The notes below the pieces were generated by a model. That model saw only the letters and a list, made by a program, of their open reading frames with translations, made no database searches and was not told where the DNA came from. Of a stretch of DNA of 64,000 nucleotides, positions 1-64,000 are shown piece after piece. Within the stretch, counting starts at the first letter, position 1; the number at the start of each line of letters is the position of its first letter. Origin of the DNA: a virus; IMG/VR virus record IMGVR_UViG_3300012685_000001, positions 1 to 64,000 of that record; one strand, given 5' to 3'. Both the position numbers and the translations under genes were made by a program.

Positions 1-439
1 ACTCTTCAGTCAATCGCCACGGCTTGTCAAGGAGCTTGGCCATATTCTCAATGACCTTAACACCAACAGATCGTTCTCCACGTCCGGCACGGAGAATGTC
101 ACGAGCTGCACATGTCTGCATGGCAATATGAGTGAAGTCCTGAATCTTGAACAAAACATCACCATCAAAGAGATTCTTATAACGCTTAGGCATATTGGAA
201 CGCAGATGGGTATTATCCACAATGACATCCTTACCTGCGTCAACAGCGGCAAGGATAGCCTGATCCTGAATACTGAGCGCAATAGCCTCAGCATCCTTAC
301 TATAAGGAAGACTCAGCATCGCACGGATATCATCCATATTCACACGGACAATCTTACCGTTCGAATTCTCAACCTCTTCCTTAGCCCACATGCTCTTCCC
401 TGACGCCGGAAGCCCGTATGTCAGCGTGATCGTCTGCAC
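1..439 (-). CDS. Polynucleotide kinase (T4 PseT-like kinase domain), truncated by window start
   Basis: Not in ORF track. Manual translation from GTG at 439 after AGGAGG RBS: MQTITLTYGLPASGKSMWAKEE..IVRVNMDDIRAML..GKDVIVDNTHL. Walker A, R-x-x-x-D-D-x-R and DNT motifs typical of PNK. Confidence 0.85.
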   Translation of the reverse strand, partial: MQTITLTYGLPASGKSMWAKEEVENSNGKIVRVNMDDIRAMLSLPYSKDAEAIALSIQDQAILAAVDAGKDVIVDNTHLRSNMPKRYKNLFDGDVLFKIQDFTHIAMQTCAARDILRAGRGERSVGVKVIENMAKLLDKPWRLTEE

Positions 440-644
440 TCTTTCCTCCTTGATAAAAGTTCTTGGCATAAAGACCTGCGTACATTACACAGACCCAGAT
501 GAATCCATATTGATGAGTCATAACAGCATAGACAATCCAGAGGATCTGATATAAAAAACCTATAGCCCATCCCCATCTACTCTTTGCTGTTATATATACA
601 CCAAGGGCTCCAATCGCAGAGAGGAACCAGCTTGCTATCTCCAT
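381..644 (-). CDS. Small membrane protein, PnuC-like (nicotinamide riboside transporter-like)
   Basis: Three hydrophobic segments with K-x-R-W-G-W and W-x-x-Y-A..Q-Y-G-F patterns seen in short phage PnuC-like proteins; GGGGAG RBS. Confidence 0.55.
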   Translation of the reverse strand: MEIASWFLSAIGALGVYITAKSRWGWAIGFLYQILWIVYAVMTHQYGFIWVCVMYAGLYAKNFYQGGKSADDHADIRASGVREEHVG

Positions 645-733
645 TACTCCCCTAAGATAGATCCAAGAAGACCGGGGGACTCTCCGTTATACCTTGTGGT
701 TGCGGCACTACCCCCGACCCTGTTGAACTGACC

Positions 734-961
734 TTAGTTGTACTCACCCTCAGTTTCGTTATAGCCTTCGTCGTAACCACGTTCAAAGCCTATGTCAAAA
801 CCATCATCATAGGCTTCATCAGCAGCATACTTGAAATGCTTCTTAAGAAACTCAGCTATGGTCTCCTCAAGATTGATTGCACCATACGGATCATACGGAA
901 AAACTACACCGTAATCCTCAAGTTCAATCTTCAGTTCAGCAGCCACCTGATAAACATCCAT
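734..961 (-). CDS. Hypothetical acidic protein
   Basis: ORF coupled to neighbours by stop/start overlap. Confidence 0.6.
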   Translation of the reverse strand: MDVYQVAAELKIELEDYGVVFPYDPYGAINLEETIAEFLKKHFKYAADEAYDDGFDIGFERGYDEGYNETEGEYN

Positions 962-1197
962 CAGAACTCTTTCTCCTCGTTGTATTTAACAGCACACTTG
1001 TCCAGCACATCCATTACAGTGTCCATCTCAGTTTCGAAATCACCATAACGATCAGCCATGGTTTCCCATGCTTCCTTCAGTTCATCCGGAACATCGTAAT
1101 CATCAATGCTGCGCTCACCATAATCAAGAATTCCAGTGATACCACCCTCCCAGTCGATCTTTCCCAGAAGGTCGTAAATATTTCGTGATTCTGTCAT
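961..1197 (-). CDS. Hypothetical acidic protein
   Basis: ORF coupled by ATGA overlap. Confidence 0.65.
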   Translation of the reverse strand: MTESRNIYDLLGKIDWEGGITGILDYGERSIDDYDVPDELKEAWETMADRYGDFETEMDTVMDVLDKCAVKYNEEKEF

Positions 1198-1873
1198 ATA
1201 TTCTCAGTCTTTCGTGTATCAGGACCCACTATCACCAGCGGATCAAACGCATCATGTCGGAAACTGTCAAATGATTCACCATAAACCTCAGGAATTCTCG
1301 ACAGACTTACATTGGTAGTAGCGATAGTAGGCAACGCTCCCTCATACCGTACACGAAGAAGCTCATGAAGAGAAGACTCGGTAAAACCTGAAGCTGTACG
1401 GTGTTCCTGACCAATGTCATCCAAACACAGGAGATGAGCTTGTTCCACTTTACGCAGAACAGCCTTTGCTTTTACCTTGTTATCAGTATCTTCCTTCTCA
1501 AAAGTATCAGTAAGAGCCTTCTTCCAGTCGGAGAAACGAATATAATAAACCTTCCCTGCTGGATTCAGGTATTGAACTTCCGTCAGAAGAGTTGCCGCCA
1601 GAGTGGACTTGCGAGTACCATTACGGCCAACAAGAAGCAACCCCCGACCAATATTGTTTCGATTATCCGGGAATGTTCCTGCCTTTGCTCGTCTAGTCGA
1701 TATATAATGCTCTTCAAAATTCTCAACGAATTCCTGCGCCTTCTTCAGTGCGTGAATACCCGATGCGTGAACATGTTCGTAGTCCTTGAGAAGAAGCCCC
1801 CGAAACTTTACCGGAATGTTGGATACTTCCCACTGGCTCGCCCAATAACTAGGTGGAATCTTACCTATTGCCA
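1194..1873 (-). CDS. DnaC/IstB-like AAA+ ATPase (helicase loader)
   Basis: IPVKFRG N-terminal motif, variant Walker A GRNGTRKST, Walker B LLCLDDIG, LLRVRY..LPTIATTN; start placed at MAIGKIP. Confidence 0.8.
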
Positions 1874-2247
1874 TGTGTCTTTTCCCACTCCTCTTCAATG
1901 AGATCCCACTCGCTCTTCACAGTTGCTGGATTCAATCTAGCACTGATCTGTTCAGCATGTGAGAGAAAATCTGACCATCCCGGAGTCTTCCCTCTCAGAG
2001 AAGAATCTTTCATGTACAGATCTATCATGGTTCTGACTGTAGCAGAATCTGTATGGGATTTCCACTTGGCAAACTGTGCAGACAGAGCTTGAATATTTAC
2101 CATACCAAAACCTGAGTGCCAGGAAGCGCCTATGAATTTGTTCTGAAAATACTTGGCCAGTTCAACTGAGTTATAAGACGACTTAGTGGGAATCTCCTCT
2201 TCCTTTGAAGACCCCCACAGATCGTCCCAGAATTCCTGAGAACTCAA
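1861..2247 (-). CDS. Hypothetical protein, possibly a replication partner of the DnaC-like ATPase
   Basis: 128-aa ORF directly upstream of and overlapping the ATPase. Confidence 0.6.
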   Translation of the reverse strand: MSSQEFWDDLWGSSKEEEIPTKSSYNSVELAKYFQNKFIGASWHSGFGMVNIQALSAQFAKWKSHTDSATVRTMIDLYMKDSSLRGKTPGWSDFLSHAEQISARLNPATVKSEWDLIEEEWEKTHGNR

Positions 2248-2248
2248 A

Positions 2249-2518
2249 TTATTCTCCTAGCGAATGAACATGACGTACCTTAATGGCTACATCAGTAGGA
2301 ACATCATTCTCTACCATATGATAAAGGCCCTTACACACAAAGTCCCAATTGAGACGAGTATTCTTGGCGTCTTCACTGGTAAAAAACTCAGAAAAAGCTT
2401 CCTTGTAATCCTGTTCAGCACAGAACTTCGCATACCCGAAATCACCATAGAGTTCATTCCCTGGCCATTCCGGCCAGTCATCCATGATAACTTCGAAAAC
2501 ATAGTCAGACTTGCTCAC
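2249..2518 (-). CDS. Hypothetical protein
   Basis: ORF in tightly packed operon. Confidence 0.65.
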   Translation of the reverse strand: MSKSDYVFEVIMDDWPEWPGNELYGDFGYAKFCAEQDYKEAFSEFFTSEDAKNTRLNWDFVCKGLYHMVENDVPTDVAIKVRHVHSLGE

Positions 2519-2829
2519 TTGTGATCTCCTTCAAGCTCTCGGAATTCATCCCACCAGGTACGTTCAGCAGGCTTGGTCTTGAATGTGTCCTTGTAAAGCA
2601 TCTCAGCAGTATTGCGAATAGCTTCCTTGGGAGGCAACTTCACCAGTTCATTGTTCTCACCACAAACATAGTCCCCTCCCATGAATTCTGCAACAGTCTT
2701 GTCCCACAGATGCTTACGCGGCTGCTTGATAGCTACATAAAAGAAAGCCCATGGGTCACTGCGCACACGGTAGTACAGATCATCGGGAAGTTCTGGTGCT
2801 CCAAGATCAAGCATCTCCTGCATAGTCAT
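2515..2829 (-). CDS. Hypothetical protein
   Basis: ORF in tightly packed operon. Confidence 0.65.
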   Translation of the reverse strand: MTMQEMLDLGAPELPDDLYYRVRSDPWAFFYVAIKQPRKHLWDKTVAEFMGGDYVCGENNELVKLPPKEAIRNTAEMLYKDTFKTKPAERTWWDEFRELEGDHK

Positions 2830-3041
2830 CAGGCATTCCCCAAATCATATCGAAGTGTACTGACTACAGCATAGGCACTGTTAATTGCATTACGCAGATT
2901 ATTGACTTCATTCTGCAAACTCTCTGCGTACTCAGTCATATCCTGACCATTAGCAGCAGAATAAAGCTTCTGATACTCCTCATCAGACAGGAAATAACCT
3001 GACTCTCCGTCAATACTCATAGGGGTATAGATAACATCCAT
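2829..3041 (-). CDS. Hypothetical protein
   Basis: ORF coupled by TGATG overlaps. Confidence 0.65.
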   Translation of the reverse strand: MDVIYTPMSIDGESGYFLSDEEYQKLYSAANGQDMTEYAESLQNEVNNLRNAINSAYAVVSTLRYDLGNA

Positions 3042-4015
3042 CAGTTCTCCTTAAGAATCCGGGTAAAGGTATCCATGATCTTGCCGAAAGATTCAGTGAG
3101 TTCCTTGATACCTGCGCTCAATTCAGACAGGTCATCCTTCTTGACGTAGACCATACCACGCTGCTCAATCTGTGCATGGTTCAGCATCACGTCATCCCAG
3201 ACTTCCTCTGTCTTCTTGGGAAGAATTACATTGGCAGAGAGTACAGCATCCTTAGGAAGAGGCTCACGGAAAGGATTGGGACCAGTCTTAACAAATTCCA
3301 GCCCAGCAACCTCCACAGTAGTACCTACAGGAAGGCTCTCAGCAGCCTTCTCAGGCTCTTCCACGGGCTTGGTGACCTTGGGTGTCACTGCCTTCCTGGG
3401 AGCCCGCTTACGGGGCACTGAGGGCTTTTCGTCTACAGGAGTCTCAGCCCTCTGCTTCTCCTCAAACTCCTTCTTCAGTTGAGCCTCCTTCTCAAGTTCT
3501 TTAACTGACTTATATCCCTCAAAGGAATCAATAAGTCCTTCACAGAGATTCAGAGTAGTCAACCAATCACAACTTTTGGCATCCCCAATAATCTCGAAAT
3601 CAGAAAGAGAAGAATCACCCTGTTCATAAGTACTCTTCGGGTTATAGGCCATGATGAAAGCAGTCTCATCTTCGTCATTGCACTGATCAAGGAAATTCAA
3701 TCCCCATTCCAGGGCCTCCCTTTCCCCATCCACACGGACAAAGGATTCCTCTGGCAGGGCAGAAAGCTCACGAGTCATTGGAGCATCCTTGGCCTGAATA
3801 ACCGTGAACTTGAACTGCCAAGTAGTTCCCAGCTTGATCAGATTACGGACACCTGGACCCATCTGGGAAAGCAGAGGAATAATCACATGAACTTCCCTCT
3901 CGGAATCCTCAGTGGGGAAAACCCATTCACCAAGAGACTGCTCCAAATGCGGCACAGTTACATTGCCGGAACCAGTGACCATAATGGTAAGATCCCGATC
4001 GAAATCGCGAGTCAA
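3041..4015 (-). CDS. Hypothetical protein with alpha/beta N-domain and Lys/Pro/Glu-rich linker
   Basis: 324-aa ORF; AGGAG RBS before TTG start. Confidence 0.7.
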   Translation of the reverse strand: MTRDFDRDLTIMVTGSGNVTVPHLEQSLGEWVFPTEDSEREVHVIIPLLSQMGPGVRNLIKLGTTWQFKFTVIQAKDAPMTRELSALPEESFVRVDGEREALEWGLNFLDQCNDEDETAFIMAYNPKSTYEQGDSSLSDFEIIGDAKSCDWLTTLNLCEGLIDSFEGYKSVKELEKEAQLKKEFEEKQRAETPVDEKPSVPRKRAPRKAVTPKVTKPVEEPEKAAESLPVGTTVEVAGLEFVKTGPNPFREPLPKDAVLSANVILPKKTEEVWDDVMLNHAQIEQRGMVYVKKDDLSELSAGIKELTESFGKIMDTFTRILKEN

Positions 4016-4024
4016 TTTATTCTC

Positions 4025-4294
4025 CTAAGGTGGTGGTGGAATACTTGAACGTCTTTGTGGTTTGACAGCAGTCTTGGGTACAGATAAATCTCTGTTGGTC
4101 AAAAGCTGCAACAGCATAAGTCCACCAGCCACAGCCAGAATGTTCCTGGTCTCTGTTGGGGTATGCCAACAACCATAGGCAATCAAAGGTATAACTGTCA
4201 AGTGAATCAGCCAGTCGGTTAAGAACCGTGTGATGTATCCTCTGATGAACATCCAGATCCATGCAGCCATCAGAACTGTTGTAAGAATTTCCAT
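4025..4294 (-). CDS. Small membrane protein
   Basis: MEILTTV.. start after AAGGAG; three hydrophobic segments and basic tail. Confidence 0.6.
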   Translation of the reverse strand: MEILTTVLMAAWIWMFIRGYITRFLTDWLIHLTVIPLIAYGCWHTPTETRNILAVAGGLMLLQLLTNRDLSVPKTAVKPQRRSSIPPPP

Positions 4295-4337
4295 ACGCTC
4301 TCCTTGGTAGGGCATCAGAGTACCAGACGATCAAAGC

Positions 4338-4366
4338 TTGACAGGTACCACGATTCTCCGTATACT
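4338..4366 (+). promoter_or_regulatory. Sigma70/HrdB-type promoter
   Basis: TTGACA-17 nt-TATACT. Confidence 0.6.
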
Positions 4367-4406
4367 TTTCTTTATAATCTTTTAAATATAAGTACTTATA
4401 TAAATA

Positions 4407-4441
4407 AAAAGAGAGATATAGATTATCTATATCTCTCTTTT
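4407..4441. terminator. Perfect inverted repeat, likely bidirectional terminator of the tail operon
   Basis: AAAAGAGAGATATAGA-TTA-TCTATATCTCTCTTTT just past the stop of the last tail gene. Confidence 0.7.
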
Positions 4442-4454
4442 ATGTTTTTAAATA

Positions 4455-6842
4455 TTAAGTTATAGGTTGAGCAAATTTAAGATTATAAGATTCACCTATA
4501 GGAGTTACTAAAGATAAAGCCCTATTAAGTCTAAGAAATTTATTATTATAATCCTTATAGAAATAAGAACGGGAAAGATTAGCTGTTCCACCTGATTCCC
4601 ATTTATAATCAGCAGAAGCAAAACCGCCGTCAAAGTAACCTTGATAATTAGTTGCTTCTTCCACCATCAGAGAATCTACCCAGAAAGAAAATGGAGCATG
4701 AGCTAAGTCAGGAAATTTCACATAGAAATACATGTAGTATTCAGTAAGCCCATTAGGAGGAACAGTATAAGTGGTCTGAATTCTCGTCCAGTTACCATCT
4801 ATATTTTCTGGATCGGTTATTTTTGTAGTGTTGGTACTTATAGCATCAAGACCAAGAACATTACTGTCCTTGAAGTCCATATAAACATCTGGACAGTTGG
4901 TTCCCTGTCTTATCCAAGCGGTAATAGTATAAGTATGTCCTATCTTCAATCCTTGGATAATAGGAATTCTTCCTGATGCTCCAAAATTAGCAGTAGTAGA
5001 AACTCCTACTCTTGCATTACTTCCTCCAGTAAAGGTTCCACTGAGAGCTGCAAAATCCACACGCATTGAACCTGCGGATTTGTATCCAACAGTATTGTCC
5101 CAAGCCATTGTTGCCGGATTAGGAGAACCTGATGTACCAATGGTTCCCACGAACCACTCAGACGTCCCTGTATTGAACCCTGAATTCAATACGTAGTTAA
5201 CTCTGTCAGCTTTCACGTTTACCTGAGCTGTTCTGGGATCAGAATAATCTGCTGGTGCTTCCGAGATAGAAAGAGAAGCCCCAGTAATAGTGTGATTACT
5301 CATATAGGTCGTCTCTACAATTCCGGAGGAAACATTTACAACAGGAACCACAGCAGCCCATACAGCGGTATTAGGAACAGACGTAGCCAGTACAGTTCCT
5401 GGTTGCCATACTCCGCCACCAGGATGTGTATTCTTATTTGTAATAGTTGCCTGGTTATATGTAGTAGCACTAAGAATTACATAATTGGCATCAAAGAATA
5501 CAAGACTGGCAAACCATGTTGTACTAGCTCTGGCAGTAGACAGGTAAACAACTCCAAAGAGACTTTCTGCAACCCCACCACTTTGCTGTACAGGTATTAA
5601 TGCTCCTGACTGAGGTAAAGGAAGATAAGCCAGAGTTCCATCCCCAATAGTTGCTGGAGAAGTATTGCTTATCATCTTTCCAGAATATTGACCTGTAAGA
5701 GGATGTTCAGTACTTCTCATTACACTGCTGAGTGTTCCTCTCCCCGGACTATAAGCACAAAGTGTGTCATAAATGCTGGCATCAAGAGAAAGACGATTAT
5801 TCAGGCCAGGAGTTTTTTCTATCTGAAAATTAGTACTCGCGGCGCTGACATTGCTGGCACTGAGACCAATACTATGTTCGAATGAAGCATATGCCGCAGG
5901 TTGCCAATAACTACCATCACGATAAGGAGCAGGATAAGTACTAGGATTAAATACTCTGGTCCATGTCGCCTGAGTAAGAGGATTAGCTGCTGATAAATTA
6001 GTAGCAACCCCAGGCTTCCATGAAGTAAACATTTGAGGATCAATAGTTCTCAAAGTTGTATAGACAAAATCTGTAAGGCCTCCATCAGGAATTCCCAGAG
6101 TTGCAGTAAAGGATGATTTAAGATTTCCTGTACCGTTTACTCGGCCTGACAGTTCATTTGGATTAGTAACAACGGCATTACCAGCTACAGCACTGATACC
6201 GTTCGCACTACCTGTAAGAATCAGACCGTTATTAGATGTATTGACACTGGAAATATAGGAACGAATACCTGAACTTTCCAGTCCTGTGAAACCTGAAAAG
6301 AATGTCACTGTTACAGAAGAAGCATCCCATAAATAAGGAACACTCCCCTGCTGGGTCCAGGTAATACCATTGGGTGAAGTATCGAAGAATAAAGTCACAC
6401 TGTTCTGATTACGGATACGCCAATAAGCATGGGCTGTTGGATCATATGTAGGCATCTGAGCAATAGTGACATTAGAATTGTCAGACACGTAGGCATTGAA
6501 CTGACCATTGGGTCCATAAGACATTTCTACATAGTTATGAAGATTGTCCTTAATAAGGATTCCAGTCTGTATCCCTGATGTAGATACAGGAGGAGTTATC
6601 TTCGCAAAGAAATAACTGTTCTCCAGATCATAAGAAGAAGCTCCTACATAACTGGGAGAATCTGACGCTTCTGCATAGGACATTAACTGAACAACATCAA
6701 AACCATAACTACCACTATTAGTAGTCCACTGAGGATTAAGAAGTCTGTCAGTTCCCCCAAATCCTCCATCACCGAAACCGAAGAAACCGAAGTCGTCTCT
6801 AAGAAAGACGTCACCTATTGAACTTGTTTTTGGAAGTGACAT
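4455..6842 (-). CDS. Tail fibre/baseplate-associated protein with carbohydrate-binding-like beta-sandwich domains
   Basis: 795 aa, S/T/G-rich; NYVLNSGF..W..G motif typical of CBM4/9-like jelly rolls; end of tail module. Confidence 0.65.
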   Translation of the reverse strand: MSLPKTSSIGDVFLRDDFGFFGFGDGGFGGTDRLLNPQWTTNSGSYGFDVVQLMSYAEASDSPSYVGASSYDLENSYFFAKITPPVSTSGIQTGILIKDNLHNYVEMSYGPNGQFNAYVSDNSNVTIAQMPTYDPTAHAYWRIRNQNSVTLFFDTSPNGITWTQQGSVPYLWDASSVTVTFFSGFTGLESSGIRSYISSVNTSNNGLILTGSANGISAVAGNAVVTNPNELSGRVNGTGNLKSSFTATLGIPDGGLTDFVYTTLRTIDPQMFTSWKPGVATNLSAANPLTQATWTRVFNPSTYPAPYRDGSYWQPAAYASFEHSIGLSASNVSAASTNFQIEKTPGLNNRLSLDASIYDTLCAYSPGRGTLSSVMRSTEHPLTGQYSGKMISNTSPATIGDGTLAYLPLPQSGALIPVQQSGGVAESLFGVVYLSTARASTTWFASLVFFDANYVILSATTYNQATITNKNTHPGGGVWQPGTVLATSVPNTAVWAAVVPVVNVSSGIVETTYMSNHTITGASLSISEAPADYSDPRTAQVNVKADRVNYVLNSGFNTGTSEWFVGTIGTSGSPNPATMAWDNTVGYKSAGSMRVDFAALSGTFTGGSNARVGVSTTANFGASGRIPIIQGLKIGHTYTITAWIRQGTNCPDVYMDFKDSNVLGLDAISTNTTKITDPENIDGNWTRIQTTYTVPPNGLTEYYMYFYVKFPDLAHAPFSFWVDSLMVEEATNYQGYFDGGFASADYKWESGGTANLSRSYFYKDYNNKFLRLNRALSLVTPIGESYNLKFAQPIT

Positions 6843-9212
6843 TTATAGTGCTCCAGTTGCTGAATACTTTTGAATAAGACCAACCTTACCAACTACTGTA
6901 GGACCATTTACATTCAAAGCAAGAGTAGCCAAAGTTCCTGCCCCATCCCTGGCATATTTGTAAACAGTAGTTGAAGTTGTATTGATATCAATTATCATAC
7001 GGTCTCCATCAGAAAGTCTGGTCCATGTAGCTACTACAGATTCAACTCCAGCCACTACTTTGAACAGTGTCTTTCTTGTGGCATACCAGAAATTGGAAGC
7101 ATCCACAAAGGCAAAGATTATTCCGTGTGTCTTTGTTGTTACGTCTGTATAGTCAGTAGCAAAAGTCACGCCAACTCTTCCAGCAGTCGGAGCAGAAGCA
7201 GGAGATAGCAAACTGTATATATAAGTAGTAGTGCTTGCTAGCGTCTGATCCACAGAAGCCATACCATAATTTGTTTTCCATAAATTTGCTGTTGCTGGGG
7301 TACTGGCCCAAGTACTTGTACTCAATCTTCCTTGTGTCACACAGTTGATAAGATTTGCTTCTGTTGTGCCCTGTAGATCTGAATAGTCGATAATAAAGTT
7401 TGCCAGGACTCCTACTGTTCCACGATTATACACAGAATAGTTGGCAGCAAAGTTATTGACAAGATTTCCTTGCTTGTCATAAAAATAAAAAGCATCAGTA
7501 GCTGTGGCACTGGTAGATGCAGCAATCATTGCGGTATATGAAGATTGCACAAGAGATTCCTGTGCTGGAGCAATGAATGTCCATGAACCATTTGAGTAAT
7601 AACTACCTGTAGGCAGACTATTCTTATTGTCTTGTGCTGCACGATAGACTCTGCCGAAATATTCTACATAATCATCTTGTACATAACTTACTGTGGCACT
7701 CCAAACAGGAAATTGCTCTATAGGATTTCCATCAAGAACAGTATTAGGTGTATCAGATGTTGTGTAATAAACAGGCATCCAAAAACTGTTATCCAGATTA
7801 GGGGCTACTGCACCATGAGGCTTTGCTGGTCCTGATGGTTTTAAAGCTTTGTAGTAGTAACCATCAGTGAAAAGAACAAAATTGTCTATCTCATAATTTA
7901 CTACAGCTGAATAACTAGGAGTAAATAATGTAGCCAGACTCAGTATGTTATATGTACCTGTAACTGTCTGATTGGAAACAATGGCATTCCAGTTATTGAT
8001 TGCCGTATCTGTAGGATGCGGAAGACTAGTCATTACACCAAGAATAGATCCACTGGTCACCACATTTGTATGCCAGGACCACGTTGAATACTGATTAGTA
8101 CGAGGATTCTTATTGACTGTAGTATCAAGTACTTGACTTTGTACCTGCCACCACGTGTTATTTGTATTGGTTCCTGTAGGAGCTTGCGCTTGTCCTACAG
8201 ACTGAACAAGATTCTTGTAATTGTAACCATTATATTGAATAAGATTATTTACAAAATAGGTGGTATTCGAACTCCATAAATCATAACTAGGATGATAGAA
8301 AGAAGTCTGATCAGCTGTGTTCATTACATTGGGACCATAGGTAATATCAGAATCCCAGCCACTCAGTTCAGCAATCAGATTATGAATGCTCTGAGTTTCT
8401 CCCTTAATACGATAATTTACAGCCGCGTTCTTTACACGCTGTCTTCTTTGTTGTGGTGTAGAAAGATAATCAGTATTGATTCCTAGTTGCTGTCCCAGAA
8501 TATCCAGAGAAGTAGCAGAAACTGTATCTACATTATTCAGATTCAAATACGAATCATATTGAGCCTTAAGAATATCAAGACCAAATCCAAAAAGAGATTC
8601 ATAATGATAAAGAGAAAGATTATCAATAGTTGTATTGGAGAACGTATCTGACGTATTTGTCTTGTAAGGCTGTGGAGTTCTGTCATAGAGTCTCTGGGTA
8701 TATCCTTGATCTCCGAGCGCCAGAGAGGCAGCAAAGCCTGCTGGATACCATGTAGGAACATAGTCTGAAGGAGACCAGAAGGCGGAACCAGCAGCAGGAA
8801 TATGGTTGGTATTACCATTCTGGATACTTGTCCAGTAGAAACCATTGTAAAGAACCTGTTGGTTCAGAACATACGTAGATGCGGAGTTCCATGTAGGTGC
8901 TTCAATAGAAATAAACATGGAATAGTAATAAATTGTTCCGGCATCAAGTCCTGGATCATCATAGGTTCTTATGATAGTTCCAGGATAAATTGTTGTAAGT
9001 ACTATTCCATCTTCAGGTCTGTTGGGATATCCATAAGTACTTCTTACCAACTCCATCAATTTCCACGAAGTAGTATTAGGAGAAGCCCAGGAAAGTACGA
9101 TATCTCCATAAGCTGATTGCTTGGCAGTAAAAGGTGCAATGCTGTAATCAGCAGGCTGTGAGTATCCGTAGGTTGCTAAACCATAGATATCAACACCGTA
9201 TCCTTGGCTCAT
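6843..9212 (-). CDS. Baseplate wedge / tail protein (P2 gpI-like core) with four CBM5/12-like repeats
   Basis: LDILGQQLG..QRRQRVKNA..YRIKG core; W-x5-Y-x4-V-x-Y-N-G-x2-Y repeats; follows baseplate J. Confidence 0.7.
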   Translation of the reverse strand: MSQGYGVDIYGLATYGYSQPADYSIAPFTAKQSAYGDIVLSWASPNTTSWKLMELVRSTYGYPNRPEDGIVLTTIYPGTIIRTYDDPGLDAGTIYYYSMFISIEAPTWNSASTYVLNQQVLYNGFYWTSIQNGNTNHIPAAGSAFWSPSDYVPTWYPAGFAASLALGDQGYTQRLYDRTPQPYKTNTSDTFSNTTIDNLSLYHYESLFGFGLDILKAQYDSYLNLNNVDTVSATSLDILGQQLGINTDYLSTPQQRRQRVKNAAVNYRIKGETQSIHNLIAELSGWDSDITYGPNVMNTADQTSFYHPSYDLWSSNTTYFVNNLIQYNGYNYKNLVQSVGQAQAPTGTNTNNTWWQVQSQVLDTTVNKNPRTNQYSTWSWHTNVVTSGSILGVMTSLPHPTDTAINNWNAIVSNQTVTGTYNILSLATLFTPSYSAVVNYEIDNFVLFTDGYYYKALKPSGPAKPHGAVAPNLDNSFWMPVYYTTSDTPNTVLDGNPIEQFPVWSATVSYVQDDYVEYFGRVYRAAQDNKNSLPTGSYYSNGSWTFIAPAQESLVQSSYTAMIAASTSATATDAFYFYDKQGNLVNNFAANYSVYNRGTVGVLANFIIDYSDLQGTTEANLINCVTQGRLSTSTWASTPATANLWKTNYGMASVDQTLASTTTYIYSLLSPASAPTAGRVGVTFATDYTDVTTKTHGIIFAFVDASNFWYATRKTLFKVVAGVESVVATWTRLSDGDRMIIDINTTSTTVYKYARDGAGTLATLALNVNGPTVVGKVGLIQKYSATGAL

Positions 9213-9227
9213 TTAAACTCCTTGTTG

Positions 9228-9896
9228 TTAAGCTGGTAGATCTCTTAGGTAAGCAATAGTAGCAAAAGCTGTGGCTGTAAGATTACCTGCATGATAAACA
9301 CTCTGATAAGCACGCACATAAACAGAATTTCCCTTGTACCAGGGAAGAGTAATAGATGCAGACTGTCGTATAAAGTCCTGCAAACCTATAGGAGCATAAT
9401 CTGTCTGACATGTAATAAATGAATTGGTACCCGTGAACTGAGCCTCTACCTGAAGTTTTCCATTTCTGTCAAAAGTAGGAAGAAGATTGGGAGTGACTAC
9501 ACTGTCTCTGTGCCATCTTATATAGAAATCAAAATGGTATATACCATCTCGCGGACAAGTAAGAGTAGTACCACCATTCCACATATCATGTGTGTCCATA
9601 AGTTTTGCATTCCACGAAGGAATCTTATCAGTGTTATAAGCCACAGACATATTATTAGCAACTACACCCACATAAGGATTTTCTAGACCTCTTCTTACCG
9701 CTGAGATTCTAGAACTTACTGTTGTATAGCTCTTCTTGACATTATCAATAGTTTCCTGTTGGGGATTAACACCAAGAATTGTCTGTACAGCTCTGATTTC
9801 ATCGTAGGAAACATTGACATCGGCAGCTTCTACTAGCTCTGTATAGTCTTCTCTGTACGAAAATGTTTTAATTGCTGAAGGATAAACCGCTACCAT
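9228..9896 (-). CDS. Minor tail/baseplate protein
   Basis: Position in baseplate cluster; C-terminal beta-rich domain. Confidence 0.6.
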   Translation of the reverse strand: MVAVYPSAIKTFSYREDYTELVEAADVNVSYDEIRAVQTILGVNPQQETIDNVKKSYTTVSSRISAVRRGLENPYVGVVANNMSVAYNTDKIPSWNAKLMDTHDMWNGGTTLTCPRDGIYHFDFYIRWHRDSVVTPNLLPTFDRNGKLQVEAQFTGTNSFITCQTDYAPIGLQDFIRQSASITLPWYKGNSVYVRAYQSVYHAGNLTATAFATIAYLRDLPA

Positions 9897-9906
9897 ATCA
9901 TTCTCC

Positions 9907-11433
9907 TTAGGTAGTTGAAGTTACAGTGACGATGATATTTCCAGCAGTAGGCAGCTCATAATTTCGCATAAGAATATCAGCAGCTCCTGATTGTGTGGCA
10001 TCGCTTCTGACGAATAGAGGAATAGTAACATACTGTACACCTGGAATAGTATACAGAGTTGAAAATACGGAACTTAAACTTACTCTTCCACCCAGAATTA
10101 CATTAGATGGTGCAAATAGATTTTGAATAGCTTGAACAGCCAGAATCTGAATAGATGTCGGATTGTATCTGGAGCTGCATCCAATAATGACTGGGCTTCC
10201 AGAGGAACCTACATTGATAGGAACCTGTGTAGCAGCAGTACATGTAACGCTGGTGCCTGCCAGGGATCTTTCCTGTAGATAGGCTGTTACAGTATCCAGC
10301 GTTGTCTGTGTGGGAATAGTATTTCCCTGACCTGTTATATACACTGTGATGTTCTTGTATGTATTGGCAATGGCCTTTGCCTGAGAAACAATAGGCAGAG
10401 ACATAGCAAGATTTCCATAATCAGCCAAAGTCACCGCACGCTGTTGAGTAGTAAAAGCAAGTGGAGCATTAGCTCTGATCTGATCAATTGTTTCTGCTTC
10501 TGTTCCACCACTTGTAGCACTGGAAGCAGAAATAGAAATACCTGTAATAGCTGAAGCAATATCAACAATAGAATTCGCTGATAAGTTTCCTATAGTTCCC
10601 CCACCTACACGATAATTCGCATAAATATTGAGACCAGCCGCTGGAATAGCGCCATTGATTCCGTCACCAAAATGCACGGTAACAACACCATGAGCATCTA
10701 CTGACTGAGACCAAGCGAGATCAGAAGAACCAGACTGCTGGAGAGACTGCACACTGTTCCAGGGATTAATTGGATCTTCACCACTGGTACTTCCAAAAGC
10801 AGGATTCTGTATATATACAGTAATAGAACCACTTACTACTGGATTACTGGATAATGTAAATGTCTGTAATTCGGAACCATCGGATGATCCAATAAGTTCT
10901 GTGGTAATAGCGTAAGGAGAAGCTGTTGAATTACCGATAGTGAATACGGCAGATCCCTGTGTTACTCCTTGAATAACCGGAACTGTTACTGTTCCACCTG
11001 ATGCTGGAACTGTTGAAGCAACAGTAGTTTCAAATACAATAGGTCCATTAATACTGGATACATAATTCGTTGTCACTGGTGTAGCAAGTGGAACTGCTAC
11101 TGCACTGGAAGTAATATCTGTTGTAAAAGTAACTGTTCCAGTAGCAGCCAGTGCTTGTCCTGGTGTATAACCAAGTAGAGCAGCTAGTTGAAGAACAGAA
11201 GAAAGCTGAGTAGCCGTACCAATGTATGCCTCAGAAACAATACGGTCTCCGTAGTAAGAAAGAACATCTAACTCTCGCGCAAGAGATTCCAAAAGCATAA
11301 CTTCAAGACTACCAGGATTCTGATTAGTCCATTCCGGAAAAGCTGTCGTAGCAAAATCCAGCATGGAATTAATAAAGCCTGTGTAGTCTTTACTTGTATA
11401 GTCGATAGCCTGAACACCATTAACCGTTGCCAT
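9907..11433 (-). CDS. Baseplate J / T4 gp6-like wedge protein
   Basis: IDYTSKDY..FPEWT..PG..YYGDR; FGDGING.IP; YRVGGG..GN; RAVTLADY motifs. Confidence 0.9.
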   Translation of the reverse strand: MATVNGVQAIDYTSKDYTGFINSMLDFATTAFPEWTNQNPGSLEVMLLESLARELDVLSYYGDRIVSEAYIGTATQLSSVLQLAALLGYTPGQALAATGTVTFTTDITSSAVAVPLATPVTTNYVSSINGPIVFETTVASTVPASGGTVTVPVIQGVTQGSAVFTIGNSTASPYAITTELIGSSDGSELQTFTLSSNPVVSGSITVYIQNPAFGSTSGEDPINPWNSVQSLQQSGSSDLAWSQSVDAHGVVTVHFGDGINGAIPAAGLNIYANYRVGGGTIGNLSANSIVDIASAITGISISASSATSGGTEAETIDQIRANAPLAFTTQQRAVTLADYGNLAMSLPIVSQAKAIANTYKNITVYITGQGNTIPTQTTLDTVTAYLQERSLAGTSVTCTAATQVPINVGSSGSPVIIGCSSRYNPTSIQILAVQAIQNLFAPSNVILGGRVSLSSVFSTLYTIPGVQYVTIPLFVRSDATQSGAADILMRNYELPTAGNIIVTVTSTT

Positions 11434-11839
11434 TCACAGTCACCTCTTTCACTGTTCCTCCTACTTCTACAGTTACTACATTGGCTACAGAACTTGCAGC
11501 AGCAGCCTGTAGGATTGGACGGTAATTTACATCAACAGCAGCTACACCATCATTGGCCTGATCTGTCTTGGGTAATACGGAAACAACTTCAATTCCTGGC
11601 TCATATATATTGAGCTGCTGTGTAACCATGTTGCCAAGTTCAGTAGAAATAAGATTATTATTGGGATCAAACAATAGTCTGGAAAGAGGCAGTCCCATCT
11701 CTGCGCGCATGGCTCTTTCGCCCACCTCTGTGGAGACTATGGCATCTATTCTCTGCGACACTTGTATATTTGTATCAGTCTCTACTGATACTGAACCGTT
11801 TTCTAAAACGGAAAAAGGAATGCTTATCTGTGTACCCAT
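11420..11839 (-). CDS. Baseplate wedge gp25/GPW-like protein
   Basis: T.VGERAMR.EMG..L..LLFDP and YEP.I motifs. Confidence 0.85.
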   Translation of the reverse strand: MGTQISIPFSVLENGSVSVETDTNIQVSQRIDAIVSTEVGERAMRAEMGLPLSRLLFDPNNNLISTELGNMVTQQLNIYEPGIEVVSVLPKTDQANDGVAAVDVNYRPILQAAAASSVANVVTVEVGGTVKEVTVNGNG

Positions 11840-11856
11840 ATATTTATTATCCCATA

Positions 11857-12666
11857 TTAAGAAAGATTACCCAGCGGAAATTTACCATTAATAAATACCT
11901 GAGTACCTGAGGCTACCGTAACTCCTGTCAAGGCTGTAGCTATATTTACAGAACCTGCTTCTGTAACTTGTGCCATAACAGCCTTAGGGGTTCCTGCGTC
12001 CAACACCCAAGCAGAAAGAAGATGACGTACTGCGGCATTGTGGTAAGCAGCCGGGAGATTGAATATAGTTCCACCAGTTCCTGACGAAATTGCTCCACCC
12101 ATAACCCACACATTATCCTCAGCATCTCGACGATATTGCATACCGCGATAGCCACTTGTTCCGTTCAATGTATTTGTGGATGACCAAGTTGATGTAAAAG
12201 TAGGGGTAATCCAAATCTCTGGAGTACCGATAAGATTACTGGAGAAGACAGAACCTGACACTGATACATCAGCAGCAGAAGTCCCATTGTTGTCGGTGAC
12301 CAGCAAGGTAGGGGTATTGAATGTACCTGAAGGCTGACTGTCATCTCCTGAGAGAGCCAGTACTCTTATAGGATCAGCATCATCTGCTGTAGCAAGAGAA
12401 GTCAGAGAGACAGAGCCATTGGGATGCGCCTCTGTAAAAGAACTGTTACTGAAATAAATAGGTTTTGTAAGGTCTCCGCCATTGAATGCGATCCATACAG
12501 TTGTACCTACAGTAGGTATCCTGTCTGCTGGATTGGCTGGCTCTGCTGCCCTGATTTCTGCCGTACCAGAGATCTGCGGGCACTTAACCTTGATCTTTCC
12601 TGAGTTAGTCGGATCTGCTACAGAAGTAACCAAGGCTCTGTACATTGCGTCATAACTAAGTTGCAT
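11857..12666 (-). CDS. Baseplate spike (gpV/Gp5 OB-fold) with C-terminal extension
   Basis: YRALV...DP..SGKIKV.CP..P.VG..VWIAF.GGD..KPIY OB-fold signature. Confidence 0.85.
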   Translation of the reverse strand: MQLSYDAMYRALVTSVADPTNSGKIKVKCPQISGTAEIRAAEPANPADRIPTVGTTVWIAFNGGDLTKPIYFSNSSFTEAHPNGSVSLTSLATADDADPIRVLALSGDDSQPSGTFNTPTLLVTDNNGTSAADVSVSGSVFSSNLIGTPEIWITPTFTSTWSSTNTLNGTSGYRGMQYRRDAEDNVWVMGGAISSGTGGTIFNLPAAYHNAAVRHLLSAWVLDAGTPKAVMAQVTEAGSVNIATALTGVTVASGTQVFINGKFPLGNLS

Positions 12667-13897
12667 AAACTGTTGCTCCTACATTTGAAGATCTCCATTT
12701 ACCACCAACGAGTTTAGCAGGAACTGTCTGAATAATATCCTGTGTCTGAGATAACGCTGTCGTATTGGCTGTATAGATCTGATCTCTCACCAATTCTGTG
12801 CAAGTGGTATATGTAGCATCATACTTTGTTCCGGACGGAGCTGGTTTCGTAAGGGTATGAACAGCACTTTGTACCAACCACAAACCTGCGTCATCGGCAG
12901 GAAGAGCGGAACCAATAAGATTTACCAAAGTATTAGGTCTTATACGTGCATCTCCTCGTAACTCACTGTCCGCAGTATTCCAATAAATATTTCTAAGGGA
13001 ATCAGCAGTTACTTTTTGGGATGCCTCATAATAAGATTCTGCTGGGTATTCCGTATAGTATTTTGTAATAGTTGAAGCAAGAGGAGTCGAATTTGTAGCG
13101 GAGACAGTAATATCTGAAAGAACAGTAGCTTGAGTAATAGCATTAGTCGTAGGATTTAATCCTACGACATTTCTATTTGCCACAATTCCACCGTCAGGAG
13201 TAATCGTTCCTACCACAGGAGAGAAAGATCTTACTGTGTCATAGAATCCTGGCTGATTATATGACCAGAACTGTGGAGTAGTTCTGATATTTCCTCTGTC
13301 CAAAATTTGTTTTGGATTGATGAAATACAAATCTGTATTATCTACATAAAATCTGAAACCAATTTCATCAGCCAGTTGGGCAAGAAATTTAAAATCACTT
13401 GCGTTCTGTAGACGATAGTCAATAGCTGATTGATAGGTATGGATTATTCCACGGAAGCCATTTTGTGCAGCTATATTTCCTGCGATAGTAGATGGACTTG
13501 TATGTTTCCATGAAGTGTTATTAGTAGATTGCATTACTTGAGAAGTACCTGTGATTGTATATTGCACAGTAGTCCATATCACATTGGCATTACCGGGATC
13601 AGTTCCAGTCTTGAGCAACTTGTACGAAGAAATATAACCTAGAAAAGGTGCTACATAATGAGGACTTTGACCATAACTAATCTGTACAGGAGTTTGTTCT
13701 TTCAGGTAACTCCACTTATACGCTGTTCCGATACCTGTAGTACCCACGCTTTTTCCCACGTAAACAACATCAAGAAAAGCAATTGGATGGGCGTTAGTAG
13801 TCTGTACGATCTTCAAACAAGGAGTGTACTGAGGTAGCACAGTAGTTCCATTTATTAGCACACTGAAATACGGAAGTGACGGAGAGGAATTAAGCAT
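12656..13897 (-). CDS. Baseplate hub (gpD/gp27-like)
   Basis: Q.ASDF.FL..LA...GF.FYV..TDLYF and GDARIRP motifs; synteny. Confidence 0.85.
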   Translation of the reverse strand: MLNSSPSLPYFSVLINGTTVLPQYTPCLKIVQTTNAHPIAFLDVVYVGKSVGTTGIGTAYKWSYLKEQTPVQISYGQSPHYVAPFLGYISSYKLLKTGTDPGNANVIWTTVQYTITGTSQVMQSTNNTSWKHTSPSTIAGNIAAQNGFRGIIHTYQSAIDYRLQNASDFKFLAQLADEIGFRFYVDNTDLYFINPKQILDRGNIRTTPQFWSYNQPGFYDTVRSFSPVVGTITPDGGIVANRNVVGLNPTTNAITQATVLSDITVSATNSTPLASTITKYYTEYPAESYYEASQKVTADSLRNIYWNTADSELRGDARIRPNTLVNLIGSALPADDAGLWLVQSAVHTLTKPAPSGTKYDATYTTCTELVRDQIYTANTTALSQTQDIIQTVPAKLVGGKWRSSNVGATVYAT

Positions 13898-14171
13898 TAG
13901 GTACTCGAATCTGTGTACCTGGAATTATATTGTTCCAGAACAGAATCTCAGGGTTGACATCAGCTATCCTCCACCACTGTGTTTCATCTCTATAAGCAGA
14001 ATAAGCAAGATAGTCAATCTGATCTCCTGTTTGCCATGTATAAATACTAATACTATAAGTAGCAGGGACAGTAGGAGGATTAATGAGAATAGTAGATCTT
14101 GTCACTCCTGCTTTATCTGCTAATGGAGTAACAATGTCATTAGCATATCTACTATAAATACTGATAGTCAT
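13890..14171 (-). CDS. LysM-like / tail X baseplate protein
   Basis: GD.ID.LAY..Y.D..QWW.IAD.NP..PG..IR.P. Confidence 0.85.
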   Translation of the reverse strand: MTISIYSRYANDIVTPLADKAGVTRSTILINPPTVPATYSISIYTWQTGDQIDYLAYSAYRDETQWWRIADVNPEILFWNNIIPGTQIRVPNA

Positions 14172-14180
14172 TTCTTCTCC

Positions 14181-14939
14181 TTAACTTGTGCTTCCAGAAA
14201 TCTTGGACAGAACAGTGAAACCGACATCTACCGCACAACGTACTGGAACCATCTTAGCTGTGAAATGCGTATAGGTAATTCCTACACTAGAAATATATCC
14301 AAAATACTCAAGTGCATTATCTGAATTATTTCCAAAATATAGGTAAGCAGGATTAAAGGTCATAGGACCCTGAACAACTTGAGTGGAACGTCCACCATTA
14401 CTATTACGAATTTCTGATGATGTCGTATCAAAAGTATTAATACCCAATAGATTATAAAAAGCTTCTACATCTACACGTACACCGTAATTTCCTGACAGAG
14501 TATTCAAATAAGCCTTATCCCACATCTCAAAAGTTCTGTCGAACAAAAGAGAAAAACTTATTGTAGTATTCAGGTTGGTTGCATAGCTTCCTGGGTCATC
14601 TGGATTTCTGGCATACGAAGGAAGAATTCCACTGTTTAGATCAAGTGATCTACTTTCTGAAATAGTAGAAGGATTATACAAAAAATTAATCTTGTACTGA
14701 ACATTTCCTTTGGCACCAGGAATAATTCCAGCACCCGCAGCTATCATTCCTCTGTGAAAACTTCCGGATCCTTGACTGAAATCATTGGCGCTGGCTGGTC
14801 TTGTTGATTTATTGGCACCACCCACATTCAATACATTGGGATGAAAAGGAGGATTCTGGAATACAGTTACCCCTGGTTTCCCTTTGATTACTGGATATGG
14901 TAATCCGGAGATAGGCTCTGATGGTAGTTTAGTCGCCAT
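14181..14939 (-). CDS. Tail tube initiator-like protein
   Basis: FLYNP.TI..SR, ISFSLLFDRT, GYI.SV..TYTHF...MVP.RC; lies between tape measure and LysM genes. Confidence 0.7.
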   Translation of the reverse strand: MATKLPSEPISGLPYPVIKGKPGVTVFQNPPFHPNVLNVGGANKSTRPASANDFSQGSGSFHRGMIAAGAGIIPGAKGNVQYKINFLYNPSTISESRSLDLNSGILPSYARNPDDPGSYATNLNTTISFSLLFDRTFEMWDKAYLNTLSGNYGVRVDVEAFYNLLGINTFDTTSSEIRNSNGGRSTQVVQGPMTFNPAYLYFGNNSDNALEYFGYISSVGITYTHFTAKMVPVRCAVDVGFTVLSKISGSTS

Positions 14940-17900
14940 TACTGTCCTGTCTGTAGATTCTTTAGACGTAGTTGTTCTGCAATTGCATCAGCAACCATCT
15001 TACCAGCTGCTCTCGCATCTTGAGCACTTCCACTATAAGTATTTGGCATATTCACATGAATATCACCAAATTGAATAGTACCGTTACTTCCTGTTCCCGC
15101 AGCCTTTTGAAGATTAGGATTGAAAGTATTGTTCAGAAGAGTCTGACGAATTGTTTCAGCCTGCTGAGCTGGAATAATCATCTCTCCCTTGTGAACAGTT
15201 GCGGGCTGATCCTTGTCGATATCCCAAGCTCCCTTGTCATACCAGTTATTACGCTGGTGGAATGACCAAGCCTTGGCAGGAGAGCCGTAACGATTTTCGA
15301 TGTAATCCATCATCCAACGAAGTTGAGTCCCACCATTTGTCTTCCAGTCACTACCAGCACTGGCATATTTTTCTTTTGGAAGAGCCTGAGCCAGACCATA
15401 GGCACCCGAAGAAGGATTAACCGCTGTTGGATTCCATCCCGCCTCAGACATTTCAAGAGCATTGAAGTCGTTCCATTGACTTGACCAGCCATGCTGCTTC
15501 AGAAGAGACTTGGCATAATTCTGCAAATCCTTGCGCTTATTACTCGAAGGAGACTTAGTAGAGGTAGATGTAGAAGTAGTGGCAGAACTTGAGGAAGAAG
15601 TCTGACTAGTCAGTCCAGTACTTCCAGCGGAGATCCCTCCACCAAGCGCTGACATAATTGCTTCTAATTCAGACGTTCCACCATAAACTCCTCCTATATC
15701 TCCTCCAGTATTACCAGCAGTATCCCCAAGAGTAGTAGCTGAATCTGTAGAAGAATTAGCAAGACTGTTCATATTACCGACTGATCCCAGAATTCTTCTG
15801 GCATTAGTGAATTCTCCTGGCTTGAAAGAACGGATACGAACATTAAGTCCTGTGCGAGGAGCTTCAATAATCTTTCCACCACCAATAGCCATAACAACAT
15901 GGTGCGCAGGATTACCATTGAACAGAAGATCTCCGGGCTGAACCTTGTCAGTATCCACAGGCTTACCAATCTTCTGCTGAGCAGAAGCAACGCGAGGAAT
16001 CTTTACACCAGCTTGTTTGAAAGCCCATTGGGTAAGACCGGAACAATCCCAGCCATTAGGACCAGTTCCACCCCAGACATAAGGGTCTCCCAATTGCTGC
16101 TCGGCATAACCGATTACCTGTGCAGCAGTAGCACCGCCATTAGTTCCTGTTGCTGTTCCAGAACCTCCTGATCCTCCACCACTTGTTGGAACAGCAGCTC
16201 CTCCGCCTATACCATCTGTAGCAGTAGTTCTGGAGGACCATTGCTTCTGAGATCTCTTCTCACTTCCAAAGGGATTAAGAAGACTCAACCAGGATTCATC
16301 GTTATCTCCAGTTAGTTTATCCTTTACTCTCTTGAGAGAACCACCAGCACGATAGGCATTGCCCAAAGGAGACAGCACATCATAATTAGCCAATGATTTA
16401 TGTGATGCCTGGCTATATCCCAAAGCACCGACACCAACCATGGCTCCAGCTCCAGCAGCATATGTTCCTGCACCCGCAGTCGCTCCGGCACTACCAAGAG
16501 AAGTAACGTTGTAAGCTCCTCCTGCTCCTCTTGTTGCATTGATCAAACCACCAGCACCACTAGCGCCACCTCTACCGAACAAACCTCCTAGAAGGCCGCC
16601 TGAGCCCCCAAAAAGACGAGAAGCACCATAGAGACCCACGCCTGCTCCTAGACCACTAGACATGCCTCCTAGGGCGTTAGAGACAGGTGCCAGAGTTCCA
16701 GCTCCCACACCAATTGCCTTGTCCAGGCCAGTTGCTTTCAAGAAGGCTGTAAGAGCTTCACTGAATTTACCTACAGCTTGTGTTGCCTTGTCGAAAGCAG
16801 GAGCAAGAGAATTAAGAATATCGTTCTGACGGGTAAGACGAGTAGCATTAAGATTTCTCTGGTTCTCAAACATGGAAGTACCCATACCAGTAGTTTTAGC
16901 CAACTGATTAATAGCTGACTTGTTTCCACCAGAAGCCTGACCCAATAGAGAATAGTATTTATTGGAGGACATTCCATTACTCTGTGCCGCAACCTGTCCT
17001 TGAAGAACATTACGGTATTCCTGAATGGTTCCACTGCTCCAGCCCATTTGCTGACCGAAGTACTGAAGATTCACATCAAGAGATCCACCCTGAGACAAAG
17101 CGGCATTCATCTGTTTATTGGAAACTGCCTGCTGACCAAAGGTACGAGTCATGATGGACTGAGCAATATTGCCCATGGAATTCTTTACTCCACCAGCAAG
17201 ATAAGGACTGGCAAGACCTAATCCAGGTGCCACCATTGCAGCTCTTGCCGAATAAGTCTGTTGAGCTGCAAGCGCTCCACCATAAGCACCTTGTGTCGGA
17301 TTGGCATAGGCGAAACCACCAGCCTGTCTCATTCCTGAAGCAAAAGCAGGATTGGCAGCACCATTGAATTGTGCAGAACCAAATGTATATTGATTTATAT
17401 ATCCAGACTTAGCTGCATCAGTAGCATTTAGAGCAGTGTAATTATTATTGAATACCGCAGCTCTGGCAACCTGATTGGCTCCCTGATAGTTACCATTACT
17501 GAATCCACCCATGGTTGCAGACTGAGTACCATAATAATCCATCTGCATATTGGAAGACATGTTCTTATTGGCATAAGAAACCAGAGAAGATGCCACACCC
17601 ATAACGGCACCACCAGCAGCGGACATTCTTGACATACCCATAAGGTTGCCGAAGTTTCCGCCTCCGCCATTAGGAGAAGATCTTCCTAAAGCACCTCCAG
17701 TAAATCTGCCACCACCACCGTTGGAAGCATAATTAGATCTGTTGGAAACAGTATTCCAATTGCTTCCGACATTGCTGGTACCGGAAACACGAGTAGCGGC
17801 CCCACTTACTTGTGAGCCGCTAGACATTCTGCCAACATTATTGGACAGTCTGTTTACTTGTGTTGTTAAAGAATCAACCGCCTGCTGTAAACCGTTAGTT

Positions 17901-17959
17901 CCAAGCAGACGGCTGGTTCCAATGCTTTGTCCTGAATTGGACGGAGTAGGGGTAGCCAC
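14939..17959 (-). CDS. Tape measure protein with NlpC/P60 peptidase and lytic transglycosylase domains
   Basis: 1006 aa, G/A-rich; PYVWGG..WDCSGL..QPGDLLF..HHV (NlpC/P60); E.GWNP.A.NP.SGAYGL.Q (SLT-like). Confidence 0.9.
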   Translation of the reverse strand: MATPTPSNSGQSIGTSRLLGTNGLQQAVDSLTTQVNRLSNNVGRMSSGSQVSGAATRVSGTSNVGSNWNTVSNRSNYASNGGGGRFTGGALGRSSPNGGGGNFGNLMGMSRMSAAGGAVMGVASSLVSYANKNMSSNMQMDYYGTQSATMGGFSNGNYQGANQVARAAVFNNNYTALNATDAAKSGYINQYTFGSAQFNGAANPAFASGMRQAGGFAYANPTQGAYGGALAAQQTYSARAAMVAPGLGLASPYLAGGVKNSMGNIAQSIMTRTFGQQAVSNKQMNAALSQGGSLDVNLQYFGQQMGWSSGTIQEYRNVLQGQVAAQSNGMSSNKYYSLLGQASGGNKSAINQLAKTTGMGTSMFENQRNLNATRLTRQNDILNSLAPAFDKATQAVGKFSEALTAFLKATGLDKAIGVGAGTLAPVSNALGGMSSGLGAGVGLYGASRLFGGSGGLLGGLFGRGGASGAGGLINATRGAGGAYNVTSLGSAGATAGAGTYAAGAGAMVGVGALGYSQASHKSLANYDVLSPLGNAYRAGGSLKRVKDKLTGDNDESWLSLLNPFGSEKRSQKQWSSRTTATDGIGGGAAVPTSGGGSGGSGTATGTNGGATAAQVIGYAEQQLGDPYVWGGTGPNGWDCSGLTQWAFKQAGVKIPRVASAQQKIGKPVDTDKVQPGDLLFNGNPAHHVVMAIGGGKIIEAPRTGLNVRIRSFKPGEFTNARRILGSVGNMNSLANSSTDSATTLGDTAGNTGGDIGGVYGGTSELEAIMSALGGGISAGSTGLTSQTSSSSSATTSTSTSTKSPSSNKRKDLQNYAKSLLKQHGWSSQWNDFNALEMSEAGWNPTAVNPSSGAYGLAQALPKEKYASAGSDWKTNGGTQLRWMMDYIENRYGSPAKAWSFHQRNNWYDKGAWDIDKDQPATVHKGEMIIPAQQAETIRQTLLNNTFNPNLQKAAGTGSNGTIQFGDIHVNMPNTYSGSAQDARAAGKMVADAIAEQLRLKNLQTGQ

Positions 17960-17998
17960 GTGTGATCTCCTAGGATAAGGTTGTTACCTTCAATTATA

Positions 17999-18238
17999 TT
18001 ACCTGTAAGGCACTCCACCGAAAGTAACGCCCTGTCCTACAGACCGCATATTGACTTGAGTTGAATTATTCTGTTGGTGCATTCTGTCGTATTCTTGCTC
18101 CAACTTATAAACATATCTCTTTATCCAGTGCTTTCGTTCTCTGTAGGTCAGTTTTCTTGACTCAGAAATCGGCCATTGAAAGGCATCTGTCAGTTGTTCG
18201 TATTCTGCGTACAACGATCTGTAATCAGAGTTCACGAA
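17999..18238 (-). CDS. Small tail assembly chaperone-like protein (start uncertain)
   Basis: LY.EY..L...F.W...E...L..RER..W pattern just upstream of the tape measure gene. Confidence 0.6.
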   Translation of the reverse strand, partial: FVNSDYRSLYAEYEQLTDAFQWPISESRKLTYRERKHWIKRYVYKLEQEYDRMHQQNNSTQVNMRSVGQGVTFGGVPYR

Positions 18239-19109
18239 ACAGGATACCCACATTCAGTGGGACAGGTACCTCTCCTTCACAGGAAGGACAAACAGCTCTG
18301 ACTTCATCGTATCTGGGACCAGGCTGCTTATTGAAAATAAATTCCTGCACAGTATTCCTGTCAGTCACACTCATTCTTTTTACATCGGCCAGACCATTGG
18401 ACATTACTTCTGCGCCATTTGATTCAATAAATGAGATAACACATTCAGCAAGAGTCAAAGAATTCATTTCAGGAATTGTCAAAGTGTTCTTGAATATGGC
18501 ATTCTGAACTGCTCCAGTCGGGAACTGTACCTTTGCCTTTCTGCCCTTACGTAGATCCACAAGGAACTCACGAGTCTCAGGATCAGCTAATTCTCTTACA
18601 GGAATATCTTTCAGATTCATAGTCAAGTCGCTGAGTTCACCACAGTTAGGACATTCTACTTCGAATACTTCGAATTCATCTCCAAAGGTGGCTCTTCTGA
18701 TTCCCAGAATCAGCATATCCAAATCTCCCTGAATAAGACTGTCAAGAATTTCAGGAGTAGCAGGCTTGTCACCAATAGCAACTGTTCCACATTGAAGTAG
18801 TGTACTGACGTACTTGGCAGCATTGTTGGATGTACGAGATTTGGCAAGTCTTTCTTCATGCTCACCATTGAGTTCCTGAACTTCAGCATCCTGTATCACT
18901 TGCTTACCGGAAACAAAACCAGCAGGAAGCTTCACATAAGTATCAGGTAAGTCATCAATGACAGGGACAGGATTCATGGATTGTAAGACCTTCTTCGTAA
19001 GCAAATTAAGGTCTTCTACATTTCCTGATGCTACCTGTCCCTCAATGTCATCAAAAGTCATTGAATATTGTGGTGCTTGGGGTTCCATACATTCTCCAAA
19101 TATTGTCAC
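18225..19109 (-). CDS. Tail/baseplate hub assembly chaperone (T4 gp26-like, two CxxC zinc motifs)
   Basis: GD...L.L.IR..TFG, CPNC and CPSC motifs; follows tail tube gene. Confidence 0.75.
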   Translation of the reverse strand: MTIFGECMEPQAPQYSMTFDDIEGQVASGNVEDLNLLTKKVLQSMNPVPVIDDLPDTYVKLPAGFVSGKQVIQDAEVQELNGEHEERLAKSRTSNNAAKYVSTLLQCGTVAIGDKPATPEILDSLIQGDLDMLILGIRRATFGDEFEVFEVECPNCGELSDLTMNLKDIPVRELADPETREFLVDLRKGRKAKVQFPTGAVQNAIFKNTLTIPEMNSLTLAECVISFIESNGAEVMSNGLADVKRMSVTDRNTVQEFIFNKQPGPRYDEVRAVCPSCEGEVPVPLNVGILFREL

Positions 19110-19133
19110 GAAAGATTAGTACTTTATTCTAGC

Positions 19134-19709
19134 TCAGAACGATACTCCGCTGAGACCAATCTTGCTGGCCAACTTGAAATCAAATCCCTCATGAGCAAGG
19201 GATAGCTGCTGCATGAACACAGCATTGGCTCCGGCATCTAGGTCAGAGAAAGCAATACTTGTAGGCCACGCGTTATATACACGGTAAATAGCCTTTACAG
19301 GAACAGTGGACGTAGTCACTGGGTGGTCCAGAACCATGATATCTACAGTCGCACGGAAGTCCTTACCTGGAGAACCTGTTCCAGTTCCCTGCATAACCGT
19401 AAAGAGTTCCTGCATCCATTGCCACATAGGGCCCGAACCTACAGCAACTCCCTGAGATAGGGTAATAGGGGCGAAGTCTGACTGGCCGGGCATCTTTTGG
19501 GTTGTTGTGTTCATTCCGCCCTCACGGTACGGAATCACCTCAGTCGTAATATTAAGACCTGAAACAGTCATAAAGCCAAGGGTTGCGAAACCCTTGATAC
19601 TAGGATGCATAATATTTACATTGAACTTAAAATTTCTTAATGGGTCAGTGGCAAGATGAGCAATAGAGGGAGTTGCCTTTGCCAGCGGCGCAACGTTTGT
19701 TGTAGCCAT
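19134..19709 (-). CDS. Tail tube protein (T4 gp19-like)
   Basis: DPLRNFKF, GF..VSGL, YREGG, KMPG, ITL..G, NAWP, L.HEG motifs. Confidence 0.92.
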   Translation of the reverse strand: MATTNVAPLAKATPSIAHLATDPLRNFKFNVNIMHPSIKGFATLGFMTVSGLNITTEVIPYREGGMNTTTQKMPGQSDFAPITLSQGVAVGSGPMWQWMQELFTVMQGTGTGSPGKDFRATVDIMVLDHPVTTSTVPVKAIYRVYNAWPTSIAFSDLDAGANAVFMQQLSLAHEGFDFKLASKIGLSGVSF

Positions 19710-19720
19710 TTAGTTACTCC

Positions 19721-21628
19721 TTAGCTGGAAGTGGTTGAAGAAGCGGCCATCTGGTTAATGTCAATGACAATGAACTCAGCAGGACTATTCAGTGCCAATC
19801 CAACTTGAACATGCACTTCACCAGATGCGATTGATGTAGGAGTATTATTTCCAGAGTCACACTGGACAAAGTAAGCAGCGTCTGCTGTATCTCCCTGTAG
19901 AACTCCTGTCTGCCAAATTCCCTGCAAGTATTGAGTTACGATGGCACTCAATGTTGCCCATAGATTGGCATTATTATTCTCAAACAGAGCGAACTGTGTA
20001 AGCTGCTCTAGTGTCTGAGTAATATTCATCAGCGTGCGCTGAATAGAAACATAACGGTTAGGCATGTTAGGAAGAAGTGTTCTTGCACCCATTACACAGA
20101 ATCCATAGCTGGAAACATTACGAATAATATTTACAGCATTTGAATTCAAGGTATCAAGATTACTGTTCTGGAATGCCAGTTCCACTCCAGCTACTCTTTG
20201 AACTGGAATAGTTACACCAGCAGGAGATTTCTGTACTCCGTACTGAGCGTCAGTCTGTGAGTACAAGCCTAGAACTGCTCCGCCAGGAGGAAGCTTTCTC
20301 GTAGCTCCTGGTGTAGACGAAACAGGATCTGGAATTTCTAACCATGGTGCGTAAACAGAAACTGTTGCTGAAGGAGTAATCTCAGAATTTCCTACCACCA
20401 TAGCCAGATAATTATTAACAGTAGCGGACTCAGAAGGAGTAACACCATCACTTCCCAGGATAGCCTGAGGAGCATCAATTACTACAAAGATATTTTCCTT
20501 TGTCTCTGTCCAGTTAAGAATAGGATTAAGAGTAGCTGTATCAGAAATACCTGGCAGATTCAAATCAAGATTTCCATCAGTAGTAGAAAGTCTTTGTGTA
20601 GCTGTAAGAAGACTTGGAGTAGCCACTCCATCAGAACCTGAAGCAAGAGCTGTTGCACTTTGTAGACGAGGAGTTATATCTGTTGTCCAAGTAGTATAAG
20701 CTCCCAAATCGGTAGCCTGAATATACTTGGAACCCAGCAATGTGGAATTAAGCATGGCTACAGCATAACGAGCATCTGTACGATTCATAGTAACGTCAAG
20801 GAATCTCTCAACAATATTTGAATCAGATGTTCCACCATAACGAACAATAATATTAAATCTGCCTGCTCCTGTTGTGCTATTTGTAATATCTACATAGATA
20901 CTATTTCCCCAAACTCCAACGGACACACATGCAAGCTTGAGAATAGGAACTGCTGTACCTGTGTTATTGAATGTAGGAATTGCTCCAGCTGGAGTAAAGG
21001 AACCATCATCAGTGAAAGTAACTGTTGTACGACCAGAAACAGCACCAAGTAGCAATGGTGTAGAAGTTACCCCACCAAGTGTCAAGTTTCTACGATAGAT
21101 CTTATAACCAGTAGTAGCTACAGGAACATTGGCAGTCCAAGTAAGAACTACATCATTTGTTGGAGTAAGTGTCTGATTGGCTACAGCAGTAACAGGTGTT
21201 CCACCATCTGTCTCACCAGTAGATGTGGTAGCTGTAATTGTGTATTCATAAGTATAAGAAGGAGTAACAGTTCCACCCGGTGCTGCTGCAACACCTACAG
21301 GAGGCTGAATAGCACCAACACCATCTTCTCGGTCATTAAGAGTAGAAGTTGCTGTAATAGCATCCGTAGCTGAGGCACGGACTACATAACACTGGTTTCC
21401 GTTATTGGCGAAGTACTGCCATACAGCAAAGGGAAGATAGCTAGAGGCATTTCCGAATCCTCCGAAAAGATTAAGGAAGTCACTCCAACTCTGAATAAGA
21501 GTCGGCTGTGTGGGACCCTGAGTATGTACACCTATAAAGGCAGCTGTTGACTGTCCAGGAGAGGTAGTTCCTGTAGACAGCGGAGTAAGTGAGGTATTTA
21601 CGTATACCCCTGGACGTTGATAAGTCAT
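19721..21628 (-). CDS. Tail sheath protein
   Basis: Y.RPGVY, TAAFIG, YF.NGG..CYVVR, KSPAG, GARTL..RY, FE.N...LW, P.EFI. Confidence 0.95.
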   Translation of the reverse strand: MTYQRPGVYVNTSLTPLSTGTTSPGQSTAAFIGVHTQGPTQPTLIQSWSDFLNLFGGFGNASSYLPFAVWQYFANNGNQCYVVRASATDAITATSTLNDREDGVGAIQPPVGVAAAPGGTVTPSYTYEYTITATTSTGETDGGTPVTAVANQTLTPTNDVVLTWTANVPVATTGYKIYRRNLTLGGVTSTPLLLGAVSGRTTVTFTDDGSFTPAGAIPTFNNTGTAVPILKLACVSVGVWGNSIYVDITNSTTGAGRFNIIVRYGGTSDSNIVERFLDVTMNRTDARYAVAMLNSTLLGSKYIQATDLGAYTTWTTDITPRLQSATALASGSDGVATPSLLTATQRLSTTDGNLDLNLPGISDTATLNPILNWTETKENIFVVIDAPQAILGSDGVTPSESATVNNYLAMVVGNSEITPSATVSVYAPWLEIPDPVSSTPGATRKLPPGGAVLGLYSQTDAQYGVQKSPAGVTIPVQRVAGVELAFQNSNLDTLNSNAVNIIRNVSSYGFCVMGARTLLPNMPNRYVSIQRTLMNITQTLEQLTQFALFENNNANLWATLSAIVTQYLQGIWQTGVLQGDTADAAYFVQCDSGNNTPTSIASGEVHVQVGLALNSPAEFIVIDINQMAASSTTSS

Positions 21629-21676
21629 TAATATCTCCTAGCTAATTTAAAGTAATGGCTACTATCAGTATATCGA

Positions 21677-22297
21677 TTAGAGTTGTGGCGGAAAAATAGT
21701 GATAGTATCCACAACTTGTGTAACCTTAGAGTAGGCTTCAATCTCAATAGGAAGAAGTTCAGTAGAAACTCGCACAGTGTAAGCAGTATGGAAGATTCTC
21801 TTACCATCAGCATCATGTGTATTAAGTCTTTCAGGACCAGCCATCAAATCAAGACGACGTACCGTTCCATCTTCTTCAATAGCCAGATAACCATGCCGAG
21901 TACTTAAATAATCAGGCCCTGATAGCACAGCAGTCAAGAAAGTTGAATGCTGATTATTTCTGGACAATACTTCTATTTGATAATCAATATTATACGGTAT
22001 AGGCGTAAAAGCCCAGTAAGGTGAATTAGTTACATCGTTATTCTCGTCTGTTATCCAATCAGAGAAATTTTCTGGAGTGTATGGAAGCTGAGCCCACCCT
22101 GAATGGGCTCTTTCTGCATCAAATGAAATTCCAGTATTGGCTATGACAACAGATGGATATGTAAGGTTGGTAAGTTCTACATCTGAATCCAGCCAGATGA
22201 CTTGTACTGGTCTCCCTGTATCAGGGGCATTGACATCAGTAACAACTAAGTTGGAGAACTTAGTTTTCATAGCCTTGTCTTCATTGAACAGCCACAT
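21677..22297 (-). CDS. Tail completion/terminator protein
   Basis: Upstream of sheath; P.PYNIDYQI motif like T4 gp15-type proteins. Confidence 0.65.
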   Translation of the reverse strand: MWLFNEDKAMKTKFSNLVVTDVNAPDTGRPVQVIWLDSDVELTNLTYPSVVIANTGISFDAERAHSGWAQLPYTPENFSDWITDENNDVTNSPYWAFTPIPYNIDYQIEVLSRNNQHSTFLTAVLSGPDYLSTRHGYLAIEEDGTVRRLDLMAGPERLNTHDADGKRIFHTAYTVRVSTELLPIEIEAYSKVTQVVDTITIFPPQL

Positions 22298-22306
22298 AAG
22301 TTCTCC

Positions 22307-24217
22307 TTAGATGAGATCTTGAATAATCCAGTTATAAACTGAGGTATCGCCAGTAGAAGACTTAATTTGAAATGACGTACCAGCAGTAACGGCAGACATA
22401 TACGGAGCCTGGGTAGCTGCTGTACCCGCAGCAGTTTTAAGTCCAAAAATAACTACACTGTTGGCTGTAATAGCAGTAGTAGTAATTGTTACAGCAGTAG
22501 TACTATTAGCAGTCACAGTTCCAGCTTTAGCGTTAGTTCCACTGGTAGTCTTAAAACCCTTACCAGCTAACGTGACCGCAATATCAGAATCAGATGAACC
22601 GATCTGAGCTACGCCTGTTCGTCCCCATGTAGTATCTCTGGCAGAAGTTCCGATACCAAATTGCTGGGTACCAGTACCAAGAAGACGGAACCTGTCATTG
22701 GCATCGGCGCCATTGACGTTCGTTGCCAGCACGTTGTTACCAGAAGCTGATGGTTGCAGTGAGACACGCCCGGCGCCCTGGAAACTGTGGTTAATATTTC
22801 CGTATGTTTCATAGGCTGTGGAATCTACGTGACTCATAATTTGTGGAAAAGCGGTCAACCAGTTAGCTGAGCTATTACCAGTTCCCTGGAAGTCTGCATC
22901 GAGAACACGTACATTCTGGGCAGCAGTCACATTGATAGAGAACTGAACTCCAATTGTTCCGCTGGATACGATTGGAGAAGAGAAGCGACAGAAGGTAACA
23001 AATCCAGTAGAAGTACCAGACCAATTCAAATCATAGATAGTTCCTGTTGCAGCCTGCCCATTAAGTGAGAAGAACAGACGATCAAGATTAATACCCGCGC
23101 CAGTTCCAGTAACTGATACACCATGAGTCTGGTTATTAATAATACGCATAGTGCTAACTCGTACTTGAGTTGCTGCGCCAGAAATAAGCAGACCAACATT
23201 ACCTTGCTGGATAACTCCACCAGTGATCTGAACATTCTGTGGAGAACCATTAGGCCCATCTTCAAGAACTACGTTAGTTCCTGTCTGTGGACCCAGAGCA
23301 TCAAGATTTTGAATGAATGCGGCAGCACAATCTCCCTTTATACGAAAAGCTGCGCCAGTTCCACCCAGAGTTGCTTGCATCCAAGCAAAACAGTTTTGTA
23401 CCAGGACATCCCAAGAATCCTCAATGTGAATGCCATCAAGGTTTGCATTAGCTCCACTGTTAACTCCTAGAAAGCGCGTGAACACATTGGAGAGCATAAA
23501 ATTAGCTGCGGTATTAGTACTGTCTGAGAATATATAGATTCCACCAGCACAACTTTGAATCTTTGTGTTGTGAACCATTCCACCATGAAGTGTCTGGCTT
23601 GCTGTGCCTATAGCACGAATAGCATAACCGTTAATATTCAAGAAGACAGTGTTGAATACCTTGAAGGACTGAACACCAGTAGCAGTGACACCATGAGCAG
23701 CTGGATTGGTTGTAGTTGTTGTACTAGCTCCGTGAATACTGATATCACGAATAGTTCCGCTATTACCTGTAACACTGAACAAACTGGTACCTGTAAAGCT
23801 GGCTCCGATAACAATTCTAGTACTGTCAGTTCCTGACCCTTGAATAGTTACCCCAGCACCACTGAGAGTAAAACCAGTTCCACTGTTGATTAAATACTGT
23901 CCAGGTGGAAAATAAATAATTCCACCCGCAGCATTAGCAGCAGTAGCAGCACTAGCTACAGCAGTAGCATCATTGGTTACATTATTTCCGGCAGCACCAT
24001 AATCTTTTACATTGAACTGGTTTACACCTTTAGCATAGCCTGCACTAATACCTAAATTACTAACAGCCAAGGGTTTATTCGGCAGATCAGAAAGATTATT
24101 AGCTGCCTGAAGACCATTATTTGAGGAAGTAGTAATAGCTGCATCAAGCGCTGCAAAAGCATTATTAACAGGAACATCCCAGTTCTCAGTACCCCTTGGA
24201 ATGGGTGTAAATGTCAT
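22307..24217 (-). CDS. Virion appendage with right-handed beta-helix (pectate lyase 3-like depolymerase)
   Basis: FNVKDYGA.G..VTND..A..IIYFP.G.Y motif followed by beta-helix repeats. Confidence 0.8.
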   Translation of the reverse strand: MTFTPIPRGTENWDVPVNNAFAALDAAITTSSNNGLQAANNLSDLPNKPLAVSNLGISAGYAKGVNQFNVKDYGAAGNNVTNDATAVASAATAANAAGGIIYFPPGQYLINSGTGFTLSGAGVTIQGSGTDSTRIVIGASFTGTSLFSVTGNSGTIRDISIHGASTTTTTNPAAHGVTATGVQSFKVFNTVFLNINGYAIRAIGTASQTLHGGMVHNTKIQSCAGGIYIFSDSTNTAANFMLSNVFTRFLGVNSGANANLDGIHIEDSWDVLVQNCFAWMQATLGGTGAAFRIKGDCAAAFIQNLDALGPQTGTNVVLEDGPNGSPQNVQITGGVIQQGNVGLLISGAATQVRVSTMRIINNQTHGVSVTGTGAGINLDRLFFSLNGQAATGTIYDLNWSGTSTGFVTFCRFSSPIVSSGTIGVQFSINVTAAQNVRVLDADFQGTGNSSANWLTAFPQIMSHVDSTAYETYGNINHSFQGAGRVSLQPSASGNNVLATNVNGADANDRFRLLGTGTQQFGIGTSARDTTWGRTGVAQIGSSDSDIAVTLAGKGFKTTSGTNAKAGTVTANSTTAVTITTTAITANSVVIFGLKTAAGTAATQAPYMSAVTAGTSFQIKSSTGDTSVYNWIIQDLI

Positions 24218-24235
24218 ATGTGATCCTTAAGTTGA

Positions 24236-26257
24236 TTAATTCTTAGTGTACCAATTCCAGGCGGAAGAAACTCTTGCAGGATAAACAGTAACTGAAGATC
24301 CTTGAGAAGACAAAGTATAAGTAGTTGCTGGTACCCCAGTTCCTTGTATTGTTTCACTGTTCACGGTATGAAGAACTACAGTATTAGCACTGGAGTCTGT
24401 TTTCTTAATTGTATAGGTATTAGGTGTCCACGCGGCACTGATCAATGTTATTGAGATACTTCCAGACGTAGCATTCACAAGAATAGTGTCATCCACTACT
24501 GATACTGAATAATTTGAAGATACCTGAGTTACTGGGTAAGCTTTCTGACCATCAATGATCTTCAAACCAGTGGGAGCAGTAACACTAATATTGGCTGCTG
24601 TATAAAGACCAGTAAGAGTAATACTACCCAAGGCTGCATTAAGTGCTACACCTGAATTCCGATCAGTAAAAGTAGGTGCTCCAGATTCTGTATCCAGTTG
24701 ATCAATATTGATAAATGGTCCTGTACCCGCTGATCCCGCACCAACAATATTGATAACATTAGAGCAAGCTTCAATGGATATCTGGTTCACCCATATAGCA
24801 TGAGTAGCTCCTACAGAACTGTAGTAAACACCTACAGGACAAAAACCAGACCAACAATAAAGGATTCGCATGTTGTCTACAGTTGTGTGTTCCGTAGCAA
24901 AGAATCCAAAAGTAAAGCCCCCATGGCAAGTAACATTGCTAATAGCACAGTTATCGTTATTTCCATTGGCTGGCATTAACCAACCGATAGAAAGACCATT
25001 GGCAAAACTATTAGGGCTGGTAAAGTCATTGTGCGGAACAGTCCCAGTAGTACCATAAGCAAAATCAAACAAATTACAGTTGGACATTCCTGACATGTCA
25101 CCAGCACTATAACTAAGTCCGAAAGAACTATAGGTAGTAAGGATAGACATATCCTTAAAGGTCACACCCATATTACTGAAAATTCCTGGTGCAACCCCGT
25201 AACCTCCTGGCTGAGAAGGGCCACCAATTACACAAGCATTTCCATTAGTATTTATACTAGTTGTCTGAGCCCCAGAGGAAGCAAACACTCCAAAGGAAAC
25301 CCATGTACTTCCAGAAAATTGTGGATAAAGTTGTTCCCAATGTTGAAGTAGCGAACCATTGGATATACCTAGGAAAGTAAGACCACTCTTGTTTCCTGTC
25401 GTTACTACTGGTGGAATATACAGCTGAGAATTACCTAAATGTGCTGTATTAAGGCTTCCGGCAATTCCATAATAAAGACCTGAACCAGCTGGAGTAAACA
25501 CTGTGGCAGCACCATGAAGAGCAGCATAAGAAACAGCTGCATTGATAGCACTCTGAATAGGCGTAGTGTCATTTGTAGCCCACAAAACCATGGCATTAGT
25601 AACAGTCGTTGTAGCTGTCGTACTGATAGTTACTTGTCCTGCATTGGTATAAGTAGTAATAGTACCGATAAGGGAAGTTACTCCAGTAGCCGCAGCTCCT
25701 TTAATCATTACGTATTTACCTACATCACCAGAAGTAAAACGATTGGATGCAGAAGTAAGTATCGATTGTCCTGATGTAATAGCTCCGTCCAGGACAATCT
25801 GTCCGTCTCCTACCGCTCCATAAGTAGCTACATTGAATACATCAGTTCTTTTAGCTGTATAAGCATTATTGGCTCTTGTAACTTCAGAAGATAGCTGTGT
25901 GTCCGTATAAGCCTCTGCATTTACTTGTGCGGTATTCGCTGCCCCTGCTGTGTCAAAGGCGCTTACAGAGGCTTGTGCAGCCGTTCCCAGACCTAAATTA
26001 GAACGGGCTGTAACTGTGTCCTGTAAATCAGAAAGATTATTGGCAGCCAATAAAGAACCAGCACCAGAAGGAGATGCCCAATCAGCAGTAGTCGTACCAG
26101 TAGCTGTAAGAACTTTTCCAGTCGAAGGGGTTCCACTTACAATTACGCCGTTGATTTGGTCAGCACCAGCAAGTATTTCAGTCTCTAATTCCTGGAGCGC
26201 GGTATTAAGTGTCACGTCCCAATCTGGTTGTCCCTTTGCGGGAAGTACTAAAGCCAT
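24236..26257 (-). CDS. Second beta-helix virion appendage protein
   Basis: FNVATYGAVGDG..DT.PIQSAIN..VF.PAG..Y motif; shares N-terminal motifs with 22307-24217. Confidence 0.75.
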   Translation of the reverse strand: MALVLPAKGQPDWDVTLNTALQELETEILAGADQINGVIVSGTPSTGKVLTATGTTTADWASPSGAGSLLAANNLSDLQDTVTARSNLGLGTAAQASVSAFDTAGAANTAQVNAEAYTDTQLSSEVTRANNAYTAKRTDVFNVATYGAVGDGQIVLDGAITSGQSILTSASNRFTSGDVGKYVMIKGAAATGVTSLIGTITTYTNAGQVTISTTATTTVTNAMVLWATNDTTPIQSAINAAVSYAALHGAATVFTPAGSGLYYGIAGSLNTAHLGNSQLYIPPVVTTGNKSGLTFLGISNGSLLQHWEQLYPQFSGSTWVSFGVFASSGAQTTSINTNGNACVIGGPSQPGGYGVAPGIFSNMGVTFKDMSILTTYSSFGLSYSAGDMSGMSNCNLFDFAYGTTGTVPHNDFTSPNSFANGLSIGWLMPANGNNDNCAISNVTCHGGFTFGFFATEHTTVDNMRILYCWSGFCPVGVYYSSVGATHAIWVNQISIEACSNVINIVGAGSAGTGPFINIDQLDTESGAPTFTDRNSGVALNAALGSITLTGLYTAANISVTAPTGLKIIDGQKAYPVTQVSSNYSVSVVDDTILVNATSGSISITLISAAWTPNTYTIKKTDSSANTVVLHTVNSETIQGTGVPATTYTLSSQGSSVTVYPARVSSAWNWYTKN

Positions 26258-26260
26258 TGT

Positions 26261-27007
26261 CTATCCTCCATAGGGACCATCACCATAAAGTCCTTCTCCA
26301 TATCCTGTGATGTTTGGAACTACATATGCAGGAGAACGCAGAGAAGGTGTTACTTGATTGACCATCTTGGTCATATTGTTATTCTGATTACCAGTGTAGC
26401 CAAGAGGGAATACTCCACGGCCACTATTATAAGGATCATATTTCGCATCTGGAATACTCAGTCTATTAGAGAATTGAGTATCGTTAGGTGTTGCATATTG
26501 TGCAAACTGAATGTCATTGACCAGTTCATCAGGCTTTACTTGAGTAGCATCAATAGCCACAATAATATCGCGCTTCTGAATCTGACCAAGTATCTGCACA
26601 CTCGTTACCCTGAACACCTTAGTATCATATACAAATCTGTCCTTGAGATAGTTCTGAGTATTCAGATCCATCTTGTTCAGGCCAGTTCTTTTCAATTGAT
26701 CAAAAGATAGTGTTACATGTGCTCGATCATTATAGTAAAAACCATTGACCGTATTATCGTTTTCGCCTTCAACATGGATAACATGAAGAGCTGGAATAAT
26801 ATTGGGACCAAAATAAACTCTTCCCAATGTTCCAGCAGCTTCTCCATAAGTAGGATCTACAGTCGATTGGTCATAAGCAAATCTGAAGTAATTGACTTCA
26901 TCTCCAGTCCATCTTTGCCAATCACGAAGACCCTTATAGATTTCTGATGTTTCCCAGTCTACGGAGAAACGGCCACCTTTCCAGCCAATTCTTCCCATTC
27001 GAAACAT
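26261..27007 (-). CDS. Neck / head closure protein
   Basis: Position after adaptor; DP.YGE, LKDRFVY...VFRV. Confidence 0.6.
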   Translation of the reverse strand: MFRMGRIGWKGGRFSVDWETSEIYKGLRDWQRWTGDEVNYFRFAYDQSTVDPTYGEAAGTLGRVYFGPNIIPALHVIHVEGENDNTVNGFYYNDRAHVTLSFDQLKRTGLNKMDLNTQNYLKDRFVYDTKVFRVTSVQILGQIQKRDIIVAIDATQVKPDELVNDIQFAQYATPNDTQFSNRLSIPDAKYDPYNSGRGVFPLGYTGNQNNNMTKMVNQVTPSLRSPAYVVPNITGYGEGLYGDGPYGG

Positions 27008-27033
27008 CCTTTTCTATAAGGGTCTTCATTAAT

Positions 27034-27858
27034 TTACAAGCCCCACATACCACCGAAAATAGGGCTCTGAAGGTTAGACTCATCTTCATCTCTAGAATCA
27101 ATAGAGGGAAGCTGACGACGAGGAACGTCATAATCGTCATACTCTCTATCCTCAAAGATAGGTACAAGACGGTTGGTAGTCTTGGACACTCTTCTGATCT
27201 TGGACATTTCAATACGATTAAGACCAATATTAAGCATGGCACAAAGCTGATTATACCTAGCAGTCATACCGTCAATCTGCTCACGTAGCTGTTGGTAACG
27301 TTGACTACGCGGAACAGTAGTTCCATCGGCACTTGAGATATCAATATCAGTACTGGCATCTGTAGCCAAAGCCCATAGAGCATCTACAGTTGCACGTAAT
27401 GCAACCAGTGTGCCCTCAATTTCTGGCAGATTGGAAAGATCCATGGGAACAGTTACATACTTGATAAAACCATTTGAGTCTTTAAATCGTGTCTTAGCTG
27501 TTCTGCCATTAGTGTGCTGAATAACTGCGTCATTGATAAACGCACCTAATTCTTCGTCCGAGAACATTCCTCCAGCTTGACCAGAGATAACCAGTGTATC
27601 TCCTTGTGGAAGAGGTGAAGAAGTTCCTGTAAGAAAGATACGACCTTCTTGATAATTCATTGTGTAATCAGTACCCTTGACCAAAATCACTGGCGATTGA
27701 TTTCTGATCCATGTCACTGTCTCATTCCAGATATTAAAATCTGTAAGATCATAAGTAGACAGCATTCCCGTACCGAGAAAGGTATCCGAGAAAGGTGCGC
27801 CAGTATCTCCTAGCTCAATACGGACTCTGTTAATAATGTCCTGTGTTGTAAAAGCCAT
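27034..27858 (-). CDS. Head-to-tail adaptor
   Basis: I.RVR.ELGD..FSDEEL..FI motif; synteny. Confidence 0.7.
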   Translation of the reverse strand: MAFTTQDIINRVRIELGDTGAPFSDTFLGTGMLSTYDLTDFNIWNETVTWIRNQSPVILVKGTDYTMNYQEGRIFLTGTSSPLPQGDTLVISGQAGGMFSDEELGAFINDAVIQHTNGRTAKTRFKDSNGFIKYVTVPMDLSNLPEIEGTLVALRATVDALWALATDASTDIDISSADGTTVPRSQRYQQLREQIDGMTARYNQLCAMLNIGLNRIEMSKIRRVSKTTNRLVPIFEDREYDDYDVPRRQLPSIDSRDEDESNLQSPIFGGMWGL

Positions 27859-27864
27859 GAATAC

Positions 27865-28317
27865 CTACTGTTGTGTGATAGTGATATTGGCAATCGGAAT
27901 AGTGATGGACTGGTTCTGTGGAGCCGTAATAGGATTATCCCACTGCCATACACAGATGACTTCTCCTGTTGTACCTGAAGCCACATTTACTAAAGCTCCA
28001 TAAGTCACTGGTGTACCCGAACCTGCCGCAGCAGTAAAAGGCCCAAAGGTGATAAGGGCACTGTTCTGAATCTGACTTGTACCATTTGATGGAGACGTAG
28101 AAGAAGTAAAGGCACAAGCCTGTCGTGAATAACCTGTAGCAGCTAATTCAGTCAGCTCAGATAATTGAGGATCAGTTGGTATAGCTGACGTGGTACTTGG
28201 ATCTACTGTAAGCAGAGCAATATATGAAGTAGTTGGCGGAGTCCAACCACCCAGTGACGTACCAGTTACCCAATTGAGAAAAGCACGGTCTGTCGTATCA
28301 GTGAAATTACCTGACAT
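27865..28317 (-). CDS. Putative virion structural protein
   Basis: YIALLT.DP..E....GYSRQ..F..N...ITF pattern common in virion proteins. Confidence 0.6.
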   Translation of the reverse strand: MSGNFTDTTDRAFLNWVTGTSLGGWTPPTTSYIALLTVDPSTTSAIPTDPQLSELTELAATGYSRQACAFTSSTSPSNGTSQIQNSALITFGPFTAAAGSGTPVTYGALVNVASGTTGEVICVWQWDNPITAPQNQSITIPIANITITQQ

Positions 28318-28331
28318 ATTTTAATTCTCCC

Positions 28332-28709
28332 TTAGCGGTAACCGCCCTCCCAAAGAAGGCCCTTACTTGATAGATGACGTGCTAATTCTACAGGAACTAC
28401 ATACTTGCGTCCCTCTTCAAAATCATAGTGCTTTCCAGCACCGAAAGTAACTTGTTCCAAAGTTACCAATGGAATAATAGTGCGAGTAGGGGTCTCAAGT
28501 TCGATGTCCTTACTTACTTCCAAGTCATCAACTACTACTGAAGTAGCAGGACCGCTGGAATAATCAACAGGAACGTCATTGATTTCATTCTGTACTTCTG
28601 CCATCATGGCAATTTCTTTAGCACGTTCTTTCAGTTCAGCTTGATTTTCCCTCTGAAGCTGCTCAGTTGTAATACCGGTCAAATCTCCGGGACGCTTACG
28701 TGGTGGCAT
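28332..28709 (-). CDS. Hypothetical protein downstream of capsid gene
   Basis: ORF with GGAG RBS. Confidence 0.7.
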   Translation of the reverse strand: MPPRKRPGDLTGITTEQLQRENQAELKERAKEIAMMAEVQNEINDVPVDYSSGPATSVVVDDLEVSKDIELETPTRTIIPLVTLEQVTFGAGKHYDFEEGRKYVVPVELARHLSSKGLLWEGGYR

Positions 28710-28753
28710 TTAATTCTCCAAATTTAGTAGCTCATGTATTAGTTAAATTATAT

Positions 28754-28787
28754 AAGAAAACCCTGCCCATAACAGGCAGGGCTTCCT
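28754..28787 (-). terminator. Rho-independent terminator after major capsid gene
   Basis: Minus strand GCCCTGCC-TGTTATG-GGCAGGGT followed by TTTCTT. Confidence 0.7.
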
Positions 28788-28809
28788 ATGATCTGAAACT
28801 CTTTAATAA

Positions 28810-29847
28810 TTAGTTAGTACTTGCAATTACAACAGAGATGTCAGTGATAAGACCTAGACCCCAAATAGCGTACCACGCTAATGCATGTTCTCTTCCAAAA
28901 TCGAGAATTCCGCCATCGCGTAATTCAACAGGAAGTGAAATAGCATGTCCGAATGCATTGTCTCCAATGAAGATGGAATCATAACGGTTAGCTGCACCGT
29001 TACCAGTTGTAACACCACCAGTAGTTGTGTCAGTTGTCCAACCAGTTCCAGCTCCACCTACAACGTTACGTACCTGAGTTGTCTCGATAAATACGACATC
29101 GTTCAAACGTCCGATTTCTCCCAGCATAAAGTTACCTGGGGCTGCATACTTAGTCATCTCGATGAACTGAGGGTCGTTACGTAGCCAACGGCTCTGGTGA
29201 GGATGGACAAAACAGACATATGTCTCGCCTAAGCGGGGGACGTTTTTTGTCGCAAGTGTCTCGACTGCGTCATATACAGTCTGAGACGTCAGGTTGAAAT
29301 CACCTGTCATAGTGGCATTGGAGCTTCCAGGAGTTCCTACGTTGTAGTAAACCTGATTGTTAATTGCGCCAGTGTCCTTCTGGTATCCGAAGATCTGTGA
29401 AGAAGCCTGAAGCAAAGTGTTACGAGCACTTACGTCAAGGTAAGTAGCCATGTTACGGCCTAGAAGACGAGAAGCAGATGCCATTACGTCATCGAAGGAT
29501 GCGTTCAATAGAAGCTCAGAAACAGCTACAGCAAATCCCTGCTCAGCAACAGTGATACTGAACTGAGAAGCTGTAAGTGGAGCTGTCTGCATACGAATAC
29601 CTTCAACAAGCTGAGAAGCATTGCCTAGGTTGTTGTAACGCATAAAGTTAATAGTAAGACCTGGTGTAACTCCAAGTTCTGTCTTCTTAACTGCGAATTG
29701 CTCGAAGCGAAGAATAGGCATTGCTTGGAATAGAATTTCCTTTGACCAAATCGTTTGAATAGCTGGAGAAAGTGCAGAACTTCCACCAGGATAAGCTGTT
29801 GGAGCACCAGAGATATTCGGTGTGCCCGTAATTGCTGAACCAGCCAT
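28810..29847 (-). CDS. Major capsid protein (HK97 fold, N4-gp56-like family)
   Basis: G.TINF.RY..L..L.EG, YV.FVHP, GEIG....V.FIET motifs; follows scaffold. Confidence 0.92.
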   Translation of the reverse strand: MAGSAITGTPNISGAPTAYPGGSSALSPAIQTIWSKEILFQAMPILRFEQFAVKKTELGVTPGLTINFMRYNNLGNASQLVEGIRMQTAPLTASQFSITVAEQGFAVAVSELLLNASFDDVMASASRLLGRNMATYLDVSARNTLLQASSQIFGYQKDTGAINNQVYYNVGTPGSSNATMTGDFNLTSQTVYDAVETLATKNVPRLGETYVCFVHPHQSRWLRNDPQFIEMTKYAAPGNFMLGEIGRLNDVVFIETTQVRNVVGGAGTGWTTDTTTGGVTTGNGAANRYDSIFIGDNAFGHAISLPVELRDGGILDFGREHALAWYAIWGLGLITDISVVIASTN

Positions 29848-29905
29848 ATTTAGTCCTTATCGATTATATGGGTTCGGGCACTAGCCGTACCCAGTGTGTT
29901 TAAGA

Positions 29906-30790
29906 TTATCCGAGAATTCCGCGTTGTCTCGCTGCGTCATTTCTGGCAAGTCCCGATTCCTTACGGAACTCTGCGTACTCAGACATTGACATGTTATTAA
30001 TGTCTTCAGGTGTAAATGTCTTCTGACCCACAGCACCATCCAATGGTCCTAGGGCTGTAAATCCTGTAGGTGATACTCCACGCTGCTGAGCCATCTGCTG
30101 TTGTCTTGCTGCGGCAACTTCTGCTGCAATAGACTGAGTAGCTTCCTTTGCCTTTGCTATAGCGGTATCAATTTCTTCCTTGGAATTACCCTTGATAAAT
30201 CCGTGGAATTGAGGAGCGATATTCTCAACATTAGCTTGTAATTGTGAAGTAGTGTAATCTACAATCTCATTATATGCTCTTTCCTTGGCAGATAGAGCAC
30301 GTTCTTGTTCTCTCTCAAGTTGAAGAGTATTAAAGCGCTCTTCCCAAACATTATTAGTTTCCTGCAACTTCTTTTCAAGGAGTGCCTTTGCAGACATTTC
30401 CTCTTCCTTCTTAGCAGTTTCTGTTGCTAACTTTTCAGATTGCTTACGTTCGACTTCAGCAAGTTCCTGTGCCTTCTGATCCTGAATTTCTTGAAGTGTC
30501 TTCTGCGCGCCAGAGAACTGCGTCTTCAAAGATTCTATTTCAGTATAAAGCTTATCCTTTTCTTCCTTACGCGCCTTGGCAATATCTGCTTCAGTGAATA
30601 CTCTCTCACCTGTTGCACCATGCTGGAAGGCTGCTGGGGAAGCTGCTGGACTTTGAGCACCATTAGTAACTGGCTCTACTGATGTAGAACCTCCTTTGAT
30701 TGGATAGATAGGTGCGAACAAAACATTCTCGTTTGCACGACTCTTTCTCCAGCCTACAGGGTTGTTCTTAAAGGTATTTGGAATTGCCAT
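29906..30790 (-). CDS. Capsid scaffolding protein
   Basis: Coiled-coil, FTEADI.KAR.EEK.KLY and MSMSEYAEFR C-terminus; between portal and capsid. Confidence 0.8.
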   Translation of the reverse strand: MAIPNTFKNNPVGWRKSRANENVLFAPIYPIKGGSTSVEPVTNGAQSPAASPAAFQHGATGERVFTEADIAKARKEEKDKLYTEIESLKTQFSGAQKTLQEIQDQKAQELAEVERKQSEKLATETAKKEEEMSAKALLEKKLQETNNVWEERFNTLQLEREQERALSAKERAYNEIVDYTTSQLQANVENIAPQFHGFIKGNSKEEIDTAIAKAKEATQSIAAEVAAARQQQMAQQRGVSPTGFTALGPLDGAVGQKTFTPEDINNMSMSEYAEFRKESGLARNDAARQRGILG

Positions 30791-30861
30791 TTTCTTATCT
30801 CCTAGAATTTAACTTGGTGTTTTCCGAATATATCCCGAATGAATTTACTTAAATGTGTTCA

Positions 30862-32568
30862 TTAATCGTCGGTTGGAAGCTGTCTGGTTCCTAGTTTTGT
30901 ACCATAAGCATTAACTACAGTTTCACGAAGGGCGTTCATAGAAGCCACTCCATCTAATTCCTGCAAGTCAATCTTATTGATTGTTCCTGGACCACCAGAA
31001 GGAGGAACAGGATTTCCTTCAGCGTTCTGCTGAGCCTGTACAGGCTCAGAAGTTCCATCAGGTTGTGGAATCATTCCCGTAAGTTCCTGGATCACAGAAT
31101 CGATCTGAGTTCTTAGCATACGAAGAGCACCATCTCTAACTGCATCCTCGTGCAATTCATCAAAGATTTCCTGAAGCTTTTCATCTGGGAACTGCTCACC
31201 CAGATCTTTCAATGCTCCTCTACGAGATTCAAGATCCATATTCATCATGGCTCCAATCTCATTGAGCTTTACCAACTTGTCCACTGGAAGTGGTGAAGGC
31301 CAGTCGATATCACTGAAATAAACAAGAGGATCTGTCGGATCAATTACGAAAGGCTGACCTTCTTGAATAATTCCTTCTGTATCTGGATTATACAAGGTAG
31401 CTTCAGGTTCAAAAATAAATAAAGTTTTTAATGCCAACTCATTTATCTTTTGTAGTCCCTTACCATATTGTATCTTCTTTAGCTCAAACTTTTGCATAAG
31501 AGGTAAAAATTGCATAGCAAGAGCTACACCAGAAGTATTTGAAATAGCTTGACTTTGACCTAGAGCAGTCTCAGGAACACCAGTCATTTCATGCATAGCA
31601 ATCTTGAGCATATTCAAGGCATCAAGGGGACCTTCTAGTTCCACACCATTTTCAAGGTTATGGATAGTCACGTCCTTATTTCCAATGGACCACACGCGGT
31701 TGGTTCCCTTCTCAAGCTGAGAGGGCTTCGCACCGATAACAACAGTAATGGGAGCTGCGTGATAATTCACAATGTCAGCAATGTCAGTAGCAGTCTCATT
31801 GTACTGACGATTAAGACTGATCAGATTCTGCACATCAGACATTCCCCAAGGAGATCCGGAAGCAGGGTGGTTAGCAATATGCACGATAGGAATAACTCCT
31901 AGTGCATTAGGACGCTCATCAATCAACTCATCATTTACATACTCACGAATAATATCAGAGCGAATAAGTTCGGTGTAAGTATATACCGATCTAGTACCTT
32001 CTGTATTAGTTCCCCAGAAACGATACTTAAGTTTGAATTCTAAAAGTCTGTCCCTGTCATGAGGATGCCATGTAGGAAAACAATAAGCAGAGTTAAGAGG
32101 GAGGATACGTACTCGTCCAGCATGATTGTTGCTTGCTTCATCAACCCATGCAGATTCATAAGCCACCTTAACGAACGAATCTCCAGAGACACCCCCTTGC
32201 TGACCCATCTCCCAAGTAACGGCCTTCATGTTGTTATCCATCTGCCAAATTCTCTTCAGCAGTGCGGGAACAATGTGGTCGTACTCTTTGACAGTGTCAA
32301 AGGAAATGCCTCTGGAGAAACAGAAGCTATTTATATAGTCGGCAAAAGCCTGCACGTAATTGAAAGTAAGTTGTGGATCACCGAACTCACGACGAGTTCC
32401 CCAGTGATGACCTAGATACCATGCCCAGTATTCTGCATATCTATTAAGACGTGGACCATGCATTTCAAACTCTTCATCAGAAAGTTCGACCAGACCTAGT
32501 GGCGAAATCGCAATAGCTAGATCTGATGCTGCGGCTCTCATTGACGGAGAGTAGAAAGTCATTGACAT
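30862..32568 (-). CDS. Portal protein (SPP1 gp6-like)
   Basis: GDSFVKV, N.LG.IP.VH..N, WG.SD..LI.LN..YN, SG.AL motifs. Confidence 0.92.
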   Translation of the reverse strand: MSMTFYSPSMRAAASDLAIAISPLGLVELSDEEFEMHGPRLNRYAEYWAWYLGHHWGTRREFGDPQLTFNYVQAFADYINSFCFSRGISFDTVKEYDHIVPALLKRIWQMDNNMKAVTWEMGQQGGVSGDSFVKVAYESAWVDEASNNHAGRVRILPLNSAYCFPTWHPHDRDRLLEFKLKYRFWGTNTEGTRSVYTYTELIRSDIIREYVNDELIDERPNALGVIPIVHIANHPASGSPWGMSDVQNLISLNRQYNETATDIADIVNYHAAPITVVIGAKPSQLEKGTNRVWSIGNKDVTIHNLENGVELEGPLDALNMLKIAMHEMTGVPETALGQSQAISNTSGVALAMQFLPLMQKFELKKIQYGKGLQKINELALKTLFIFEPEATLYNPDTEGIIQEGQPFVIDPTDPLVYFSDIDWPSPLPVDKLVKLNEIGAMMNMDLESRRGALKDLGEQFPDEKLQEIFDELHEDAVRDGALRMLRTQIDSVIQELTGMIPQPDGTSEPVQAQQNAEGNPVPPSGGPGTINKIDLQELDGVASMNALRETVVNAYGTKLGTRQLPTDD

Positions 32569-32626
32569 TTAAGTACCTTATTCTTCGAATTAATATCTCT
32601 ATGCGTATAGGGTATCACAAACTTAG

Positions 32627-32959
32627 TTAATTCTGATCTCCAATAACAGTTATATAGATAACATGTCCTGCACCCACTGTTGTAATTCCTAAAAGACCTA
32701 ATACGGCAACAGTGGATTGATAGGCCACACCACCAACAGAAGTCGTGCTCAAGGAAGATACAGCAACTTGAATTGCGTTGGACAAGGTGTTATTAGTCGC
32801 TAAGGAACTAGCTTGTACGCCATGTACGTGAGTAAGACCTGCATTGGAAATGTCTACAGTGAATGTACCGTTTGACGCTGTGGTTGCTGTAGTGTGTACC
32901 AGCATTGGACTTTGCGTCAGGTTTCCAGATTCATCTTCTACAAAGAAATCAAAAGGCAT
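32627..32959 (-). CDS. Small putative virion protein
   Basis: T/S/V-rich ORF in cluster between terminase and portal. Confidence 0.55.
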   Translation of the reverse strand: MPFDFFVEDESGNLTQSPMLVHTTATTASNGTFTVDISNAGLTHVHGVQASSLATNNTLSNAIQVAVSSLSTTSVGGVAYQSTVAVLGLLGITTVGAGHVIYITVIGDQN

Positions 32960-32971
32960 GTTAACTCCATT

Positions 32972-35569
32972 TTAAGGGTTAGCGAATCTAGCTACTGTAA
33001 AGAACTGAGCTTGTCCAGTGTTATTAAGAGTAGTGGCATTCTTTACTGATGTGATATAACCAATAAGTGTTGCCTGACTACCAATAAGATCTGGATTAGG
33101 AAGGTAAACTTCCTGACCAATAGCAGCATTGGCAGCAGCTAGGTTGGAATATAAAACCTGTCCGTACTGGATAACAATCTGAGTTCCAGCAATACCTGTA
33201 GGAAGTAGCCATACTCTATGGATGGCTGCGTTGGCATTAGCCCCTAGAGCTGTAATAGTTCCACCAACATCATAGTTAGCTACATCAAGAGTAGTACGAG
33301 TAGCAGACTGTGAGTTAGTATTCTGCGTTACATATCTAAATGTAGCACTGCTCTCTACAGGGTTACCAACTAGATTAGGTGTCTGTACACCACCATTAGC
33401 ATAGTTATACCCTGCCGCAAGTTGCGTACCTACTGCCTTAGAGATATTTAAGTTAGCACCATTTGCAGAAACTCTATTCCCTGATACAGAGAAAGAGCCC
33501 ATATTTAGGAAGATACCCCATAGAGTATCTGTGTCATATGGCAGCAGAACAGGGGCGGATAGTACGTTGTACAAGTTACCTGTACCTGTGGTTCCCCATG
33601 TTGTCCCCAGAAGAATATTGGCTCTACGCTGGAGACCTGTTAGCGGAGTAGTCTGAGACAAAATAGTTCCAGAACTATTTGCATACCAGTAATTAACTGA
33701 CTGAGAAAGCTGTCCACCAGAAAGAGTGACTGTCTGAGCATTAATAGTTATTGGCGTAATTATAGGAACAGTAGGAGTGGTGTGATAATCAACCACATAA
33801 CCACTGGCAGCAGTGATATCGAAAGCATTCAAAATGCCACCATTTTGTGTCATTACTCCACCGGAATAAATACCAGAGCTAGCAAAGGTTGGCAAAATAT
33901 TCCATGCTGATGCTGAAGAAGATGTAGCTGTAGGACTACTACCATAAGCAGCTGTGCCTGTTATAGCTACTCCATTAATCTTTGCCACAGTTGGATTAGG
34001 TAATGTTCCTGAAAGATCTCCAGCTACTGTCGGATTCTGCCATGAAGCAGCAGAAGTTGAATTGGCAGAGATTATCTGACCAGATGCAGGAGTTCCTGTA
34101 ATGGTAATTCCATTAACCTTAGCTACTGTAGGAGCTGGATATGATCCTGAAAGATCTCCAGTAGCCAGACCATTCGGAGGTAAAGTTGTTGGTAGCTGTC
34201 CAAACGCAATAGCGTCAGTTGCCAGAGTTGCATTTGCAAGACTTGTGATCTTCTGACTTCCCATATTTACGGATGCTGTAGGAGCAGTCATTTGATCTAG
34301 TCTATTAGTGCGAACCACTGACTGAACATTTGCAGTATTGGACAGAGTAGGAGCTGGATATGTTCCAGTTAGATCTCCAGTGGCAGCACCATTAGGTGGC
34401 AGTGTTGCAGGGATCTGCCCGAATGCCGCGCTATCTGTAGCTGCTGTTCCATTAGCAAGAGAAGTTAATTTCTGGCTATTCATAGGTACTGAGGTAGTAG
34501 GAACATTGATCTGGTTCAGAGTGGGCATTGCGTGAATATGCCCTGCATCCGCTACAGAACCTACAGCACCTGCTGACTGTGTTCCCAAAGGCGCTATATT
34601 GCCTCCTGTGGAATTAATATTCGCAGTGGCAGAGTTTCCTAGGGCAAGAGTTGTTCGTGCCCCAGCGGCCGTTGTAGCGGCTACTCCACCCTGTGCCAAC
34701 GGTAATGGTGAAACTAGATGAGTAGCTATAACTGTAGGAAGTACCGCAGTTCCACCTAAGTCATTAGCCAACTCAACAACACCTTGGATAGAAGTGGTAG
34801 CTGGAGGCAGATTGCTTGGGTCAACCGGAGTTGCCAGACTAATGGTATTTCCTGCAAGGCCTAAACCTATACCAACATTAATCAATCCAGGAGATGTGAA
34901 CTGGGTCCAATTGACTGCTGTAGTTCCTACAACATACGGAGGAGTTCCGACTACTACCCAACCAGAACCGGTATTCGTTGTTCCGTGATTAATAAATGCC
35001 GCAGCCGCAGAAAATTCTGCCGCCTGATCCATATCAGTGGCACGAGTAAGAATATAAGCAATACCTACAGTTCCTAGGGTGGTCAAAGTATAGATACCAT
35101 TATTGGCTGGCAGTACTTCATTTTTAACCATAATTCGGTCGTTTAATAAAACAGTATAGCCATCAATAATAAGAGCACCCAAAGTTGTAGCAGTAAGGGT
35201 AGCTCCTACACCCAATGTGCCATTGGCATATGTGTTAGTTGGAAGAGCTACAGTTGTTCCTACAGCTACAGAGTTCTTTACTGCTATACCAGCGGAGATA
35301 CCATCAGCATATCCTTTAGAAGCAGCATCTCCGCTACTACTAGGAGTAGGTACAATAACGCGGTCAGTAAAAGTTTTAATCCCAGAAACATTCTGATCAG
35401 TTGTCAGATCTACATAATTTTGTGTAATGCTACCTGTTCCACCCTGTAAAACAGGTAGTGGGGCAGTTAGATTTGTAGACTTAACTGTTGGTGAGGGATA
35501 AGCACCTACAAGATCACCACTTGCAGAACCTGTAGGACTACCTCCGCCAAAACTACCTCTGGTAGACAT
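32972..35569 (-). CDS. Large fibre-like virion protein with internal GDL-x-G-x-YP-x-PTV repeats
   Basis: Start at TAATG overlap; five repeat copies, LP.LQGG motifs, DRIMVKN...NGIY..LTRA.D head-decoration-like segment. Confidence 0.7.
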   Translation of the reverse strand: MSTRGSFGGGSPTGSASGDLVGAYPSPTVKSTNLTAPLPVLQGGTGSITQNYVDLTTDQNVSGIKTFTDRVIVPTPSSSGDAASKGYADGISAGIAVKNSVAVGTTVALPTNTYANGTLGVGATLTATTLGALIIDGYTVLLNDRIMVKNEVLPANNGIYTLTTLGTVGIAYILTRATDMDQAAEFSAAAAFINHGTTNTGSGWVVVGTPPYVVGTTAVNWTQFTSPGLINVGIGLGLAGNTISLATPVDPSNLPPATTSIQGVVELANDLGGTAVLPTVIATHLVSPLPLAQGGVAATTAAGARTTLALGNSATANINSTGGNIAPLGTQSAGAVGSVADAGHIHAMPTLNQINVPTTSVPMNSQKLTSLANGTAATDSAAFGQIPATLPPNGAATGDLTGTYPAPTLSNTANVQSVVRTNRLDQMTAPTASVNMGSQKITSLANATLATDAIAFGQLPTTLPPNGLATGDLSGSYPAPTVAKVNGITITGTPASGQIISANSTSAASWQNPTVAGDLSGTLPNPTVAKINGVAITGTAAYGSSPTATSSSASAWNILPTFASSGIYSGGVMTQNGGILNAFDITAASGYVVDYHTTPTVPIITPITINAQTVTLSGGQLSQSVNYWYANSSGTILSQTTPLTGLQRRANILLGTTWGTTGTGNLYNVLSAPVLLPYDTDTLWGIFLNMGSFSVSGNRVSANGANLNISKAVGTQLAAGYNYANGGVQTPNLVGNPVESSATFRYVTQNTNSQSATRTTLDVANYDVGGTITALGANANAAIHRVWLLPTGIAGTQIVIQYGQVLYSNLAAANAAIGQEVYLPNPDLIGSQATLIGYITSVKNATTLNNTGQAQFFTVARFANP

Positions 35570-35868
35570 TAGACACCAGCTTGAATTGTAAATGTACAAG
35601 CTGTTGCTGTAAGAAGTCTTACTTCGGTATTTGATGTAATCCCAGTCGCAATCTCCGGTGGAAGTTTAGGATTATTAACAGCGATAAAACTTTGTGCTGG
35701 AACGAAGAAGCATTCGTCTCCACCAATTGTTGGATCTACTCCGTCAAAACGAGCCCACATATCTGCGGAACCACGGTTGACTACTTCGATAGGTCTATAC
35801 CACGATGTAAACGTAACTGTAGTAACGACATTACTCACAGTAGTTCCACTGGTGATGTGAATAGCCAT
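35569..35868 (-). CDS. Small beta-rich protein, paralog 1
   Basis: SGT..VVT.V.F..I.VVNRG..DMW.RFDG..P motif. Confidence 0.65.
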   Translation of the reverse strand: MAIHITSGTTVSNVVTTVTFTSWYRPIEVVNRGSADMWARFDGVDPTIGGDECFFVPAQSFIAVNNPKLPPEIATGITSNTEVRLLTATACTFTIQAGV

Positions 35869-35946
35869 AAGGCTCTCCCAAAATTGTGGGGGATGGATAG
35901 AGGAGAGTCCAAATAATGGGTCTAATTAATTTCTGATAGTTTCTCG

Positions 35947-36249
35947 TTAAGAACAATATATCGTGAAAGGAACAGCAGTATCAGAAATAAGTTGAATACT
36001 GGTTCCGCTAATCACGCGAGTAATGGGTTCTTGTGTCAGAATCCCATTAGGAAAAGTCATAGCCTGTCCTGGAAGAACAGGAAGATTGTCATCAGCAAGA
36101 ATTACTGGAGCTGTTCCATCCGTACGTAACCAGATTGTTCCAGTAGTTCCACGATGTATAACAGTAATATTTGCAAAATACTGTGGAAAATCAACAGGTG
36201 TTGCTGTATCTATAACCAAAGTACCCGAGTGCGCTCTGCTCGCAGCCAT
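35947..36249 (-). CDS. Small beta-rich protein, paralog 2
   Basis: SGTLV..AT.V.F..I.V.HRG...IW.RTDG..P motif. Confidence 0.65.
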   Translation of the reverse strand: MAASRAHSGTLVIDTATPVDFPQYFANITVIHRGTTGTIWLRTDGTAPVILADDNLPVLPGQAMTFPNGILTQEPITRVISGTSIQLISDTAVPFTIYCS

Positions 36250-36449
36250 ACTATTCCTATCTCATATCGACTACTGAAGCAGTCTGGTCTACTGGATACT
36301 GTTCTTGGATATCACTGATTGATGGTAGTTTTCCACCACTGTATTGAAAATTATGTCCGGAGATACCAGTTATTAGCTCAACTGGCTCTCCGGACAATTC
36401 AGTATAAGCAGCTTTACGTCTGTCATAGAAGACTGTCACTGCTTACTCC

Positions 36450-36839
36450 TTAACTATAAACTGGAAGTGTTCCAGGATCTTCAGCCAGATCGACACTGAA
36501 CGGAGCAGCTAGATCAGAAATTACAGAAACCTTTGATCCATAAGCAGTAAATGCTGTGGAAGCAGAAGGATCTGTAGCTAGAGGAGTAGTTGTAGAAAGG
36601 GCAGGGCGAGGGAAGTTGTTCTTAACTGCAACACTCACAGAACCACTGGCAGGAATTCTTACAGAAGCTGTGTCGTTACCATTAACGGTAGCAGTTGTTC
36701 CATCAGTAGTTACAGAAAGAGTTCCAGCCACGGTGCTAGGAGCGGTAGCAGTAACAATAATATACTTCTCCCAGCCAGTTAAAACAGCAGGAGTAGCTGT
36801 GCTGGCTACTAGGGTTCCGCCAATTGCGTGTACGGCCAT
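36450..36839 (-). CDS. Small beta-rich protein, paralog 3
   Basis: GGTLV.STATP..I.V..TTDG..ISD.A.PFSV motif. Confidence 0.65.
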   Translation of the reverse strand: MAVHAIGGTLVASTATPAVLTGWEKYIIVTATAPSTVAGTLSVTTDGTTATVNGNDTASVRIPASGSVSVAVKNNFPRPALSTTTPLATDPSASTAFTAYGSKVSVISDLAAPFSVDLAEDPGTLPVYS

Positions 36840-36871
36840 AATTCACGTCCAAAATAATAAAGGGATAGTTA

Positions 36872-37144
36872 TTAAGAGATGGCCTTATCCACTGCGTCAT
36901 CAGCAGCATCAACAGCCTGTACCGCTACGTCTACATCAGAACGTAGGGTATCTGCAATAGCTTCTACATGAGAAGCAGCAGCATGAATGTCAGTAGAGAT
37001 AGCATGCTTTAGACCATCAGCTACCTGAGCTTGATGAACTCTATTGAATACTGCCTCCAACTTTAGAACAAGTGCGTGAAGATCTCCTTCAGCCTTATCC
37101 TTCAAGGCAGTAAACTTTGCCTCTAGTTCGTTAACAAAAGTCAT
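36872..37144 (-). CDS. Hypothetical helical protein
   Basis: Ala/Asp-rich ORF with AAGGA RBS. Confidence 0.65.
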   Translation of the reverse strand: MTFVNELEAKFTALKDKAEGDLHALVLKLEAVFNRVHQAQVADGLKHAISTDIHAAASHVEAIADTLRSDVDVAVQAVDAADDAVDKAIS

Positions 37145-37153
37145 TTTAATTCC

Positions 37154-37360
37154 TTAGTGTCTAGCCACAGCGGCATTAAACCACATGACTGTTTGATCCA
37201 AATTAGTAAGAGCCAATGACTTCTCTCGGCTTTCAGGAGCATTCTCATCCATCCATAATGCCAATTCTAAAGCCTTGGCTCGCATCGCTTCATAAGTAGC
37301 TGCGGTTATCGAAGTCGATGGATGAAAAGTAAATCTGTTCCATAAATCTGCGTGATCCAT
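37154..37360 (-). CDS. Acb2/Tad1-like helical-hairpin protein (putative immune-signal sponge)
   Basis: RF.FH..YE.MR..A.ELA..AP.SREKSLA.T.L...VMW.NAA.AR resembles the Acb2/Tad1 hairpin family; AAGGA RBS. Confidence 0.65.
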   Translation of the reverse strand: MDHADLWNRFTFHPSTSITAATYEAMRAKALELALWMDENAPESREKSLALTNLDQTVMWFNAAVARH

Positions 37361-37382
37361 TTAATATTCCTTTATAAATTTC

Positions 37383-37820
37383 TTAGTCCGTAATTACAGC
37401 TGCATGTAGTCTTTCATAACGTCCACCACTACGATTTACTTCTTCAAATCTACGTGCGGAAGTAGCATCTACATGTACTCCGTGCATAAACTCTCCAGTC
37501 ATACTTGCAGAATCCAGCCAAGCGGCAGAACCAACATGTGCACGAGCTGCCATTGTTTCCTCTGCTGTCTTGATAAACACAGGCTTATTGTGATTAGGAC
37601 GTCCAGGTGCAGTTACATAACCCTGCATAGCTCCAAGTTGGAAACCACTAGGAACGTCAGTATCTGTCGCCAGACCTTCCTCAAAGCGCAAAGGTCCACG
37701 ACGCTCTGAATTAGTTGCACTCTTGGCTTCGTAATTAACTGCGCCACGATCTCTTTCTGGGAAAGTAGGATTTGGGGCAAGTTGAACGTTGCTTCCTGCT
37801 TCCTTATACATATCTGCCAT
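37383..37820 (-). CDS. Hypothetical protein downstream of terminase
   Basis: 145-aa ORF with AAGGA RBS. Confidence 0.7.
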   Translation of the reverse strand: MADMYKEAGSNVQLAPNPTFPERDRGAVNYEAKSATNSERRGPLRFEEGLATDTDVPSGFQLGAMQGYVTAPGRPNHNKPVFIKTAEETMAARAHVGSAAWLDSASMTGEFMHGVHVDATSARRFEEVNRSGGRYERLHAAVITD

Positions 37821-37866
37821 ATTAATTTCCTTAAGTTAAAACACTAGTGTTAATTAATGATATCAG

Positions 37867-39453
37867 TTAAGAACGCTTTCTATCATAGAACGGATTGTTC
37901 GAGATCTCCACTTCCTCAGTCTTATTCTCAGGAATAACGCTCAAAGCAATAGCCAAAGAATCACAGTAGTCGTCATGAGCATTGACTTCCTTTGGTGCTT
38001 CCGCCAACATATATGGTCCTTCGAACTTCACCTGTAAATCAGACATCTGCTGAATGAAGTTCCTATATGTACGCAAATTCTTAGTCTTGGCATGAGAAGG
38101 CCATCCAATGCGCCCTCTGTCCAACATCTCTCTGAGGTATTTCCATCTGTCAGACTGAGCTGGTCTCTGAGAAGATACATCTACTACTTCTATATGTGGT
38201 AATAGCACTCTAAGTCTGGAGATAAAGATATCTCCCATTCCTCCTGCGTCTACTCCAATGGCCCAAACATTATATTTGGATACAAACTCAACAATTCTAT
38301 GATACTGGGATTCCCAGTCCATACCTTGTAGGTCCAACCAGTTCAATACACGACAATTATAATAACCGTATTCATCTTGATGATCCCAGTCCACAAATAC
38401 GGCAGTAACAATAGTACTGTCGATCTTACGTGCAGGATCAATACCAATAATAATAGGAGAAGTGTAATAAGACTTAACCACCTGCATTGATTTGTCCCCA
38501 AGCTCGTCAAGACGCTCAGAGGTTGTAAACATTCCTTGTTCCAGTAGCCATAGCAGACGATAAGAAAGCTTGAACTCATCAGAGTCGTAGCCCATACGAA
38601 GCATGTCTCCAGCTACAGCCTTCTCGTATCTCTTGTTCCACTTTGAAACTTCTCTGTAATCGGCTTCAAAATGATTAGTACGAGCACCACGCTTTGTAGC
38701 ATTACGCTTGTTGTGCTGAATCTCTCTATAAAAAACTCCCTTTTCATATGTAGGAGTTCCAGTCATACAGAAAGTACCATTGGTAGAAGCAAGCATTGGG
38801 CGAATAGACTTGTCTACTACCTTTTGATCAGCTACCTGAGACTCATCTAGAAGGGCAATATGATATGTCTTACCTTCAATATTGGCGCGAGGGTGAGCAG
38901 TTTGCCTTCTTACTAAAGAACCACAGCGTTCCAGCCGCATTTCTGAGCCACGCCCTCTTACCTTCTCATCAATAGAGGAATCAGAAAGAATCTCTTTCGC
39001 TCTCTCAGATTCAAACATAGAAACAATACGAGAATAAAGAGTTTTGGCCATGTCATCTACAGGGGCAAAAGCACCAACCCAGACACCTTCCTTGAAGTCT
39101 TCCAACAGTTCGCTGAACTGAGGAACCTTTGCAAGGCGGGGAAGCATAATCATAAGAGTAGCTACTGTTACTGCTACCGTTTCAGTCTTTCCAGACTGAC
39201 GGGAAAATAGGGCTGTTACAGTAGCTCCGTCATTAATAACGACAGATTCCATAAGTCTGGCGGCAAAAGGTCTCTGATACCCATAAAGAGGATGCCCGGA
39301 CAGTTCGTCTGCGAAAAGTAATAATCCTTCTACAAGTTTATCGACGAAGGCTTGAGATCTAGGATCAAGATCAATAGTGATTTTCTGGTGTGCTTCAAGC
39401 TCTTCTGCGGTTAATTCATCTAAATCGATATCAGTTTCCATATTATTCTCCAA
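37867..39453 (-). CDS. terL: Terminase large subunit
   Basis: LYGYQ, SRQSGKT Walker A, LLDE Walker B, TGTP, GIDPA nuclease Asp, HDDYCDS. Confidence 0.95.
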   Translation of the reverse strand: MENNMETDIDLDELTAEELEAHQKITIDLDPRSQAFVDKLVEGLLLFADELSGHPLYGYQRPFAARLMESVVINDGATVTALFSRQSGKTETVAVTVATLMIMLPRLAKVPQFSELLEDFKEGVWVGAFAPVDDMAKTLYSRIVSMFESERAKEILSDSSIDEKVRGRGSEMRLERCGSLVRRQTAHPRANIEGKTYHIALLDESQVADQKVVDKSIRPMLASTNGTFCMTGTPTYEKGVFYREIQHNKRNATKRGARTNHFEADYREVSKWNKRYEKAVAGDMLRMGYDSDEFKLSYRLLWLLEQGMFTTSERLDELGDKSMQVVKSYYTSPIIIGIDPARKIDSTIVTAVFVDWDHQDEYGYYNCRVLNWLDLQGMDWESQYHRIVEFVSKYNVWAIGVDAGGMGDIFISRLRVLLPHIEVVDVSSQRPAQSDRWKYLREMLDRGRIGWPSHAKTKNLRTYRNFIQQMSDLQVKFEGPYMLAEAPKEVNAHDDYCDSLAIALSVIPENKTEEVEISNNPFYDRKRS

Positions 39454-39483
39454 ATTAATCTCAATAAATCTATTGTACCTGAG

Positions 39484-39512
39484 TTGACAGTGAGCACTAC
39501 ACCTTCTAGACT
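39484..39512 (+). promoter_or_regulatory. Sigma70/HrdB-type promoter of the antisense-oriented gene
   Basis: TTGACA-17 nt-TAGACT upstream of AAGGAG RBS. Confidence 0.7.
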
Positions 39513-39543
39513 TCCCGTATCACCCACTATCAAGGAGAACATC

Positions 39544-39774
39544 ATGGACAACAACCCATTTGACAACATGCAATCGCAGCATCACGGTTCTGAATTCGTT
39601 CGAATAGCAGCTGCTACATTTGTTGGGGCATGGATTGGATCTCGTCTGGACAACACACAATTCGGCCGATGGTTCAATACAAGCAAGTTCATAGGTCTAC
39701 TATTCAAAATAATTGGTATATACGTTCTGTACCTTGCTGGTGTATTTATTTACGAACTGATCAAGATTTGGTGA
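39544..39774 (+). CDS. Small membrane protein on opposite strand (moron-like)
   Basis: AAGGAGAACATC-ATG start; two hydrophobic helices; own promoter. Confidence 0.7.
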   Translation: MDNNPFDNMQSQHHGSEFVRIAAATFVGAWIGSRLDNTQFGRWFNTSKFIGLLFKIIGIYVLYLAGVFIYELIKIW

Positions 39775-40021
39775 TTCTTTCTTCTATGACTTGCATAGCA
39801 GCAAGAAGAGATGTAGCTCCTATCCTTATATCTTCTATATTAATGAGAGCCTGATCCTTTCCACTAGGGGTCAGGCTCTTTCTCATTTCTGAAACATTCT
39901 GACCCAGGGCAGTATGAATATTATCCACCCAACGAATTAACTCTGTATCTGATGTCTTGCGTAGTCTATTGAGTAACCTTGTTCTTATCTTCTCATCAGG
40001 TTTCATACTTCTATTGAACAT
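39761..40021 (-). CDS. Hypothetical protein
   Basis: ORF coupled by TAATG. Confidence 0.65.
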   Translation of the reverse strand: MFNRSMKPDEKIRTRLLNRLRKTSDTELIRWVDNIHTALGQNVSEMRKSLTPSGKDQALINIEDIRIGATSLLAAMQVIEERITKS

Positions 40022-40374
40022 TAAATATCCAGGGCTTCTACTAGTAGTTCTTGCTGTTCGGCCGAAAATTGATTCTTGATCATTGTTCTTCTTATATGCA
40101 CTTTCTCAGCAGAAGAGAACTCATTGTCAGTCATCTGACGGCCTTCCAATGCCTCAAGGAGCATCTGTTCCTCTGTACGGCTGGTAGAGCGCCACAGACC
40201 TACTACAAGGCCCTGACGACACCATGGGATACGTACTATAACTGAGTTAGACCACCGGTATGGTGCCTCAACTTCATGAGAAGGATATCTATGAAAAATA
40301 GGAGATTTCTTTTCCAGTTTAATTCTATGTACGAATAGTGGTCCCAAATCATGCTTCTTATTATGTATAGCCAA
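40021..40374 (-). CDS. Hypothetical protein
   Basis: ORF in operon. Confidence 0.6.
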   Translation of the reverse strand: MAIHNKKHDLGPLFVHRIKLEKKSPIFHRYPSHEVEAPYRWSNSVIVRIPWCRQGLVVGLWRSTSRTEEQMLLEALEGRQMTDNEFSSAEKVHIRRTMIKNQFSAEQQELLVEALDI

Positions 40375-40375
40375 A

Positions 40376-40831
40376 CTAAATCAATCCTCTTGTATATGGG
40401 AACGAGTTAAGTCTTGAGTTGATAAACCTTCCAGGAGACTGCGCCCTCTGAAACTGCCACCACACTGACGGGGGAACATTGTAGTAAGTATAGTACTCTC
40501 CATTTCTGAACTTTATACGAAGAGACTGACTTCTCTCGTCATATCCTGCCGCAAGAGTTCTCGGTCTTCCAGGATTAATTGTAGGAGTCGGCTGATAAGG
40601 AAGCAGTTCATCGTCATCTCCATTAAGAGCCAATTCAATTTCTTGATATAAACGCCCGTCTGCAATACGTGCTGATTGAGCCCTGATGGCGTTTATATCA
40701 AGATAAGAAGATGGAACTACTCTATTCGTCTCAGGAACATTACCCAGAAAGGTATTGTCCCATGCTGACCCAGCTCTTCTTGTAGGTGGTGTAAGTCTGG
40801 GAATTCTGCTGGAAGCTTTTCTTCGCGCCAT
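40376..40831 (-). CDS. KTSC-domain protein
   Basis: GYD....L.I.F.NG..Y.Y.NVP..VW..F..A.S.G.FIN. Confidence 0.85.
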   Translation of the reverse strand: MARRKASSRIPRLTPPTRRAGSAWDNTFLGNVPETNRVVPSSYLDINAIRAQSARIADGRLYQEIELALNGDDDELLPYQPTPTINPGRPRTLAAGYDERSQSLRIKFRNGEYYTYYNVPPSVWWQFQRAQSPGRFINSRLNSFPYTRGLI

Positions 40832-40894
40832 TATTTCTCCTTAAAATAGAAATATCCCCACACCCTAGATACTACAGGGCTGGGGATATTTATT

Positions 40895-41107
40895 TTATTG
40901 CTGCACTGTCCAACCTGGATTCAAGTCATCAACAGTGTCATGAGGACAATTAGGCCCCTCATAGTGAACACCATCCAGATACATACAGGAAAGATGTTCT
41001 TGTGCTGTTAGATCCCAAGGAACTTCCTGGGCAGAATGAGCTGTCCAGCTTTCTTCTCGCCAGACATCTCCTTCATCATGTACTCGTCGATAGAAATTGA
41101 TTGTCAT
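40895..41107 (-). CDS. Hypothetical protein
   Basis: ORF overlapping the MazG-like gene end. Confidence 0.5.
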   Translation of the reverse strand: MTINFYRRVHDEGDVWREESWTAHSAQEVPWDLTAQEHLSCMYLDGVHYEGPNCPHDTVDDLNPGWTVQQ

Positions 41108-41513
41108 GGATGAAACTCAAATCTGGTGGTGCGTATGTCGACGGCTTCAGTATCTTGCCAAATTCATTACGCTTAACTGTACCATCAGACTCAGCCTTGG
41201 ACATATTCGACTGATGAACTACTTGAAACACTTGTTCTAGAGGTATATCCAATTCCTCAGCAGTTCCATAGACTACATAGAGAAGGTCAGCCAATTCCTT
41301 AGCCACTTCCTCCTTAGCCCCATTCAGCGTACTGGAAGTTTCATTGAAGAATGTGGACTCCATATATTCTAGGGCATCAATTGTTTCTCTGGCCTCTTCT
41401 GCAATAAGATTGATCCTACGAGTCAATTTCATAGGCAGAAAATCCTTGCTCTGCTCTGGAACAAAAGTACTATGAAACTCTTGCAGATCTCTCATAGGTG
41501 TATGACTAAACAT
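41076..41513 (-). CDS. MazG-like / PRA-PH family NTP pyrophosphohydrolase
   Basis: EFH..F, LI.EE..E, ELADLLYVVYG, VH.SNMSK, GKILKP..Y.PPDL. Confidence 0.9.
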   Translation of the reverse strand: MFSHTPMRDLQEFHSTFVPEQSKDFLPMKLTRRINLIAEEARETIDALEYMESTFFNETSSTLNGAKEEVAKELADLLYVVYGTAEELDIPLEQVFQVVHQSNMSKAESDGTVKRNEFGKILKPSTYAPPDLSFIHDNQFLSTST

Positions 41514-41701
41514 CAGTAAACAGCCTTTCCGCACCACGTGCATTGTGTAGCCAGTCCTGGAGGTTTATCATGTAAATTTAACCGATGTCGTATTTTTCTG
41601 GTAAATACATAAACTCGGAACCATAACCAATAGGTCCAACTAATTGGATCAGCTTCGTCACCAGACCATGGGCACTTAATCCCTAATACTGTAGGAGTCA
41701 T
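41513..41701 (-). CDS. Hypothetical protein with CxxC
   Basis: TGATG-coupled ORF. Confidence 0.55.
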   Translation of the reverse strand: MTPTVLGIKCPWSGDEADPISWTYWLWFRVYVFTRKIRHRLNLHDKPPGLATQCTWCGKAVY

Positions 41702-42759
41702 CAGTAGATCTTTCCCTCATAGCGGAAGGTTCCATTGTTCTGGCCAAGTACAAGTTCAGTGTAATTCTGTCCTGCCTCGCGGGTAATAACTACAATACCC
41801 TTGGACCAGTTGGGAGAGGTTCCCTTGATGTAGCCACCATTGGATTCCATCGCCTTCTCAAAATCCATGATACAGCCAGCATTCACATATACATGCTGGG
41901 TACCCTTACCTTCATACCCGATGAACACTGGACGCAAAGCAGCCTGATGAACATGTCCCGCAAGAATAGACTTGCCTGTACGCATAACATGCTCAGTACC
42001 CTTGATGACGTGAGTCTTGGAAGTCAATTCCCACTGATGTCCATGACCAAGCAAATAATCAGGAAGAAACTCAAATACCTTGTGCTGATAGTTGATATCC
42101 AGGCTATCAAGCTCATACATGACCTCAGGAGTCAATGCACGGAGTGTGGCAAGACCAGGCAGACGGGTTTCAACTGCCCTTGTAATCCAGTGCATATGAT
42201 TGGAATGCGCCATATGAATAGTTGCATTGGGAGCAGCTTCCCGAATACGGGTCAGCCACTGAACAGTCTCATCAATCTGAGCCTGAAGATTGGACTCGTA
42301 CTCTTCCTTCATACCCTTGGCCCAACGGCCGACAGCACTGTTGTCACTCTCGTCTCCAGTCAGACAGATCATATCCGGCTGCTGATCACGAACAAACTCT
42401 ACTGTCTTGGCAAGGAACGCAGGATCATGCTTATTGATCTGGAAATCTCCGAAAGCAATAACTCGCTGATCCTTCTTCTCAGCCTTCAAAGTAGCGGCAG
42501 GCTTGGAGCCATATACATTCATGGCATGCTGATGACTCTTTACTATATTGGCTACGGAAACTTCTGCCAAAGTTGCCTGTACAGGCTTGTTCTTGTCCCG
42601 CCAGGTACGAATGAGTTTCTCGGATACGAGGAAACCCTTCTCAATAAGACGTGCCTTGACTGATAGACGGCCAAGACTTGAATCACTCAGAATATTATAA
42701 ATCTCCTGGTCAATCTTGGCCCAGACTTCAAGTTCTGTAATACTCACTACAGAATGCAA
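41701..42759 (-). CDS. Calcineurin-like metallophosphoesterase
   Basis: GDFQ, GDESD, SNH, HGH, GHVH motifs. Confidence 0.85.
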   Translation of the reverse strand: MHSVVSITELEVWAKIDQEIYNILSDSSLGRLSVKARLIEKGFLVSEKLIRTWRDKNKPVQATLAEVSVANIVKSHQHAMNVYGSKPAATLKAEKKDQRVIAFGDFQINKHDPAFLAKTVEFVRDQQPDMICLTGDESDNSAVGRWAKGMKEEYESNLQAQIDETVQWLTRIREAAPNATIHMAHSNHMHWITRAVETRLPGLATLRALTPEVMYELDSLDINYQHKVFEFLPDYLLGHGHQWELTSKTHVIKGTEHVMRTGKSILAGHVHQAALRPVFIGYEGKGTQHVYVNAGCIMDFEKAMESNGGYIKGTSPNWSKGIVVITREAGQNYTELVLGQNNGTFRYEGKIY

Positions 42760-42824
42760 CGTTCCTCCTCCAATAGTAAGACCCGCATAATGCAGTACAT
42801 CCTACACTATGCGGGTCCTCGTGT

Positions 42825-43298
42825 CTACTTCTTGCTGGCTATAAGCTGTACTAGCGCTATTGCTATAGGGATCATAACCATAGACAACAACCATCTGAAC
42901 TGATCCTGCCTAGAAGCTATATAAGACTTGTGCTGTGTCTCTCTAGCCGCAGTTTCACGATTGATTGCTGCCTCATAACGCTCACGTTCAACGGTTATAT
43001 CATGTCTCAGTCCTTGAAGCGCTTCCCTCAGTTCAGCCTTTAAGGCTAAAAGATCATCTTCCCCGTCTTCAAGTTTTTCATTTAAATTACTGAAACGTAA
43101 TTCTAATGAACGCTTATCAGCATCGTATTCAATTAAAGTTAGTAGTTTGTCCAAGCGGCTGGAAAAGTCAATAAGCCGAGTTTCAACATTTCGCTGCAAA
43201 CCGTCTAGTTCTCTCTGTACCGCCCCGGACCATGTAGGTGTTTCTGGTGTTGGCATCAACAACTCACTTGGGGCTAGATTCGAAAAGGACAACAGCAA
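42825..43298 (-). CDS. Coiled-coil protein with C-terminal membrane anchor
   Basis: Heptad-rich body and hydrophobic C-terminus; start uncertain. Confidence 0.55.
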   Translation of the reverse strand: MLLSFSNLAPSELLMPTPETPTWSGAVQRELDGLQRNVETRLIDFSSRLDKLLTLIEYDADKRSLELRFSNLNEKLEDGEDDLLALKAELREALQGLRHDITVERERYEAAINRETAARETQHKSYIASRQDQFRWLLSMVMIPIAIALVQLIASKK

Positions 43299-43423
43299 AA
43301 GACCATGTCATCCATTCAATTCTCCAAATTTCCTGCCCCAAATGTACTATGAGAAGAGGTCTAGTGCTATTACTCCTTAAGGATAACATTAGACCTCTTC
43401 TGTTTCATGTATACAGAAAGTAA

Positions 43424-44479
43424 TTACTCTGCCTCAGGCTTTACCAGATCATACACCTTGGAAGTAATGTCCTTGTCATCAAGGATCATGAACATGAAAC
43501 CAGGGTACTGTGTGTCCTTCACTCTAATAGCAAAATCCTTTCTGGTCCAGCCGTCTGGGTACTTGAAACTATTCCACATATCCAATTTTACTAGCCAATA
43601 ATCGTGCTCAATATTATTTCGAGTAATCCTGAAATCAATGGATATCTCTGAATATGTATCCTTCAGCCAGTCATGCCACTCATCAGGAATGATGCTACAC
43701 ATCTGCTCAAGCGTCTTGCCTGCCTTTATGTTCTCCCAGACACGACGCTTCGTCAAACCGGTAACGATCTTGTGCAGAGCAATATAGTCAGCCTGCTTGA
43801 TCTTCAATCGGTACTCATTGTGCGGAAACGATACTACGTAGCCCTCAGCGTTCACCCTTTGCGGAGCCTCCAGAGCCTCTCTGAGCGTCTTATAGCGGAA
43901 GGTAGTAGTCCTGGGCCCCCGCCACTCTACAAGGCCCTCAGGAGGAAGCGTATAACCTTCCTCGATATCCCGGGCACCCAATAGAACCAGATCATCGAAA
44001 CCGTAGTTCAGAACGATACGGTTCTCTGGATAGATGATCTCAAACATATAAGTGAGATCAATACCAGCATCCTCTATGAACTTCTTATAACGGCTCTTCA
44101 GAAGATACGTGGCGTGAATTGCTTGATCCGAAGCAAAGGAACCTCGGGTAGCAATTCCCCAGTCTGCCTTGTACTCCCAGTAGATACCAAGAGAACCGTC
44201 CATCTTATCGGTAATAGTCGCAGGAGAATCAAGATACTGATTGTCCTCATCAGAATAGTTGTGGAACTTGTCGAATGGCCGCGCAATTACCTTGTCGTGA
44301 GAATTCACAATAAGACCACGGCACTGAGATGTTACATCATTCCACAGATTGTCATACTGAGCTTTCTCTGTATAGTTCAGGATAGAAAGATCATGGTAAG
44401 GATGAGTCTGCTCACGTACGTAACCTTCAGTCTTCAATTCCAAGTAGTCTTTGATCGAGAACAGATCATACAGATACAT
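43424..44479 (-). CDS. RNA ligase, T4 Rnl1 family
   Basis: CRGLI, ARPFDKFHN, KMDGSL adenylation motif, ATRGSF, FEIIYP.NRIV, EGYV, KIK..DY. Confidence 0.92.
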   Translation of the reverse strand: MYLYDLFSIKDYLELKTEGYVREQTHPYHDLSILNYTEKAQYDNLWNDVTSQCRGLIVNSHDKVIARPFDKFHNYSDEDNQYLDSPATITDKMDGSLGIYWEYKADWGIATRGSFASDQAIHATYLLKSRYKKFIEDAGIDLTYMFEIIYPENRIVLNYGFDDLVLLGARDIEEGYTLPPEGLVEWRGPRTTTFRYKTLREALEAPQRVNAEGYVVSFPHNEYRLKIKQADYIALHKIVTGLTKRRVWENIKAGKTLEQMCSIIPDEWHDWLKDTYSEISIDFRITRNNIEHDYWLVKLDMWNSFKYPDGWTRKDFAIRVKDTQYPGFMFMILDDKDITSKVYDLVKPEAE

Positions 44480-44653
44480 TGTCTTCCTCCTCTAGATACT
44501 CTTTGCAGGGACAAGTGCAATTGCCTTCAGGTGGACCATAACCCATTGCCTCATTGTGTTCAACATCATCAGGACCCCACCAAGGATGAGGATCAGGATT
44601 ACAGAAGCCGAATTTACATGACCAGCAGGTTACATAACAAATGATTACGCTCA

Positions 44654-44917
44654 TCAATAATCTCCCATAAGCCACATCAGACAAATACGGTCAGGTACTG
44701 TTCCATCTTTTACCCAGGCATTTATCTCATGCTCCTCAAGACCCAGGAAATCATAAAGCCGTACAGTCTCTCCAGCAATGTTGAAGTTCGTTTCTGCGTC
44801 ATGCCAGACATCCACCAGATTCTCTGTATAGTCCTCTACCGTGTCAACCCGTCGCAGGTAATCCTCAACGAAGGGTGCTCGATCTGCCTTGGTCCATACG
44901 TGTGTGTTGGTATTCAT
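44654..44917 (-). CDS. Hypothetical protein, probably leaderless
   Basis: ATG 7 nt downstream of a -10 box. Confidence 0.6.
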   Translation of the reverse strand: MNTNTHVWTKADRAPFVEDYLRRVDTVEDYTENLVDVWHDAETNFNIAGETVRLYDFLGLEEHEINAWVKDGTVPDRICLMWLMGDY

Positions 44918-44924
44918 GTGGTAC

Positions 44925-44953
44925 ACATTAAGGCATGAAAAAACCTCTGTCAA
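44925..44953 (-). promoter_or_regulatory. Promoter for the RNA ligase operon
   Basis: TTGACA-17 nt-TAATGT on minus strand, with -35 embedded in the terminator stem. Confidence 0.55.
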
Positions 44954-44987
44954 GAGAACTGATTGTTCAATCTTGACAGAGGTTTTT
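44938..44987. terminator. Terminator hairpin ending the tRNA array
   Basis: AAAAACCTCTGTCAAGA...TCTTGACAGAGGTTTTT inverted repeat directly 3' of tRNA-Tyr. Confidence 0.8.
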
Positions 44988-44990
44988 AAG

Positions 44991-45074
44991 TGGGTGCAGA
45001 GAGACTTGAACTCCCAGAGACCGAAGTCGACGGCTTTACAGGCCGTAACGCTACCAATTACGTGTTATACACCC
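44991..45074 (-). tRNA. tRNA-Tyr(GTA)
   Basis: Cloverleaf; ACGGC-CT-GTA-AA-GCCGT; long variable arm. Confidence 0.9.
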
Positions 45075-45188
45075 ATTGTGCGCCGATGCCAATTCTTCGC
45101 CTGCCCCGGTATCCCGGACGCGCAAGCAATCAGCGCATTCCCCAGAGGTGGATTTTTCTATCGGGGACCCATATTTTATTATATTAAA

Positions 45189-45261
45189 GGGTGAAGTACG
45201 GGGATTGAACCCGCGAATCCTGAGTCACAGTCAGGTATGTTACCACTACATCAACTCCACC
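45189..45261 (-). tRNA. tRNA-His(GTG)
   Basis: CCTGA-CT-GTG-AC-TCAGG; G-1:C73. Confidence 0.9.
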
Positions 45262-45264
45262 ATA

Positions 45265-45341
45265 GCCGCAAGAAAGGGATTCGAACCCCCAACCTTCCCT
45301 CGAACATCGGGAATGCTCTTCCAATTGAGCTATCTTTTAGC
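45265..45341 (-). tRNA. Atypical or degenerate tRNA (9-nt anticodon loop, mismatched acceptor stem)
   Basis: Normal D and T arms; TTCCC-GATGTTCGA-GGGAA. Confidence 0.6.
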
Positions 45342-45343
45342 AG

Positions 45344-45415
45344 TCCGCCCACCGAGAATTGAACTCGGAACTAGACTTTATCAGAGTCTTGTGATAACCA
45401 TTTCACTACAGGCGA
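45344..45415 (-). tRNA. tRNA-Ile(GAT)
   Basis: AGACT-CT-GAT-AA-AGTCT. Confidence 0.88.
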
Positions 45416-45419
45416 TTAT

Positions 45420-45728
45420 TCAGTTGTGTTCTTTAATTATACCCATAAGTTTGAACTTAGGAAGTGCACCTACCTGATATTCTACTATCTTTCCCTTCTT
45501 GAAGAGAAGGAGAGTAGGGATAGATGATACATCATATTTCTTAACTGATACAGGATTTTTATCTGCGTTGATCTTTACTACTTCCAGCCACTCGTTCTCT
45601 GTTGCTATAGATTCTAACACAGGCGCCATCTGCTTGCAAGGACCACACCATGGAGCCCAGAAATCAACTAGTACTGGCTTCTCCGAGATCAAAACCTCAT
45701 CGAAAGTTCCATCAGTAATATCCCGCAT
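45420..45728 (-). CDS. trxA: Thioredoxin
   Basis: PVLVDFWAPWCGPCK, SIPTLLLFK.G. Confidence 0.95.
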   Translation of the reverse strand: MRDITDGTFDEVLISEKPVLVDFWAPWCGPCKQMAPVLESIATENEWLEVVKINADKNPVSVKKYDVSSIPTLLLFKKGKIVEYQVGALPKFKLMGIIKEHN

Positions 45729-45751
45729 TTATTCTCCTTATAGTATCAACG

Positions 45752-45825
45752 TACGCCCATCGGGATTTGAACCCGCATCGACTGCTTATAAGACAGTTGC
45801 TCTCACCTAATTGAGCTATAGGCGC
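45752..45825 (-). tRNA. tRNA-Ile(TAT)
   Basis: ACTGT-CT-TAT-AA-GCAGT; discriminator A. Confidence 0.88.
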
Positions 45826-45952
45826 ATGTCCCACTAATATAGCAGTTCTGCGAACGTCTGCATAGTCGATCTCTTTTCGCAGCTTACTTAAATCTTTATA
45901 CAAGATCCTGACTATGCGTAGTCCTTGTAAAGGGTAGTGAGCATACCCTAAG

Positions 45953-46037
45953 CGGAAGCAGAGGGATTCGAACCCCCAAGGCTTTTCAAGACCCAGCCGT
46001 TTTCAAGACGGTGTCCTCATCCGACCGGATTACTTCC
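45953..46037 (-). tRNA. tRNA-Ser(TGA)
   Basis: CCGT-CT-TGA-AA-ACGG; long variable arm; G73. Confidence 0.88.
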
Positions 46038-46108
46038 ATTAGGGGAATCATCCTCTACCCCCGTGTGTGGCCCCACCTTGAATGCATCCTTTGCCACTTC
46101 TGTTTAAT

Positions 46109-46204
46109 TCAACCTTTAGGATACTTACATTTAAAACAAACTCTATCAGTATCCCTATTCTTATATCTACAGTTATTACGAGAACATTGCCAAAATTCTA
46201 GCAT
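46109..46204 (-). CDS. 31-aa RanBP2-type zinc-finger microprotein
   Basis: AAGGAG RBS; MLEFWQCSRNNCRYKNRDTDRVCFKCKYPKG fits W-x-C-x4-C-x3-N-x6-C-x2-C. Confidence 0.7.
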   Translation of the reverse strand: MLEFWQCSRNNCRYKNRDTDRVCFKCKYPKG

Positions 46205-46222
46205 TAATCTCCTTAAGTGCTG

Positions 46223-46307
46223 CGGAGAGTACGGGATTTGAACCCGCTCAGGCTTGAGACCCTTACTACGTTTCCAACGTAGCTGCTAACCAATTCGCTT
46301 ACTCTCC
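46223..46307 (-). tRNA. tRNA-Ser(GGA)
   Basis: CTACG-TT-GGA-AA-CGTAG; long variable arm. Confidence 0.88.
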
Positions 46308-46312
46308 ATGCG

Positions 46313-46397
46313 AGGAAGAGATGGGATTCGAACCCACGGAGCTTTTACACCCTCAGTCTTAGCAGGACTGCCCGATAGACCTCTCTGGCACTCTTCC
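46313..46397 (-). tRNA. tRNA-Ser(GCT)
   Basis: CAGTC-CT-GCT-AA-GACTG; long variable arm. Confidence 0.88.
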
Positions 46398-46403
46398 ATT
46401 GTA

Positions 46404-46580
46404 CTATTTACGTATTAGATTACTCTCAAGAAAACATTGAGTTTCTCCCTTGGAACGTCCAGAAAGAATCTTTACTTGCCACAGTCTGTAACCTTCATGC
46501 CAGCCAATAACTTCTCCATCACGATTACCATGAACATTAAGAATATTGACCTGTGTATTTCCTGTCCATTGCTTAACCAT
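46404..46580 (-). CDS. Small SH3-like beta-barrel protein
   Basis: GGAGG RBS before MVKQW; G.VIG..WQVKI..G pattern. Confidence 0.55.
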   Translation of the reverse strand: MVKQWTGNTQVNILNVHGNRDGEVIGWHEGYRLWQVKILSGRSKGETQCFLESNLIRK

Positions 46581-46591
46581 ATCTCCTCCAG

Positions 46592-46669
46592 AGCGGATAG
46601 TCGGATTCGAACCGCAACCCAACAGCTTTGCAGGCTGTTTCCATCACCATCAGGATTAGGGCTATCCGC
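46592..46669 (-). tRNA. tRNA-Cys(GCA), atypical fold
   Basis: ACAGC-CT-GCA-AA-GCTGT; U73; 8-bp acceptor GCGGATAG/CTATCCGC and short T stem. Confidence 0.75.
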
Positions 46670-46677
46670 ATATTCAG

Positions 46678-46866
46678 TTATCTCTTATCAAGAGACAAGT
46701 ACATTGCGGGGAACTTAATGCTCTGTCCGCCATCCTCATAAATAAGGATGTATTTCTTGGTGAAGAATCCCACACGTTGAATAACTGTTCCTCGACGGCC
46801 CGTAAAAGGTCCACGAGTAATAACTATAGGATCACCTATAGAGTATACAATTTCATGTTTACCCAT
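46678..46866 (-). CDS. KOW-motif small protein
   Basis: IGDPIVITRGPFTGRRGTVI. Confidence 0.75.
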   Translation of the reverse strand: MGKHEIVYSIGDPIVITRGPFTGRRGTVIQRVGFFTKKYILIYEDGGQSIKFPAMYLSLDKR

Positions 46867-46883
46867 TTTAATATCCTTAAGTT

Positions 46884-46997
46884 TTAACTAGTAGAGTAAG
46901 AACACTTAGTACACACCAATGTAGGTGACTTGCTCCCATCACCATGAACAATAGGGGCACCAGATACCAAATTATGGGGCTTTCCATCTACACACAT
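46884..46997 (-). CDS. 37-aa putative zinc-ribbon microprotein
   Basis: AAGGA RBS; MCVDGKPH...LVCTKCSYSTS. Confidence 0.5.
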   Translation of the reverse strand: MCVDGKPHNLVSGAPIVHGDGSKSPTLVCTKCSYSTS

Positions 46998-47027
46998 TTA
47001 TTTTCCTTAGTTCCTAATTATATAATT

Positions 47028-47109
47028 GTGGAGCACTGGAGATTCGAACTCCAGTCTCAGCCCGTCCGACGTGCGGCTTTAAAGGCTGATCGACACCAAT
47101 TTGTGCCCC
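47028..47109 (-). ncRNA. Minimal tmRNA-like RNA (tRNA-like domain only)
   Basis: GGGGCAC/GTGCTCC-A acceptor with G3:U70; stemless D-loop AAATTGGTGTCGA; CAGCC/GGCTG helix; GAC then T arm TGGAG-TTCGAAT-CTCCA. Confidence 0.75.
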
Positions 47110-47117
47110 ATAGGAAG

Positions 47118-47181
47118 TACAGAAGTATGCTGCCATTACACCATACCCGGGCTGACGGAATCGAACCGTTCCTCTTCTATA
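47118..47181 (-). ncRNA. Circularly permuted tRNA-like element
   Basis: TATAGAAG, T arm, short linker, D arm TGGTGTAATGGCAGCAT, CTTCTGTA; T arm precedes D arm and the ends pair over 8 bp. Confidence 0.6.
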
Positions 47182-47186
47182 CAACG

Positions 47187-47257
47187 TACCCCGTAACAGA
47201 ATCGAACTGATGTCTACGCTTTGTAAGAGCGCCGCTCTCCCATTGAGCTAACAGGGC
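47187..47257 (-). tRNA. tRNA-Val(TAC)
   Basis: GCGCT-CT-TAC-AA-AGCGT. Confidence 0.88.
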
Positions 47258-47280
47258 AGGTGCCCCGAAGGGCTATTGAA

Positions 47281-47460
47281 TTATTTTCCCGGTTTCTTAT
47301 GAAACTCATCGCGCTTAACATTGCGAATCGTAACATCTTCAGAACCAGGGGTGTCATTCAGCGTAAGAGTATACTTATCACGCCTAATCGCACGAACTGT
47401 AGCAGGTCTACCCTTGTAGTGACCTCTGTCAATAACGACAACATCACCAACAATAATCAT
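47281..47460 (-). CDS. 59-aa KOW-motif protein
   Basis: Below ORF-track cutoff; AGGAG RBS; MIIVGDVVVIDRGHYKGRPATVRAI. Confidence 0.7.
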   Translation of the reverse strand: MIIVGDVVVIDRGHYKGRPATVRAIRRDKYTLTLNDTPGSEDVTIRNVKRDEFHKKPGK

Positions 47461-47468
47461 TATAACTC

Positions 47469-47645
47469 CTACTGCTTCTCAAGCTCTCCAGAACGATAAG
47501 TACGCTCAGCGCCCTTACTGGCACCAACACTTGCCTCTGTTGCCTTAACGGCAACAAGATCACGAGCTGAATCAACAGCTATAACCTTACCCACAAGGCC
47601 GTCAACAGCGCCTACCTTATCGCCAACATGAAGCTTCTTACCCAT
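47469..47645 (-). CDS. 58-aa SH3/KOW-like protein
   Basis: AGGAGG RBS; MGKKLHVGDKVGAVDGLVGKVIAVD..LVAVK. Confidence 0.65.
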   Translation of the reverse strand: MGKKLHVGDKVGAVDGLVGKVIAVDSARDLVAVKATEASVGASKGAERTYRSGELEKQ

Positions 47646-47668
47646 ATCATATCCTCCTTATTTGGAAG

Positions 47669-47746
47669 CGCCTCAGACAGGATTCGAACCTGCATACTCC
47701 GTTACCCTTTTAATGACCGGTTAGAAGCCGGGGGGGATACTAAGGC
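47669..47746 (-). tRNA. D-arm-less tRNA-Arg(TCT)-like RNA
   Basis: Normal acceptor and T arm; CCGG-CT-TCT-AA-CCGG nested in TCC/GGA and CCC/GGG stems; no 5' D loop. Confidence 0.65.
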
Positions 47747-47771
47747 AAGTCCGCCCGAAGGCGGGGTAATA

Positions 47772-47924
47772 CTAAAGCTTCTTAACAGGCACTGCAATAA
47801 CCGTGTGCATTCCGGTACGGACATCCTGAACCTCTACACCCTTAACGATCTTGGGAGCAGTCTCAACAGTTCCCGAGCCAACACCAGGAACATTCACCTT
47901 CGCGCCGACCGACTTCTTACCCAT
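47772..47924 (-). CDS. 50-aa SH3-like protein
   Basis: AAGGAG RBS; MGKKSVGAKVNVPGVGSGTV. Confidence 0.55.
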   Translation of the reverse strand: MGKKSVGAKVNVPGVGSGTVETAPKIVKGVEVQDVRTGMHTVIAVPVKKL

Positions 47925-47937
47925 TGCTTCTCCTTGG

Positions 47938-48405
47938 TTAGTCCCACCAGTAAGAACTATCATACTTGGAATCTGTGTGGGTGTCCACATCCCAGCAATC
48001 TTCTTCTGTGCAGCCACCATGGTCTCTGATGGCATTGTGCAGTACTTGTCTTATCTTAGAACGCTTGGCACCATTCGTCAAGCGCTTATAGTCCTTGTTA
48101 CTCTTCACATTGGGGTAATACTCAAGCCAGTAATGACAGTTCTTGTCACGTCTCCAACTATGGCCGCTGATCTCTGGAACATCAAGATCACAGTCTACCT
48201 GTTCAACGTGACATCTGAAAAGAGAACGCATGTACATCAACTCATCATGCCAGTGCCAGCCGTCTTTATCAAGAACGTAACGGTAAACTGGCTCTTCACC
48301 AATCTTTTCACGAATAGTAACAAGGTGATCATGACTAGCATAACGATCCATAGTGGGGTCATTCTTCATAACCCAATAAGGTCTGTCTTTACGAGTACGG
48401 GACAT
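47938..48405 (-). CDS. Hypothetical protein (MSRTRKDRPYWV N-terminus)
   Basis: GGAG RBS before ATG at 48405. Confidence 0.7.
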   Translation of the reverse strand: MSRTRKDRPYWVMKNDPTMDRYASHDHLVTIREKIGEEPVYRYVLDKDGWHWHDELMYMRSLFRCHVEQVDCDLDVPEISGHSWRRDKNCHYWLEYYPNVKSNKDYKRLTNGAKRSKIRQVLHNAIRDHGGCTEEDCWDVDTHTDSKYDSSYWWD

Positions 48406-48551
48406 TTCAACTCCCAAGGTAGTACTAAAGAAAAAATGTGCTTTGATCCGGAGCACTAACCGACCAGCTTGTATGTACGTGCTGGAACGCACTCTATGAC
48501 CTACGTGTTTAAATAGGGACAACCCTAGCATAGAACAGTCCTATGTCCCTG

Positions 48552-48623
48552 TAGTTCCAGGGAGACTCGAACTCCCACCAACGGCTTCGTAGGCCGGTAT
48601 GCTGTCCATTACACCATGGAACC
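48552..48623 (-). tRNA. tRNA-Arg(ACG)
   Basis: CGGC-CT-ACG-AA-GCCG. Confidence 0.88.
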
Positions 48624-48627
48624 AAAA

Positions 48628-48777
48628 TTACTGATGCTTCTTCTTATCGTGCTCTAATCGCATATACACTGCTACAGTTCTATAGAAATACCTATCAGAT
48701 ACAAATGTAGGATTACAAGCAATACAAGAAAATATGTATCTCTTATCCTCACCTTTACCTACTGAAGTTACTGCCAC
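48628..48777 (-). CDS. 49-aa CxxC...HxxxxH zinc-finger-like microprotein
   Basis: GTG overlapping upstream TAG; FSCIACN...EHDKKKH. Confidence 0.45.
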   Translation of the reverse strand: MAVTSVGKGEDKRYIFSCIACNPTFVSDRYFYRTVAVYMRLEHDKKKHQ

Positions 48778-49310
48778 TAGTTTCCCCGAACTTGCTTGGC
48801 AAGCTTACTATAGCCACGACGCTCATGCAAGTACTTTGTAAGCTTGCCTGGAGTCACAAGATACGGCGGAAGGTCTGTAAGAGATACACCTTCAGCATCA
48901 TAATCTGTTGCAACTAATTGAGAACAGATAAGATGATCAGAATCCTCAACGCGCTTAGAAATACCTGGATGTTTGATATGAAGACGATACAAAGCAATTG
49001 CTAAGTAATCAAGAAAACTATAAGGAATTCCCTTTTGATATATGGCTCTGGAAACAATATTATTACGTTGTATTGCTGTAAGGTGAATTAAATCAGTAGA
49101 CCACATGATAGCTCTACCATCGTACTCAGACAAATCAGATAATAAGGCACCACCAGGCATGGCTTCTACAATCTTCCCATTACCTACATAAATGAAGGCA
49201 TGCTCATAATTATAAAATCCATCTCCATTAAGAAATTGACCTAGGCGAATAAGAAAGCCTACGCCACCTTCAATGGATACTAAACCGAAATCCCCGGCAA
49301 TTGGTGCCAT
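48777..49310 (-). CDS. Permuted papain-like NlpC/P60 amidase (YiiX/YebB-like)
   Basis: HAFIYVG.G.IVEA, G.PY.F, ICSQLV (His before Cys); AGGAGG RBS. Confidence 0.8.
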   Translation of the reverse strand: MAPIAGDFGLVSIEGGVGFLIRLGQFLNGDGFYNYEHAFIYVGNGKIVEAMPGGALLSDLSEYDGRAIMWSTDLIHLTAIQRNNIVSRAIYQKGIPYSFLDYLAIALYRLHIKHPGISKRVEDSDHLICSQLVATDYDAEGVSLTDLPPYLVTPGKLTKYLHERRGYSKLAKQVRGN

Positions 49311-49330
49311 ATTTCCTCCTATTAGTAAAG

Positions 49331-49403
49331 TGATCCATGTCAGACTCGAACTGACGCGCTTCGGATTAAAAGTCCGCTGCTCTACCAACTGAGCTAATGG
49401 ATC
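49331..49403 (-). tRNA. tRNA-Lys(TTT)
   Basis: CGGA-CT-TTT-AA-TCCG. Confidence 0.9.
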
Positions 49404-49536
49404 ATGTGTCCATAAGAGACCCCCTTCGGGAACCGCATACAGGACTGGTATGGCCAGATCAGGTGCGCACGCTGTCTGGTAGGCAATTTACGGTACAAAG
49501 CCGTAGGGATTGTTCCTAGCTACACTATCTTAAAGT

Positions 49537-49986
49537 TTACTTACCAGTTCCAGCCTTGGCAGTAATGGTAGGAACACCAGCTTCACCAGAAGGAACATAG
49601 ATAACAGTGTTATTCTTACCAGACTTAGCAATACTTTCCATTGCCTGAATCATCTCGAACTGAACATAAAGAGGAGTCAGAGTCTTGGCAATCTCATCCT
49701 GAGCCTTACGAACACCTACAGACTGCTCATAGCGAATCTGAGCCTGCTGCTTTGTAACTTGAATACGCTGCTTCTGATTACGAATCTCAATATCCGTTAC
49801 CTTAACAGTATTATTCGCGTGAATCAATGCGATATTAGCGTTATTCTTAGCATCCGCAGTATTTTGACTACGACTGAATGCCTTGAAGCCTGCTGTAGCA
49901 CCCATGATAATACCTAGCAGAAGAAACAATCCAAGCGCGCCTGCCAGAACAATCCTGACACCATTCTTAAAATCTTCCTTGTCCAC
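49537..49986 (-). CDS. Membrane-anchored coiled-coil protein (band-7/SPFH C-terminal-like)
   Basis: N-terminal TM helix; IA.TLTP.Y.Q...I..VIYVP.G..G.P ending. Confidence 0.65.
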   Translation of the reverse strand: MDKEDFKNGVRIVLAGALGLFLLLGIIMGATAGFKAFSRSQNTADAKNNANIALIHANNTVKVTDIEIRNQKQRIQVTKQQAQIRYEQSVGVRKAQDEIAKTLTPLYVQFEMIQAMESIAKSGKNNTVIYVPSGEAGVPTITAKAGTGK

Positions 49987-50020
49987 TGTGCTCCCAATTA
50001 GTATTCCATTTAAACTAACG

Positions 50021-50103
50021 TGATTCGGGTGGGATTCGAACCCACGTAGGATTTCTCCGGCAGATTAAGAGTCTGCTCCAATTGGCCGCTCTGGCACCGA
50101 ATC
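50021..50103 (-). tRNA. tRNA with CTT (Lys) anticodon and long variable arm
   Basis: GCAGA-CT-CTT-AA-TCTGC; variable hairpin GGA-GAAA-TCC. Confidence 0.85.
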
Positions 50104-50150
50104 ATGTCCCGGTTCTTTCTTATAGGGGAACCGCGCTACTAAGACCCAAG

Positions 50151-50222
50151 TGGAGCTACGGGGACTCGAACCCCGAATTGAAGTATGCAAAACTTCCGTG
50201 TTACCGTTCACACTATAGCCCC
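50151..50222 (-). tRNA. tRNA-Ala(TGC)
   Basis: GAAGT-TT-TGC-AT-ACTTC; G3:U70. Confidence 0.9.
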
Positions 50223-50277
50223 ATTGTGAGGACTTAACCGGTCCTCAGCGGGTATAACTACTTTAGCAGACTAGATC

Positions 50278-51858
50278 TTACTTTGCAACCCAAGGCCACG
50301 TCTGTGATATTCCAGCTTCTATCAAAGGAATCATCTGGAAACCCTTGTCAGTCAGTCCACCAAAGGTGTGACGCTTCTTGGAACCAGATTCACTCTGGCC
50401 AACAGCATACCCTCCGAGGTTCCAGGTGTAGACAGGAACATTAGCAGGTACAGAAGCAACAGGATCTCCACCGTAACCATTGTACTGCTCATCAGTGATG
50501 ATCACAATACGGTCATGGTTCTTGAAGTTGCCGTTGACTGCTCCACGGGTATCAGTTCCACCCATGCTCTTGAACTTACTCAGCATAGGAAGAACAGACT
50601 GACCCTTACGGAAAGAAACTGTTTCGAAAGAAGGTCCACGCCATGCGTCACCAAACTGTACCAGATCTGCATTTTCAGCACGAAGTGCTAGTGCTGAACC
50701 AAAGATAGCAGCCGTGTCAGCTCTGTCAAGTCCCTGAGTTCCTCCGTTAGAAGTAAACATGGAACCAGAACGGTCAACCAGAACCAGTGTACGTCCCTTC
50801 AGAGAAGGCACATTGCTCAGAGAAGCCTCAAGGGCAGTCTCAAGCGCCGCAGCGATCTGAAGAGTATCCTTGTTGGCCTGGTAAGCAGCAAGGAATCGGA
50901 AAGGGAACTGCTTACTCTTGGCAACCTGCGCAGGATCAGCAAGTTTTGCAAGAACATTCTGCATCACTGGGACACTAATTCGGGCATCCTGGAAGTTCCG
51001 CAAGTTTCGAAGAAGTGCCATATATCCCATGGAAGGAATAACAGCTTCCCAGGCAACAGCATCCATAGGACCCTGAAGCCATCCGGAAAGAGCTTCCCAA
51101 GTCATTCCAGCATTCTTCATACGAGTAGCGTCCAGAAGGCCAGTAACTATTGCGCCCTTACGGTTTTCTACTGGAATACGCATTATATACTTTCGCGTAT
51201 TAATCATCTCTAGTACGCCTGGAACAATCTCTACATTTCCATAACGACTAGCAAGAGCGTACTTGAACAACTGCTCCTGAATCTCGTTATCAGGCTTAGG
51301 GTGAGTCAACTGAAGAACATCCGCGAAACGGTATCCCACAGAAGTATCGTACTTAAGAAGACTGTACTCGTTATACAACTTCTTGGCACCATCCGCAACA
51401 CCCTTCTTAAGGAAGGATGGGAAGTTCTTCCCGTACTTGGACTCGTAATAAGCCAGCACCTCACCAGGCTCATCAGCACGAGCCATAGAAGCGGCTACAA
51501 GGCCCCTAGGAGTCCCATTCAGCTGTCCTGAGTCCCAAAGGGCCTTGGCACCTTCTACACCCGCTACAATCGCCGCTGAACGCATGAAGGCAGAGTTACG
51601 AAGCCAATAGACGAAACCGGCAAACCAGAATGAATTAGTTACCGCTACTTCGGCACACAACTTGGAGAAACGGTCATCACGGCTCTTGGCGTTCTCATAG
51701 AACGTATCCTGACCGACAAAGTTGGAAACTGCTAGCAAGAACAACTCAGATTGCTTAGTGCGCACAAAACCTGCCTTGAAGTCAGCATTCAGTGCTGCCT
51801 GAGTAGTCTTGACAGGAGAAGTAGTTCCTGTCTTCTTTACCTGATTGAACTTGCCCAT
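50278..51858 (-). CDS. rsr: Ro60 / TROVE-domain RNA-binding protein with C-terminal vWA domain
   Basis: ELFLLAV..TFYE, RADEP, DVLQL.HPKP, TWEAL, MGYMALLRNLRN, SKQFPFRF, MIDAS DRSGSM, GGT, IITDEQ. Confidence 0.93.
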   Translation of the reverse strand: MGKFNQVKKTGTTSPVKTTQAALNADFKAGFVRTKQSELFLLAVSNFVGQDTFYENAKSRDDRFSKLCAEVAVTNSFWFAGFVYWLRNSAFMRSAAIVAGVEGAKALWDSGQLNGTPRGLVAASMARADEPGEVLAYYESKYGKNFPSFLKKGVADGAKKLYNEYSLLKYDTSVGYRFADVLQLTHPKPDNEIQEQLFKYALASRYGNVEIVPGVLEMINTRKYIMRIPVENRKGAIVTGLLDATRMKNAGMTWEALSGWLQGPMDAVAWEAVIPSMGYMALLRNLRNFQDARISVPVMQNVLAKLADPAQVAKSKQFPFRFLAAYQANKDTLQIAAALETALEASLSNVPSLKGRTLVLVDRSGSMFTSNGGTQGLDRADTAAIFGSALALRAENADLVQFGDAWRGPSFETVSFRKGQSVLPMLSKFKSMGGTDTRGAVNGNFKNHDRIVIITDEQYNGYGGDPVASVPANVPVYTWNLGGYAVGQSESGSKKRHTFGGLTDKGFQMIPLIEAGISQTWPWVAK

Positions 51859-51860
51859 TC

Positions 51861-52064
51861 CTATTCTCCTATTTTCTCGAAGCGCTGCATACGCTTGCCA
51901 TCACGTTCTACATACTCAACAAACTCATCCAAGGGACGCACTGAAATAATACCTTCTCCGTATTGCGCTGCATAAACTACCACATCTCTCCAGGAGCCAC
52001 TTTCCTTTGCAAGGAACAGGACTCTATAAAGATTTCCCTTAAAATGTCTGTACAGCCCATGCAT
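51861..52064 (-). CDS. DUF1653-like SH3-fold protein
   Basis: G.YRHFKG..Y.V, VVVY, VRP..EF, RF. Confidence 0.85.
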   Translation of the reverse strand: MHGLYRHFKGNLYRVLFLAKESGSWRDVVVYAAQYGEGIISVRPLDEFVEYVERDGKRMQRFEKIGE

Positions 52065-52149
52065 TGTACCTCCTATTTGTAGTACGTTATAAAGACAAAA
52101 ATAATCCCCTAAAGTGCACTTTCGTGGACCTAGGGGAGGATTAAAAATA

Positions 52150-52258
52150 AGTTCCTAGAAAAAACGGTGTGAGGTATATAGGCGCCGTGCCTTAAGGGGA
52201 CTCGAACCCCATGGGTTTCATATCAATTGAAGTAACCCCGTACCTTCGCATCGGAACT
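52150..52258 (-). ncRNA. Y RNA-like gene C (Ro-binding stem plus isolated T arm)
   Basis: Shared CGATGCGAAG..GTTACTTCA and TTTCTAG terminal stem; internal GGGG-TTCGAGT-CCCC. Confidence 0.75.
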
Positions 52259-52266
52259 AAAAAATA

Positions 52267-52341
52267 TACCCTAGAAAAAACGCCTACAGTGCTTTTTGAT
52301 TACCAATTAATTTGAAGTAACTGTTGGCTACGCATCGGGTA
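52267..52341 (-). ncRNA. Y RNA-like gene B (Ro-binding stem only)
   Basis: CGATGCGTAG..GTTACTTCA and TTTCTAG stem closed by short AU-rich loop. Confidence 0.72.
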
Positions 52342-52359
52342 AAGCTTATTAAATTTTAA

Positions 52360-52500
52360 GACAACTAGAAAGAATCGATAAAAGTGCTTTATATACCGCT
52401 GCTCTGCCTCTGAGCTATCAACCATAGAATTGGCTGAGAAGGATTCGAACCTTCGTCACGCGGTTCCCTGTGAAGTAACTCTTATCTTCGCATCGCTGTC
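52360..52500 (-). ncRNA. yrlA: YrlA-type Y RNA A (Ro-binding stem plus full permuted tRNA-like domain)
   Basis: Terminal stem; ACCGC..T arm GAAGG-TTCGAAT-CCTTC; closed acceptor TCAGCCA/TGGTTGA; D arm TAGCTCAGAGGCAGAGC; GCGGT; next to Ro60. Confidence 0.85.
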
Positions 52501-52568
52501 AAACTTAATAGATCTAGGCTCGGTTTCGACGTATCGCAAGATACCCTTGACAGCGTTCAAGATCTAAG

Positions 52569-52640
52569 CTCCCCGAGCTGGATTCGAACCAACAACCGGT
52601 CGATTAACAGTCGACTGCTCTGCCGTTGAGCTATCGGGGA
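52569..52640 (-). tRNA. tRNA-Asn(GTT)
   Basis: GTCGA-CT-GTT-AA-TCGAC. Confidence 0.92.
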
Positions 52641-52676
52641 ATAAACTCTATCCACAAGGAATAGAGTGGGTTAAAG

Positions 52677-52747
52677 CATGAGCTAGAGGATTTGAACCCC
52701 TGATGGCGGTTTTGGAGACCGACGTGTTACCACTACACTAAGCTCAT
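52677..52747 (-). tRNA. tRNA-Trp(CCA)
   Basis: CGGT-CT-CCA-AA-ACCG. Confidence 0.9.
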
Positions 52748-52763
52748 ATAGCCCGAAGGCTTT

Positions 52764-52970
52764 TTACTTAATGGAATTAACTACACCCGTTAATCCATCA
52801 TTTACAGCACTAGGCAACTTAGGGAAATTCGATACTAGCAGAATTCCCAACATAGCACCAGCTACAATCTGTGCCAGCTTCCAACCCTGCTTAAGAATCA
52901 TAACCCAAATGAAAAGGCCCATAAGTCCAACAGTTCCCAGAAAAGCTAGCAATGCATGTACGATATCCAT
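52764..52970 (-). CDS. Small two-helix membrane protein
   Basis: Hydrophobic 68-aa ORF. Confidence 0.65.
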   Translation of the reverse strand: MDIVHALLAFLGTVGLMGLFIWVMILKQGWKLAQIVAGAMLGILLVSNFPKLPSAVNDGLTGVVNSIK

Positions 52971-53045
52971 TTTTAACCCCTAGAAAGTTCTTGTCGTTCT
53001 CTCTTGTAGAGAAGCTTACTAAGAGTCTGTGGTACTTGTCAAGCG

Positions 53046-53119
53046 TACCCACGGGGAGACTCGAACTCCCAAGCTCCTGAGCCTAAATCAGACGGCTGTG
53101 CCAATTCGCCTACGCGGGC
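53046..53119 (-). tRNA. tRNA-Leu(TAG), short variable loop
   Basis: TCTGA-TT-TAG-GC-TCAGG. Confidence 0.87.
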
Positions 53120-53197
53120 ATAACGACAGTTTTTCTGAAGCCCAACTTAATGGATGCTGTGCTCTTACTCTTCAGAGGGCAAACTGTCAACCTCACG

Positions 53198-53270
53198 TAG
53201 TCCTAGTCGGATTCGAACCGACGCTGTCTCGATTTTAAGTCGAGTGTCTCTTCCGCTGGACTATAGGACC
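53198..53270 (-). tRNA. tRNA-Leu(TAA), short variable loop
   Basis: CTCGA-CT-TAA-AA-TCGAG. Confidence 0.88.
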
Positions 53271-53276
53271 AAGATG

Positions 53277-53350
53277 TACTCCTGGTCGGACTTGAACCGA
53301 CACTAACATAGTTTTTGAAACTATGGCCTCTGCCTTTGGGCTACAGGAGC
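53277..53350 (-). tRNA. tRNA-Leu(CAA), short variable loop
   Basis: ATAGT-TT-CAA-AA-ACTAT. Confidence 0.88.
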
Positions 53351-53494
53351 ATAAGTGACTGTCTGGATTCTCAATCCAGCGCCACTACACAGGTCTTTAG
53401 CGTTTAGTCGGATCATATCTTGGCTTTTATTGTACCCCGGAAGTACCTTCCAAGTCAAGACGACCGTGCCAGGAGTTACTGTGCAGAACCTAAG

Positions 53495-53566
53495 AGCCCC
53501 TTCCCGGATTCGAACCGAGCACTTGGCTTTACAAGAGCCGCGCTTTTCCTACTAAGCTAAAGGGGC
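53495..53566 (-). tRNA. tRNA-Thr(TGT)
   Basis: GGCT-CT-TGT-AA-AGCC. Confidence 0.88.
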
Positions 53567-53603
53567 AAGAGCCATTGTACTAGCCCAATGGCAGGCTGTC
53601 AAA

Positions 53604-53918
53604 TTATGCTGTTCCAGTAGCCTTTACCACAAAGTCAACAGTATCGTTGATTGTGGCCTGGTTTGGAAGAGCGAAAATAGAAGCGTTGTTCACATAAATT
53701 GTCCATAGGACAGAAGTATTGGTAACAGGATTACCCGCACTATCAGTTCCAGGTGGAACATCAGCGGCTACGATCTTCTTAACTGTAGAAGGAAAAGAAG
53801 CACCACCAGTTGTAGGAACTGGGAACACATAAGCATGTCCATCAGCACATACAATAGCACGAACCTGATCATTCACAGCAAGAGCATCAGCCTTGACAAT
53901 CGTATAAGTAAAAGCCAT
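53604..53918 (-). CDS. Hypothetical protein
   Basis: 104-aa ORF between tRNAs with AAGG RBS. Confidence 0.65.
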   Translation of the reverse strand: MAFTYTIVKADALAVNDQVRAIVCADGHAYVFPVPTTGGASFPSTVKKIVAADVPPGTDSAGNPVTNTSVLWTIYVNNASIFALPNQATINDTVDFVVKATGTA

Positions 53919-53994
53919 TTGTTAAACCTTTCTAGAAAGAATCACTAAGTGATCGCTATAGCTCTTTTAGTATATAGCATTTCTTTCTGAAACG

Positions 53995-54066
53995 TACTCC
54001 CAGAGGGAATTGAACCCTCTCCTAGGGCTTGAAAGACCCTGATACTAACCAATATACGATGGGAGC
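53995..54066 (-). tRNA. tRNA-Glu(TTC)
   Basis: AGGGT-CT-TTC-AA-GCCCT. Confidence 0.88.
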
Positions 54067-54263
54067 ATAACTATTGGTACTGGTAGGGCTTGCCAGTTTC
54101 GAACCTGAGCCTTTATTTCAGAATATCCAATAGTATCCGAGTCTAGTCCCACACATACTTCCTCGGTTTGCAGCATCTGACAGGCAGCCTATCTCTATTT
54201 TGGCTAGCAGTCTGTAGGAACCGATAGTCCCCCAGCGTCTTTGAGACCTGTCAGGTGTGATGC

Positions 54264-54337
54264 TGGTATCCCTACAGGGACTTGAACCCTGTCTAGAAGC
54301 TTGAGAAGCTTCCGTACTACCTATATACGATAGGGAC
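54264..54337 (-). tRNA. tRNA-Glu(CTC), CCA encoded
   Basis: GAAGC-TT-CTC-AA-GCTTC. Confidence 0.88.
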
Positions 54338-54519
54338 ATTAAATGGCTGGTGGTCTCATCCCTTGTGACTACTTAGTTCCGCCACAAACTAAGGTTACTC
54401 CCACCTGGCGGCACCTGCCCTGTCTCTCGCCGCTTCTCAACACGGACAACCATCGGATGGATGATAATTGCCAGCACTCCTCGTCTTCCTTGTGGGAAGA
54501 ACTGTCCATCACGTGCACG

Positions 54520-54591
54520 CGCCCCATACGGGAATTGAACCCGCCGATTCAAGCGTGACAAGCTTGTGACCACCCAGCAGTCTCATGGGGC
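54520..54591 (-). tRNA. tRNA-Asp(GTC)
   Basis: CAAGC-TT-GTC-AC-GCTTG; G73. Confidence 0.85.
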
Positions 54592-54624
54592 AACAAAGTG
54601 CCCTTTAAGGTAGGACACAAACCT

Positions 54625-54927
54625 TTACTTCTTTAAATCTGTCTCAGGCCACGATAATATCGCCCTTTGCTCAACAACCGTACCATGGTTAACTACAGCT
54701 CGGGAAATATCTGAATAATCTTCGCCATACCGCAGAATTATCAAGTAGTTGTTGGGATAAAGCTTAGCAACCTCTTCCAGATCTGTCAACCAGGCATACC
54801 ATTTGGAAGCTGACAGAGTTATATTTTCCTGCCACTCATCCCACTTGTAGCCAGAAGCACCATTGAGAACATCAGCTACAAAAGGTATATCTGTTCCATC
54901 TACTTCAAAATTTGAGTAATAACCCAT
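54625..54927 (-). CDS. Hypothetical protein
   Basis: AGGAG RBS; MGYYS.F..KWY..GED pattern. Confidence 0.7.
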   Translation of the reverse strand: MGYYSNFEVDGTDIPFVADVLNGASGYKWDEWQENITLSASKWYAWLTDLEEVAKLYPNNYLIILRYGEDYSDISRAVVNHGTVVEQRAILSWPETDLKK

Positions 54928-54944
54928 ATTTATCTCCTAACGCG

Positions 54945-55016
54945 CTGGAGTACTAGGATTCGAACCTAGACTGTCCTGATCCAAAGTCAGGTGGGCTGCC
55001 GTTACCCCATACTCCA
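54945..55016 (-). tRNA. tRNA-Gln(TTG)
   Basis: CCTGA-CT-TTG-GA-TCAGG; U1-A72. Confidence 0.9.
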
Positions 55017-55313
55017 AAGTGGTCCCTCGTGAGTGCCTTACCAAGATAATAGTCTTGACGCACTGCTTTTCAGTATCTTCCCGGCACTTTCCCACACCTT
55101 TACCATGGTTATTACATGTGTTCCAGATTCGTTCTTTTCCCAATTCTGTACGAGCGTTTAACAACTCTACCTGCCAAAAGATAGAGTAAATGGTTGGACG
55201 TAGCTTGGCTTATCCCCAAGTTTCGACCTTGTCTTCATTTGCAACTTATCTAGAAAACGGCAAACTATCATCCGGCTTATCCTTGCTCTTGTGCACTGAG
55301 CTTTGGCGTCCAG

Positions 55314-55384
55314 CTCCCCGACCTAGATTCGAACTAAGTCTAACGGTGTCAGAGACCGTTGTGCTGCCGTTACACCATCGGGGA
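55314..55384 (-). tRNA. tRNA-Gln(CTG)
   Basis: ACGGT-CT-CTG-AC-ACCGT; U1-A72. Confidence 0.9.
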
Positions 55385-55489
55385 ATAAACTAGGTGCGGA
55401 TTATAAATACCTTTATCGCTCCAGAAGAGCAGTTGGTCCCTAGCAACCAAAAATAGTGCCCTGCTATTACTAGCTGTTTATGGGCTAAG

Positions 55490-55562
55490 AGCGGTATGCC
55501 AGATTCGAACTGGCTCTTATAGTTTGGAAGACTATCGTGCTGCCGTTGAACACTAATACCGC
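55490..55562 (-). tRNA. tRNA-Gly(TCC)
   Basis: ATAGT-CT-TCC-AA-ACTAT; U73. Confidence 0.9.
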
Positions 55563-55669
55563 ATTGTATGGATTTTTATTGACCGTGCTTCCCCGCAGGG
55601 GCTAGACTTCCATGTCGTATGACCTACCATACTTCAGACACACTAGGTCGTCAAACTGATCGAATTGGG

Positions 55670-55742
55670 AGCGCAGGTGGGAGTCAAACCCTACTACTTT
55701 CCAGGTTATGAGCCTGGTGAGACATCGTTTCTCTATCCGCGC
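55670..55742 (-). tRNA. tRNA-Met(CAT), atypical, possibly initiator-like
   Basis: CCAGG-CT-CAT-AA-CCTGG; D loop lacks GG and T loop is TTTGACT. Confidence 0.7.
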
Positions 55743-55744
55743 AG

Positions 55745-55816
55745 TGGTTATGAAGGGACTCGAACCCTCGCGTACCGGGATATGAATCCGGCGCTCTGCC
55801 TCTGAGCTACATAACC
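55745..55816 (-). tRNA. tRNA-Met(CAT), elongator-type
   Basis: CCGG(A)-TT-CAT-AT-(C)CCGG. Confidence 0.85.
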
Positions 55817-55870
55817 ATAATCATGGTTTTTTATTGTGTTCCGCTACGGGATAACCATAAACCCGTAAAG

Positions 55871-55941
55871 TGGCCCCCACCGGACTTGAACCGATATTCA
55901 GCGGGCTTCAACCGCTTGTATTTCCTTTATACGAAAGAGCC
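55871..55941 (-). tRNA. tRNA-Phe(GAA)
   Basis: AGCGG-TT-GAA-GC-CCGCT. Confidence 0.87.
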
Positions 55942-56020
55942 ATAATGAGTTATTACCTGGTATTGAACATCATATCTATTATTTATTATGAGGATGTATA
56001 TACGTGCTGATAACTCAAAG

Positions 56021-56092
56021 TCGGATGCCTCAGAGTCGAACTGAGTTTATCTTGGTCCCAAACCAAGCGGATTACCGTCTTCCTCGCACCCG
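56021..56092 (-). tRNA. tRNA-Pro(TGG)
   Basis: CTTGG-TT-TGG-GA-CCAAG; C1-G72, A73. Confidence 0.9.
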
Positions 56093-56158
56093 AGAACTCC
56101 TAAAGATTGGATCCATTAACGAAAGAGATCTCTAGGAGCTTTTTAAGGAGGCTATGCC

Positions 56159-56187
56159 ATTATAACATGTGGTCCAACAGCTCACAA
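56159..56187 (-). promoter_or_regulatory. Promoter at head of the tRNA array
   Basis: TTGTGA-17 nt-TATAAT with extended TG. Confidence 0.7.
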
Positions 56188-56275
56188 GTCCCGAAGCTTG
56201 ATGCCATTCTTGACATGATCTCTGCAAACCTTGATCTCTTTACCGTTATGGTACAAGATTACCGCAACTGGAGTC

Positions 56276-56515
56276 TTATTGCAACGGGTCATCCAACAGC
56301 GGTTCTGTATTCCCGTCATCTGTTTTCTCCACGACTAGTTCTATCACATCATTACTCATTACCGCAACTGTGATATATCCAGGTTCCGATGTTGTATCCA
56401 ACACTAATCTAGTGGGAAGCATATTGTCAAGCAGATCTTGAGAAATTGTCCAGGAGCCCCCGAAGTTATGGACAGCCAGAGCTAAGAACCTAGCAAGGTC
56501 TTGTTCAAGAGTCAA
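56276..56515 (-). CDS. Hypothetical protein
   Basis: Overlap-coupled ORF. Confidence 0.6.
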   Translation of the reverse strand: MTLEQDLARFLALAVHNFGGSWTISQDLLDNMLPTRLVLDTTSEPGYITVAVMSNDVIELVVEKTDDGNTEPLLDDPLQ

Positions 56516-56744
56516 GATGTTCTCTATTCTTCAGATCATTGAGAAGAGAAATCTTTTCATCAGTAATTCTTTTAATAGTATCTTTCAGATAAGTTACTGA
56601 CTCTTCCAGATCAGAAACATATTCTTGAGCACCAGAAGAAGCCAGAGAAACTAGCTTATCCAGTACTCTTCTGTCTTGTTCTGTTTCTGAATCAAGAATC
56701 TCTGTTAGAGAGAAATAAATAGAATCATATAGTTCTTGATTCAT
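56505..56744 (-). CDS. Hypothetical coiled-coil protein
   Basis: AGGAGG RBS. Confidence 0.6.
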   Translation of the reverse strand: MNQELYDSIYFSLTEILDSETEQDRRVLDKLVSLASSGAQEYVSDLEESVTYLKDTIKRITDEKISLLNDLKNREHLDS

Positions 56745-56937
56745 AAGAATCAGCCTCCTCTATTCTTTTTTCCATTTCTCTCTGATTATTAAGATTGTCA
56801 ACCAAAGATTCAAGAACCTTACGAATATAGACTGTAATCCCTAATTCTTGGTAATCAGCTTGTTCCTTCAATATTTCTAATGTTTCCTTCTTTAATCTTA
56901 AGCTTCTGGAAACCATAGCCTTACTATCTTTGGTCAT
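56725..56937 (-). CDS. Ribbon-helix-helix-like DNA-binding protein
   Basis: SRSLRLKKE.LE.LK..A...G.TVYIR..L pattern. Confidence 0.6.
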   Translation of the reverse strand: MTKDSKAMVSRSLRLKKETLEILKEQADYQELGITVYIRKVLESLVDNLNNQREMEKRIEEADSYESRTI

Positions 56938-57425
56938 ATATTCTTCTTCCCTATATTCTTGGTATCTCTTCTTTATAGAGAGTAAGTATACAGGTTGTAG
57001 TACATATGTCAATCTCTGGTTGGATCTTCATATTCAAGCTTGGGAGTGAAACGACCAAGCTATATGGTTGACAACCACTGTTTTTAGAGATAGATATAAA
57101 GACTCTTAAGTACTTAACTGCTTTTCGATCGGTAGTGCTTCGATCATACACTACGGTTCCAAAGAATTCAACCTGTTGTGGTTCATACCTGAAACTGGTA
57201 GAGTATTTCCTATGGGGAAACTGGTGGGGGTACTACTAGTACAGAGGTTTTAATATGAAGTTCAAAGATATGGACATTGGTAAAGAAGGTCCCTGCATGG
57301 TACCTGGCCACAAGAAAAGTCATGTACTGACTCTGGCTTGCTGGTCAGAAATGCGCAGATTCCTTTTCGACCATAGTTTTCAGGATTTTCTGGAAAAAGT
57401 AGAGAACAAGTAGAAAGAGAAAATT

Positions 57426-57833
57426 ATGGGACATGCTGTACAGAGTTCCTACTACTCTAAACCTATAACACGGATTCACGCTGATTTCAACGGTATCTGT
57501 GCTTTGTGCGGTGAGTATGTAGAACTTGAAGACGCGTCCCGTGACCATATTATCCCCCGTTCAGCAGGCGGGGGTAATGGTCCGGACAATATCCAATTGA
57601 CACATAAGCAATGCAACAACCTGAAGGGAGATCAGCTTTATCCATCTGACTGGCAGGAACAACTTAGTCGCAATATTCCTATTCCACGCGACTACCATTG
57701 CCAATATTGTTCCAATCCGATAGTCAAGTGGCATAAGTCACAAGGCTATACAACAAAGATTTTCCACAAGGGAAAGATCATATTCCTCCACACCTGGTGC
57801 AATGAAGGGAGATTGAAGTATGGACGCCTTTGA
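57426..57833 (+). CDS. HNH endonuclease
   Basis: CALC, DHIIPRS.GG.N..DNIQL.H..CN..KG. Confidence 0.9.
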   Translation: MGHAVQSSYYSKPITRIHADFNGICALCGEYVELEDASRDHIIPRSAGGGNGPDNIQLTHKQCNNLKGDQLYPSDWQEQLSRNIPIPRDYHCQYCSNPIVKWHKSQGYTTKIFHKGKIIFLHTWCNEGRLKYGRL

Positions 57834-58017
57834 AGAATTCGACAGGTTCATGTCGGAAGATCCGGAAGACAGACGAATCATGGAGAATCACGGTTTCACC
57901 TATGAAGATGATTTCAGAGATTTAACGCTGCTTTGTAGGAACGGCTGCGGACTGACTTATCTCGAAGTGGTTCAGGACAAGATTGAGAAATGCCGAGGAA
58001 AGGATGACAATGAATAA
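57820..58017 (+). CDS. Hypothetical protein
   Basis: Coupled ORF with GGAG RBS. Confidence 0.55.
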   Translation: MDAFEEFDRFMSEDPEDRRIMENHGFTYEDDFRDLTLLCRNGCGLTYLEVVQDKIEKCRGKDDNE

Positions 58018-58248
58018 ACCAGCAATACTGCTGGACGAAGATGTTCCACAATGGAAAACTGATAGCACTGCATTCCTGATGCAATAAGGAGAGACTGAAG
58101 TATGGAAGACTCTAAAAAAGATAAGGTCCGCAAGGGGGACCATTACTGTTCCCGTTGTGATAAATTTCTTCGTATCTGGCAGACATGCAAGCATAATCCG
58201 ACAATACTGAAAAGAGACCGGATATGGTAATTTCGAAAAGTTGTCACA

Positions 58249-58890
58249 ATGTCTAGGCCTACTATTCTCCTAGACGTTGACGGGCCTCTGAATCCATGGA
58301 GTGCCCGTCATGGGCTTCCAGAGGGGTATACAGAGCATTTGATGCGTCCTAGGGGCTGGGAGACGGGTAAGCCTCTGAAAGTCCGTCTACGGGCTTCTGA
58401 CGGCTTCAAACTTCAGAAGCTGGATTGTGAACTGATATGGGCTACCGCGTGGGAAGAAGAAGCCAATAAATGGATCGGTAAAGAAATAGGTCTTCCGGAA
58501 CTTCCCCATATCGACTGGACAGACAAGAATCACTGGAATATTGAACGACTCCACTGGAAAACAAAGAGAATCGTCCAGTGGATGAACGAGAACAGACCAG
58601 GAATCCCGTTTATCTGGCTCGATGACGAAGTAACAAAGCGAGATCGTCTCTGGATTGCTGATTCTTGCGCAAAAGGAAGCACTATTTTGCTGATTAATCC
58701 AAAAACAGGGCTGGAAGACGAATATTTCGAAAGAATTAAGGCATGGAAGAACTATATGGTTCTAGAAAATCTTAGAAAAACTATAGAAACTATTCCGGAC
58801 GGGCGTAAAGAAGAGATTCGTAAGGATATAAGAACTTTTCACGATAAGCATGGGAGACCTGGCGATGAAGTTAACAGCAAGAACCCCTGA
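58249..58890 (+). CDS. HAD-family phosphatase (Swiss-army-knife RNA-repair-like HAD)
   Basis: LLDVDGPLNP, LIWATAW, K, PFIWLDD motifs. Confidence 0.8.
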   Translation: MSRPTILLDVDGPLNPWSARHGLPEGYTEHLMRPRGWETGKPLKVRLRASDGFKLQKLDCELIWATAWEEEANKWIGKEIGLPELPHIDWTDKNHWNIERLHWKTKRIVQWMNENRPGIPFIWLDDEVTKRDRLWIADSCAKGSTILLINPKTGLEDEYFERIKAWKNYMVLENLRKTIETIPDGRKEEIRKDIRTFHDKHGRPGDEVNSKNP

Positions 58891-59209
58891 ACTGCTGGAA
58901 TATGCGTTCAAACTGTTCAAGATTCCCGCCCAGATCAGAGATCTACCCAAAAATAGTCTCTACAAGGTTCTTTTGGACTATGGAATTCAAGCAGATCCTG
59001 AGGTAATCGACGAATGGAAAGACAGTGCTTGCTAAGCGATTGATCGAAATTCTAAGTAAGTTCCCTGATTACAGGGTCCAGATAGAGACAGAGACACTTA
59101 TTACGGACATTGACAGAGTCGAAGTGGATTGTTTCGACAGAGATGACAGTTTTGTATTTGTTATTGTCCCCGATTTTGAGGCCTGATGAACAGGAACAGG
59201 GAAATAGAG

Positions 59210-59469
59210 TGAATTACGGGGAAGAATACGATCTTACTGTCTATATGGATGGTATAGATGTGAAAGATGTAGCTGCTGCGGCCAGAAGACTCGATGCTAC
59301 ATCTTTCTTCAGAAATCAGATGTCTCATGAAAAGTTCCAGAAGAGTATTCAGAGAACTGATGAAGAACTCTTCGCCGAAAGAGAGAAATTCCGTATTCAG
59401 GAAGAAAAAGAACGTAAAGAACTAGCAGTTCAGAAACTATTGGCAATCAGAGATTCCTGGGGGCAGTAA
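59210..59469 (+). CDS. Hypothetical protein (start uncertain)
   Basis: Distal part of ORF 59110-59469. Confidence 0.5.
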
Positions 59470-59632
59470 GTGGCTAAGCGTGAATGGGAACCAGTAGAAG
59501 AACTTCCGGACGGTAAGTGTATTGCTTACAACAACAGAACAAAGCGCTGGTACCTCTACAACAAGCGAAGCGTACTCATTACATCCAACAGAAAGAAGCA
59601 AGTACTACTGGACTGGAAAGAAGGAGAATAAC

Positions 59633-60196
59633 TTGAACATTTACTACGACTGCGAATTCCTGGAAGACGGAAATACTATCCGGTTAATCAGTATAGGAAT
59701 GATCAGGGAAGACGGTACGAAGTTATACAGAATTGTCGAAGACAACCAGTTGATGGTTGATGTATGGCATCACGACTGGCTGAGAGAAAATGTTGCACCT
59801 TCTCTTCCTGTATCCGCAGAATACGAGATGCACGACCTTGACGGTACGTACAAGCCTCTAGTAGTGTGGGAGACGGCACATCCGGACTACAAATATGTAG
59901 CACCAAGAGAGAAGATCAGAGAAGACATAAAGAGATTTGTACTCGATACACCAGATCCACATCTATGGGCTTACTATTCCGCATACGATCATGTAACTCT
60001 CTGCCAGTTGTTCGGCCGCATGATCGATCTTCCCACAGGCTTTCCCATGTACACCAATGATCTGAAGCAAGAAGTGGTAAGACTGGGTAATCCGCAGCTT
60101 CCCCAGCAGAAATCGGGGGAACACAATGCATTGGAGGACGCTTTGTGGAACAAGGAAGTAATGGAATATCTCCTGAGTTATCAGGACAAGTGGTAG
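59633..60196 (+). CDS. DEDDh 3'-5' exoribonuclease (Rv2179c/RNase AS-like)
   Basis: AAGGAG + TTG start; YYDCEFLEDG.TI.LISIG, WAYY.AYD.V.L.QLFG.M..LP, HNAL.DA.W. Confidence 0.88.
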   Translation: MNIYYDCEFLEDGNTIRLISIGMIREDGTKLYRIVEDNQLMVDVWHHDWLRENVAPSLPVSAEYEMHDLDGTYKPLVVWETAHPDYKYVAPREKIREDIKRFVLDTPDPHLWAYYSAYDHVTLCQLFGRMIDLPTGFPMYTNDLKQEVVRLGNPQLPQQKSGEHNALEDALWNKEVMEYLLSYQDKW

Positions 60197-60822
60197 AGAC
60201 AACAGGAATAAAAATGAAGAATGTAAGACCCATAACCATACCGGACAAGTCAGTGAGAAAATGTCCCAAGTGTACTCTGAGAACTTCTCTTCTACGATGT
60301 CCCACCATTGCCTGCAAAGGCGTACAGACAATAATCGATGATGGTTCCATAGCGAAACGATAAGAGAAAATGTCCAGACCAGCAACAGATCCAAAGAATC
60401 CTGTCTACATATGCAGAAAATGCAAGGCTGAAAGCACCAACCCCAATAGATGTCCCAGACAGGAATGCCCAGGGGAAATGACCAGAGCAGAAGACTACAA
60501 GTAACGGAGGATTACAAGTAATGGGAAAAATGGGGGCAGTAACAGTAGTCTGTACCAACTGTGGATATCAGGCAGCAACTTCAAAACCGAAGAATGCTCT
60601 GAAGGACAAACCCTGTCCGATGTTCCGCTGTAACGGTACGATGAAAGACATGGAACAGTGACCATACAATATGATGACGACAGCCAGGACAAAGCTTCAG
60701 TGTATGTGAACGGCTATGCAATTTCCTACCACTATCCGAACTGGAAAGCTGTGAAGAAGGGAATAGTTCACTTCTATCATAAGAAGAAGGACAAAGTAAT
60801 CAAGTGGGCCGAGGCCAACTAG

Positions 60823-60867
60823 AAAAAAAGGACCCTAATCTCTTCTTTGAGAAAAGGGTCCTTTTTT
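60823..60867. terminator. Bidirectional terminator between convergent units
   Basis: A-run-GGACCCT...AGGGTCC-T-run. Confidence 0.75.
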
Positions 60868-60883
60868 AACACCAAACTTTAAA

Positions 60884-61075
60884 TTACTTCTTGACAATAA
60901 TCACAGGATAAAATTTTGCGCCCTTCTTACGGACACCAGTACTCACATCATGACCAAGTCCTCTCAGTTTCATAAGCATACCGTTGTCCTTCTTACGAAA
61001 AGCCATAATCTCTTTCCATGCATCTTCTTCCCTAATATGACCAGGGCTGTCCAGCCAGGTAATTTCTTCAGTCAT
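60884..61075 (-). CDS. Small basic protein, probably leaderless
   Basis: TTTACT-17 nt-TAGTAT-6 nt-ATG. Confidence 0.65.
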   Translation of the reverse strand: MTEEITWLDSPGHIREEDAWKEIMAFRKKDNGMLMKLRGLGHDVSTGVRKKGAKFYPVIIVKK

Positions 61076-61559
61076 TACTGGATACTAACAGATACCTATT
61101 AAAAAGTAAAGTACTTGATTCAATATAAATAGATACTGTACACAGAAAAGAATGCATATTCATAAATCAAACTAGGGCTGCCCCTTTCCTACACATATGT
61201 CCTTAAAGGTGGGGGTGTCCATATATATAGCCCTGATGTCCCTTGTGTGCTATCCATCCTGTATGTCCGAATTGGCCTTGATGAGCATGATAAGGTGTAT
61301 GTCCTATGCCTCCTGGTATGCCTATTATGCAATAGTTACAGAGAGTTTGTATCATATTAACTGCTATTGTCCTATATCACAATGTGTAATGGCTGATTAC
61401 TCTAAATCAACAGTGAATTGGATACATGTATTCAGGAATTGGGAATATGAATGGATTATGAATAGCCTGGTATAAGAGGGAATTCGATATCAGAGTAGTT
61501 GATATTGTATTGAGGGGCTCTATATGCCTGTGTAAGGGTATAAGAGCCCCTCAGTGTGC

Positions 61560-62033
61560 TTAGACCCCAGTGAGGTAGTCAAAGGCTCTTAGACAGGCAT
61601 ATGGGCTGTCTCTCAGGTAGCCTAAAGCTGTGTTGCACAGTCGGCAGAGCAGTCCTCTTACACACTTGCCACAGGATTGTTTATCAGCACAGCATGAATG
61701 ATCGTGGTCTATGTGCGGTGGGCTGTTCTTAGTGAACGGCTCATTACATATAGGGCATGCATAGTTACATGTATCCAGCATAAGCAGATAGTCATACCAG
61801 GTGAGGTTATACAGTGTGTTTAGTCTATGCGTCTTGGCTATGAATGACTGCTCCCGTTTCTCATTCTTTCCGCGCACCATTTTTGGGGGAGTAATAGGCA
61901 TTGGTATTGGAGTTGTTGATATATCCCGTGTACATCTGTATTCAGCATCCCTCTTTATGACGGTGACAATGCCATTACACGCTAAGCAATAGCCTTGCAT
62001 TGTTTTCTTTGAGTAATTACGTAGTATGTGCAT
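61560..62033 (-). CDS. Recombination endonuclease VII-like protein
   Basis: Y.L...DY, CPIC, HIDHDH.CC....CG.CVRGLLC..CN..LG. Confidence 0.88.
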   Translation of the reverse strand: MHILRNYSKKTMQGYCLACNGIVTVIKRDAEYRCTRDISTTPIPMPITPPKMVRGKNEKREQSFIAKTHRLNTLYNLTWYDYLLMLDTCNYACPICNEPFTKNSPPHIDHDHSCCADKQSCGKCVRGLLCRLCNTALGYLRDSPYACLRAFDYLTGV

Positions 62034-62440
62034 GGAGTTAACCTACCATCTGTCAAGAGCTATGACCAAACCTTTGTAATCTGATCCCCCATCATATGTC
62101 ACTCTCTGTAAAATCGCTCTCTAAGGGCCTGCCAGGAAGAGAGTGGAGTAAGGAGACCATGACTATGATCAAAAGCTGTTAGACGGGCCTCTATGGCTTT
62201 CTCTCTTATACTATCCAGTACTCTTGACATCCTTTGGACTATCTGCTTCCCCAAAATTTCCTTGCGAAATGGATCTTCCCTGGTGAGAGTGATGTGTCCT
62301 GGTGTGTCCATTATGGGTATACGTCTTGGTCTTGATTGGGCAAAGACTTGGTCACGATCATGAGTGTGATGGATGAAAAGGCCTGGTCATGGGGGAGAAT
62401 CCTCCCAACGCACACATGAGACACGACAGAGGAGCACATC

Positions 62441-63763
62441 ATGAGCACTGTCTACATCCTCAGCACGAACGGCATCGAGTCACAGCGCTTCACCTCTAAG
62501 GCGAAGGCGATCACGGAAGCTGAGATGATCAGCAAGGTTGCTGAGGAGCGCAATGTGGGTGATGTCATCACTGTCACTACTCAGAAGACGGGCAAGGTCG
62601 TCTACACCTACACGAATGAGATCGACTTCTCTCTTCCCGCGCCGACCATTGAGATCCAGGGTGAGTACGTGGAAGCGGAAGACGCTCATGGTCACATCGC
62701 GGAGCAGACGGCATGGATGACCCAGGAAGGTGTCTGTGTGGGCCTGTGTGCCGTTGGCACGGGTTGCATGCACTGTGATGAGCAGTACGGAGAGATCGAG
62801 CCTGAGACAGACGCTGAGAGCCTTTCAGAGGTAATCCAGCGCGTTGAGACTGTCTGTGTCATTCAGAACATTCCTGGCACCAATGGGAACATGCACTACC
62901 ACACTCCAGGATGCCGTGACATTCAGCGCGAGATGAAGCGTCATGGACAGCAGAAGGACGATGCCTTCGGGGGAAGGTTCAATTCCATTGCCGATATCCT
63001 CGCGCACGAATACGGGGACGTCTGCAATGACGATGCCTATGACATGGTGTGCGAGGCGAATTCGGAATGGTTCGGTGTTCGTGTCATGCCGTGCCTTTCC
63101 ATTTCTTTCGGTGAATTGAATTCCCGCCCGCTTTCTTTCGTGAATGGCATGTGGGTATTGGGAGACGCTCCTGAGACCCTTGTGGAGGATGACCAGACGT
63201 CCTATGAGGTTCCCTCCCACACCCGCTACCCGCACGGTCGTAAGGGCCCTGAGGACACCACTGCTGAGACTGAGGTGTTCGAGCCTGGCACGCGTGTGAT
63301 CAGCAAGGTCACAGGGGAGCGTGGAACAGTGGTCCAGCCCTACATGACTGGCGTGATCTACGGCATCGGTGAGCGTATGAGTGCCGTCACCCTGGAAATG
63401 GACAATGGCTCTCTCCAGTCGGCATTGATTGGGGATCTGATGCTGAATTTCGCTTGCAAGGGTGAGGACGGAAAGGCCGTTCACATTGCGCCCTGCACAG
63501 AGGCCACAGGTGAGGATGGTGCGTGCTGTGCCCTTGAGGATGACGGAACAGACCTTGACGTCACCATGATCGAGATGGAGTTCCACCTGAGTGTTGAGGT
63601 GGAGACGGGTGTCACTGTGGATCTCGGATGGCACACCTTCGATGTTCCTGCCACCTGGAACGGCGACTTGATCGCTGATCTCTATGGTGCTCGCCACGGT
63701 TCGGGCAATCCCAAGGATGGTTGGTCCTCCATCATCCAAGTCATTGACTTCGCTGCCCTCTAG
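62441..63763 (+). CDS. Acidic multidomain hypothetical protein in GC-richer segment
   Basis: 440-aa ORF with GAGGAG RBS and GC-ending codons; Cys/His clusters and an SH3-like segment (FEPGTRV..TGERGTVV). Confidence 0.8.
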   Translation: MSTVYILSTNGIESQRFTSKAKAITEAEMISKVAEERNVGDVITVTTQKTGKVVYTYTNEIDFSLPAPTIEIQGEYVEAEDAHGHIAEQTAWMTQEGVCVGLCAVGTGCMHCDEQYGEIEPETDAESLSEVIQRVETVCVIQNIPGTNGNMHYHTPGCRDIQREMKRHGQQKDDAFGGRFNSIADILAHEYGDVCNDDAYDMVCEANSEWFGVRVMPCLSISFGELNSRPLSFVNGMWVLGDAPETLVEDDQTSYEVPSHTRYPHGRKGPEDTTAETEVFEPGTRVISKVTGERGTVVQPYMTGVIYGIGERMSAVTLEMDNGSLQSALIGDLMLNFACKGEDGKAVHIAPCTEATGEDGACCALEDDGTDLDVTMIEMEFHLSVEVETGVTVDLGWHTFDVPATWNGDLIADLYGARHGSGNPKDGWSSIIQVIDFAAL

Positions 63764-64000
63764 AAAGCCCTGTAGGGCACCTAGGACGCTCTTACAGACT
63801 CTAGGTGCCTCCCTGGTCCACTCCACCCGAACGATCTCGTTAGAACGCCACTGAGAGGTTTTCTCATGAACATCACAACAGGCGCCCGACTTCATGGCTC
63901 AGTGCGTCACGTCATCGTCAACGCTCAGGTCACTGCCTGTGGGCGTGTGGTCATTGTGGGCATGGGTAAGGGGTTCAGGTTCTGCAAGACATGTGTGCGC

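What the first reader, a model, noticed from the sequence alone, without database searches (positions are those of the whole stretch)
1..60196. Dispersed phage RNA repair and quality-control toolkit around a tRNA/tRNA-mimic island
Seen: PNK (1-439), metallophosphoesterase, Rnl1 RNA ligase directly downstream of the tRNA array, Ro60 with three Y RNAs, a mini-tmRNA, a full tRNA set, a HAD phosphatase and a DEDDh exoribonuclease. Established: T4 PNK plus Rnl1 repair anticodon-nuclease-cut tRNA, and bacterial Ro60/Y RNA act on damaged structured RNA, often beside the RtcB ligase. Inference: the phage combines replacement, healing/sealing, triage and decoying to defeat tRNA-targeting host defences, with Rnl1 possibly taking the place of RtcB.
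Basis: partly seen in the sequence, partly recalled or inferred. Interest (0 to 1): 0.8.

Follow-up and report, generated by a model that had tools for sequence, protein, structure and literature searches.

The report
Phage tRNA island with RNA-repair genes
A 113-kb soil phage related to Streptomyces phage BRock carries about 31 tRNA genes together with tRNA-repair enzymes, a Ro60 protein with three Y RNAs and a stripped-down tmRNA; every part is real, but this kind of kit has already been described in other large phages.

Summary
Observation confirmed. The window is the first 64 kb of a complete 113,467-bp virus record related to Streptomyces phage BRock (Borockvirus).

Parts found:
- A T4-type Pnkp, which runs across the record origin.
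- A calcineurin-type metallophosphoesterase and a T4-type Rnl1, just downstream of a minus-strand array of 28 clear tRNAs plus 3 atypical ones.
- Ro60 preceded by three Y RNAs.
- An 82-nt tmRNA-like RNA that has only the tRNA-like domain (TLD).
- A stand-alone HAD_SAK_2 phosphatase and an Rv2179c-type DEDDh exoribonuclease.

Catalytic motifs are intact. The RNA structures are supported by compensatory changes.

Interpretation only partly supported. [quoted passage not shown] is already the published model for jumbo phages (PMC7824862).

The co-occurrence test shows inheritance within the BRock-like clade but independent assortment elsewhere:
- Rnl1 occurs in 5 of 12 Ro60-phage lineages and RtcB in 1 of 12.
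- More than 130 Streptomyces phage records have Rnl1, although only 13 have Ro60.
- The TLD-only RNA occurs in complete 44-48 kb phages that have neither ligase.
- The phage is 44.6% GC, with 62% A/T at third codon positions, so codon supply explains the tRNA set at least as well.

Verdict: a new member of a known kind, of moderate interest. The most notable by-product is that the TLD-only RNA, previously named only for phage DS6A, forms a wider, largely unannotated family.

The parts
1..469 (-). 5' part of a T4-type polynucleotide kinase-phosphatase (Pnkp). The likely start is GTG at 439. The gene continues across the record origin to record 112875.
   Evidence: AAA_33 E 2.4e-12. P-loop GLPASGKS aligned to T4 Pnk 1LTQ/1LY1. 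C-terminal HAD_PNKP E 8.7e-38 with DTDGT aligned to DLDGT of Pnkp1 4XRP. 123-bp terminal repeat. SD + GTG.
41076..41543 (-). MazG/PRA-PH-like nucleotide pyrophosphohydrolase. It is syntenic with the ligase block in BRock.
   Evidence: PF01503 E 2.2e-14. BRock gp162 lies next to the metallophosphatase.
41701..42759 (-). Calcineurin-type metallophosphoesterase, two genes downstream of Rnl1.
   Evidence: PHROG 221 E 1.4e-48. Pfam match is below cut-off. Motifs GD..H, GDESDN, SNH, GHGH and GHVH are seen in the translation. Conserved next to Rnl1 in G001, G002, G004 and BRock.
43424..44479 (-). T4-type RNA ligase 1 (Rnl1).
   Evidence: PF09511 at 51.3 bits. PHROG 562 E 7.7e-76 over the full length. 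T4 Rnl1 2C5U E 3.7e-10, with KxDGS and KxK aligned.
44990..56092 (-). tRNA island: 28 ARAGORN tRNAs plus atypical Ser(UGA) at 45952-46038, Cys(GCA)-like at 46597-46671 and Arg(UCU)-like at 47669-47746.
   Evidence: BRock annotates tRNA-Cys and tRNA-Arg(tct) at the syntenic places.
47028..47109 (-). TLD-only tmRNA-like RNA: an Ala-type acceptor stem (G3:U70, A73), a stemless D-loop analogue, a 6-bp P2-like helix closing a conserved ~20-nt loop, and a T arm. It has no conserved tag frame.
   Evidence: 6 phages, 92.6% of cells paired, 13/18 pairs compensatory. 22 distinct copies, 99.2% paired, G3:U70 invariant. Model R1 hits phage DS6A at 67.9 bits. DS6A is reported as 'TLD only' (PMC4131195).
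47110..47185 (-). Permuted tRNA-like hairpin (T arm followed by D arm, closed by a 9-bp helix) between tRNA-Val and the TLD RNA.
   Evidence: The closing helix covaries between the window, L004 and BRock (alignment A1; read by eye).
50278..51858 (-). Ro60 (TROVE + vWA).
   Evidence: TROVE at 62.7 bits; VWA_2 at 25.1 bits. PHROG 850 E 4.9e-48. phiLo Ro60 9KOP E 7.5e-22; Rsr 2NVO E 2.7e-5.
51861..52064 (-). DUF1653 gene lying between the Y RNAs and Ro60.
   Evidence: PF07866 E 9.9e-22. No room for it upstream of Ro60 in the relatives compared.
52360..52500 (-). Y RNA 1 (141 nt), with a YrlA-type tRNA-like module.
   Evidence: YrlA model positions 23-85 matched at 31.4 bits, below the gathering score of 69. 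Shared end motifs and covarying lower stem.
52267..52341 (-). Y RNA 2 (75 nt), stems only.
52150..52258 (-). Y RNA 3 (109 nt), with a T-arm-bearing module. It is followed by a hairpin and a run of T.
58249..58890 (+). Stand-alone HAD phosphatase of the 'Swiss Army Knife' RNA-repair family.
   Evidence: PF18143 at 41.3 bits against a cut-off of 27.5. N-terminal DVDG. Present in G001, G002 and G004, absent from BRock.
59522..60196 (+). Rv2179c-type DEDDh 3'-5' exoribonuclease.
   Evidence: PF16473. PDB 4OKE/4HEC E ~3e-24, with DxE and H..D aligned. Same distribution among relatives as the HAD gene.

Best explanation
The window belongs to a low-GC (44.6%), 113-kb BRock-like phage, probably of an actinobacterium. 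Its accessory region has accumulated several separately known RNA modules. Each most likely works by its own established paradigm rather than as one co-evolved machine.

1. About 31 tRNAs covering all 20 amino acids supply codons that a high-GC host reads poorly. Incidentally, they can replace host tRNAs that are cut.
2. Pnkp (5' kinase and 3' phosphatase) and Rnl1 heal and seal tRNAs broken in the anticodon loop, as in T4. The calcineurin-type phosphoesterase and the stand-alone HAD-SAK phosphatase are possible extra end-cleaners.
3. Ro60 binds the conserved bulged stem of three Y RNAs. Their variable modules, one of them a YrlA-type tRNA mimic, probably tether a host exoribonuclease such as PNPase to structured or damaged RNA.
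4. The 82-nt TLD-only tmRNA-like RNA has alanine identity elements but no message. It most likely binds SmpB and so interferes with, or diverts, host trans-translation.

Shown here: gene identities, intact motifs, RNA structures, synteny and distribution. Inferred: every activity and every target.
For: - Family assignments and catalytic motifs.
- The same gene order is found in BRock, pSt2308, Alone3 and three IMG/VR relatives: tRNAs, then Y RNAs, Ro60, more tRNAs, thioredoxin, Rnl1, metallophosphoesterase and MazG.
- Y RNA lower stems keep pairing through 17 distinct sequences in 30 units from 7 phage records, two of them near-identical. Mean length is 5.7 bp, against 2.1 when the strands are re-paired at random.
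- TLD RNA structure and its match to DS6A. It shares the GGUUUCGAC and GGAC signatures with the tag-bearing tmRNA of phage CeilingFan.
- Independent assortment of the modules.
- Codon bias: 62% A/T at third positions, AGA 31% of Arg codons, ATA 14% of Ile codons.
- Published models: PMC7824862, PMC4201824, PMC12135203, PMC4131195.
Against: - There is no experimental evidence for this phage or its relatives.
- The host is unknown. An actinobacterial host is inferred only from the hosts of relatives.
- Block inheritance within the clade is equally compatible with a functional unit.
- T4 Rnl1 also has a tail-fibre attachment role, and PHROG 562 carries that name.
- The metallophosphoesterase has no assigned substrate, and its Pfam match is below the cut-off.
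- SmpB binding and alanylation of the TLD RNA are untested. The idea that TLD-only molecules inhibit tmRNA is taken second-hand from PMC4131195.
Confidence: 0.65

Rival explanations
1. This is a coordinated anti-defence machine. Ro60 and the Y RNAs triage damaged tRNAs and hand them to Pnkp and Rnl1, with Rnl1 standing in for the RtcB that accompanies Ro60 in bacteria. The tRNA mimics and the TLD RNA act as decoys for tRNA-targeting nucleases.
For: - All parts lie in one genome, and the core (Ro60, Y RNAs, Rnl1, phosphoesterase, Pnkp) is kept in every complete BRock-like relative.
- RtcB is absent from this genome.
- In Salmonella, Ro60 and its Y RNAs are associated with the RtcB repair system; PMC4201824 names the RNAs, and one search shows only the abstract of PMC7790460.
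- Rnl1 is present in 5 of 12 Ro60-phage lineages, against 1,144 of 50,697 phage records overall.
- In phage Kela an 'RNA ligase' gene lies directly next to Ro60.
Against: - Rnl1 is 6 kb and some 14 tRNA genes away from Ro60, and Pnkp is about 50 kb away.
- In Atuin, phiLo, phiTY18 and LR745206 the two genes lie between about 26 kb and 230 kb apart.
- 6 of the 12 Ro60 lineages have neither Rnl1 nor RtcB.
- Rnl1, Pnkp and tRNA arrays are common without Ro60.
- The TLD RNA is common without any of these ligases.
- The apparent enrichment is not corrected for genome size.
Confidence: 0.2
2. The tRNA island is simply codon-usage compensation for a low-GC phage in a high-GC host. The other genes are unrelated cargo, for example DNA-end processing by Pnkp and the phosphoesterase, and tail-fibre attachment by Rnl1.
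For: - Genome GC is 44.6%, third codon positions are 62% A/T, and the phage tRNAs mostly read A/U-ending codons.
- Pnkp sits at the end of the replication module, next to DnaB, primase and an SNF2 helicase.
- PHROG 562 carries the tail-fibre name.
Against: - Rnl1, the phosphoesterase and the tRNA array are contiguous and co-directional in all relatives.
- The Pnkp and Rnl1 pairing recurs next to tRNA arrays in unrelated Streptomyces phages.
- Ro60, the Y RNAs and the TLD RNA have no codon-supply role.
Confidence: 0.15

Closest known systems
RNA-repair complement of jumbo phages (Iyer et al. 2021, PMC7824862, building on Burroughs & Aravind 2016)
   Same: The component list is the same: phage tRNAs, an ATP-dependent RNA ligase (Rnl1), PNK fused to a HAD phosphatase, a stand-alone 'Swiss-army-knife' HAD phosphatase, a calcineurin-like phosphoesterase, and a TROVE protein with a tRNA-like RNA partner.
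   Different: This phage is 113 kb, not a jumbo phage. It has no RtcB. It also carries three Y RNAs and a TLD-only tmRNA-like RNA; the word tmRNA does not occur in that paper.
Streptomyces phage BRock (Borockvirus, NC_048650) and its relatives pSt2308, GiJojo, Alone3 and LuckySocke
   Same: The island is syntenic: MazG, metallophosphatase, Rnl1, tRNAs, thioredoxin and Ro-like protein. Ro60 is 62-64% identical. Pnkp is present. Four to five Y RNA units and the TLD RNA are present but unannotated.
   Different: There is no nucleotide-level match beyond short stretches. BRock lacks the HAD_SAK_2 and exoribonuclease cassette. The window has 3 Y RNAs rather than 4-5, plus a DUF1653 insertion.
T4 Pnkp + Rnl1 tRNA healing and sealing
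   Same: The domain architecture and catalytic motifs of both enzymes match T4.
   Different: The two genes are about 43 kb apart. No PrrC-type target is known in the (unknown) host. Activity is untested.
Ro60 with YrlA-type Y RNAs (Chen et al. 2014, PMC4201824; phage phiLo Ro60, PMC12135203)
   Same: Y RNAs are encoded next to Ro60. A 5'/3' stem flanks an internal loop holding a CGAA motif. One module has the T arm, acceptor-like hairpin and D arm in the YrlA order.
   Different: The Rfam YrlA gathering score is not reached (31.4 against 69). The conserved end motifs (CGAUGCG..UUACUUC, UUUUUCUAG) are particular to this phage group. The units come in arrays of 3-5 with graded modules.
TLD-only tmRNA of mycobacteriophage DS6A (Hudson et al. 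2014, PMC4131195)
   Same: A model built only from the BRock-like copies finds one DS6A site at 67.9 bits, against 37 bits or less for tRNAs. That site has the same helices and the same conserved loop.
   Different: The DS6A copy is unannotated in GenBank, so its identity with the published tmID was inferred, not checked. DS6A has RtcB and no Ro60. This phage has Rnl1 and Ro60.

Membership tests
T4 RNA ligase 1 (Rnl1, PF09511) | Pfam score above the gathering cut-off | tested here: met
   51.3 bits against 28.3.
T4 RNA ligase 1 (Rnl1, PF09511) | Motif I lysine (KxDG) and motif V (KxK) | tested here: met
   tdKmDGS aligns with tKeDGS, and lKiKqadY with fKiKsdwY, of 2C5U.
T4 RNA ligase 1 (Rnl1, PF09511) | C-terminal tRNA-specificity domain | tested here: inconclusive
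   The PDB alignment ends at residue 256 of 351. PHROG 562 aligns the full length.
T4 polynucleotide kinase-phosphatase (Pnkp) | N-terminal P-loop kinase | tested here: met
   GLPASGKS aligns with GCPGSGKS of 1LY1/1LTQ.
T4 polynucleotide kinase-phosphatase (Pnkp) | C-terminal DxDxT HAD phosphatase on the same polypeptide | tested here: met
   HAD_PNKP E 8.7e-38. DTDGT aligned. One open frame runs across the origin.
Ro60 / TROVE | TROVE domain followed by a vWA domain | tested here: met
   TROVE at 62.7 bits. VWA_2 at 25.1 bits, just under its cut-off of 27. Homology to phiLo Ro60 and Rsr structures.
Ro60 / TROVE | Y RNA partner encoded next to the gene | tested here: met
   Three units lie 290-640 nt upstream.
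YrlA Y RNA (RF02553) | Rfam gathering score | tested here: not met
   31.4 bits against 69. Only model positions 23-85 are matched, and only in Y1.
YrlA Y RNA (RF02553) | Terminal stem and internal loop with a CGAA motif, plus a tRNA-like module | tested here: met
   CGAA is present in Y1 and Y3 (CGUA in Y2). Stems covary. The tRNA-like module is aligned.
tmRNA (RF00023 / ARAGORN) | Detected by the standard models | tested here: not met
   ARAGORN makes no call at default settings. The Rfam tmRNA model prefers tRNA-Ala and does not report the element.
tmRNA (RF00023 / ARAGORN) | TLD hallmarks: G3:U70, A73, stemless D-loop analogue, GGAC before the T arm | tested here: met
   G3:U70 is invariant in 22 distinct copies. 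The other signatures were compared by eye with the annotated CeilingFan tmRNA.
tmRNA (RF00023 / ARAGORN) | Resume codon, tag reading frame with a stop, and pseudoknots | tested here: not met
   The 7-codon frame seen in the window has no stop in the relatives read by eye (BRock, L004, pSt2308). Only about 20 nt lie between the P2 strands.
TLD-only tmRNA (phage DS6A type) | Same RNA family as the DS6A element | tested here: met
   Model R1 gives 67.9 bits, E 6e-18, and a single hit in DS6A.
Calcineurin-like metallophosphoesterase | Profile match and metal-binding motifs | tested here: met
   PHROG 221 E 1.4e-48. The Pfam match is below cut-off. Motifs were read.
HAD_SAK_2 (PF18143) | Pfam score above the cut-off and an N-terminal DxD nucleophile | tested here: met
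   41.3 bits against 27.5. LLDVDGP.
Rv2179c-like DEDDh exoribonuclease | DEDD motifs with the final H..D | tested here: met
   yyDcEF and eHnaleDA align to 4HEC/4OKE at E ~3e-24.

The most novel reading that the evidence does not exclude
In BRock-like phages the island is a single translation-protection system. Ro60 is programmed by a graded series of Y RNAs and captures nuclease-damaged tRNAs for Pnkp and Rnl1. This would be an RtcB-independent version of the bacterial Ro60-Rtc repair link. Meanwhile an alanine-chargeable, message-less tmRNA blocks host trans-translation, so that stalled ribosomes are kept for phage use.
Probability: 0.12. Interest if true: 0.7.

Novelty: new member of a known kind. 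Interest (0 to 1): 0.38.

Why it matters
It shows that the full RNA-repair and tRNA-provision kit described for jumbo phages also exists in a mid-sized actinophage group with cultivable members: BRock, Alone3, GiJojo and pSt2308. The long-standing question of what phage Ro60 and Y RNAs do could therefore be tested genetically in Streptomyces.

A by-product is that the 'TLD-only tmRNA', previously named for a single phage, is a conserved structured RNA. It was found in at least 30 viral contigs and is unannotated in the GenBank records examined.

The distribution data caution against reading co-residence as a functional unit.

Tried and rejected
- Relaxed ARAGORN tmRNA calls across the island gave dozens of overlapping 'permuted tmRNA' hits, which are noise.
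- The short frame GCC GCA CGU CGG ACG GGC UGA inside the window's TLD RNA was considered as a mini tag. It was rejected because the relatives read (BRock, L004, pSt2308) have no in-frame stop.
- The Rfam tmRNA, permuted-tmRNA and tRNA-Sec models give only weak or wrong matches to the element.
- The spacer at 54067-54263 ends in ..CCCUACCA and has a T-arm-like hairpin, so it was considered as the tmRNA. Its acceptor pairing fails and it was set aside as an unexplained conserved spacer.
- A BLAST search of a 91-nt stretch of pSt2308, overlapping only the last third of its TLD copy, found only itself. A covariance model was needed instead.
- Megablast of 10 kb of the island found no close phage record.
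- A phmmer search of the phosphoesterase against the PDB found nothing useful.
- Burroughs & Aravind 2016 could not be read because it is not held.
- A formal enrichment test of Ro60 with Rnl1 was not possible. The search tool lists at most 60 records, and no genome-size-matched background was available.

Full report
**What the window is.** The window is bases 1-64000 of a 113,467-bp IMG/VR virus record rated 100% complete. Its first 123 bases are repeated at its end, so the record origin is arbitrary. Genome GC is 44.6%. Megablast finds no close phage record. Protein searches and gene order place it beside Streptomyces phage BRock (Borockvirus) and pSt2308, GiJojo, Alone3 and LuckySocke, with Ro60 62-64% identical. 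It also sits beside IMG/VR contigs of 111 kb, with Ro60 73-81% identical. Bases 4.4-39.5 kb are mainly long minus-strand ORFs, of which only the large terminase at 37867-39453 was identified. The rest of the genome holds lysis, replication and nucleotide-metabolism genes.

**Protein parts.**
- Pnkp starts at 469, or more likely at GTG 439 behind AGGAGG. It runs across the origin as one open frame of 312 codons counted from ATG 469, about 302 from GTG 439. The P-loop kinase aligns to T4 Pnk. The DxDxT phosphatase gives HAD_PNKP E 8.7e-38 and aligns to Pnkp1 and T4 Pnk.
- Rnl1 (43424-44479, minus) passes the Pfam cut-off. It matches PHROG 562 over its full length. The motif I lysine and motif V lysines of T4 Rnl1 are kept.
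- The metallophosphoesterase (41701-42759, minus) is weak in Pfam but strong in PHROGs (E 1.4e-48) and shows the calcineurin-type motifs.
- Ro60 (50278-51858, minus) has a TROVE domain and a vWA-like domain. Its best solved relative is the Ro60 of Thermus phage phiLo.
- HAD_SAK_2 (58249-58890, plus) and the Rv2179c-type DEDDh exoribonuclease (59522-60196, plus) pass their cut-offs. The exoribonuclease aligns to 4OKE/4HEC with its DxE and H..D motifs.
- RtcB is absent from the whole genome.
- A second, small ligase of family PF09414 lies next to RecA at genome 93945-94571.

**tRNAs.** ARAGORN tRNAs for 19 amino acids, all on the minus strand between 44990 and 56092. Three further genes are atypical:
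- Ser(UGA) at 45952-46038.
- A Cys(GCA)-like gene at 46597-46671.
- An Arg(UCU)-like gene at 47669-47746, with an Rfam tRNA score of 28.3 against a gathering score of 29.

BRock annotates tRNA-Cys and tRNA-Arg(tct) at the syntenic places. 'Full set' is therefore fair, with that caveat. Only 2 of the 28 encode CCA.

**Y RNAs.** Three units lie between tRNA-Asn and the DUF1653 and Ro60 genes, at 52500..52360, 52341..52267 and 52258..52150.
- Each unit begins with a lower-stem strand followed by CGAUGCG(N)AG, an upper-stem strand and (G)UUACUUC. Each ends with the matching upper-stem strand, UUUUUCUAG and the matching lower-stem strand.
- Relatives carry 3-5 such units.
- Over 30 units in 7 phage records, two of them near-identical, the lower stem keeps pairing through 17 different sequences. 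Mean stem length is 5.7 bp, against 2.1 bp when the strands are re-paired at random. My script picked a wrong 3' end for Y3 in the window and in L004; the correct stem AGUUCC/GGAACU was read by hand.
- Y1's module aligns to the tRNA-like part of Rfam YrlA at 31.4 bits, below the gathering score of 69.
- This fits published descriptions of bacterial and phage Y RNAs (PMC4201824; PMC12135203).

**The 'mini-tmRNA'.** No standard tool calls a tmRNA. At 47028-47109 (minus) there is an 82-nt RNA with these features:
- A 7-bp acceptor stem with G3:U70 and A73.
- A stemless GG..UCGA segment.
- A 6-bp helix closing a conserved ~20-nt loop.
- GAC (GGAC in most relatives) before a normal T arm.

It is conserved in six BRock-like genomes, with 92.6% of cells paired and 13 of 18 pairs showing compensatory change. 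The short frame seen in the window has no stop in the relatives I read (BRock, L004, pSt2308), so there is no conserved tag.

A covariance model built from the six copies scores tRNAs at 37 bits or less. It finds one site in mycobacteriophage DS6A at 67.9 bits. DS6A is the one phage reported to carry a 'TLD only' tmRNA, and similar molecules are said to inhibit tmRNA, perhaps by titrating SmpB (PMC4131195).

The annotated, tag-bearing tmRNA of Streptomyces phage CeilingFan shares the GGUUUCGAC and GGAC signatures. A pattern scan followed by the model found 30 IMG/VR contigs with strong matches. These give 22 distinct sequences (one of them a tRNA-like 36-bit row), 99.2% paired, with G3:U70 invariant; that alignment is fitted to the model. 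I therefore file the element as a TLD-only tmRNA-like RNA, not as a tmRNA.

Within the clade:
- Ro60, Rnl1, the phosphoesterase and Pnkp are present in every complete relative.
- The HAD_SAK_2 and exoribonuclease cassette is in the IMG/VR relatives but not in BRock.

I sampled 12 Ro60-phage lineages: BRock-like, Atuin, VanLee, Neville, Kela/Satis, LR745206, phiLo, the Xanthomonas 43-kb phages, Brevundimonas, Microcystis, crAss001 and phiTY18. Across these:
- Rnl1 is in 5, a Pnkp-type phosphatase in 5 (all actinophages) and RtcB in 1.
- Where Rnl1 is present outside the clade, it lies between about 26 kb and 230 kb from Ro60.
- The steadier neighbour of Ro60 is tRNA genes or tRNA-like calls, seen in most lineages.

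In the other direction:
- Rnl1 is in 1,144 phage records, 133 of them Streptomyces phages, while only 13 Streptomyces records have Ro60. CeilingFan is an example: it has tRNAs, Rnl1, polynucleotide kinase, a tmRNA and a metallophosphatase but no annotated Ro60 in the stretch viewed, and it is not among the Ro60-bearing Streptomyces phages listed.
- The TLD-only RNA is found in complete 44-48 kb phages and a provirus that have neither RtcB nor Rnl1. RtcB is in 0 of 33 contigs and Rnl1 in at most 2 of 33.

So co-occurrence is not shown beyond phylogeny. The 5/12 figure is not corrected for genome size.

**Alternative for the tRNA set.** In 50 long ORFs, 62% of third codon positions are A or T. 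AGA is 31% of Arg codons, ATA 14% of Ile codons and UUA 7% of Leu codons. Most phage tRNAs read such codons. If the host is a high-GC actinobacterium, as the relatives' hosts suggest, codon supply explains the set without invoking defence.

**Comparison with the literature.** Iyer et al. 2021 describe the following for jumbo phages: tRNA provision, RtcB/Rnl1/Rnl2 ligases, polynucleotide kinases, 2H and calcineurin-like phosphoesterases, PNK-fused and stand-alone 'Swiss-army-knife' HAD phosphatases, and a TROVE protein with a tRNA-like partner. They present this as a counter to host attacks on translation. The present island is that kit in a 113-kb actinophage, with a TLD-only tmRNA-like RNA added. 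GenBank already annotates the RNA ligase, Ro-like protein and metallophosphatase in the relatives. The Y RNAs and the TLD RNA are not annotated there.

**Verdict.** This is a new member of a known kind.

Noticed in passing
window 47110-47185 (-): A permuted tRNA-like hairpin lies directly between tRNA-Val and the TLD RNA. It has a T arm followed by a D-arm-like hairpin, closed by a 9-bp helix. The helix changes sequence but keeps pairing in the window, L004 and BRock. The hairpin is absent at this place in G002, pSt2308 and Alone3.
   Followed up: partly
window 47669-47746 (-): An Arg(UCU)-like tRNA without a normal D arm. Its Rfam tRNA score is 28.3 against a gathering score of 29, and it is 92.5% identical to a copy in L005. 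It would be the only reader of AGA, which makes up 31% of Arg codons in long ORFs.
   Followed up: partly
window 46597-46671 (-): A Cys(GCA)-like tRNA with an odd, long D region and a weak T stem. It is not called by ARAGORN. It is conserved in L004, pSt2308 and Alone3, and BRock annotates a tRNA-Cys at the syntenic place.
   Followed up: partly
window 54067-54263 (-) and other spacers between 53120 and 56019: Spacers between tRNAs are strongly conserved with L004 (92-100% identity), and some also with L007 and BRock. They contain no credible ORF, so further structured RNAs are possible.
   Followed up: no
IMG/VR loci L050-L084: The TLD-only tmRNA-like RNA (model R1, 67-98 bits) is present in 30 viral contigs. 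These include complete 44-48 kb phages and a provirus that lack both RtcB and Rnl1. It forms a conserved RNA family that Rfam does not detect.
   Followed up: partly
L022 7774-7847 (Streptomyces phage Alone3): A 'tRNA-Ser(gct)' annotated just upstream of Ro60 falls inside the last Y RNA unit. It is probably that unit's tRNA-like module and not a tRNA. tRNAs annotated right next to Ro60 in VanLee and Microcystis phage Mvi-JY20 may be similar cases.
   Followed up: no
window 51861-52064 (-): A DUF1653 gene sits between the Y RNAs and Ro60 in this phage. In the relatives compared, the space upstream of Ro60 is taken up by Y RNAs and a terminator-like hairpin, leaving no room for it.
   Followed up: partly
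genome 93945-94571 (-), outside the window (L040:9945-10571): A second, 208-aa ligase of family PF09414 lies next to RecA in the replication module.
   Followed up: no
window 47938-49986 (-): Three ORFs of 149-203 aa lie inside the tRNA island and have no Pfam match. One matches PHROG 1128 ('enoyl-CoA hydratase/carnithine racemase-like'). Relatives annotate a peptidase and TerD- or CobT-like proteins there.
   Followed up: no
JN698994 (phage DS6A) 49369-50496: DS6A, the phage with the published TLD-only tmRNA, encodes an RtcB ligase but no Ro60, Rnl1 or Pnkp phosphatase.
   Followed up: partly

Follow-up and report, generated by a model that had tools for sequence, protein, structure and literature searches.

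The locus and the architecture of the RNA gene

The DNA analysed here (the window) is a stretch of 64,000 nucleotides, positions 1 to 64,000 of the IMG/VR record IMGVR_UViG_3300012685_000001; it lies in a virus record of 113,467 bp with direct terminal repeats, the nearest cultured relatives of which are the Streptomyces phages pSt2308, GiJojo, LuckySocke, Alone3 and BRock, with genomes of 112-116 kb. The minus strand carries an array of 28 tRNA genes and, straight after the tRNA-Val(UAC) gene of this array, the small RNA gene at 47029-47109 (minus strand) with which this report is concerned. An earlier note had described an element of 82 nt at 47028-47109; the minus strand reads as described there, but the gene is 81 nt long and extends from G1 at 47109 to the discriminator A at 47029, the C at 47028 being one base past the discriminator. 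The CCA end is not encoded in the gene. These boundaries are those of the match to the family covariance model introduced below (R1), and the minimum free energy fold agrees with them.

The acceptor stem has seven base pairs, formed by GGGGCAC (47103-47109, G3 at 47107) and GUGCUCC (47030-47036, U70 at 47032) with all seven positions paired, and the presence of G1:C72, G2:C71, G3:U70 and A73 makes it an acceptor of the alanine type, as the note had said. It is followed by the D loop AAAUUGGUGUCGAU (47089-47102), which is stemless, 14 nt long and furnished with the GG and UCGA motifs; this is the length of the D loop in E. coli tmRNA, and G13, G14, U17, C18, G19 and A20 stand in the same register. 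The P2 helix consists of CAGCCU (47083-47088) and GGGCUG (47058-47063), six base pairs found by the minimum free energy fold, by R1 and by covariation, to which the junction pair U21:A53 is added. The helix suspected in the note is thus real and covaries in the family, but it encloses 19 nt and not about 21: a UUAAAG bulge, an inner hairpin of three base pairs (CCG-CACGU-CGG, 47066-47076), for which covariation was observed and which appears as a stub of the tmRNA helix P2b, and finally AC. The GAC expected before the T arm is found in the AGAC linker at 47054-47057 (the family consensus is GGAC), and the T arm UGGAG-UUCGAAU-CUCCA (47037-47053) is canonical, with stem pairs that covary in the family. 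In E. coli tmRNA the contacts of SmpB include U17, G19 and A334 of the GAC (PMC8363625). The minimum free energy of the RNA is -31 kcal/mol (z = -2.47 against shuffled sequences), and the fold reproduces the proposed structure.

The 81-nt RNA thus contains the tRNA-like domain (TLD) in full, which ends in a short P2 hairpin, and has no coding part. The pseudoknots PK1-PK4 are absent, the 19 nt inside P2 leaving no room for them, and no mRNA-like domain with resume codon, tag frame and stop codon is present in these 81 nt, in accordance with the initial description. That description also pointed to a frame of six codons in the loop (GCC GCA CGU CGG ACG GGC UGA) and doubted its use. The frame exists and was considered as a tag, and it was rejected: of 75 relatives, 60 lack any stop codon in this register over the whole RNA, and 28 have as their first codon ACC, which is not an alanine codon.

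Detection by general search tools

In the window ARAGORN made no call at 47029-47109, and Rfam at its gathering thresholds reported nothing there. A permissive Rfam search at the site returned a single match, to tRNA-Sec (RF01852), with 23.9 bits and an E value of 0.015 (threshold 47 bits). When the tmRNA model RF00023 (threshold 47 bits) was run over the whole 113-kb genome the window copy was not listed, and the mitochondrial tmRNA model RF02544 had no match in the whole genome at E values up to 10.

Over the threshold of RF00023 are the syntenic copies of pSt2308 (61.0 bits) and GiJojo (57.4 bits), those of three phage contigs around 111 kb in length (65.5, 60.4 and 55.4 bits) and two further members of the family (62.6 and 58 bits). 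Each of these matches extends over model positions 1-374 and leaves out about 296 of the core, so that the earlier prediction, a match of the tmRNA model to both ends only, holds for pSt2308, GiJojo and the others but not for the window copy, which is unlisted. When one relative (L191) is aligned to RF00023, its A-rich bulge falls on the tmRNA bulge that follows P2a and its inner helix on the opening pairs of the helix after that, which gives the molecule the appearance of a tmRNA with the core excised and the cut end capped. The element of Mycobacterium phage DS6A also falls below the Rfam tmRNA threshold, like the window copy, and these two represent divergent ends of the family. Among the 98 loci listed, an ARAGORN call overlapped the mini-tmRNA in five, and each of these calls was a spurious longer tmRNA or tRNA. 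For annotation this means that canonical copies are caught by the Rfam tmRNA model, and divergent ones such as the window copy are missed.

Conservation and covariation in the family

Two pattern scans of IMG/VR were carried out, one with a pattern of the inner motif and one with the motifs of the TLD only, followed by a filter for pairing of the acceptor and T stems. Together they yielded, in addition to the window copy, at least 98 different sequences with lengths of 67-95 nt, that is at least 99 in all, which with the syntenic copies in pSt2308 and GiJojo answers the proposal of the note that related phages be searched. The covariance model R1 was built from 38 other copies, the window copy and the DS6A element being left out. 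It scores the window copy at 53.7 bits (E 5.7e-11) and the DS6A element at 60.4 bits; the phage's own tRNA-Ala reaches 24.8 bits and other tRNAs at most 17 bits, and the sole strong match in the 113-kb genome is the window copy at 47029-47109. With a family score of this size (E about 1e-10) the mini-tmRNA is beyond a chance fold.

Across the four helices, where pairing of the acceptor and T stems was imposed by the search filter and P2 and the inner hairpin were free of it, 97% of the positions are paired in the clean alignment of 38 sequences as against 71% in shuffles, and 96.8% of the cells as against 66.7% when the 99 copies listed are aligned to the model. In the smaller alignment every P2 pair changes on both sides. 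In the larger one the covariation score is 0.70 against 0.13 in shuffles, changes on both sides occur at 18 of the 22 pairs, all seven P2 pairs included, and sliding the partner columns by one to three positions lowers the pairing to 40-52%. The P2 segment taken alone forms a mean of 5.8 contiguous terminal base pairs (0.57 after shuffling), and in the inner hairpin of the 99 copies listed all three pairs change on both sides with 96% of the cells paired.

Conservation of single nucleotides is equally marked. G1:C72, G2:C71, G3:U70 and A73 are invariant in all 99 copies listed, and no search pattern demanded them; acceptor pairs 4-7 covary in the same copies, with four or five pair types each. 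According to the family alignments the UCGA of the D loop and the AC of the GAC linker are invariant and the GG is conserved in at least 90%. The last base of the D loop forms a pair with the first base of the GAC linker, C:G in 96 copies, U:A in two (the window copy and L113) and U:G in one. The window copy is divergent in having GUCGAU where the family has UUCGAC, AGAC for GGAC and an A:U pair for G:C in the T stem.

Similar RNAs of 70-81 nt were also observed in bacterial assemblies: in a Saccharibacteria MAG (L291), in two cyanobacterial assemblies (L260 and L356) and in L250, L287, L329, L335 and L346. The scan of genome contigs returned mostly the 3' ends of ordinary full tmRNAs and unrelated matches, with about a dozen true mini forms in bacterial assemblies. 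These may belong to prophages, to binned phage contigs or, in the case of Saccharibacteria, to a reduced cellular tmRNA.

Genomic surroundings

The counterparts in pSt2308 and GiJojo are 78 nt long and are located just downstream of tRNA-Val(UAC). Their acceptors, GGGGCUG/CAGCUCC and GGGUCUG/CAGAUCC respectively, differ by compensatory changes and keep G3:U70. The order tRNA-Val, mini-tmRNA and a small KOW-like ORF is common to the window, pSt2308 and GiJojo; the ORF lies at 46678-46866 in the window and is 39% identical to its counterpart in pSt2308; the position of the RNA gene has thus been maintained in spite of divergence in the genes next to it. The mini-tmRNA is unannotated in pSt2308, LuckySocke and BRock, and in GiJojo it was overwritten by a protein call. 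CDS 44 of GiJojo (L010, 3516-3758, minus strand), a 'hypothetical protein', opens with an ATG that precedes the mini-tmRNA by one base, and its frame crosses the entire RNA gene; most likely the real KOW-like ORF of GiJojo has as its start codon the GTG that follows directly on the mini-tmRNA.

A normal tRNA-Ala(UGC) gene is present at 50150-50222, separate from the mini-tmRNA, as had been pointed out in the note. The tRNA array contains another gene that was missed by ARAGORN, at 47669-47746 (minus strand), scoring 28.3 bits with the Rfam tRNA model (threshold 29). This tRNA-like gene has 4 nt instead of a D arm, an anticodon loop CUUCUAA (UCU, Arg) and an extra arm of 19 nt; tRNA stretches with about 86% identity to it, unannotated or under various names, occur in 131-kb Streptomyces phages, and in GiJojo a normal tRNA-Arg(tct) is annotated in the same part of the array.

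The stretch that abuts the 5' end of the mini-tmRNA (47110-47185, minus strand) is tRNA-like in permuted order: AGAAG, AGGA, a T-arm-like ACGG-UUCGAUU-CCGU, the linker CAGCCCGGG, a D-arm-like GUGU-AAUGGCA-GCAU and CUUCU, with a closing stem of 9 bp between GUAUAGAAG and CUUCUGUAC. This order is that of the YrlA tRNA mimic. No Rfam match was obtained for 47110-47185, its fold has no energy signal (z = 0.24), and the stretch is absent from the same place in pSt2308 and GiJojo. Streptomyces phage Wofford (L358) has a similar stretch, with two compensatory changes in the closing stem, at about 395-450 ahead of tRNA-Gly, and a pattern scan for a broad family of 47110-47185 gave the Wofford-type contig only. 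In positions 1-390 of the same Wofford contig the CDS of an HNH endonuclease ends right before a lone T arm, the 3' strand of an acceptor and CCA (CUCAG-UUCGAUU-CUGAG GGGGACCA); here a homing-endonuclease insertion seems to have split a tRNA gene or to have become joined to one.

Further genes connected with RNA are found around the mini-tmRNA. An RNA ligase of the T4 Rnl1 type (PF09511, 51 bits) is encoded at 43424-44479 (minus strand) at the edge of the tRNA array, and the same gene occupies this place in pSt2308 and GiJojo. Ligases of this family repair the damage done by anticodon nucleases. The island also contains a thioredoxin gene and a gene for a Ro60-type protein (50278-51858, minus strand; TROVE 62.7 bits and a VWA domain), and about 540 nt upstream of the latter a YrlA-like Y-RNA tRNA mimic can be recognised at 52397-52462 (minus strand; RF02553, 31.4 bits, E 3e-5, threshold 69), consisting of a T arm, a closed acceptor hairpin and a D arm. 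Pairs of Ro60 and Y RNA have been described from phages before (Chen et al. 2014, PMC4201824).

These surroundings are not shared by the family as a whole. When the ORFs within 2.5 kb of the 99 copies listed were clustered no constant protein neighbour emerged, no ORF family being present in more than 11 loci; the contexts of these copies vary from capsid operons to helicase genes, and at 74 of the 98 loci listed there is no tRNA within 500 nt. One phage lineage (L217 and its relatives, about 10 of the 99 copies listed) carries the mini-tmRNA on the same strand between the genes of the prohead protease and the major capsid protein, hence inside a late structural operon rather than near tRNAs. 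Since no neighbour is constant the island does not define the family, and it may colour the use of the mini-tmRNA in the phage of the window.

Identity and authenticity of the element

On the basis of sequence comparison, the reading of 47029-47109 as a putative tRNA-like domain of tmRNA without the mRNA-like domain, homologous to the DS6A element, is supported; it rests on the DS6A homology, on syntenic orthologues that RF00023 accepts from end to end, and on the invariant alanine identity and SmpB-contact nucleotides. The note had proposed this identity, and in this respect it was right. Its statement that no phage case was known to be described did not survive, because Hudson, Lau and Williams (2014) list a 'Mycobacterium phage DS6A (TLD only)' tmRNA (PMC4131195) and the tmRNA database paper of 2025 repeats the DS6A case, adding CDS-less plastid forms beside the jakobid mitochondrial one (PMC11915505). 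Our full-text literature search found no description of the mini-tmRNA family beyond DS6A. The type itself is therefore already known, and the window copy is a divergent, unannotated addition to the TLD-only tmRNAs of the DS6A type.

Other identities were considered. The tRNA model RF00005 (29 bits or more), tRNA-Ala included, was discarded as there was no ARAGORN or Rfam call and as the D and anticodon stems are not conserved in the relatives; tRNA-Sec (RF01852, with a D stem of 6 bp and the anticodon UCA) was rejected on account of the score given above, of many non-pairs and of the loop CUUUAAA; and mitochondrial tmRNA (RF02544) had no match in the genome. That the gene should nevertheless be an unusual tRNA (an intron-bearing or decayed tRNA-Ala, a tRNA-Sec-like molecule or a suppressor with a UUA anticodon and a long variable arm) is hardly credible. 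The tRNA-Sec match was the best that Rfam offered, CUUUAAA can be read as an anticodon loop and a D stem of 4 bp, AUUG/CGAU, can be drawn by eye in the window copy and combined with an intron or an enlarged anticodon loop, but that match is far under its threshold, the putative anticodon stem is mismatched and not conserved, the D stem is missing from the relatives, covariation backs P2 and the inner hairpin instead, and the orthologues pass the tmRNA model and not the tRNA model. It is likewise very improbable that we are dealing with a dead remnant without function, either the decaying pseudogene of a full-length phage tmRNA or a fragment of host ssrA left at an att site. Such an origin could be suspected because the window copy is off the consensus at several conserved positions and under the Rfam tmRNA threshold, and because full-length phage tmRNAs are known, such as the 407-nt gene of Mycobacterium phage Kumao. 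Against it, no stem is disrupted and the departures come with compensating changes (the junction is U:A for C:G), the G3:U70, A73, UCGA and GAC motifs are kept, the position is conserved next to a protein that has drifted to 39% identity, the acceptor stem has both its halves, which an att fragment would not, and an identical copy with different flanks exists in a second metagenome.

This second copy bears on authenticity as well. In the probable source metagenome the stretch is present in one identical contig. An unrelated freshwater metagenome of 2025 contains a low-depth contig of 151 nt that equals 47026-47111 with zero differences or gaps and has flanks that do not match, which counts to some degree against an assembly artefact; together with the conservation of the element in isolates it excludes the deletion of a full tmRNA during assembly, which the note had named as a possible source of error.

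Proposed function

Trans-translation is the main system of bacteria for the rescue of ribosomes and for the tagging of proteins. When a virus possesses no more of tmRNA than the half that binds SmpB and accepts alanine, a deliberate manipulation of this system during infection suggests itself, and we consider it fairly probable, judging from the conserved nucleotides, that the TLD-only tmRNA of the phage suppresses or bypasses the tagging of the host. The molecule would have arisen from a tmRNA that lost everything between the strands of P2b, namely its pseudoknots, its tag frame and its stop codon. Probably it carries alanine, forms a complex with host SmpB and contends with the tmRNA of the host for stalled ribosomes, with the result that tagging does not take place.

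In the mechanism that we envisage the RNA would be transcribed with the minus-strand tRNA array, trimmed by the tRNA-processing enzymes of the host and supplied with CCA by the host. Host AlaRS would then charge it with alanine through G3:U70 and A73, and host SmpB would be bound through the elbow nucleotides of UCGA and GAC, both steps being suggested by the invariance of these nucleotides. In the phage genome no SmpB gene was found, so the mini-tmRNA would have to use the SmpB of the host. The complex of alanyl-TLD, SmpB and EF-Tu might enter ribosomes stalled on non-stop mRNAs, compete there with host tmRNA and accept the nascent chain. As no resume codon, tag or stop codon would be offered, the degradation tag of the host would not be added, and SmpB would at the same time be drawn off tmRNA. 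Release of the peptidyl-TLD would rely on host factors. Since the determinants of charging are invariant while the rest of the acceptor drifts, the charged form probably matters, and a charged form would be expected to go to stalled ribosomes and to take the peptide without supplying a tag or a stop. A point against the suppression or bypass of tagging is that the phage encodes neither a Pth nor an ArfB-type release factor by which a ribosome holding peptidyl-TLD could be freed: Pth, an RF-1/ArfB-type domain and a CCA-adding enzyme were searched for in the phage genome and none was found. The divergent motifs of the window copy and its score below the Rfam threshold imply that its binding of SmpB could be weakened.

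Earlier experiments have a bearing on several of these steps. According to PMC4131195 and PMC11915505, which credit the result to Mao et al. 2009, an RNA like that of DS6A strongly inhibits tmRNA in E. coli whether it can be charged or not, perhaps by titrating SmpB; entry into the ribosome is consequently not required for inhibition, at least under overexpression. Peptidyl transfer in vitro by a TLD-only tmRNA is attributed to Shimizu and Ueda 2006 in PMC3895274, and a truncated tmRNA was crystallised with SmpB and EF-Tu on the ribosome (Neubauer 2012, as cited in PMC8363625). In jakobid mitochondria CDS-less tmRNAs persist alongside SmpB (PMC11915505).

Two other functions have to be weighed against the suppression of tagging. 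The RNA could be a pure sponge by which host SmpB is sequestered off the ribosome, alanylation and ribosome entry playing no part. The invariant SmpB-contact nucleotides would be in harmony with this, but a sponge that stays uncharged gives no reason for the AlaRS identity set, nor for an intact acceptor/T helix of the EF-Tu type; the first three acceptor pairs and A73 are retained in all 99 divergent copies listed in which pairs 4-7 change freely, and this alternative is accordingly quite improbable. In the second alternative the RNA would be beneficial and would add to the capacity for rescue: ribosomes stalled on phage mRNAs or on mRNAs damaged by nucleases would be freed at the cost of one added alanine, no mark for proteolysis would be placed, and inhibition would not be the aim. 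Besides the conserved alanine identity it can call on the acceptance of peptides by TLD-only RNA in vitro (PMC3895274), on the retention of CDS-less tmRNAs with SmpB in jakobid mitochondria (PMC11915505) and on the location of the gene in an island of RNA maintenance, with 28 tRNAs, the T4 Rnl1-type ligase, Ro60 and the Y-RNA-like element. It leaves the freeing of the ribosome unexplained, since the RNA lacks a stop codon and the phage contributes neither a release factor nor ArfB or Pth, and the absence of tRNAs within 500 nt at 74 of the 98 loci listed makes the link to RNA repair not a general one; we regard it as unlikely, though less so than the sponge.

A wider form of the latter idea may be put forward tentatively, as a possibility somewhat on the unlikely side. 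The constancy of the alanine identity in about 100 divergent copies suggests that charging and action on the ribosome are required of these RNAs, which would then be more than SmpB sponges. The family might represent a virus-borne, tag-less trans-translation that would add a single alanine to stalled chains and pass the ribosome to the release factors of the host; in the phage of the window this would be part of an RNA-damage island (tRNAs, Rnl1-type ligase, Ro60 and Y-like RNA) that sustains translation under attack by host nucleases. The suppression or bypass of host tagging remains the reading that we prefer. The class was known from one phage, DS6A, and a single reported test in E. coli, and it now comprises at least 99 distinct phage sequences; its cultured carriers GiJojo, pSt2308, LuckySocke and BRock offer tractable phage-host pairs in which a block of tagging, tag-less rescue or both could be told apart.

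Comparison with known systems

The closest system is the DS6A element, which we located at 28478-28557 of JN698994 (tmRNA Website tmID 11587). It has 80 nt as compared with 81 in the window copy and shares with it the G3:U70/A73 acceptor, the stemless GG/UCGA D loop, the short P2, the T arm and, inside P2, the A-rich bulge with the CCGCACGCGG hairpin, of the common form CCGCACG(U)CGG. The differences are that DS6A is a temperate mycobacteriophage of 60 kb whose record annotates no tRNA or tmRNA gene, whereas the window copy stands in an array of 28 tRNAs in a Streptomyces-type soil phage of 113 kb with terminal repeats; that the DS6A linker is GCAC and its junction pair C:G, as against AGAC and U:A; and that a reported experimental test, the inhibition of E. 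coli tmRNA, exists only for the DS6A-type RNA.

With canonical tmRNA (RF00023) and full-length phage tmRNAs, such as that of Kumao (407 nt), the mini-tmRNA has in common the TLD with the nucleotides that touch SmpB, the tandem G.A junction and P2a, followed by the A-rich bulge and by the beginning of P2b; its orthologues align to both ends of the model. What it lacks is about 296 model positions, those of PK1-PK4 and of the coding part with resume codon, tag frame and stop codon, and it can therefore neither template a tag nor terminate translation. The jakobid mitochondrial tmRNA (RF02544) and the CDS-less plastid tmRNA of Mallomonadaceae are likewise natural reductions to the TLD with presumed SmpB partners (PMC11915505); they are, however, separate reductions that serve the translation of an organelle, while the viral form would rely on the SmpB of its host. 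The engineered TLD-only fragments cited in PMC3895274 and PMC8363625 have the same domain content, but they are of laboratory origin (E. coli or T. thermophilus) and not natural genes. Finally, Y RNA of the YrlA type (RF02553; PMC4201824) is also a tRNA-like non-coding RNA of the tRNA regions of actinophages, with a candidate in the same window near Ro60; in that molecule the T arm, closed acceptor hairpin and D arm are permuted and there is no free end to accept alanine, whereas the mini-tmRNA has the normal order and an open acceptor.

Follow-up and report, generated by a model that had tools for sequence, protein, structure and literature searches.

A 66-nt element on the minus strand of a phage tRNA array (47182-47117) very probably represents a real and conserved RNA, composed of a tRNA core that is not chargeable. 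It lies in the first 64 kb, hereafter the window, of a 113,467-bp IMG/VR virus record with direct terminal repeats, and is flanked there by tRNA-Val and a mini-tmRNA. Read along the minus strand, its parts follow in the order closing stem, variable loop, T arm, linker, U8-G9, D arm, A26 and the second strand of the closing stem. A sequence-only reading of this DNA had listed these parts for positions 47118-47181 as a circular permutation of the YrlA type; all of them were recovered, on the minus strand, and their order agrees with the structure line of the YrlA model. The closing strands as first described (UAUAGAAG / CUUCUGUA) can be lengthened by one further G-C pair, which gives a stem of 9 bp and the boundaries used here. 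Judged from these features, the likely gene product is a stand-alone RNA of ~66 nt, or of up to ~77 nt if the spacers on either side are left untrimmed.

The nearest named relative of the virus is the Streptomyces phage BRock (Borockvirus, 112.5 kb). The carrier of the element is a soil phage of the Streptomyces type. ARAGORN places 28 tRNA genes on the minus strand between 44.9 and 56.1 kb, and the element falls inside this array. The phage further encodes a TROVE/Ro60 protein (Pfam match at 50875-51123, about 3.7 kb away) and a T4 Rnl1-family RNA ligase (43424-44479; PF09511, 51.3 bits). Three Y-RNA-like units lie in tandem immediately upstream of the Ro60 gene, at a distance of 3-5 kb from the element; one of them gives, at 52397-52462, a sub-threshold match to the Rfam YrlA model (31.4 bits). 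Both a Trbp111-type tRNA-binding domain and a CCA-adding enzyme are absent from the phage genome.

A tRNA core without its working ends

When compared with a canonical tRNA, the element is found to retain the core: the UUCRANY T loop, the D arm with A14 and G18G19, and U8 are invariant in all members of the family described below, and the bases forming the tRNA elbow (U8, A14, G18G19, U54-U55-C56 and A58) are all kept. At the acceptor end the comparison finds no 7-bp acceptor stem, discriminator or CCA, with the 11-nt linker alone standing between the T arm and U8. On the anticodon side there is no 7-nt loop; the stem is open and the ends of the RNA are located there, the 5' strand of the closing stem substituting for the 3' strand of the tRNA anticodon stem. 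Given that both the anticodon loop and the acceptor stem with its CCA are missing, the RNA could neither be charged nor decode, and the earlier description of it as an unchargeable elbow mimic is borne out. ARAGORN and Rfam searches report no tRNA and no other family at the element.

The three helices of the model (closing stem, T arm and D arm) are predicted independently by RNAalifold. Folding of the window sequence alone yields a long GGUAUG/CAUACU hairpin in the D region, which was set aside as it is not conserved, the conserved pairing being the 4-bp GUGU/GCAY D stem; a pairing between the variable loop and the linker palindrome in single-sequence minimum-energy folds is similarly not conserved among the members. 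The D arm, together with the UG-GUGU junction, is one base off that of the phage's own tRNA-Gln(CUG) (D arm at 55362-55376), which makes an origin from a tRNA likely.

Table. Parts of the element and its immediate neighbours, in minus-strand order
Feature	Coordinates	Strand	Basis and conservation
Upstream neighbour, tRNA-Val(UAC)	47187..47257	-	ARAGORN; Rfam tRNA 62.6 bits; discriminator A47187 is the last base; no CCA encoded
5' spacer CGUU, tRNA-Val to element	47183..47186	-	Sequence; 4-10 nt in relatives
Closing stem, 5' strand GUAUAGAAG	47174..47182	-	Pairs with 47125-47117; 8/8 modelled pairs covary
Variable-loop analogue AGGA	47170..47173	-	4-5 nt across all members
T arm ACGG-UUCGAUU-CCGU	47155..47169	-	GGUUCGAYUCC invariant in all members
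Linker CAG-CCCGGG-UA, 11 nt, at the acceptor-stem position	47144..47154	-	Palindrome CCCGGG at 47151-47146
U8-G9 analogue UG	47142..47143	-	U invariant; next base a purine in every member
D arm GUGU-AAUGGCA-GCAU with A14 and G18G19	47127..47141	-	A14 and GG invariant; stem varies only between G.U and G-C
A26 analogue (47126) and closing stem, 3' strand CUUCUGUAC (47125-47117)	47117..47126	-	Sequence, covariation, RNAalifold
3' spacer UUCCUAU	47110..47116	-	Sequence; 5-8 nt in relatives having a tRNA-like gene close downstream
Downstream neighbour, mini-tmRNA, starts GGGGCAC from 47109	47029..47109	-	Sequence and fold; not part of the element

Relatives and compensatory changes

At least 12 distinct versions of the element, 62-66 nt in length, were recovered from BRock, eight named BE-cluster Streptomyces phages and uncultured phages, a count which, like the others given here, overstates the number of evolutionary events because members in related phages are not independent. 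BRock carries the same element in the same place, with a compensated closing stem (UACAGAGG/CCUCUGUA); megablast against named phages gave no match, and blastn with short words was needed to find it. A search with neighbouring proteins led to a further phage, L005 (closing stem CAGAUAAGA/UCUUACUG). Pattern scans of IMG/VR and of metagenomes, which relied on pattern pre-filtering and in which relaxed patterns were used after a first exact pattern had matched only BRock in IMG/VR, added BE-cluster Streptomyces phages (L013, L015, L020, L025 and L030), a 47-kb fragment (L027), a complete 46-kb phage (L089/L143), a complete 155-kb phage (L073) and two metagenome contigs (L173 and L182); two weaker and more distant matches were also recovered (L032 and L036). 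BLAST located the element in the eight named BE-cluster phages between tRNA-Phe and tRNA-Gly, and only these two tRNAs are listed under the match. The element is present, without annotation, in cultured phages such as BRock, StarPlatinum, LukeCage, Yaboi, Wofford and others. L089 has no match among the named phages, and for L073 the matches listed cover its tRNA-Lys only. A pattern scan of bacterial and archaeal genomes, one per species for 185,579 species, produced no convincing member, the best hit having an E-value of 0.02.

A covariance model built from five relatives, with the window excluded (R1), gives a single match in the window, at 47117-47182, with 46.9 bits (E 1.8e-10 in 0.9 Mb), and only one match in the whole 113-kb genome. 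The other scores range from 70 bits for L182 and 63 for L173, through 46.4 for BRock, to 26-30 for L089, L073 and L027. Across 10 distinct sequences pairing is present in 92.9% of cells, as against 74.3% in shuffled sequences, with none of 500 shuffles as high, and it falls to 34-58% when the partners are slid by 1-3 columns. The alignment behind these values is based on the covariance model and fitted to it, and hence favours the model (MAFFT mis-registered the 3' strand when aligning all ten); the compensatory changes are, however, also legible in the unaligned sequences. Such changes in relatives had been proposed as a check on the element, and they are present: in the 10-sequence alignment all eight modelled pairs of the closing stem change on both sides, while the outer pair of the T stem occurs as AU, CG, GC, GU and UA.

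These sequence comparisons indicate that the element is not a deletion scar, because relatives keep it with compensatory changes. The sequence-only reading had itself pointed to two intact tRNAs at this place in relatives as the sign of such a scar, and the relatives that keep the element do so without them. The broader notion of a decaying and functionless relic, left by a deletion between two tandem tRNA genes, is in our view highly improbable. It would account for a D arm and U8-G9 junction only one base from tRNA-Gln(CUG), as an origin from a tRNA is likely, and for a palindrome from birth, formed where the inner ends of complementary acceptor strands were joined. It sits poorly, however, with the 12 or more distinct versions which, in three or more genomic contexts, keep the length, the compensated helices and the tertiary bases, and with a palindrome that has been rewritten several times and is still a palindrome; moreover, in no relative do two intact tRNAs occupy the spot of the element.

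Neighbours, release and the linker palindrome

The distance between the element and its upstream tRNA gene is 4-5 nt in most members (4 nt in the window) and 10 nt in L073, and a tRNA-like gene follows 5-8 nt downstream in the window (7 nt), BRock, L005, L173, the BE phages and L027. The identity of these neighbours differs between lineages. The placement next to the mini-tmRNA, which the earlier description had emphasized, holds for the window, BRock, L005 and L173, all of which have the Val/mini-tmRNA pair, but not for the BE phages (Phe/Gly) or for L027 (Ile/Val). In L073 the element has a tRNA with a UCA anticodon about 10 nt upstream and tRNA-Lys 86 nt downstream, and the L089 copy has no tRNA gene closer than 700 nt. 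The mini-tmRNA therefore appears to be an incidental neighbour. It is tag-less, comprises only the tRNA-like domain and has a G3:U70 pair; compensatory changes are seen in the acceptor stems of its homologs from BRock, L005 and NootNoot. We rejected a reading of the element and the mini-tmRNA as the pieces of a single two-piece or permuted tmRNA, because the mini-tmRNA owns both acceptor strands and because the BE-cluster phages, L027, L073 and L089 carry the element without a mini-tmRNA. The linker (CAGCCCG) could also pair over 7 nt with the mini-tmRNA (CGGGCUG), but this match was likewise discarded, as it is not conserved in BRock.

The spacing suggests how the RNA might be released. Maturation of tRNAs involves 3' processing of an upstream tRNA and RNase P cleavage at a downstream one. 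As the first step of the mechanism that we propose, the element would be co-transcribed with the minus-strand tRNA array and excised by the maturation of its neighbours, i.e. by 3' processing of tRNA-Val 4 nt upstream and by RNase P at the mini-tmRNA 7 nt downstream, such that 5' processing of the mini-tmRNA would define the 3' end of the element. Release by neighbour processing is a well-motivated inference; the window showed neither a promoter nor a terminator belonging to the element itself.

It is conceivable, with a small probability, that the excised RNA is then circularized by the Rnl1-type ligase of the phage into an exonuclease-proof circular tRNA core. With its 5' phosphate and 3' OH kept close by the closing stem, the RNA would in that case mimic a nicked anticodon loop, which T4 Rnl1-type ligases prefer as their substrate. 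RNase P and RNase Z chemistry yields precisely such 5' phosphate and 3' OH ends, the geometry of the tails on the 9-bp stem fits, and the window encodes the Rnl1-family ligase, which is present in eight of the 11 records checked. Nevertheless, the idea is purely inferential, joining the tails of 4 and 7 nt would close a loop of 11 nt instead of 7, Rnl1 is missing from L089 and L073, and the repair of the phage's at least 28 real tRNAs suffices to explain the ligase.

An unexpected part of the element is its linker, which had been taken for a 10-nt remnant of the acceptor. Rather than a passive remnant, it contains a selected palindrome: a perfect self-complementary word of 6-8 nt at the acceptor position, whose letters vary between relatives while the self-complementarity is kept. 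CCCGGG, CGCGCG, ACGCGCGT, ACCUAGGU and CCACGUGG fall in the same aligned columns. The first of these is shared by the window, BRock, L013, L020 and L182, whereas L015 has CGCGCG, L005 and L173 have ACGCGCGU, L025 and L030 have ACCUAGGU, and L027 has CCACGUGG; L073 has UGCGCA, shifted by one position. Close BE relatives differ by mirrored double substitutions (L013 versus L015, and L020 versus L025). A palindrome of at least 6 nt is present in 11 of the 12 distinct linkers, as against about 12% of random 13-mers. CCCGGG itself is rare in the 64-kb window (two copies versus about four expected from shuffles), and the second copy was rejected as a partner in trans, since this sole other occurrence sits in the ligase ORF. 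An attP-like or other DNA-level site was also dismissed, on reasoning only, given that the sequence of the palindrome changes between relatives.

A palindrome without a loop cannot form a hairpin, and in five members its flanks are U/U, permitting at most one pair around a tetraloop. Pairing between two molecules is thus the best explanation for the selection acting on the inner pairs. As a second step, the palindrome that replaces the acceptor stem would pair two copies of the RNA into a homodimer, and we regard such a palindrome-mediated dimer as a plausible outcome whose probability falls a little short of even. Cofolding predicts only that a homodimer is feasible: it adds 7.5-13 kcal/mol of stability, a gain that any palindrome would give and that hence does not constitute independent evidence, and the predicted dimer uses the palindrome in the window, BRock, L013, L020 and L027. 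Dimerization cannot be essential to the whole class, as L089 has a true 3-bp mini-hairpin (GGC-ACUGC-GCC) and no palindrome in this position, and the linkers of L032 and L036 are A-rich.

Possible functions and comparison with known systems

The explanatory chain as a whole, in which a permuted tRNA core is released, forms a homodimer and acts in trans as a mimic of the tRNA body, seems to us evenly poised between right and wrong. Its least certain step is the last one, in which the RNA would serve in trans as an inert tRNA-body mimic that occupies or recruits a factor recognizing the elbow or core. Candidate factors include a defence enzyme of the host that targets tRNAs, or an enzyme of tRNA processing or modification, by which the mimic would not be consumed as a substrate. 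A decoy role of this kind is offered tentatively. How the tRNA arrays of large phages relate to host tRNA-cleaving defences is an active question. The occurrence of the L089 element with no tRNA nearby was counted in favour of action in trans. The most elaborate version of this proposal is unlikely to hold in all its particulars: it envisages an undescribed class of phage RNA, a tRNA core without handle, acceptor or anticodon that is excised by RNase P and RNase Z, forms a two-elbow homodimer via a palindrome like that of a retroviral dimerization initiation site (DIS), is possibly circularized by Rnl1, and acts as a bivalent decoy for a dimeric host factor gripping the elbow (e.g. a tRNA-directed anti-phage nuclease or a nucleotidyltransferase).

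The element might alternatively act in cis, as a structural spacer of the tRNA operon that prevents mispairing of the adjacent tRNA-like genes or docks RNase P or RNase Z by its elbow and is functionless once released. Its nearly constant position tight between two tRNA-type genes would be consistent with this, but a simple hairpin would suffice for the purpose, rendering the invariant U8, A14, G18G19 and T-loop bases and the covarying palindrome superfluous; the element also stays constant while its neighbours change by lineage, and the L089 copy has no tRNA to space. We accordingly give such a cis-acting role little credence.

Among the Rfam families and papers searched, none was found to describe the element. 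At 66 nt, with three helices but neither a handle nor a working end, it is the smallest tRNA-body design found, and it offers a clean tool to ask what recognizes the tRNA elbow alone in an infected cell. Beside their real tRNAs, these large phages conserve RNAs reduced to the tRNA body. The covarying palindrome makes the idea of a two-elbow RNA sharply and cheaply testable, and several carriers are cultured and freely available Streptomyces phages.

The closest parallel is YrlA, a tRNA-like Y RNA known from bacteria and mycobacteriophages (Chen et al. 2014, PMC4201824; Wang et al. 2018, bioRxiv 10.1101/312249), whose tRNA-like domain is a close tRNA mimic with an acceptor-stem analogue of variable length (PMC4201824; bioRxiv 10.1101/312249). 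Both RNAs are circularly permuted, with their ends at the position of the anticodon stem and their parts in the same order, both retain the conserved tertiary bases of tRNA and lack a free CCA and an anticodon, and the phage studied here also encodes Ro60. They differ in that the element has no Ro60-binding helix or motif, that a loop-less palindrome of 6-8 nt takes the place of the acceptor-like hairpin, that it is not beside the Ro60 gene, and that its proposed source is a tRNA array from which it is cut, and not synthesis as a Y RNA; it also escapes the Rfam model and occurs in phages without Ro60. A scan of 46400-47900 with the Rfam YrlA model (RF02553; gathering threshold 69 bits) gave no match at E-values up to 10. 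The neighbouring genes, 4 and 7 nt away, leave no room for a Ro60-binding stem. This stem, the anticodon loop and the CCA are all absent, in agreement with the sequence-only reading, which had noted the lack of all three; the motif common to the phage's three Y RNAs is lacking as well, and the Pfam match of the TROVE gene is about 3.7 kb distant. As judged by these sequence criteria, the element is YrlA-like in topology but not a member of the YrlA family: it has no Rfam match and neither the Ro-binding helix nor the room for it, is not adjacent to Ro60, and is present in genomes devoid of Ro60. Permuted tRNA bodies of the YrlA type thus exist outside the Ro60/Y-RNA context.

These differences also bear on whether the element is an additional effector module of the phage's Ro60/Y-RNA system, i.e. 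the tRNA-like domain of YrlA minus its Ro-binding handle, working with Ro60 directly or via a handle-only Y RNA. The shared order of parts, the encoded TROVE/Ro60 protein and the three tandem Y RNAs at a distance of 3-5 kb, the presence of Ro60 in eight of the 11 checked records with the element or a weaker match, the weaker match that precedes the Ro60 gene by about 700 nt in a 140-kb phage (L032), and the variation in length of the YrlA acceptor-stem analogue (bioRxiv 10.1101/312249) could all be cited for it. The co-occurrence is nonetheless not specific, since the TROVE-bearing phages are interrelated and Rnl1 shows the identical pattern, being found in the same fraction of records. Besides the silence of the Rfam YrlA model at the element even at an E-value of 10, R1 in turn misses the phage's own YrlA domain, and the 5' Ro-binding motif of the phage's Y RNAs (CGAUGCG..GUUACUUCA) is absent. 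The suggestion that the element complements the stem-only Y RNA at 52267 found no support, as no complementarity was seen by eye, CCCGGG is absent from the Y-RNA region, and two complete genomes (L089 and L073) carry the element without a TROVE gene. Taken together, these observations make a Ro60-linked role rather doubtful.

The palindrome of the linker is reminiscent of retroviral dimerization initiation sites, such as those of HIV-1 (GCGCGC or GUGCAC), which are likewise 6-nt GC-rich self-complementary words whose letters vary and which lie unpaired between helices; they belong, however, to an unrelated molecule and biology, and the dimer of the element is a proposed one. Within phage tRNA clusters, small non-decoding RNAs are represented by the species 1 and 2 RNAs of T4 (rnaC and rnaD) and by RNA1 and RNA2 of T5, which are presumably matured by tRNA-processing enzymes and whose function, to our knowledge, has been obscure for decades. 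The element resembles these in its location inside a cluster, the 28-gene minus-strand array. The T4 and T5 RNAs are, however, longer, follow the normal order and keep an acceptor-like end, whereas the element is permuted, 66 nt long and without an acceptor. Circularly permuted tRNA genes were reportedly described in Cyanidioschyzon merolae by Soma and colleagues in 2007, and they occur in other algae too (review: PMC3978253). In such genes the 3' half with the T arm similarly lies upstream of the 5' half with the D arm. The algal genes give complete and chargeable tRNAs after circularization and processing, unlike the element, which encodes neither an anticodon loop nor an acceptor end.

Closer in design are 51-nt permuted elbows that R1 picked up in the tRNA arrays of uncultured freshwater-type phages (L193, L171, L155, L212, L128 and others). 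These share the order of parts, a D arm of the form GUGU-AAUGGNA-GCAC, the T loop and a covarying closing stem with the element, but their closing stem is of 5 bp (ACNNN/NNNGU) and their linker of 4 nt, with no palindrome required. Those of the L193 type have, as seen by eye, an outer ACUUU/AAAGU helix that forms a handle, which the element in the window lacks. Finally, the Phe/Gly slot of Karimac-type BE phages is occupied by a different RNA, a 77-nt cloverleaf in the normal order with a crippled anticodon loop of 4-6 nt, annotated as "tRNA-OTHER" in phage Enygma. The slot thus always carries a tRNA body unable to decode, in one or the other of two permutation isomers, which argues that it is the body itself that matters.

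The mini-tmRNA and the adjoining gap

The mini-tmRNA of the window consists of a tRNA-like domain only and lacks a tag; it possesses a G3:U70 pair, and its 5' UGGNNUCGA resembles tmRNA. It is kept, with compensatory changes in the acceptor stems, in BRock (the nearest named relative), in L005 (the third phage with the permuted element) and in NootNoot, a BE1 phage; neither BRock nor NootNoot has it annotated. Between its tRNA-Val and its mini-tmRNA, NootNoot carries an insert differing from the permuted element, with a closing pair GGAAGG/CCUUCC and a T-arm-like hairpin, CCGG-GCACGAAU-CCGG. This insert gave no match to model R1, the covariance model of the permuted element built from five relatives with the window left out.

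Coordinates of RNA and protein features in the window and in related sequences
Feature	Location	Strand	Match
Irregular tRNA, Cys(GCA)-like	window 46596-46666	minus	
Irregular tRNA, Arg(UCU)	window 47669-47746	minus	
T4 Rnl1-family RNA ligase	window 43424-44479	minus	PF09511, 51.3 bits
Small ORF, 62 aa	window 46678-46866	minus	weak KOW motif
Small ORF, 59 aa	window 47281-47460	minus	weak KOW motif
Third small ORF, 58 aa	window 47469-47645	minus	weak YajC only
TROVE/Ro60 gene and Y-RNA-like units	window 50278-52500	minus	
Mini-tmRNA	window 47029-47109	minus	
Mini-tmRNA counterparts	L001 ~1425-1497; L004 (NootNoot) ~1817-1893		
Insert of ~110 nt, tRNA-Val/mini-tmRNA gap	L004 1894-2004	minus	
Short permuted tRNA elbows	L193:2924-2974, L171:885-935, L155:2368-2418, L212:166-220, L163:674-733, others		
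77-nt tRNA-like RNA	L235:185-261 (Karimac), L236:188-265 (SaltySpitoon), L234:183-259 (Enygma)		
Bacterial class A RNase P RNA	L012:5521-5849	minus	146.8 bits, above Rfam threshold
GOLLD RNA	L136:2365-2829	minus	201.8 bits
Permuted tmRNA	L136:67-492	minus	119.4 bits

Irregular tRNAs, RNA ligase and Ro60

In the Cys(GCA)-like tRNA of the window the T stem is imperfect and the D region long; the annotation of BRock gives its counterpart as tRNA-Cys, on the opposite strand. The Arg(UCU) tRNA is devoid of a normal D arm and scores 28.3 bits, slightly below the Rfam threshold. Scattered within the tRNA array are the 62-aa and 59-aa ORFs, whose KOW-motif matches both fall below the Pfam threshold, and directly downstream of the array is the Rnl1-family ligase gene. 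The TROVE/Ro60 gene is a 540-aa frame, directly upstream of which are three tandem Y-RNA-like units. These units have a 5' CGAUGCG..GUUACUUCA and a 3' UUUUUCUAG in common. A YrlA-type tRNA-like domain is found inside the first unit (52462-52397, minus strand; 31.4 bits, below the Rfam threshold). In the 140-kb phage behind L032 the Ro60 and Rnl1 genes are neighbors; L032 is a weaker permuted-element match.

Structured RNAs of other contigs

Phage tRNA arrays of the freshwater type hold a short, 51-nt subfamily of permuted tRNA elbows. The copies of the L193 type have conserved flanks that pair into an outer helix. L136, a single metagenome contig combining GOLLD RNA, a permuted tmRNA and a large tRNA array, also yielded a weaker covariance-model match (23.4 bits, E 0.0018), which displays the permuted-elbow layout with a GNRA-capped acceptor mini-hairpin of 4 bp. 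The bacterial class A RNase P RNA is carried, along with several tRNA genes, by the 41-kb viral contig IMGVR_UViG_3300035661_000143 (L012).

The tRNA-Phe/tRNA-Gly slot of BE phages

In Karimac-type BE phages the slot between tRNA-Phe and tRNA-Gly holds a 77-nt tRNA-like cloverleaf of normal order, with an anticodon loop of 4-6 nt; among Karimac, SaltySpitoon and Enygma it is annotated in Enygma only, as tRNA-OTHER. In StarPlatinum-type phages exactly the same slot is occupied by the permuted element.
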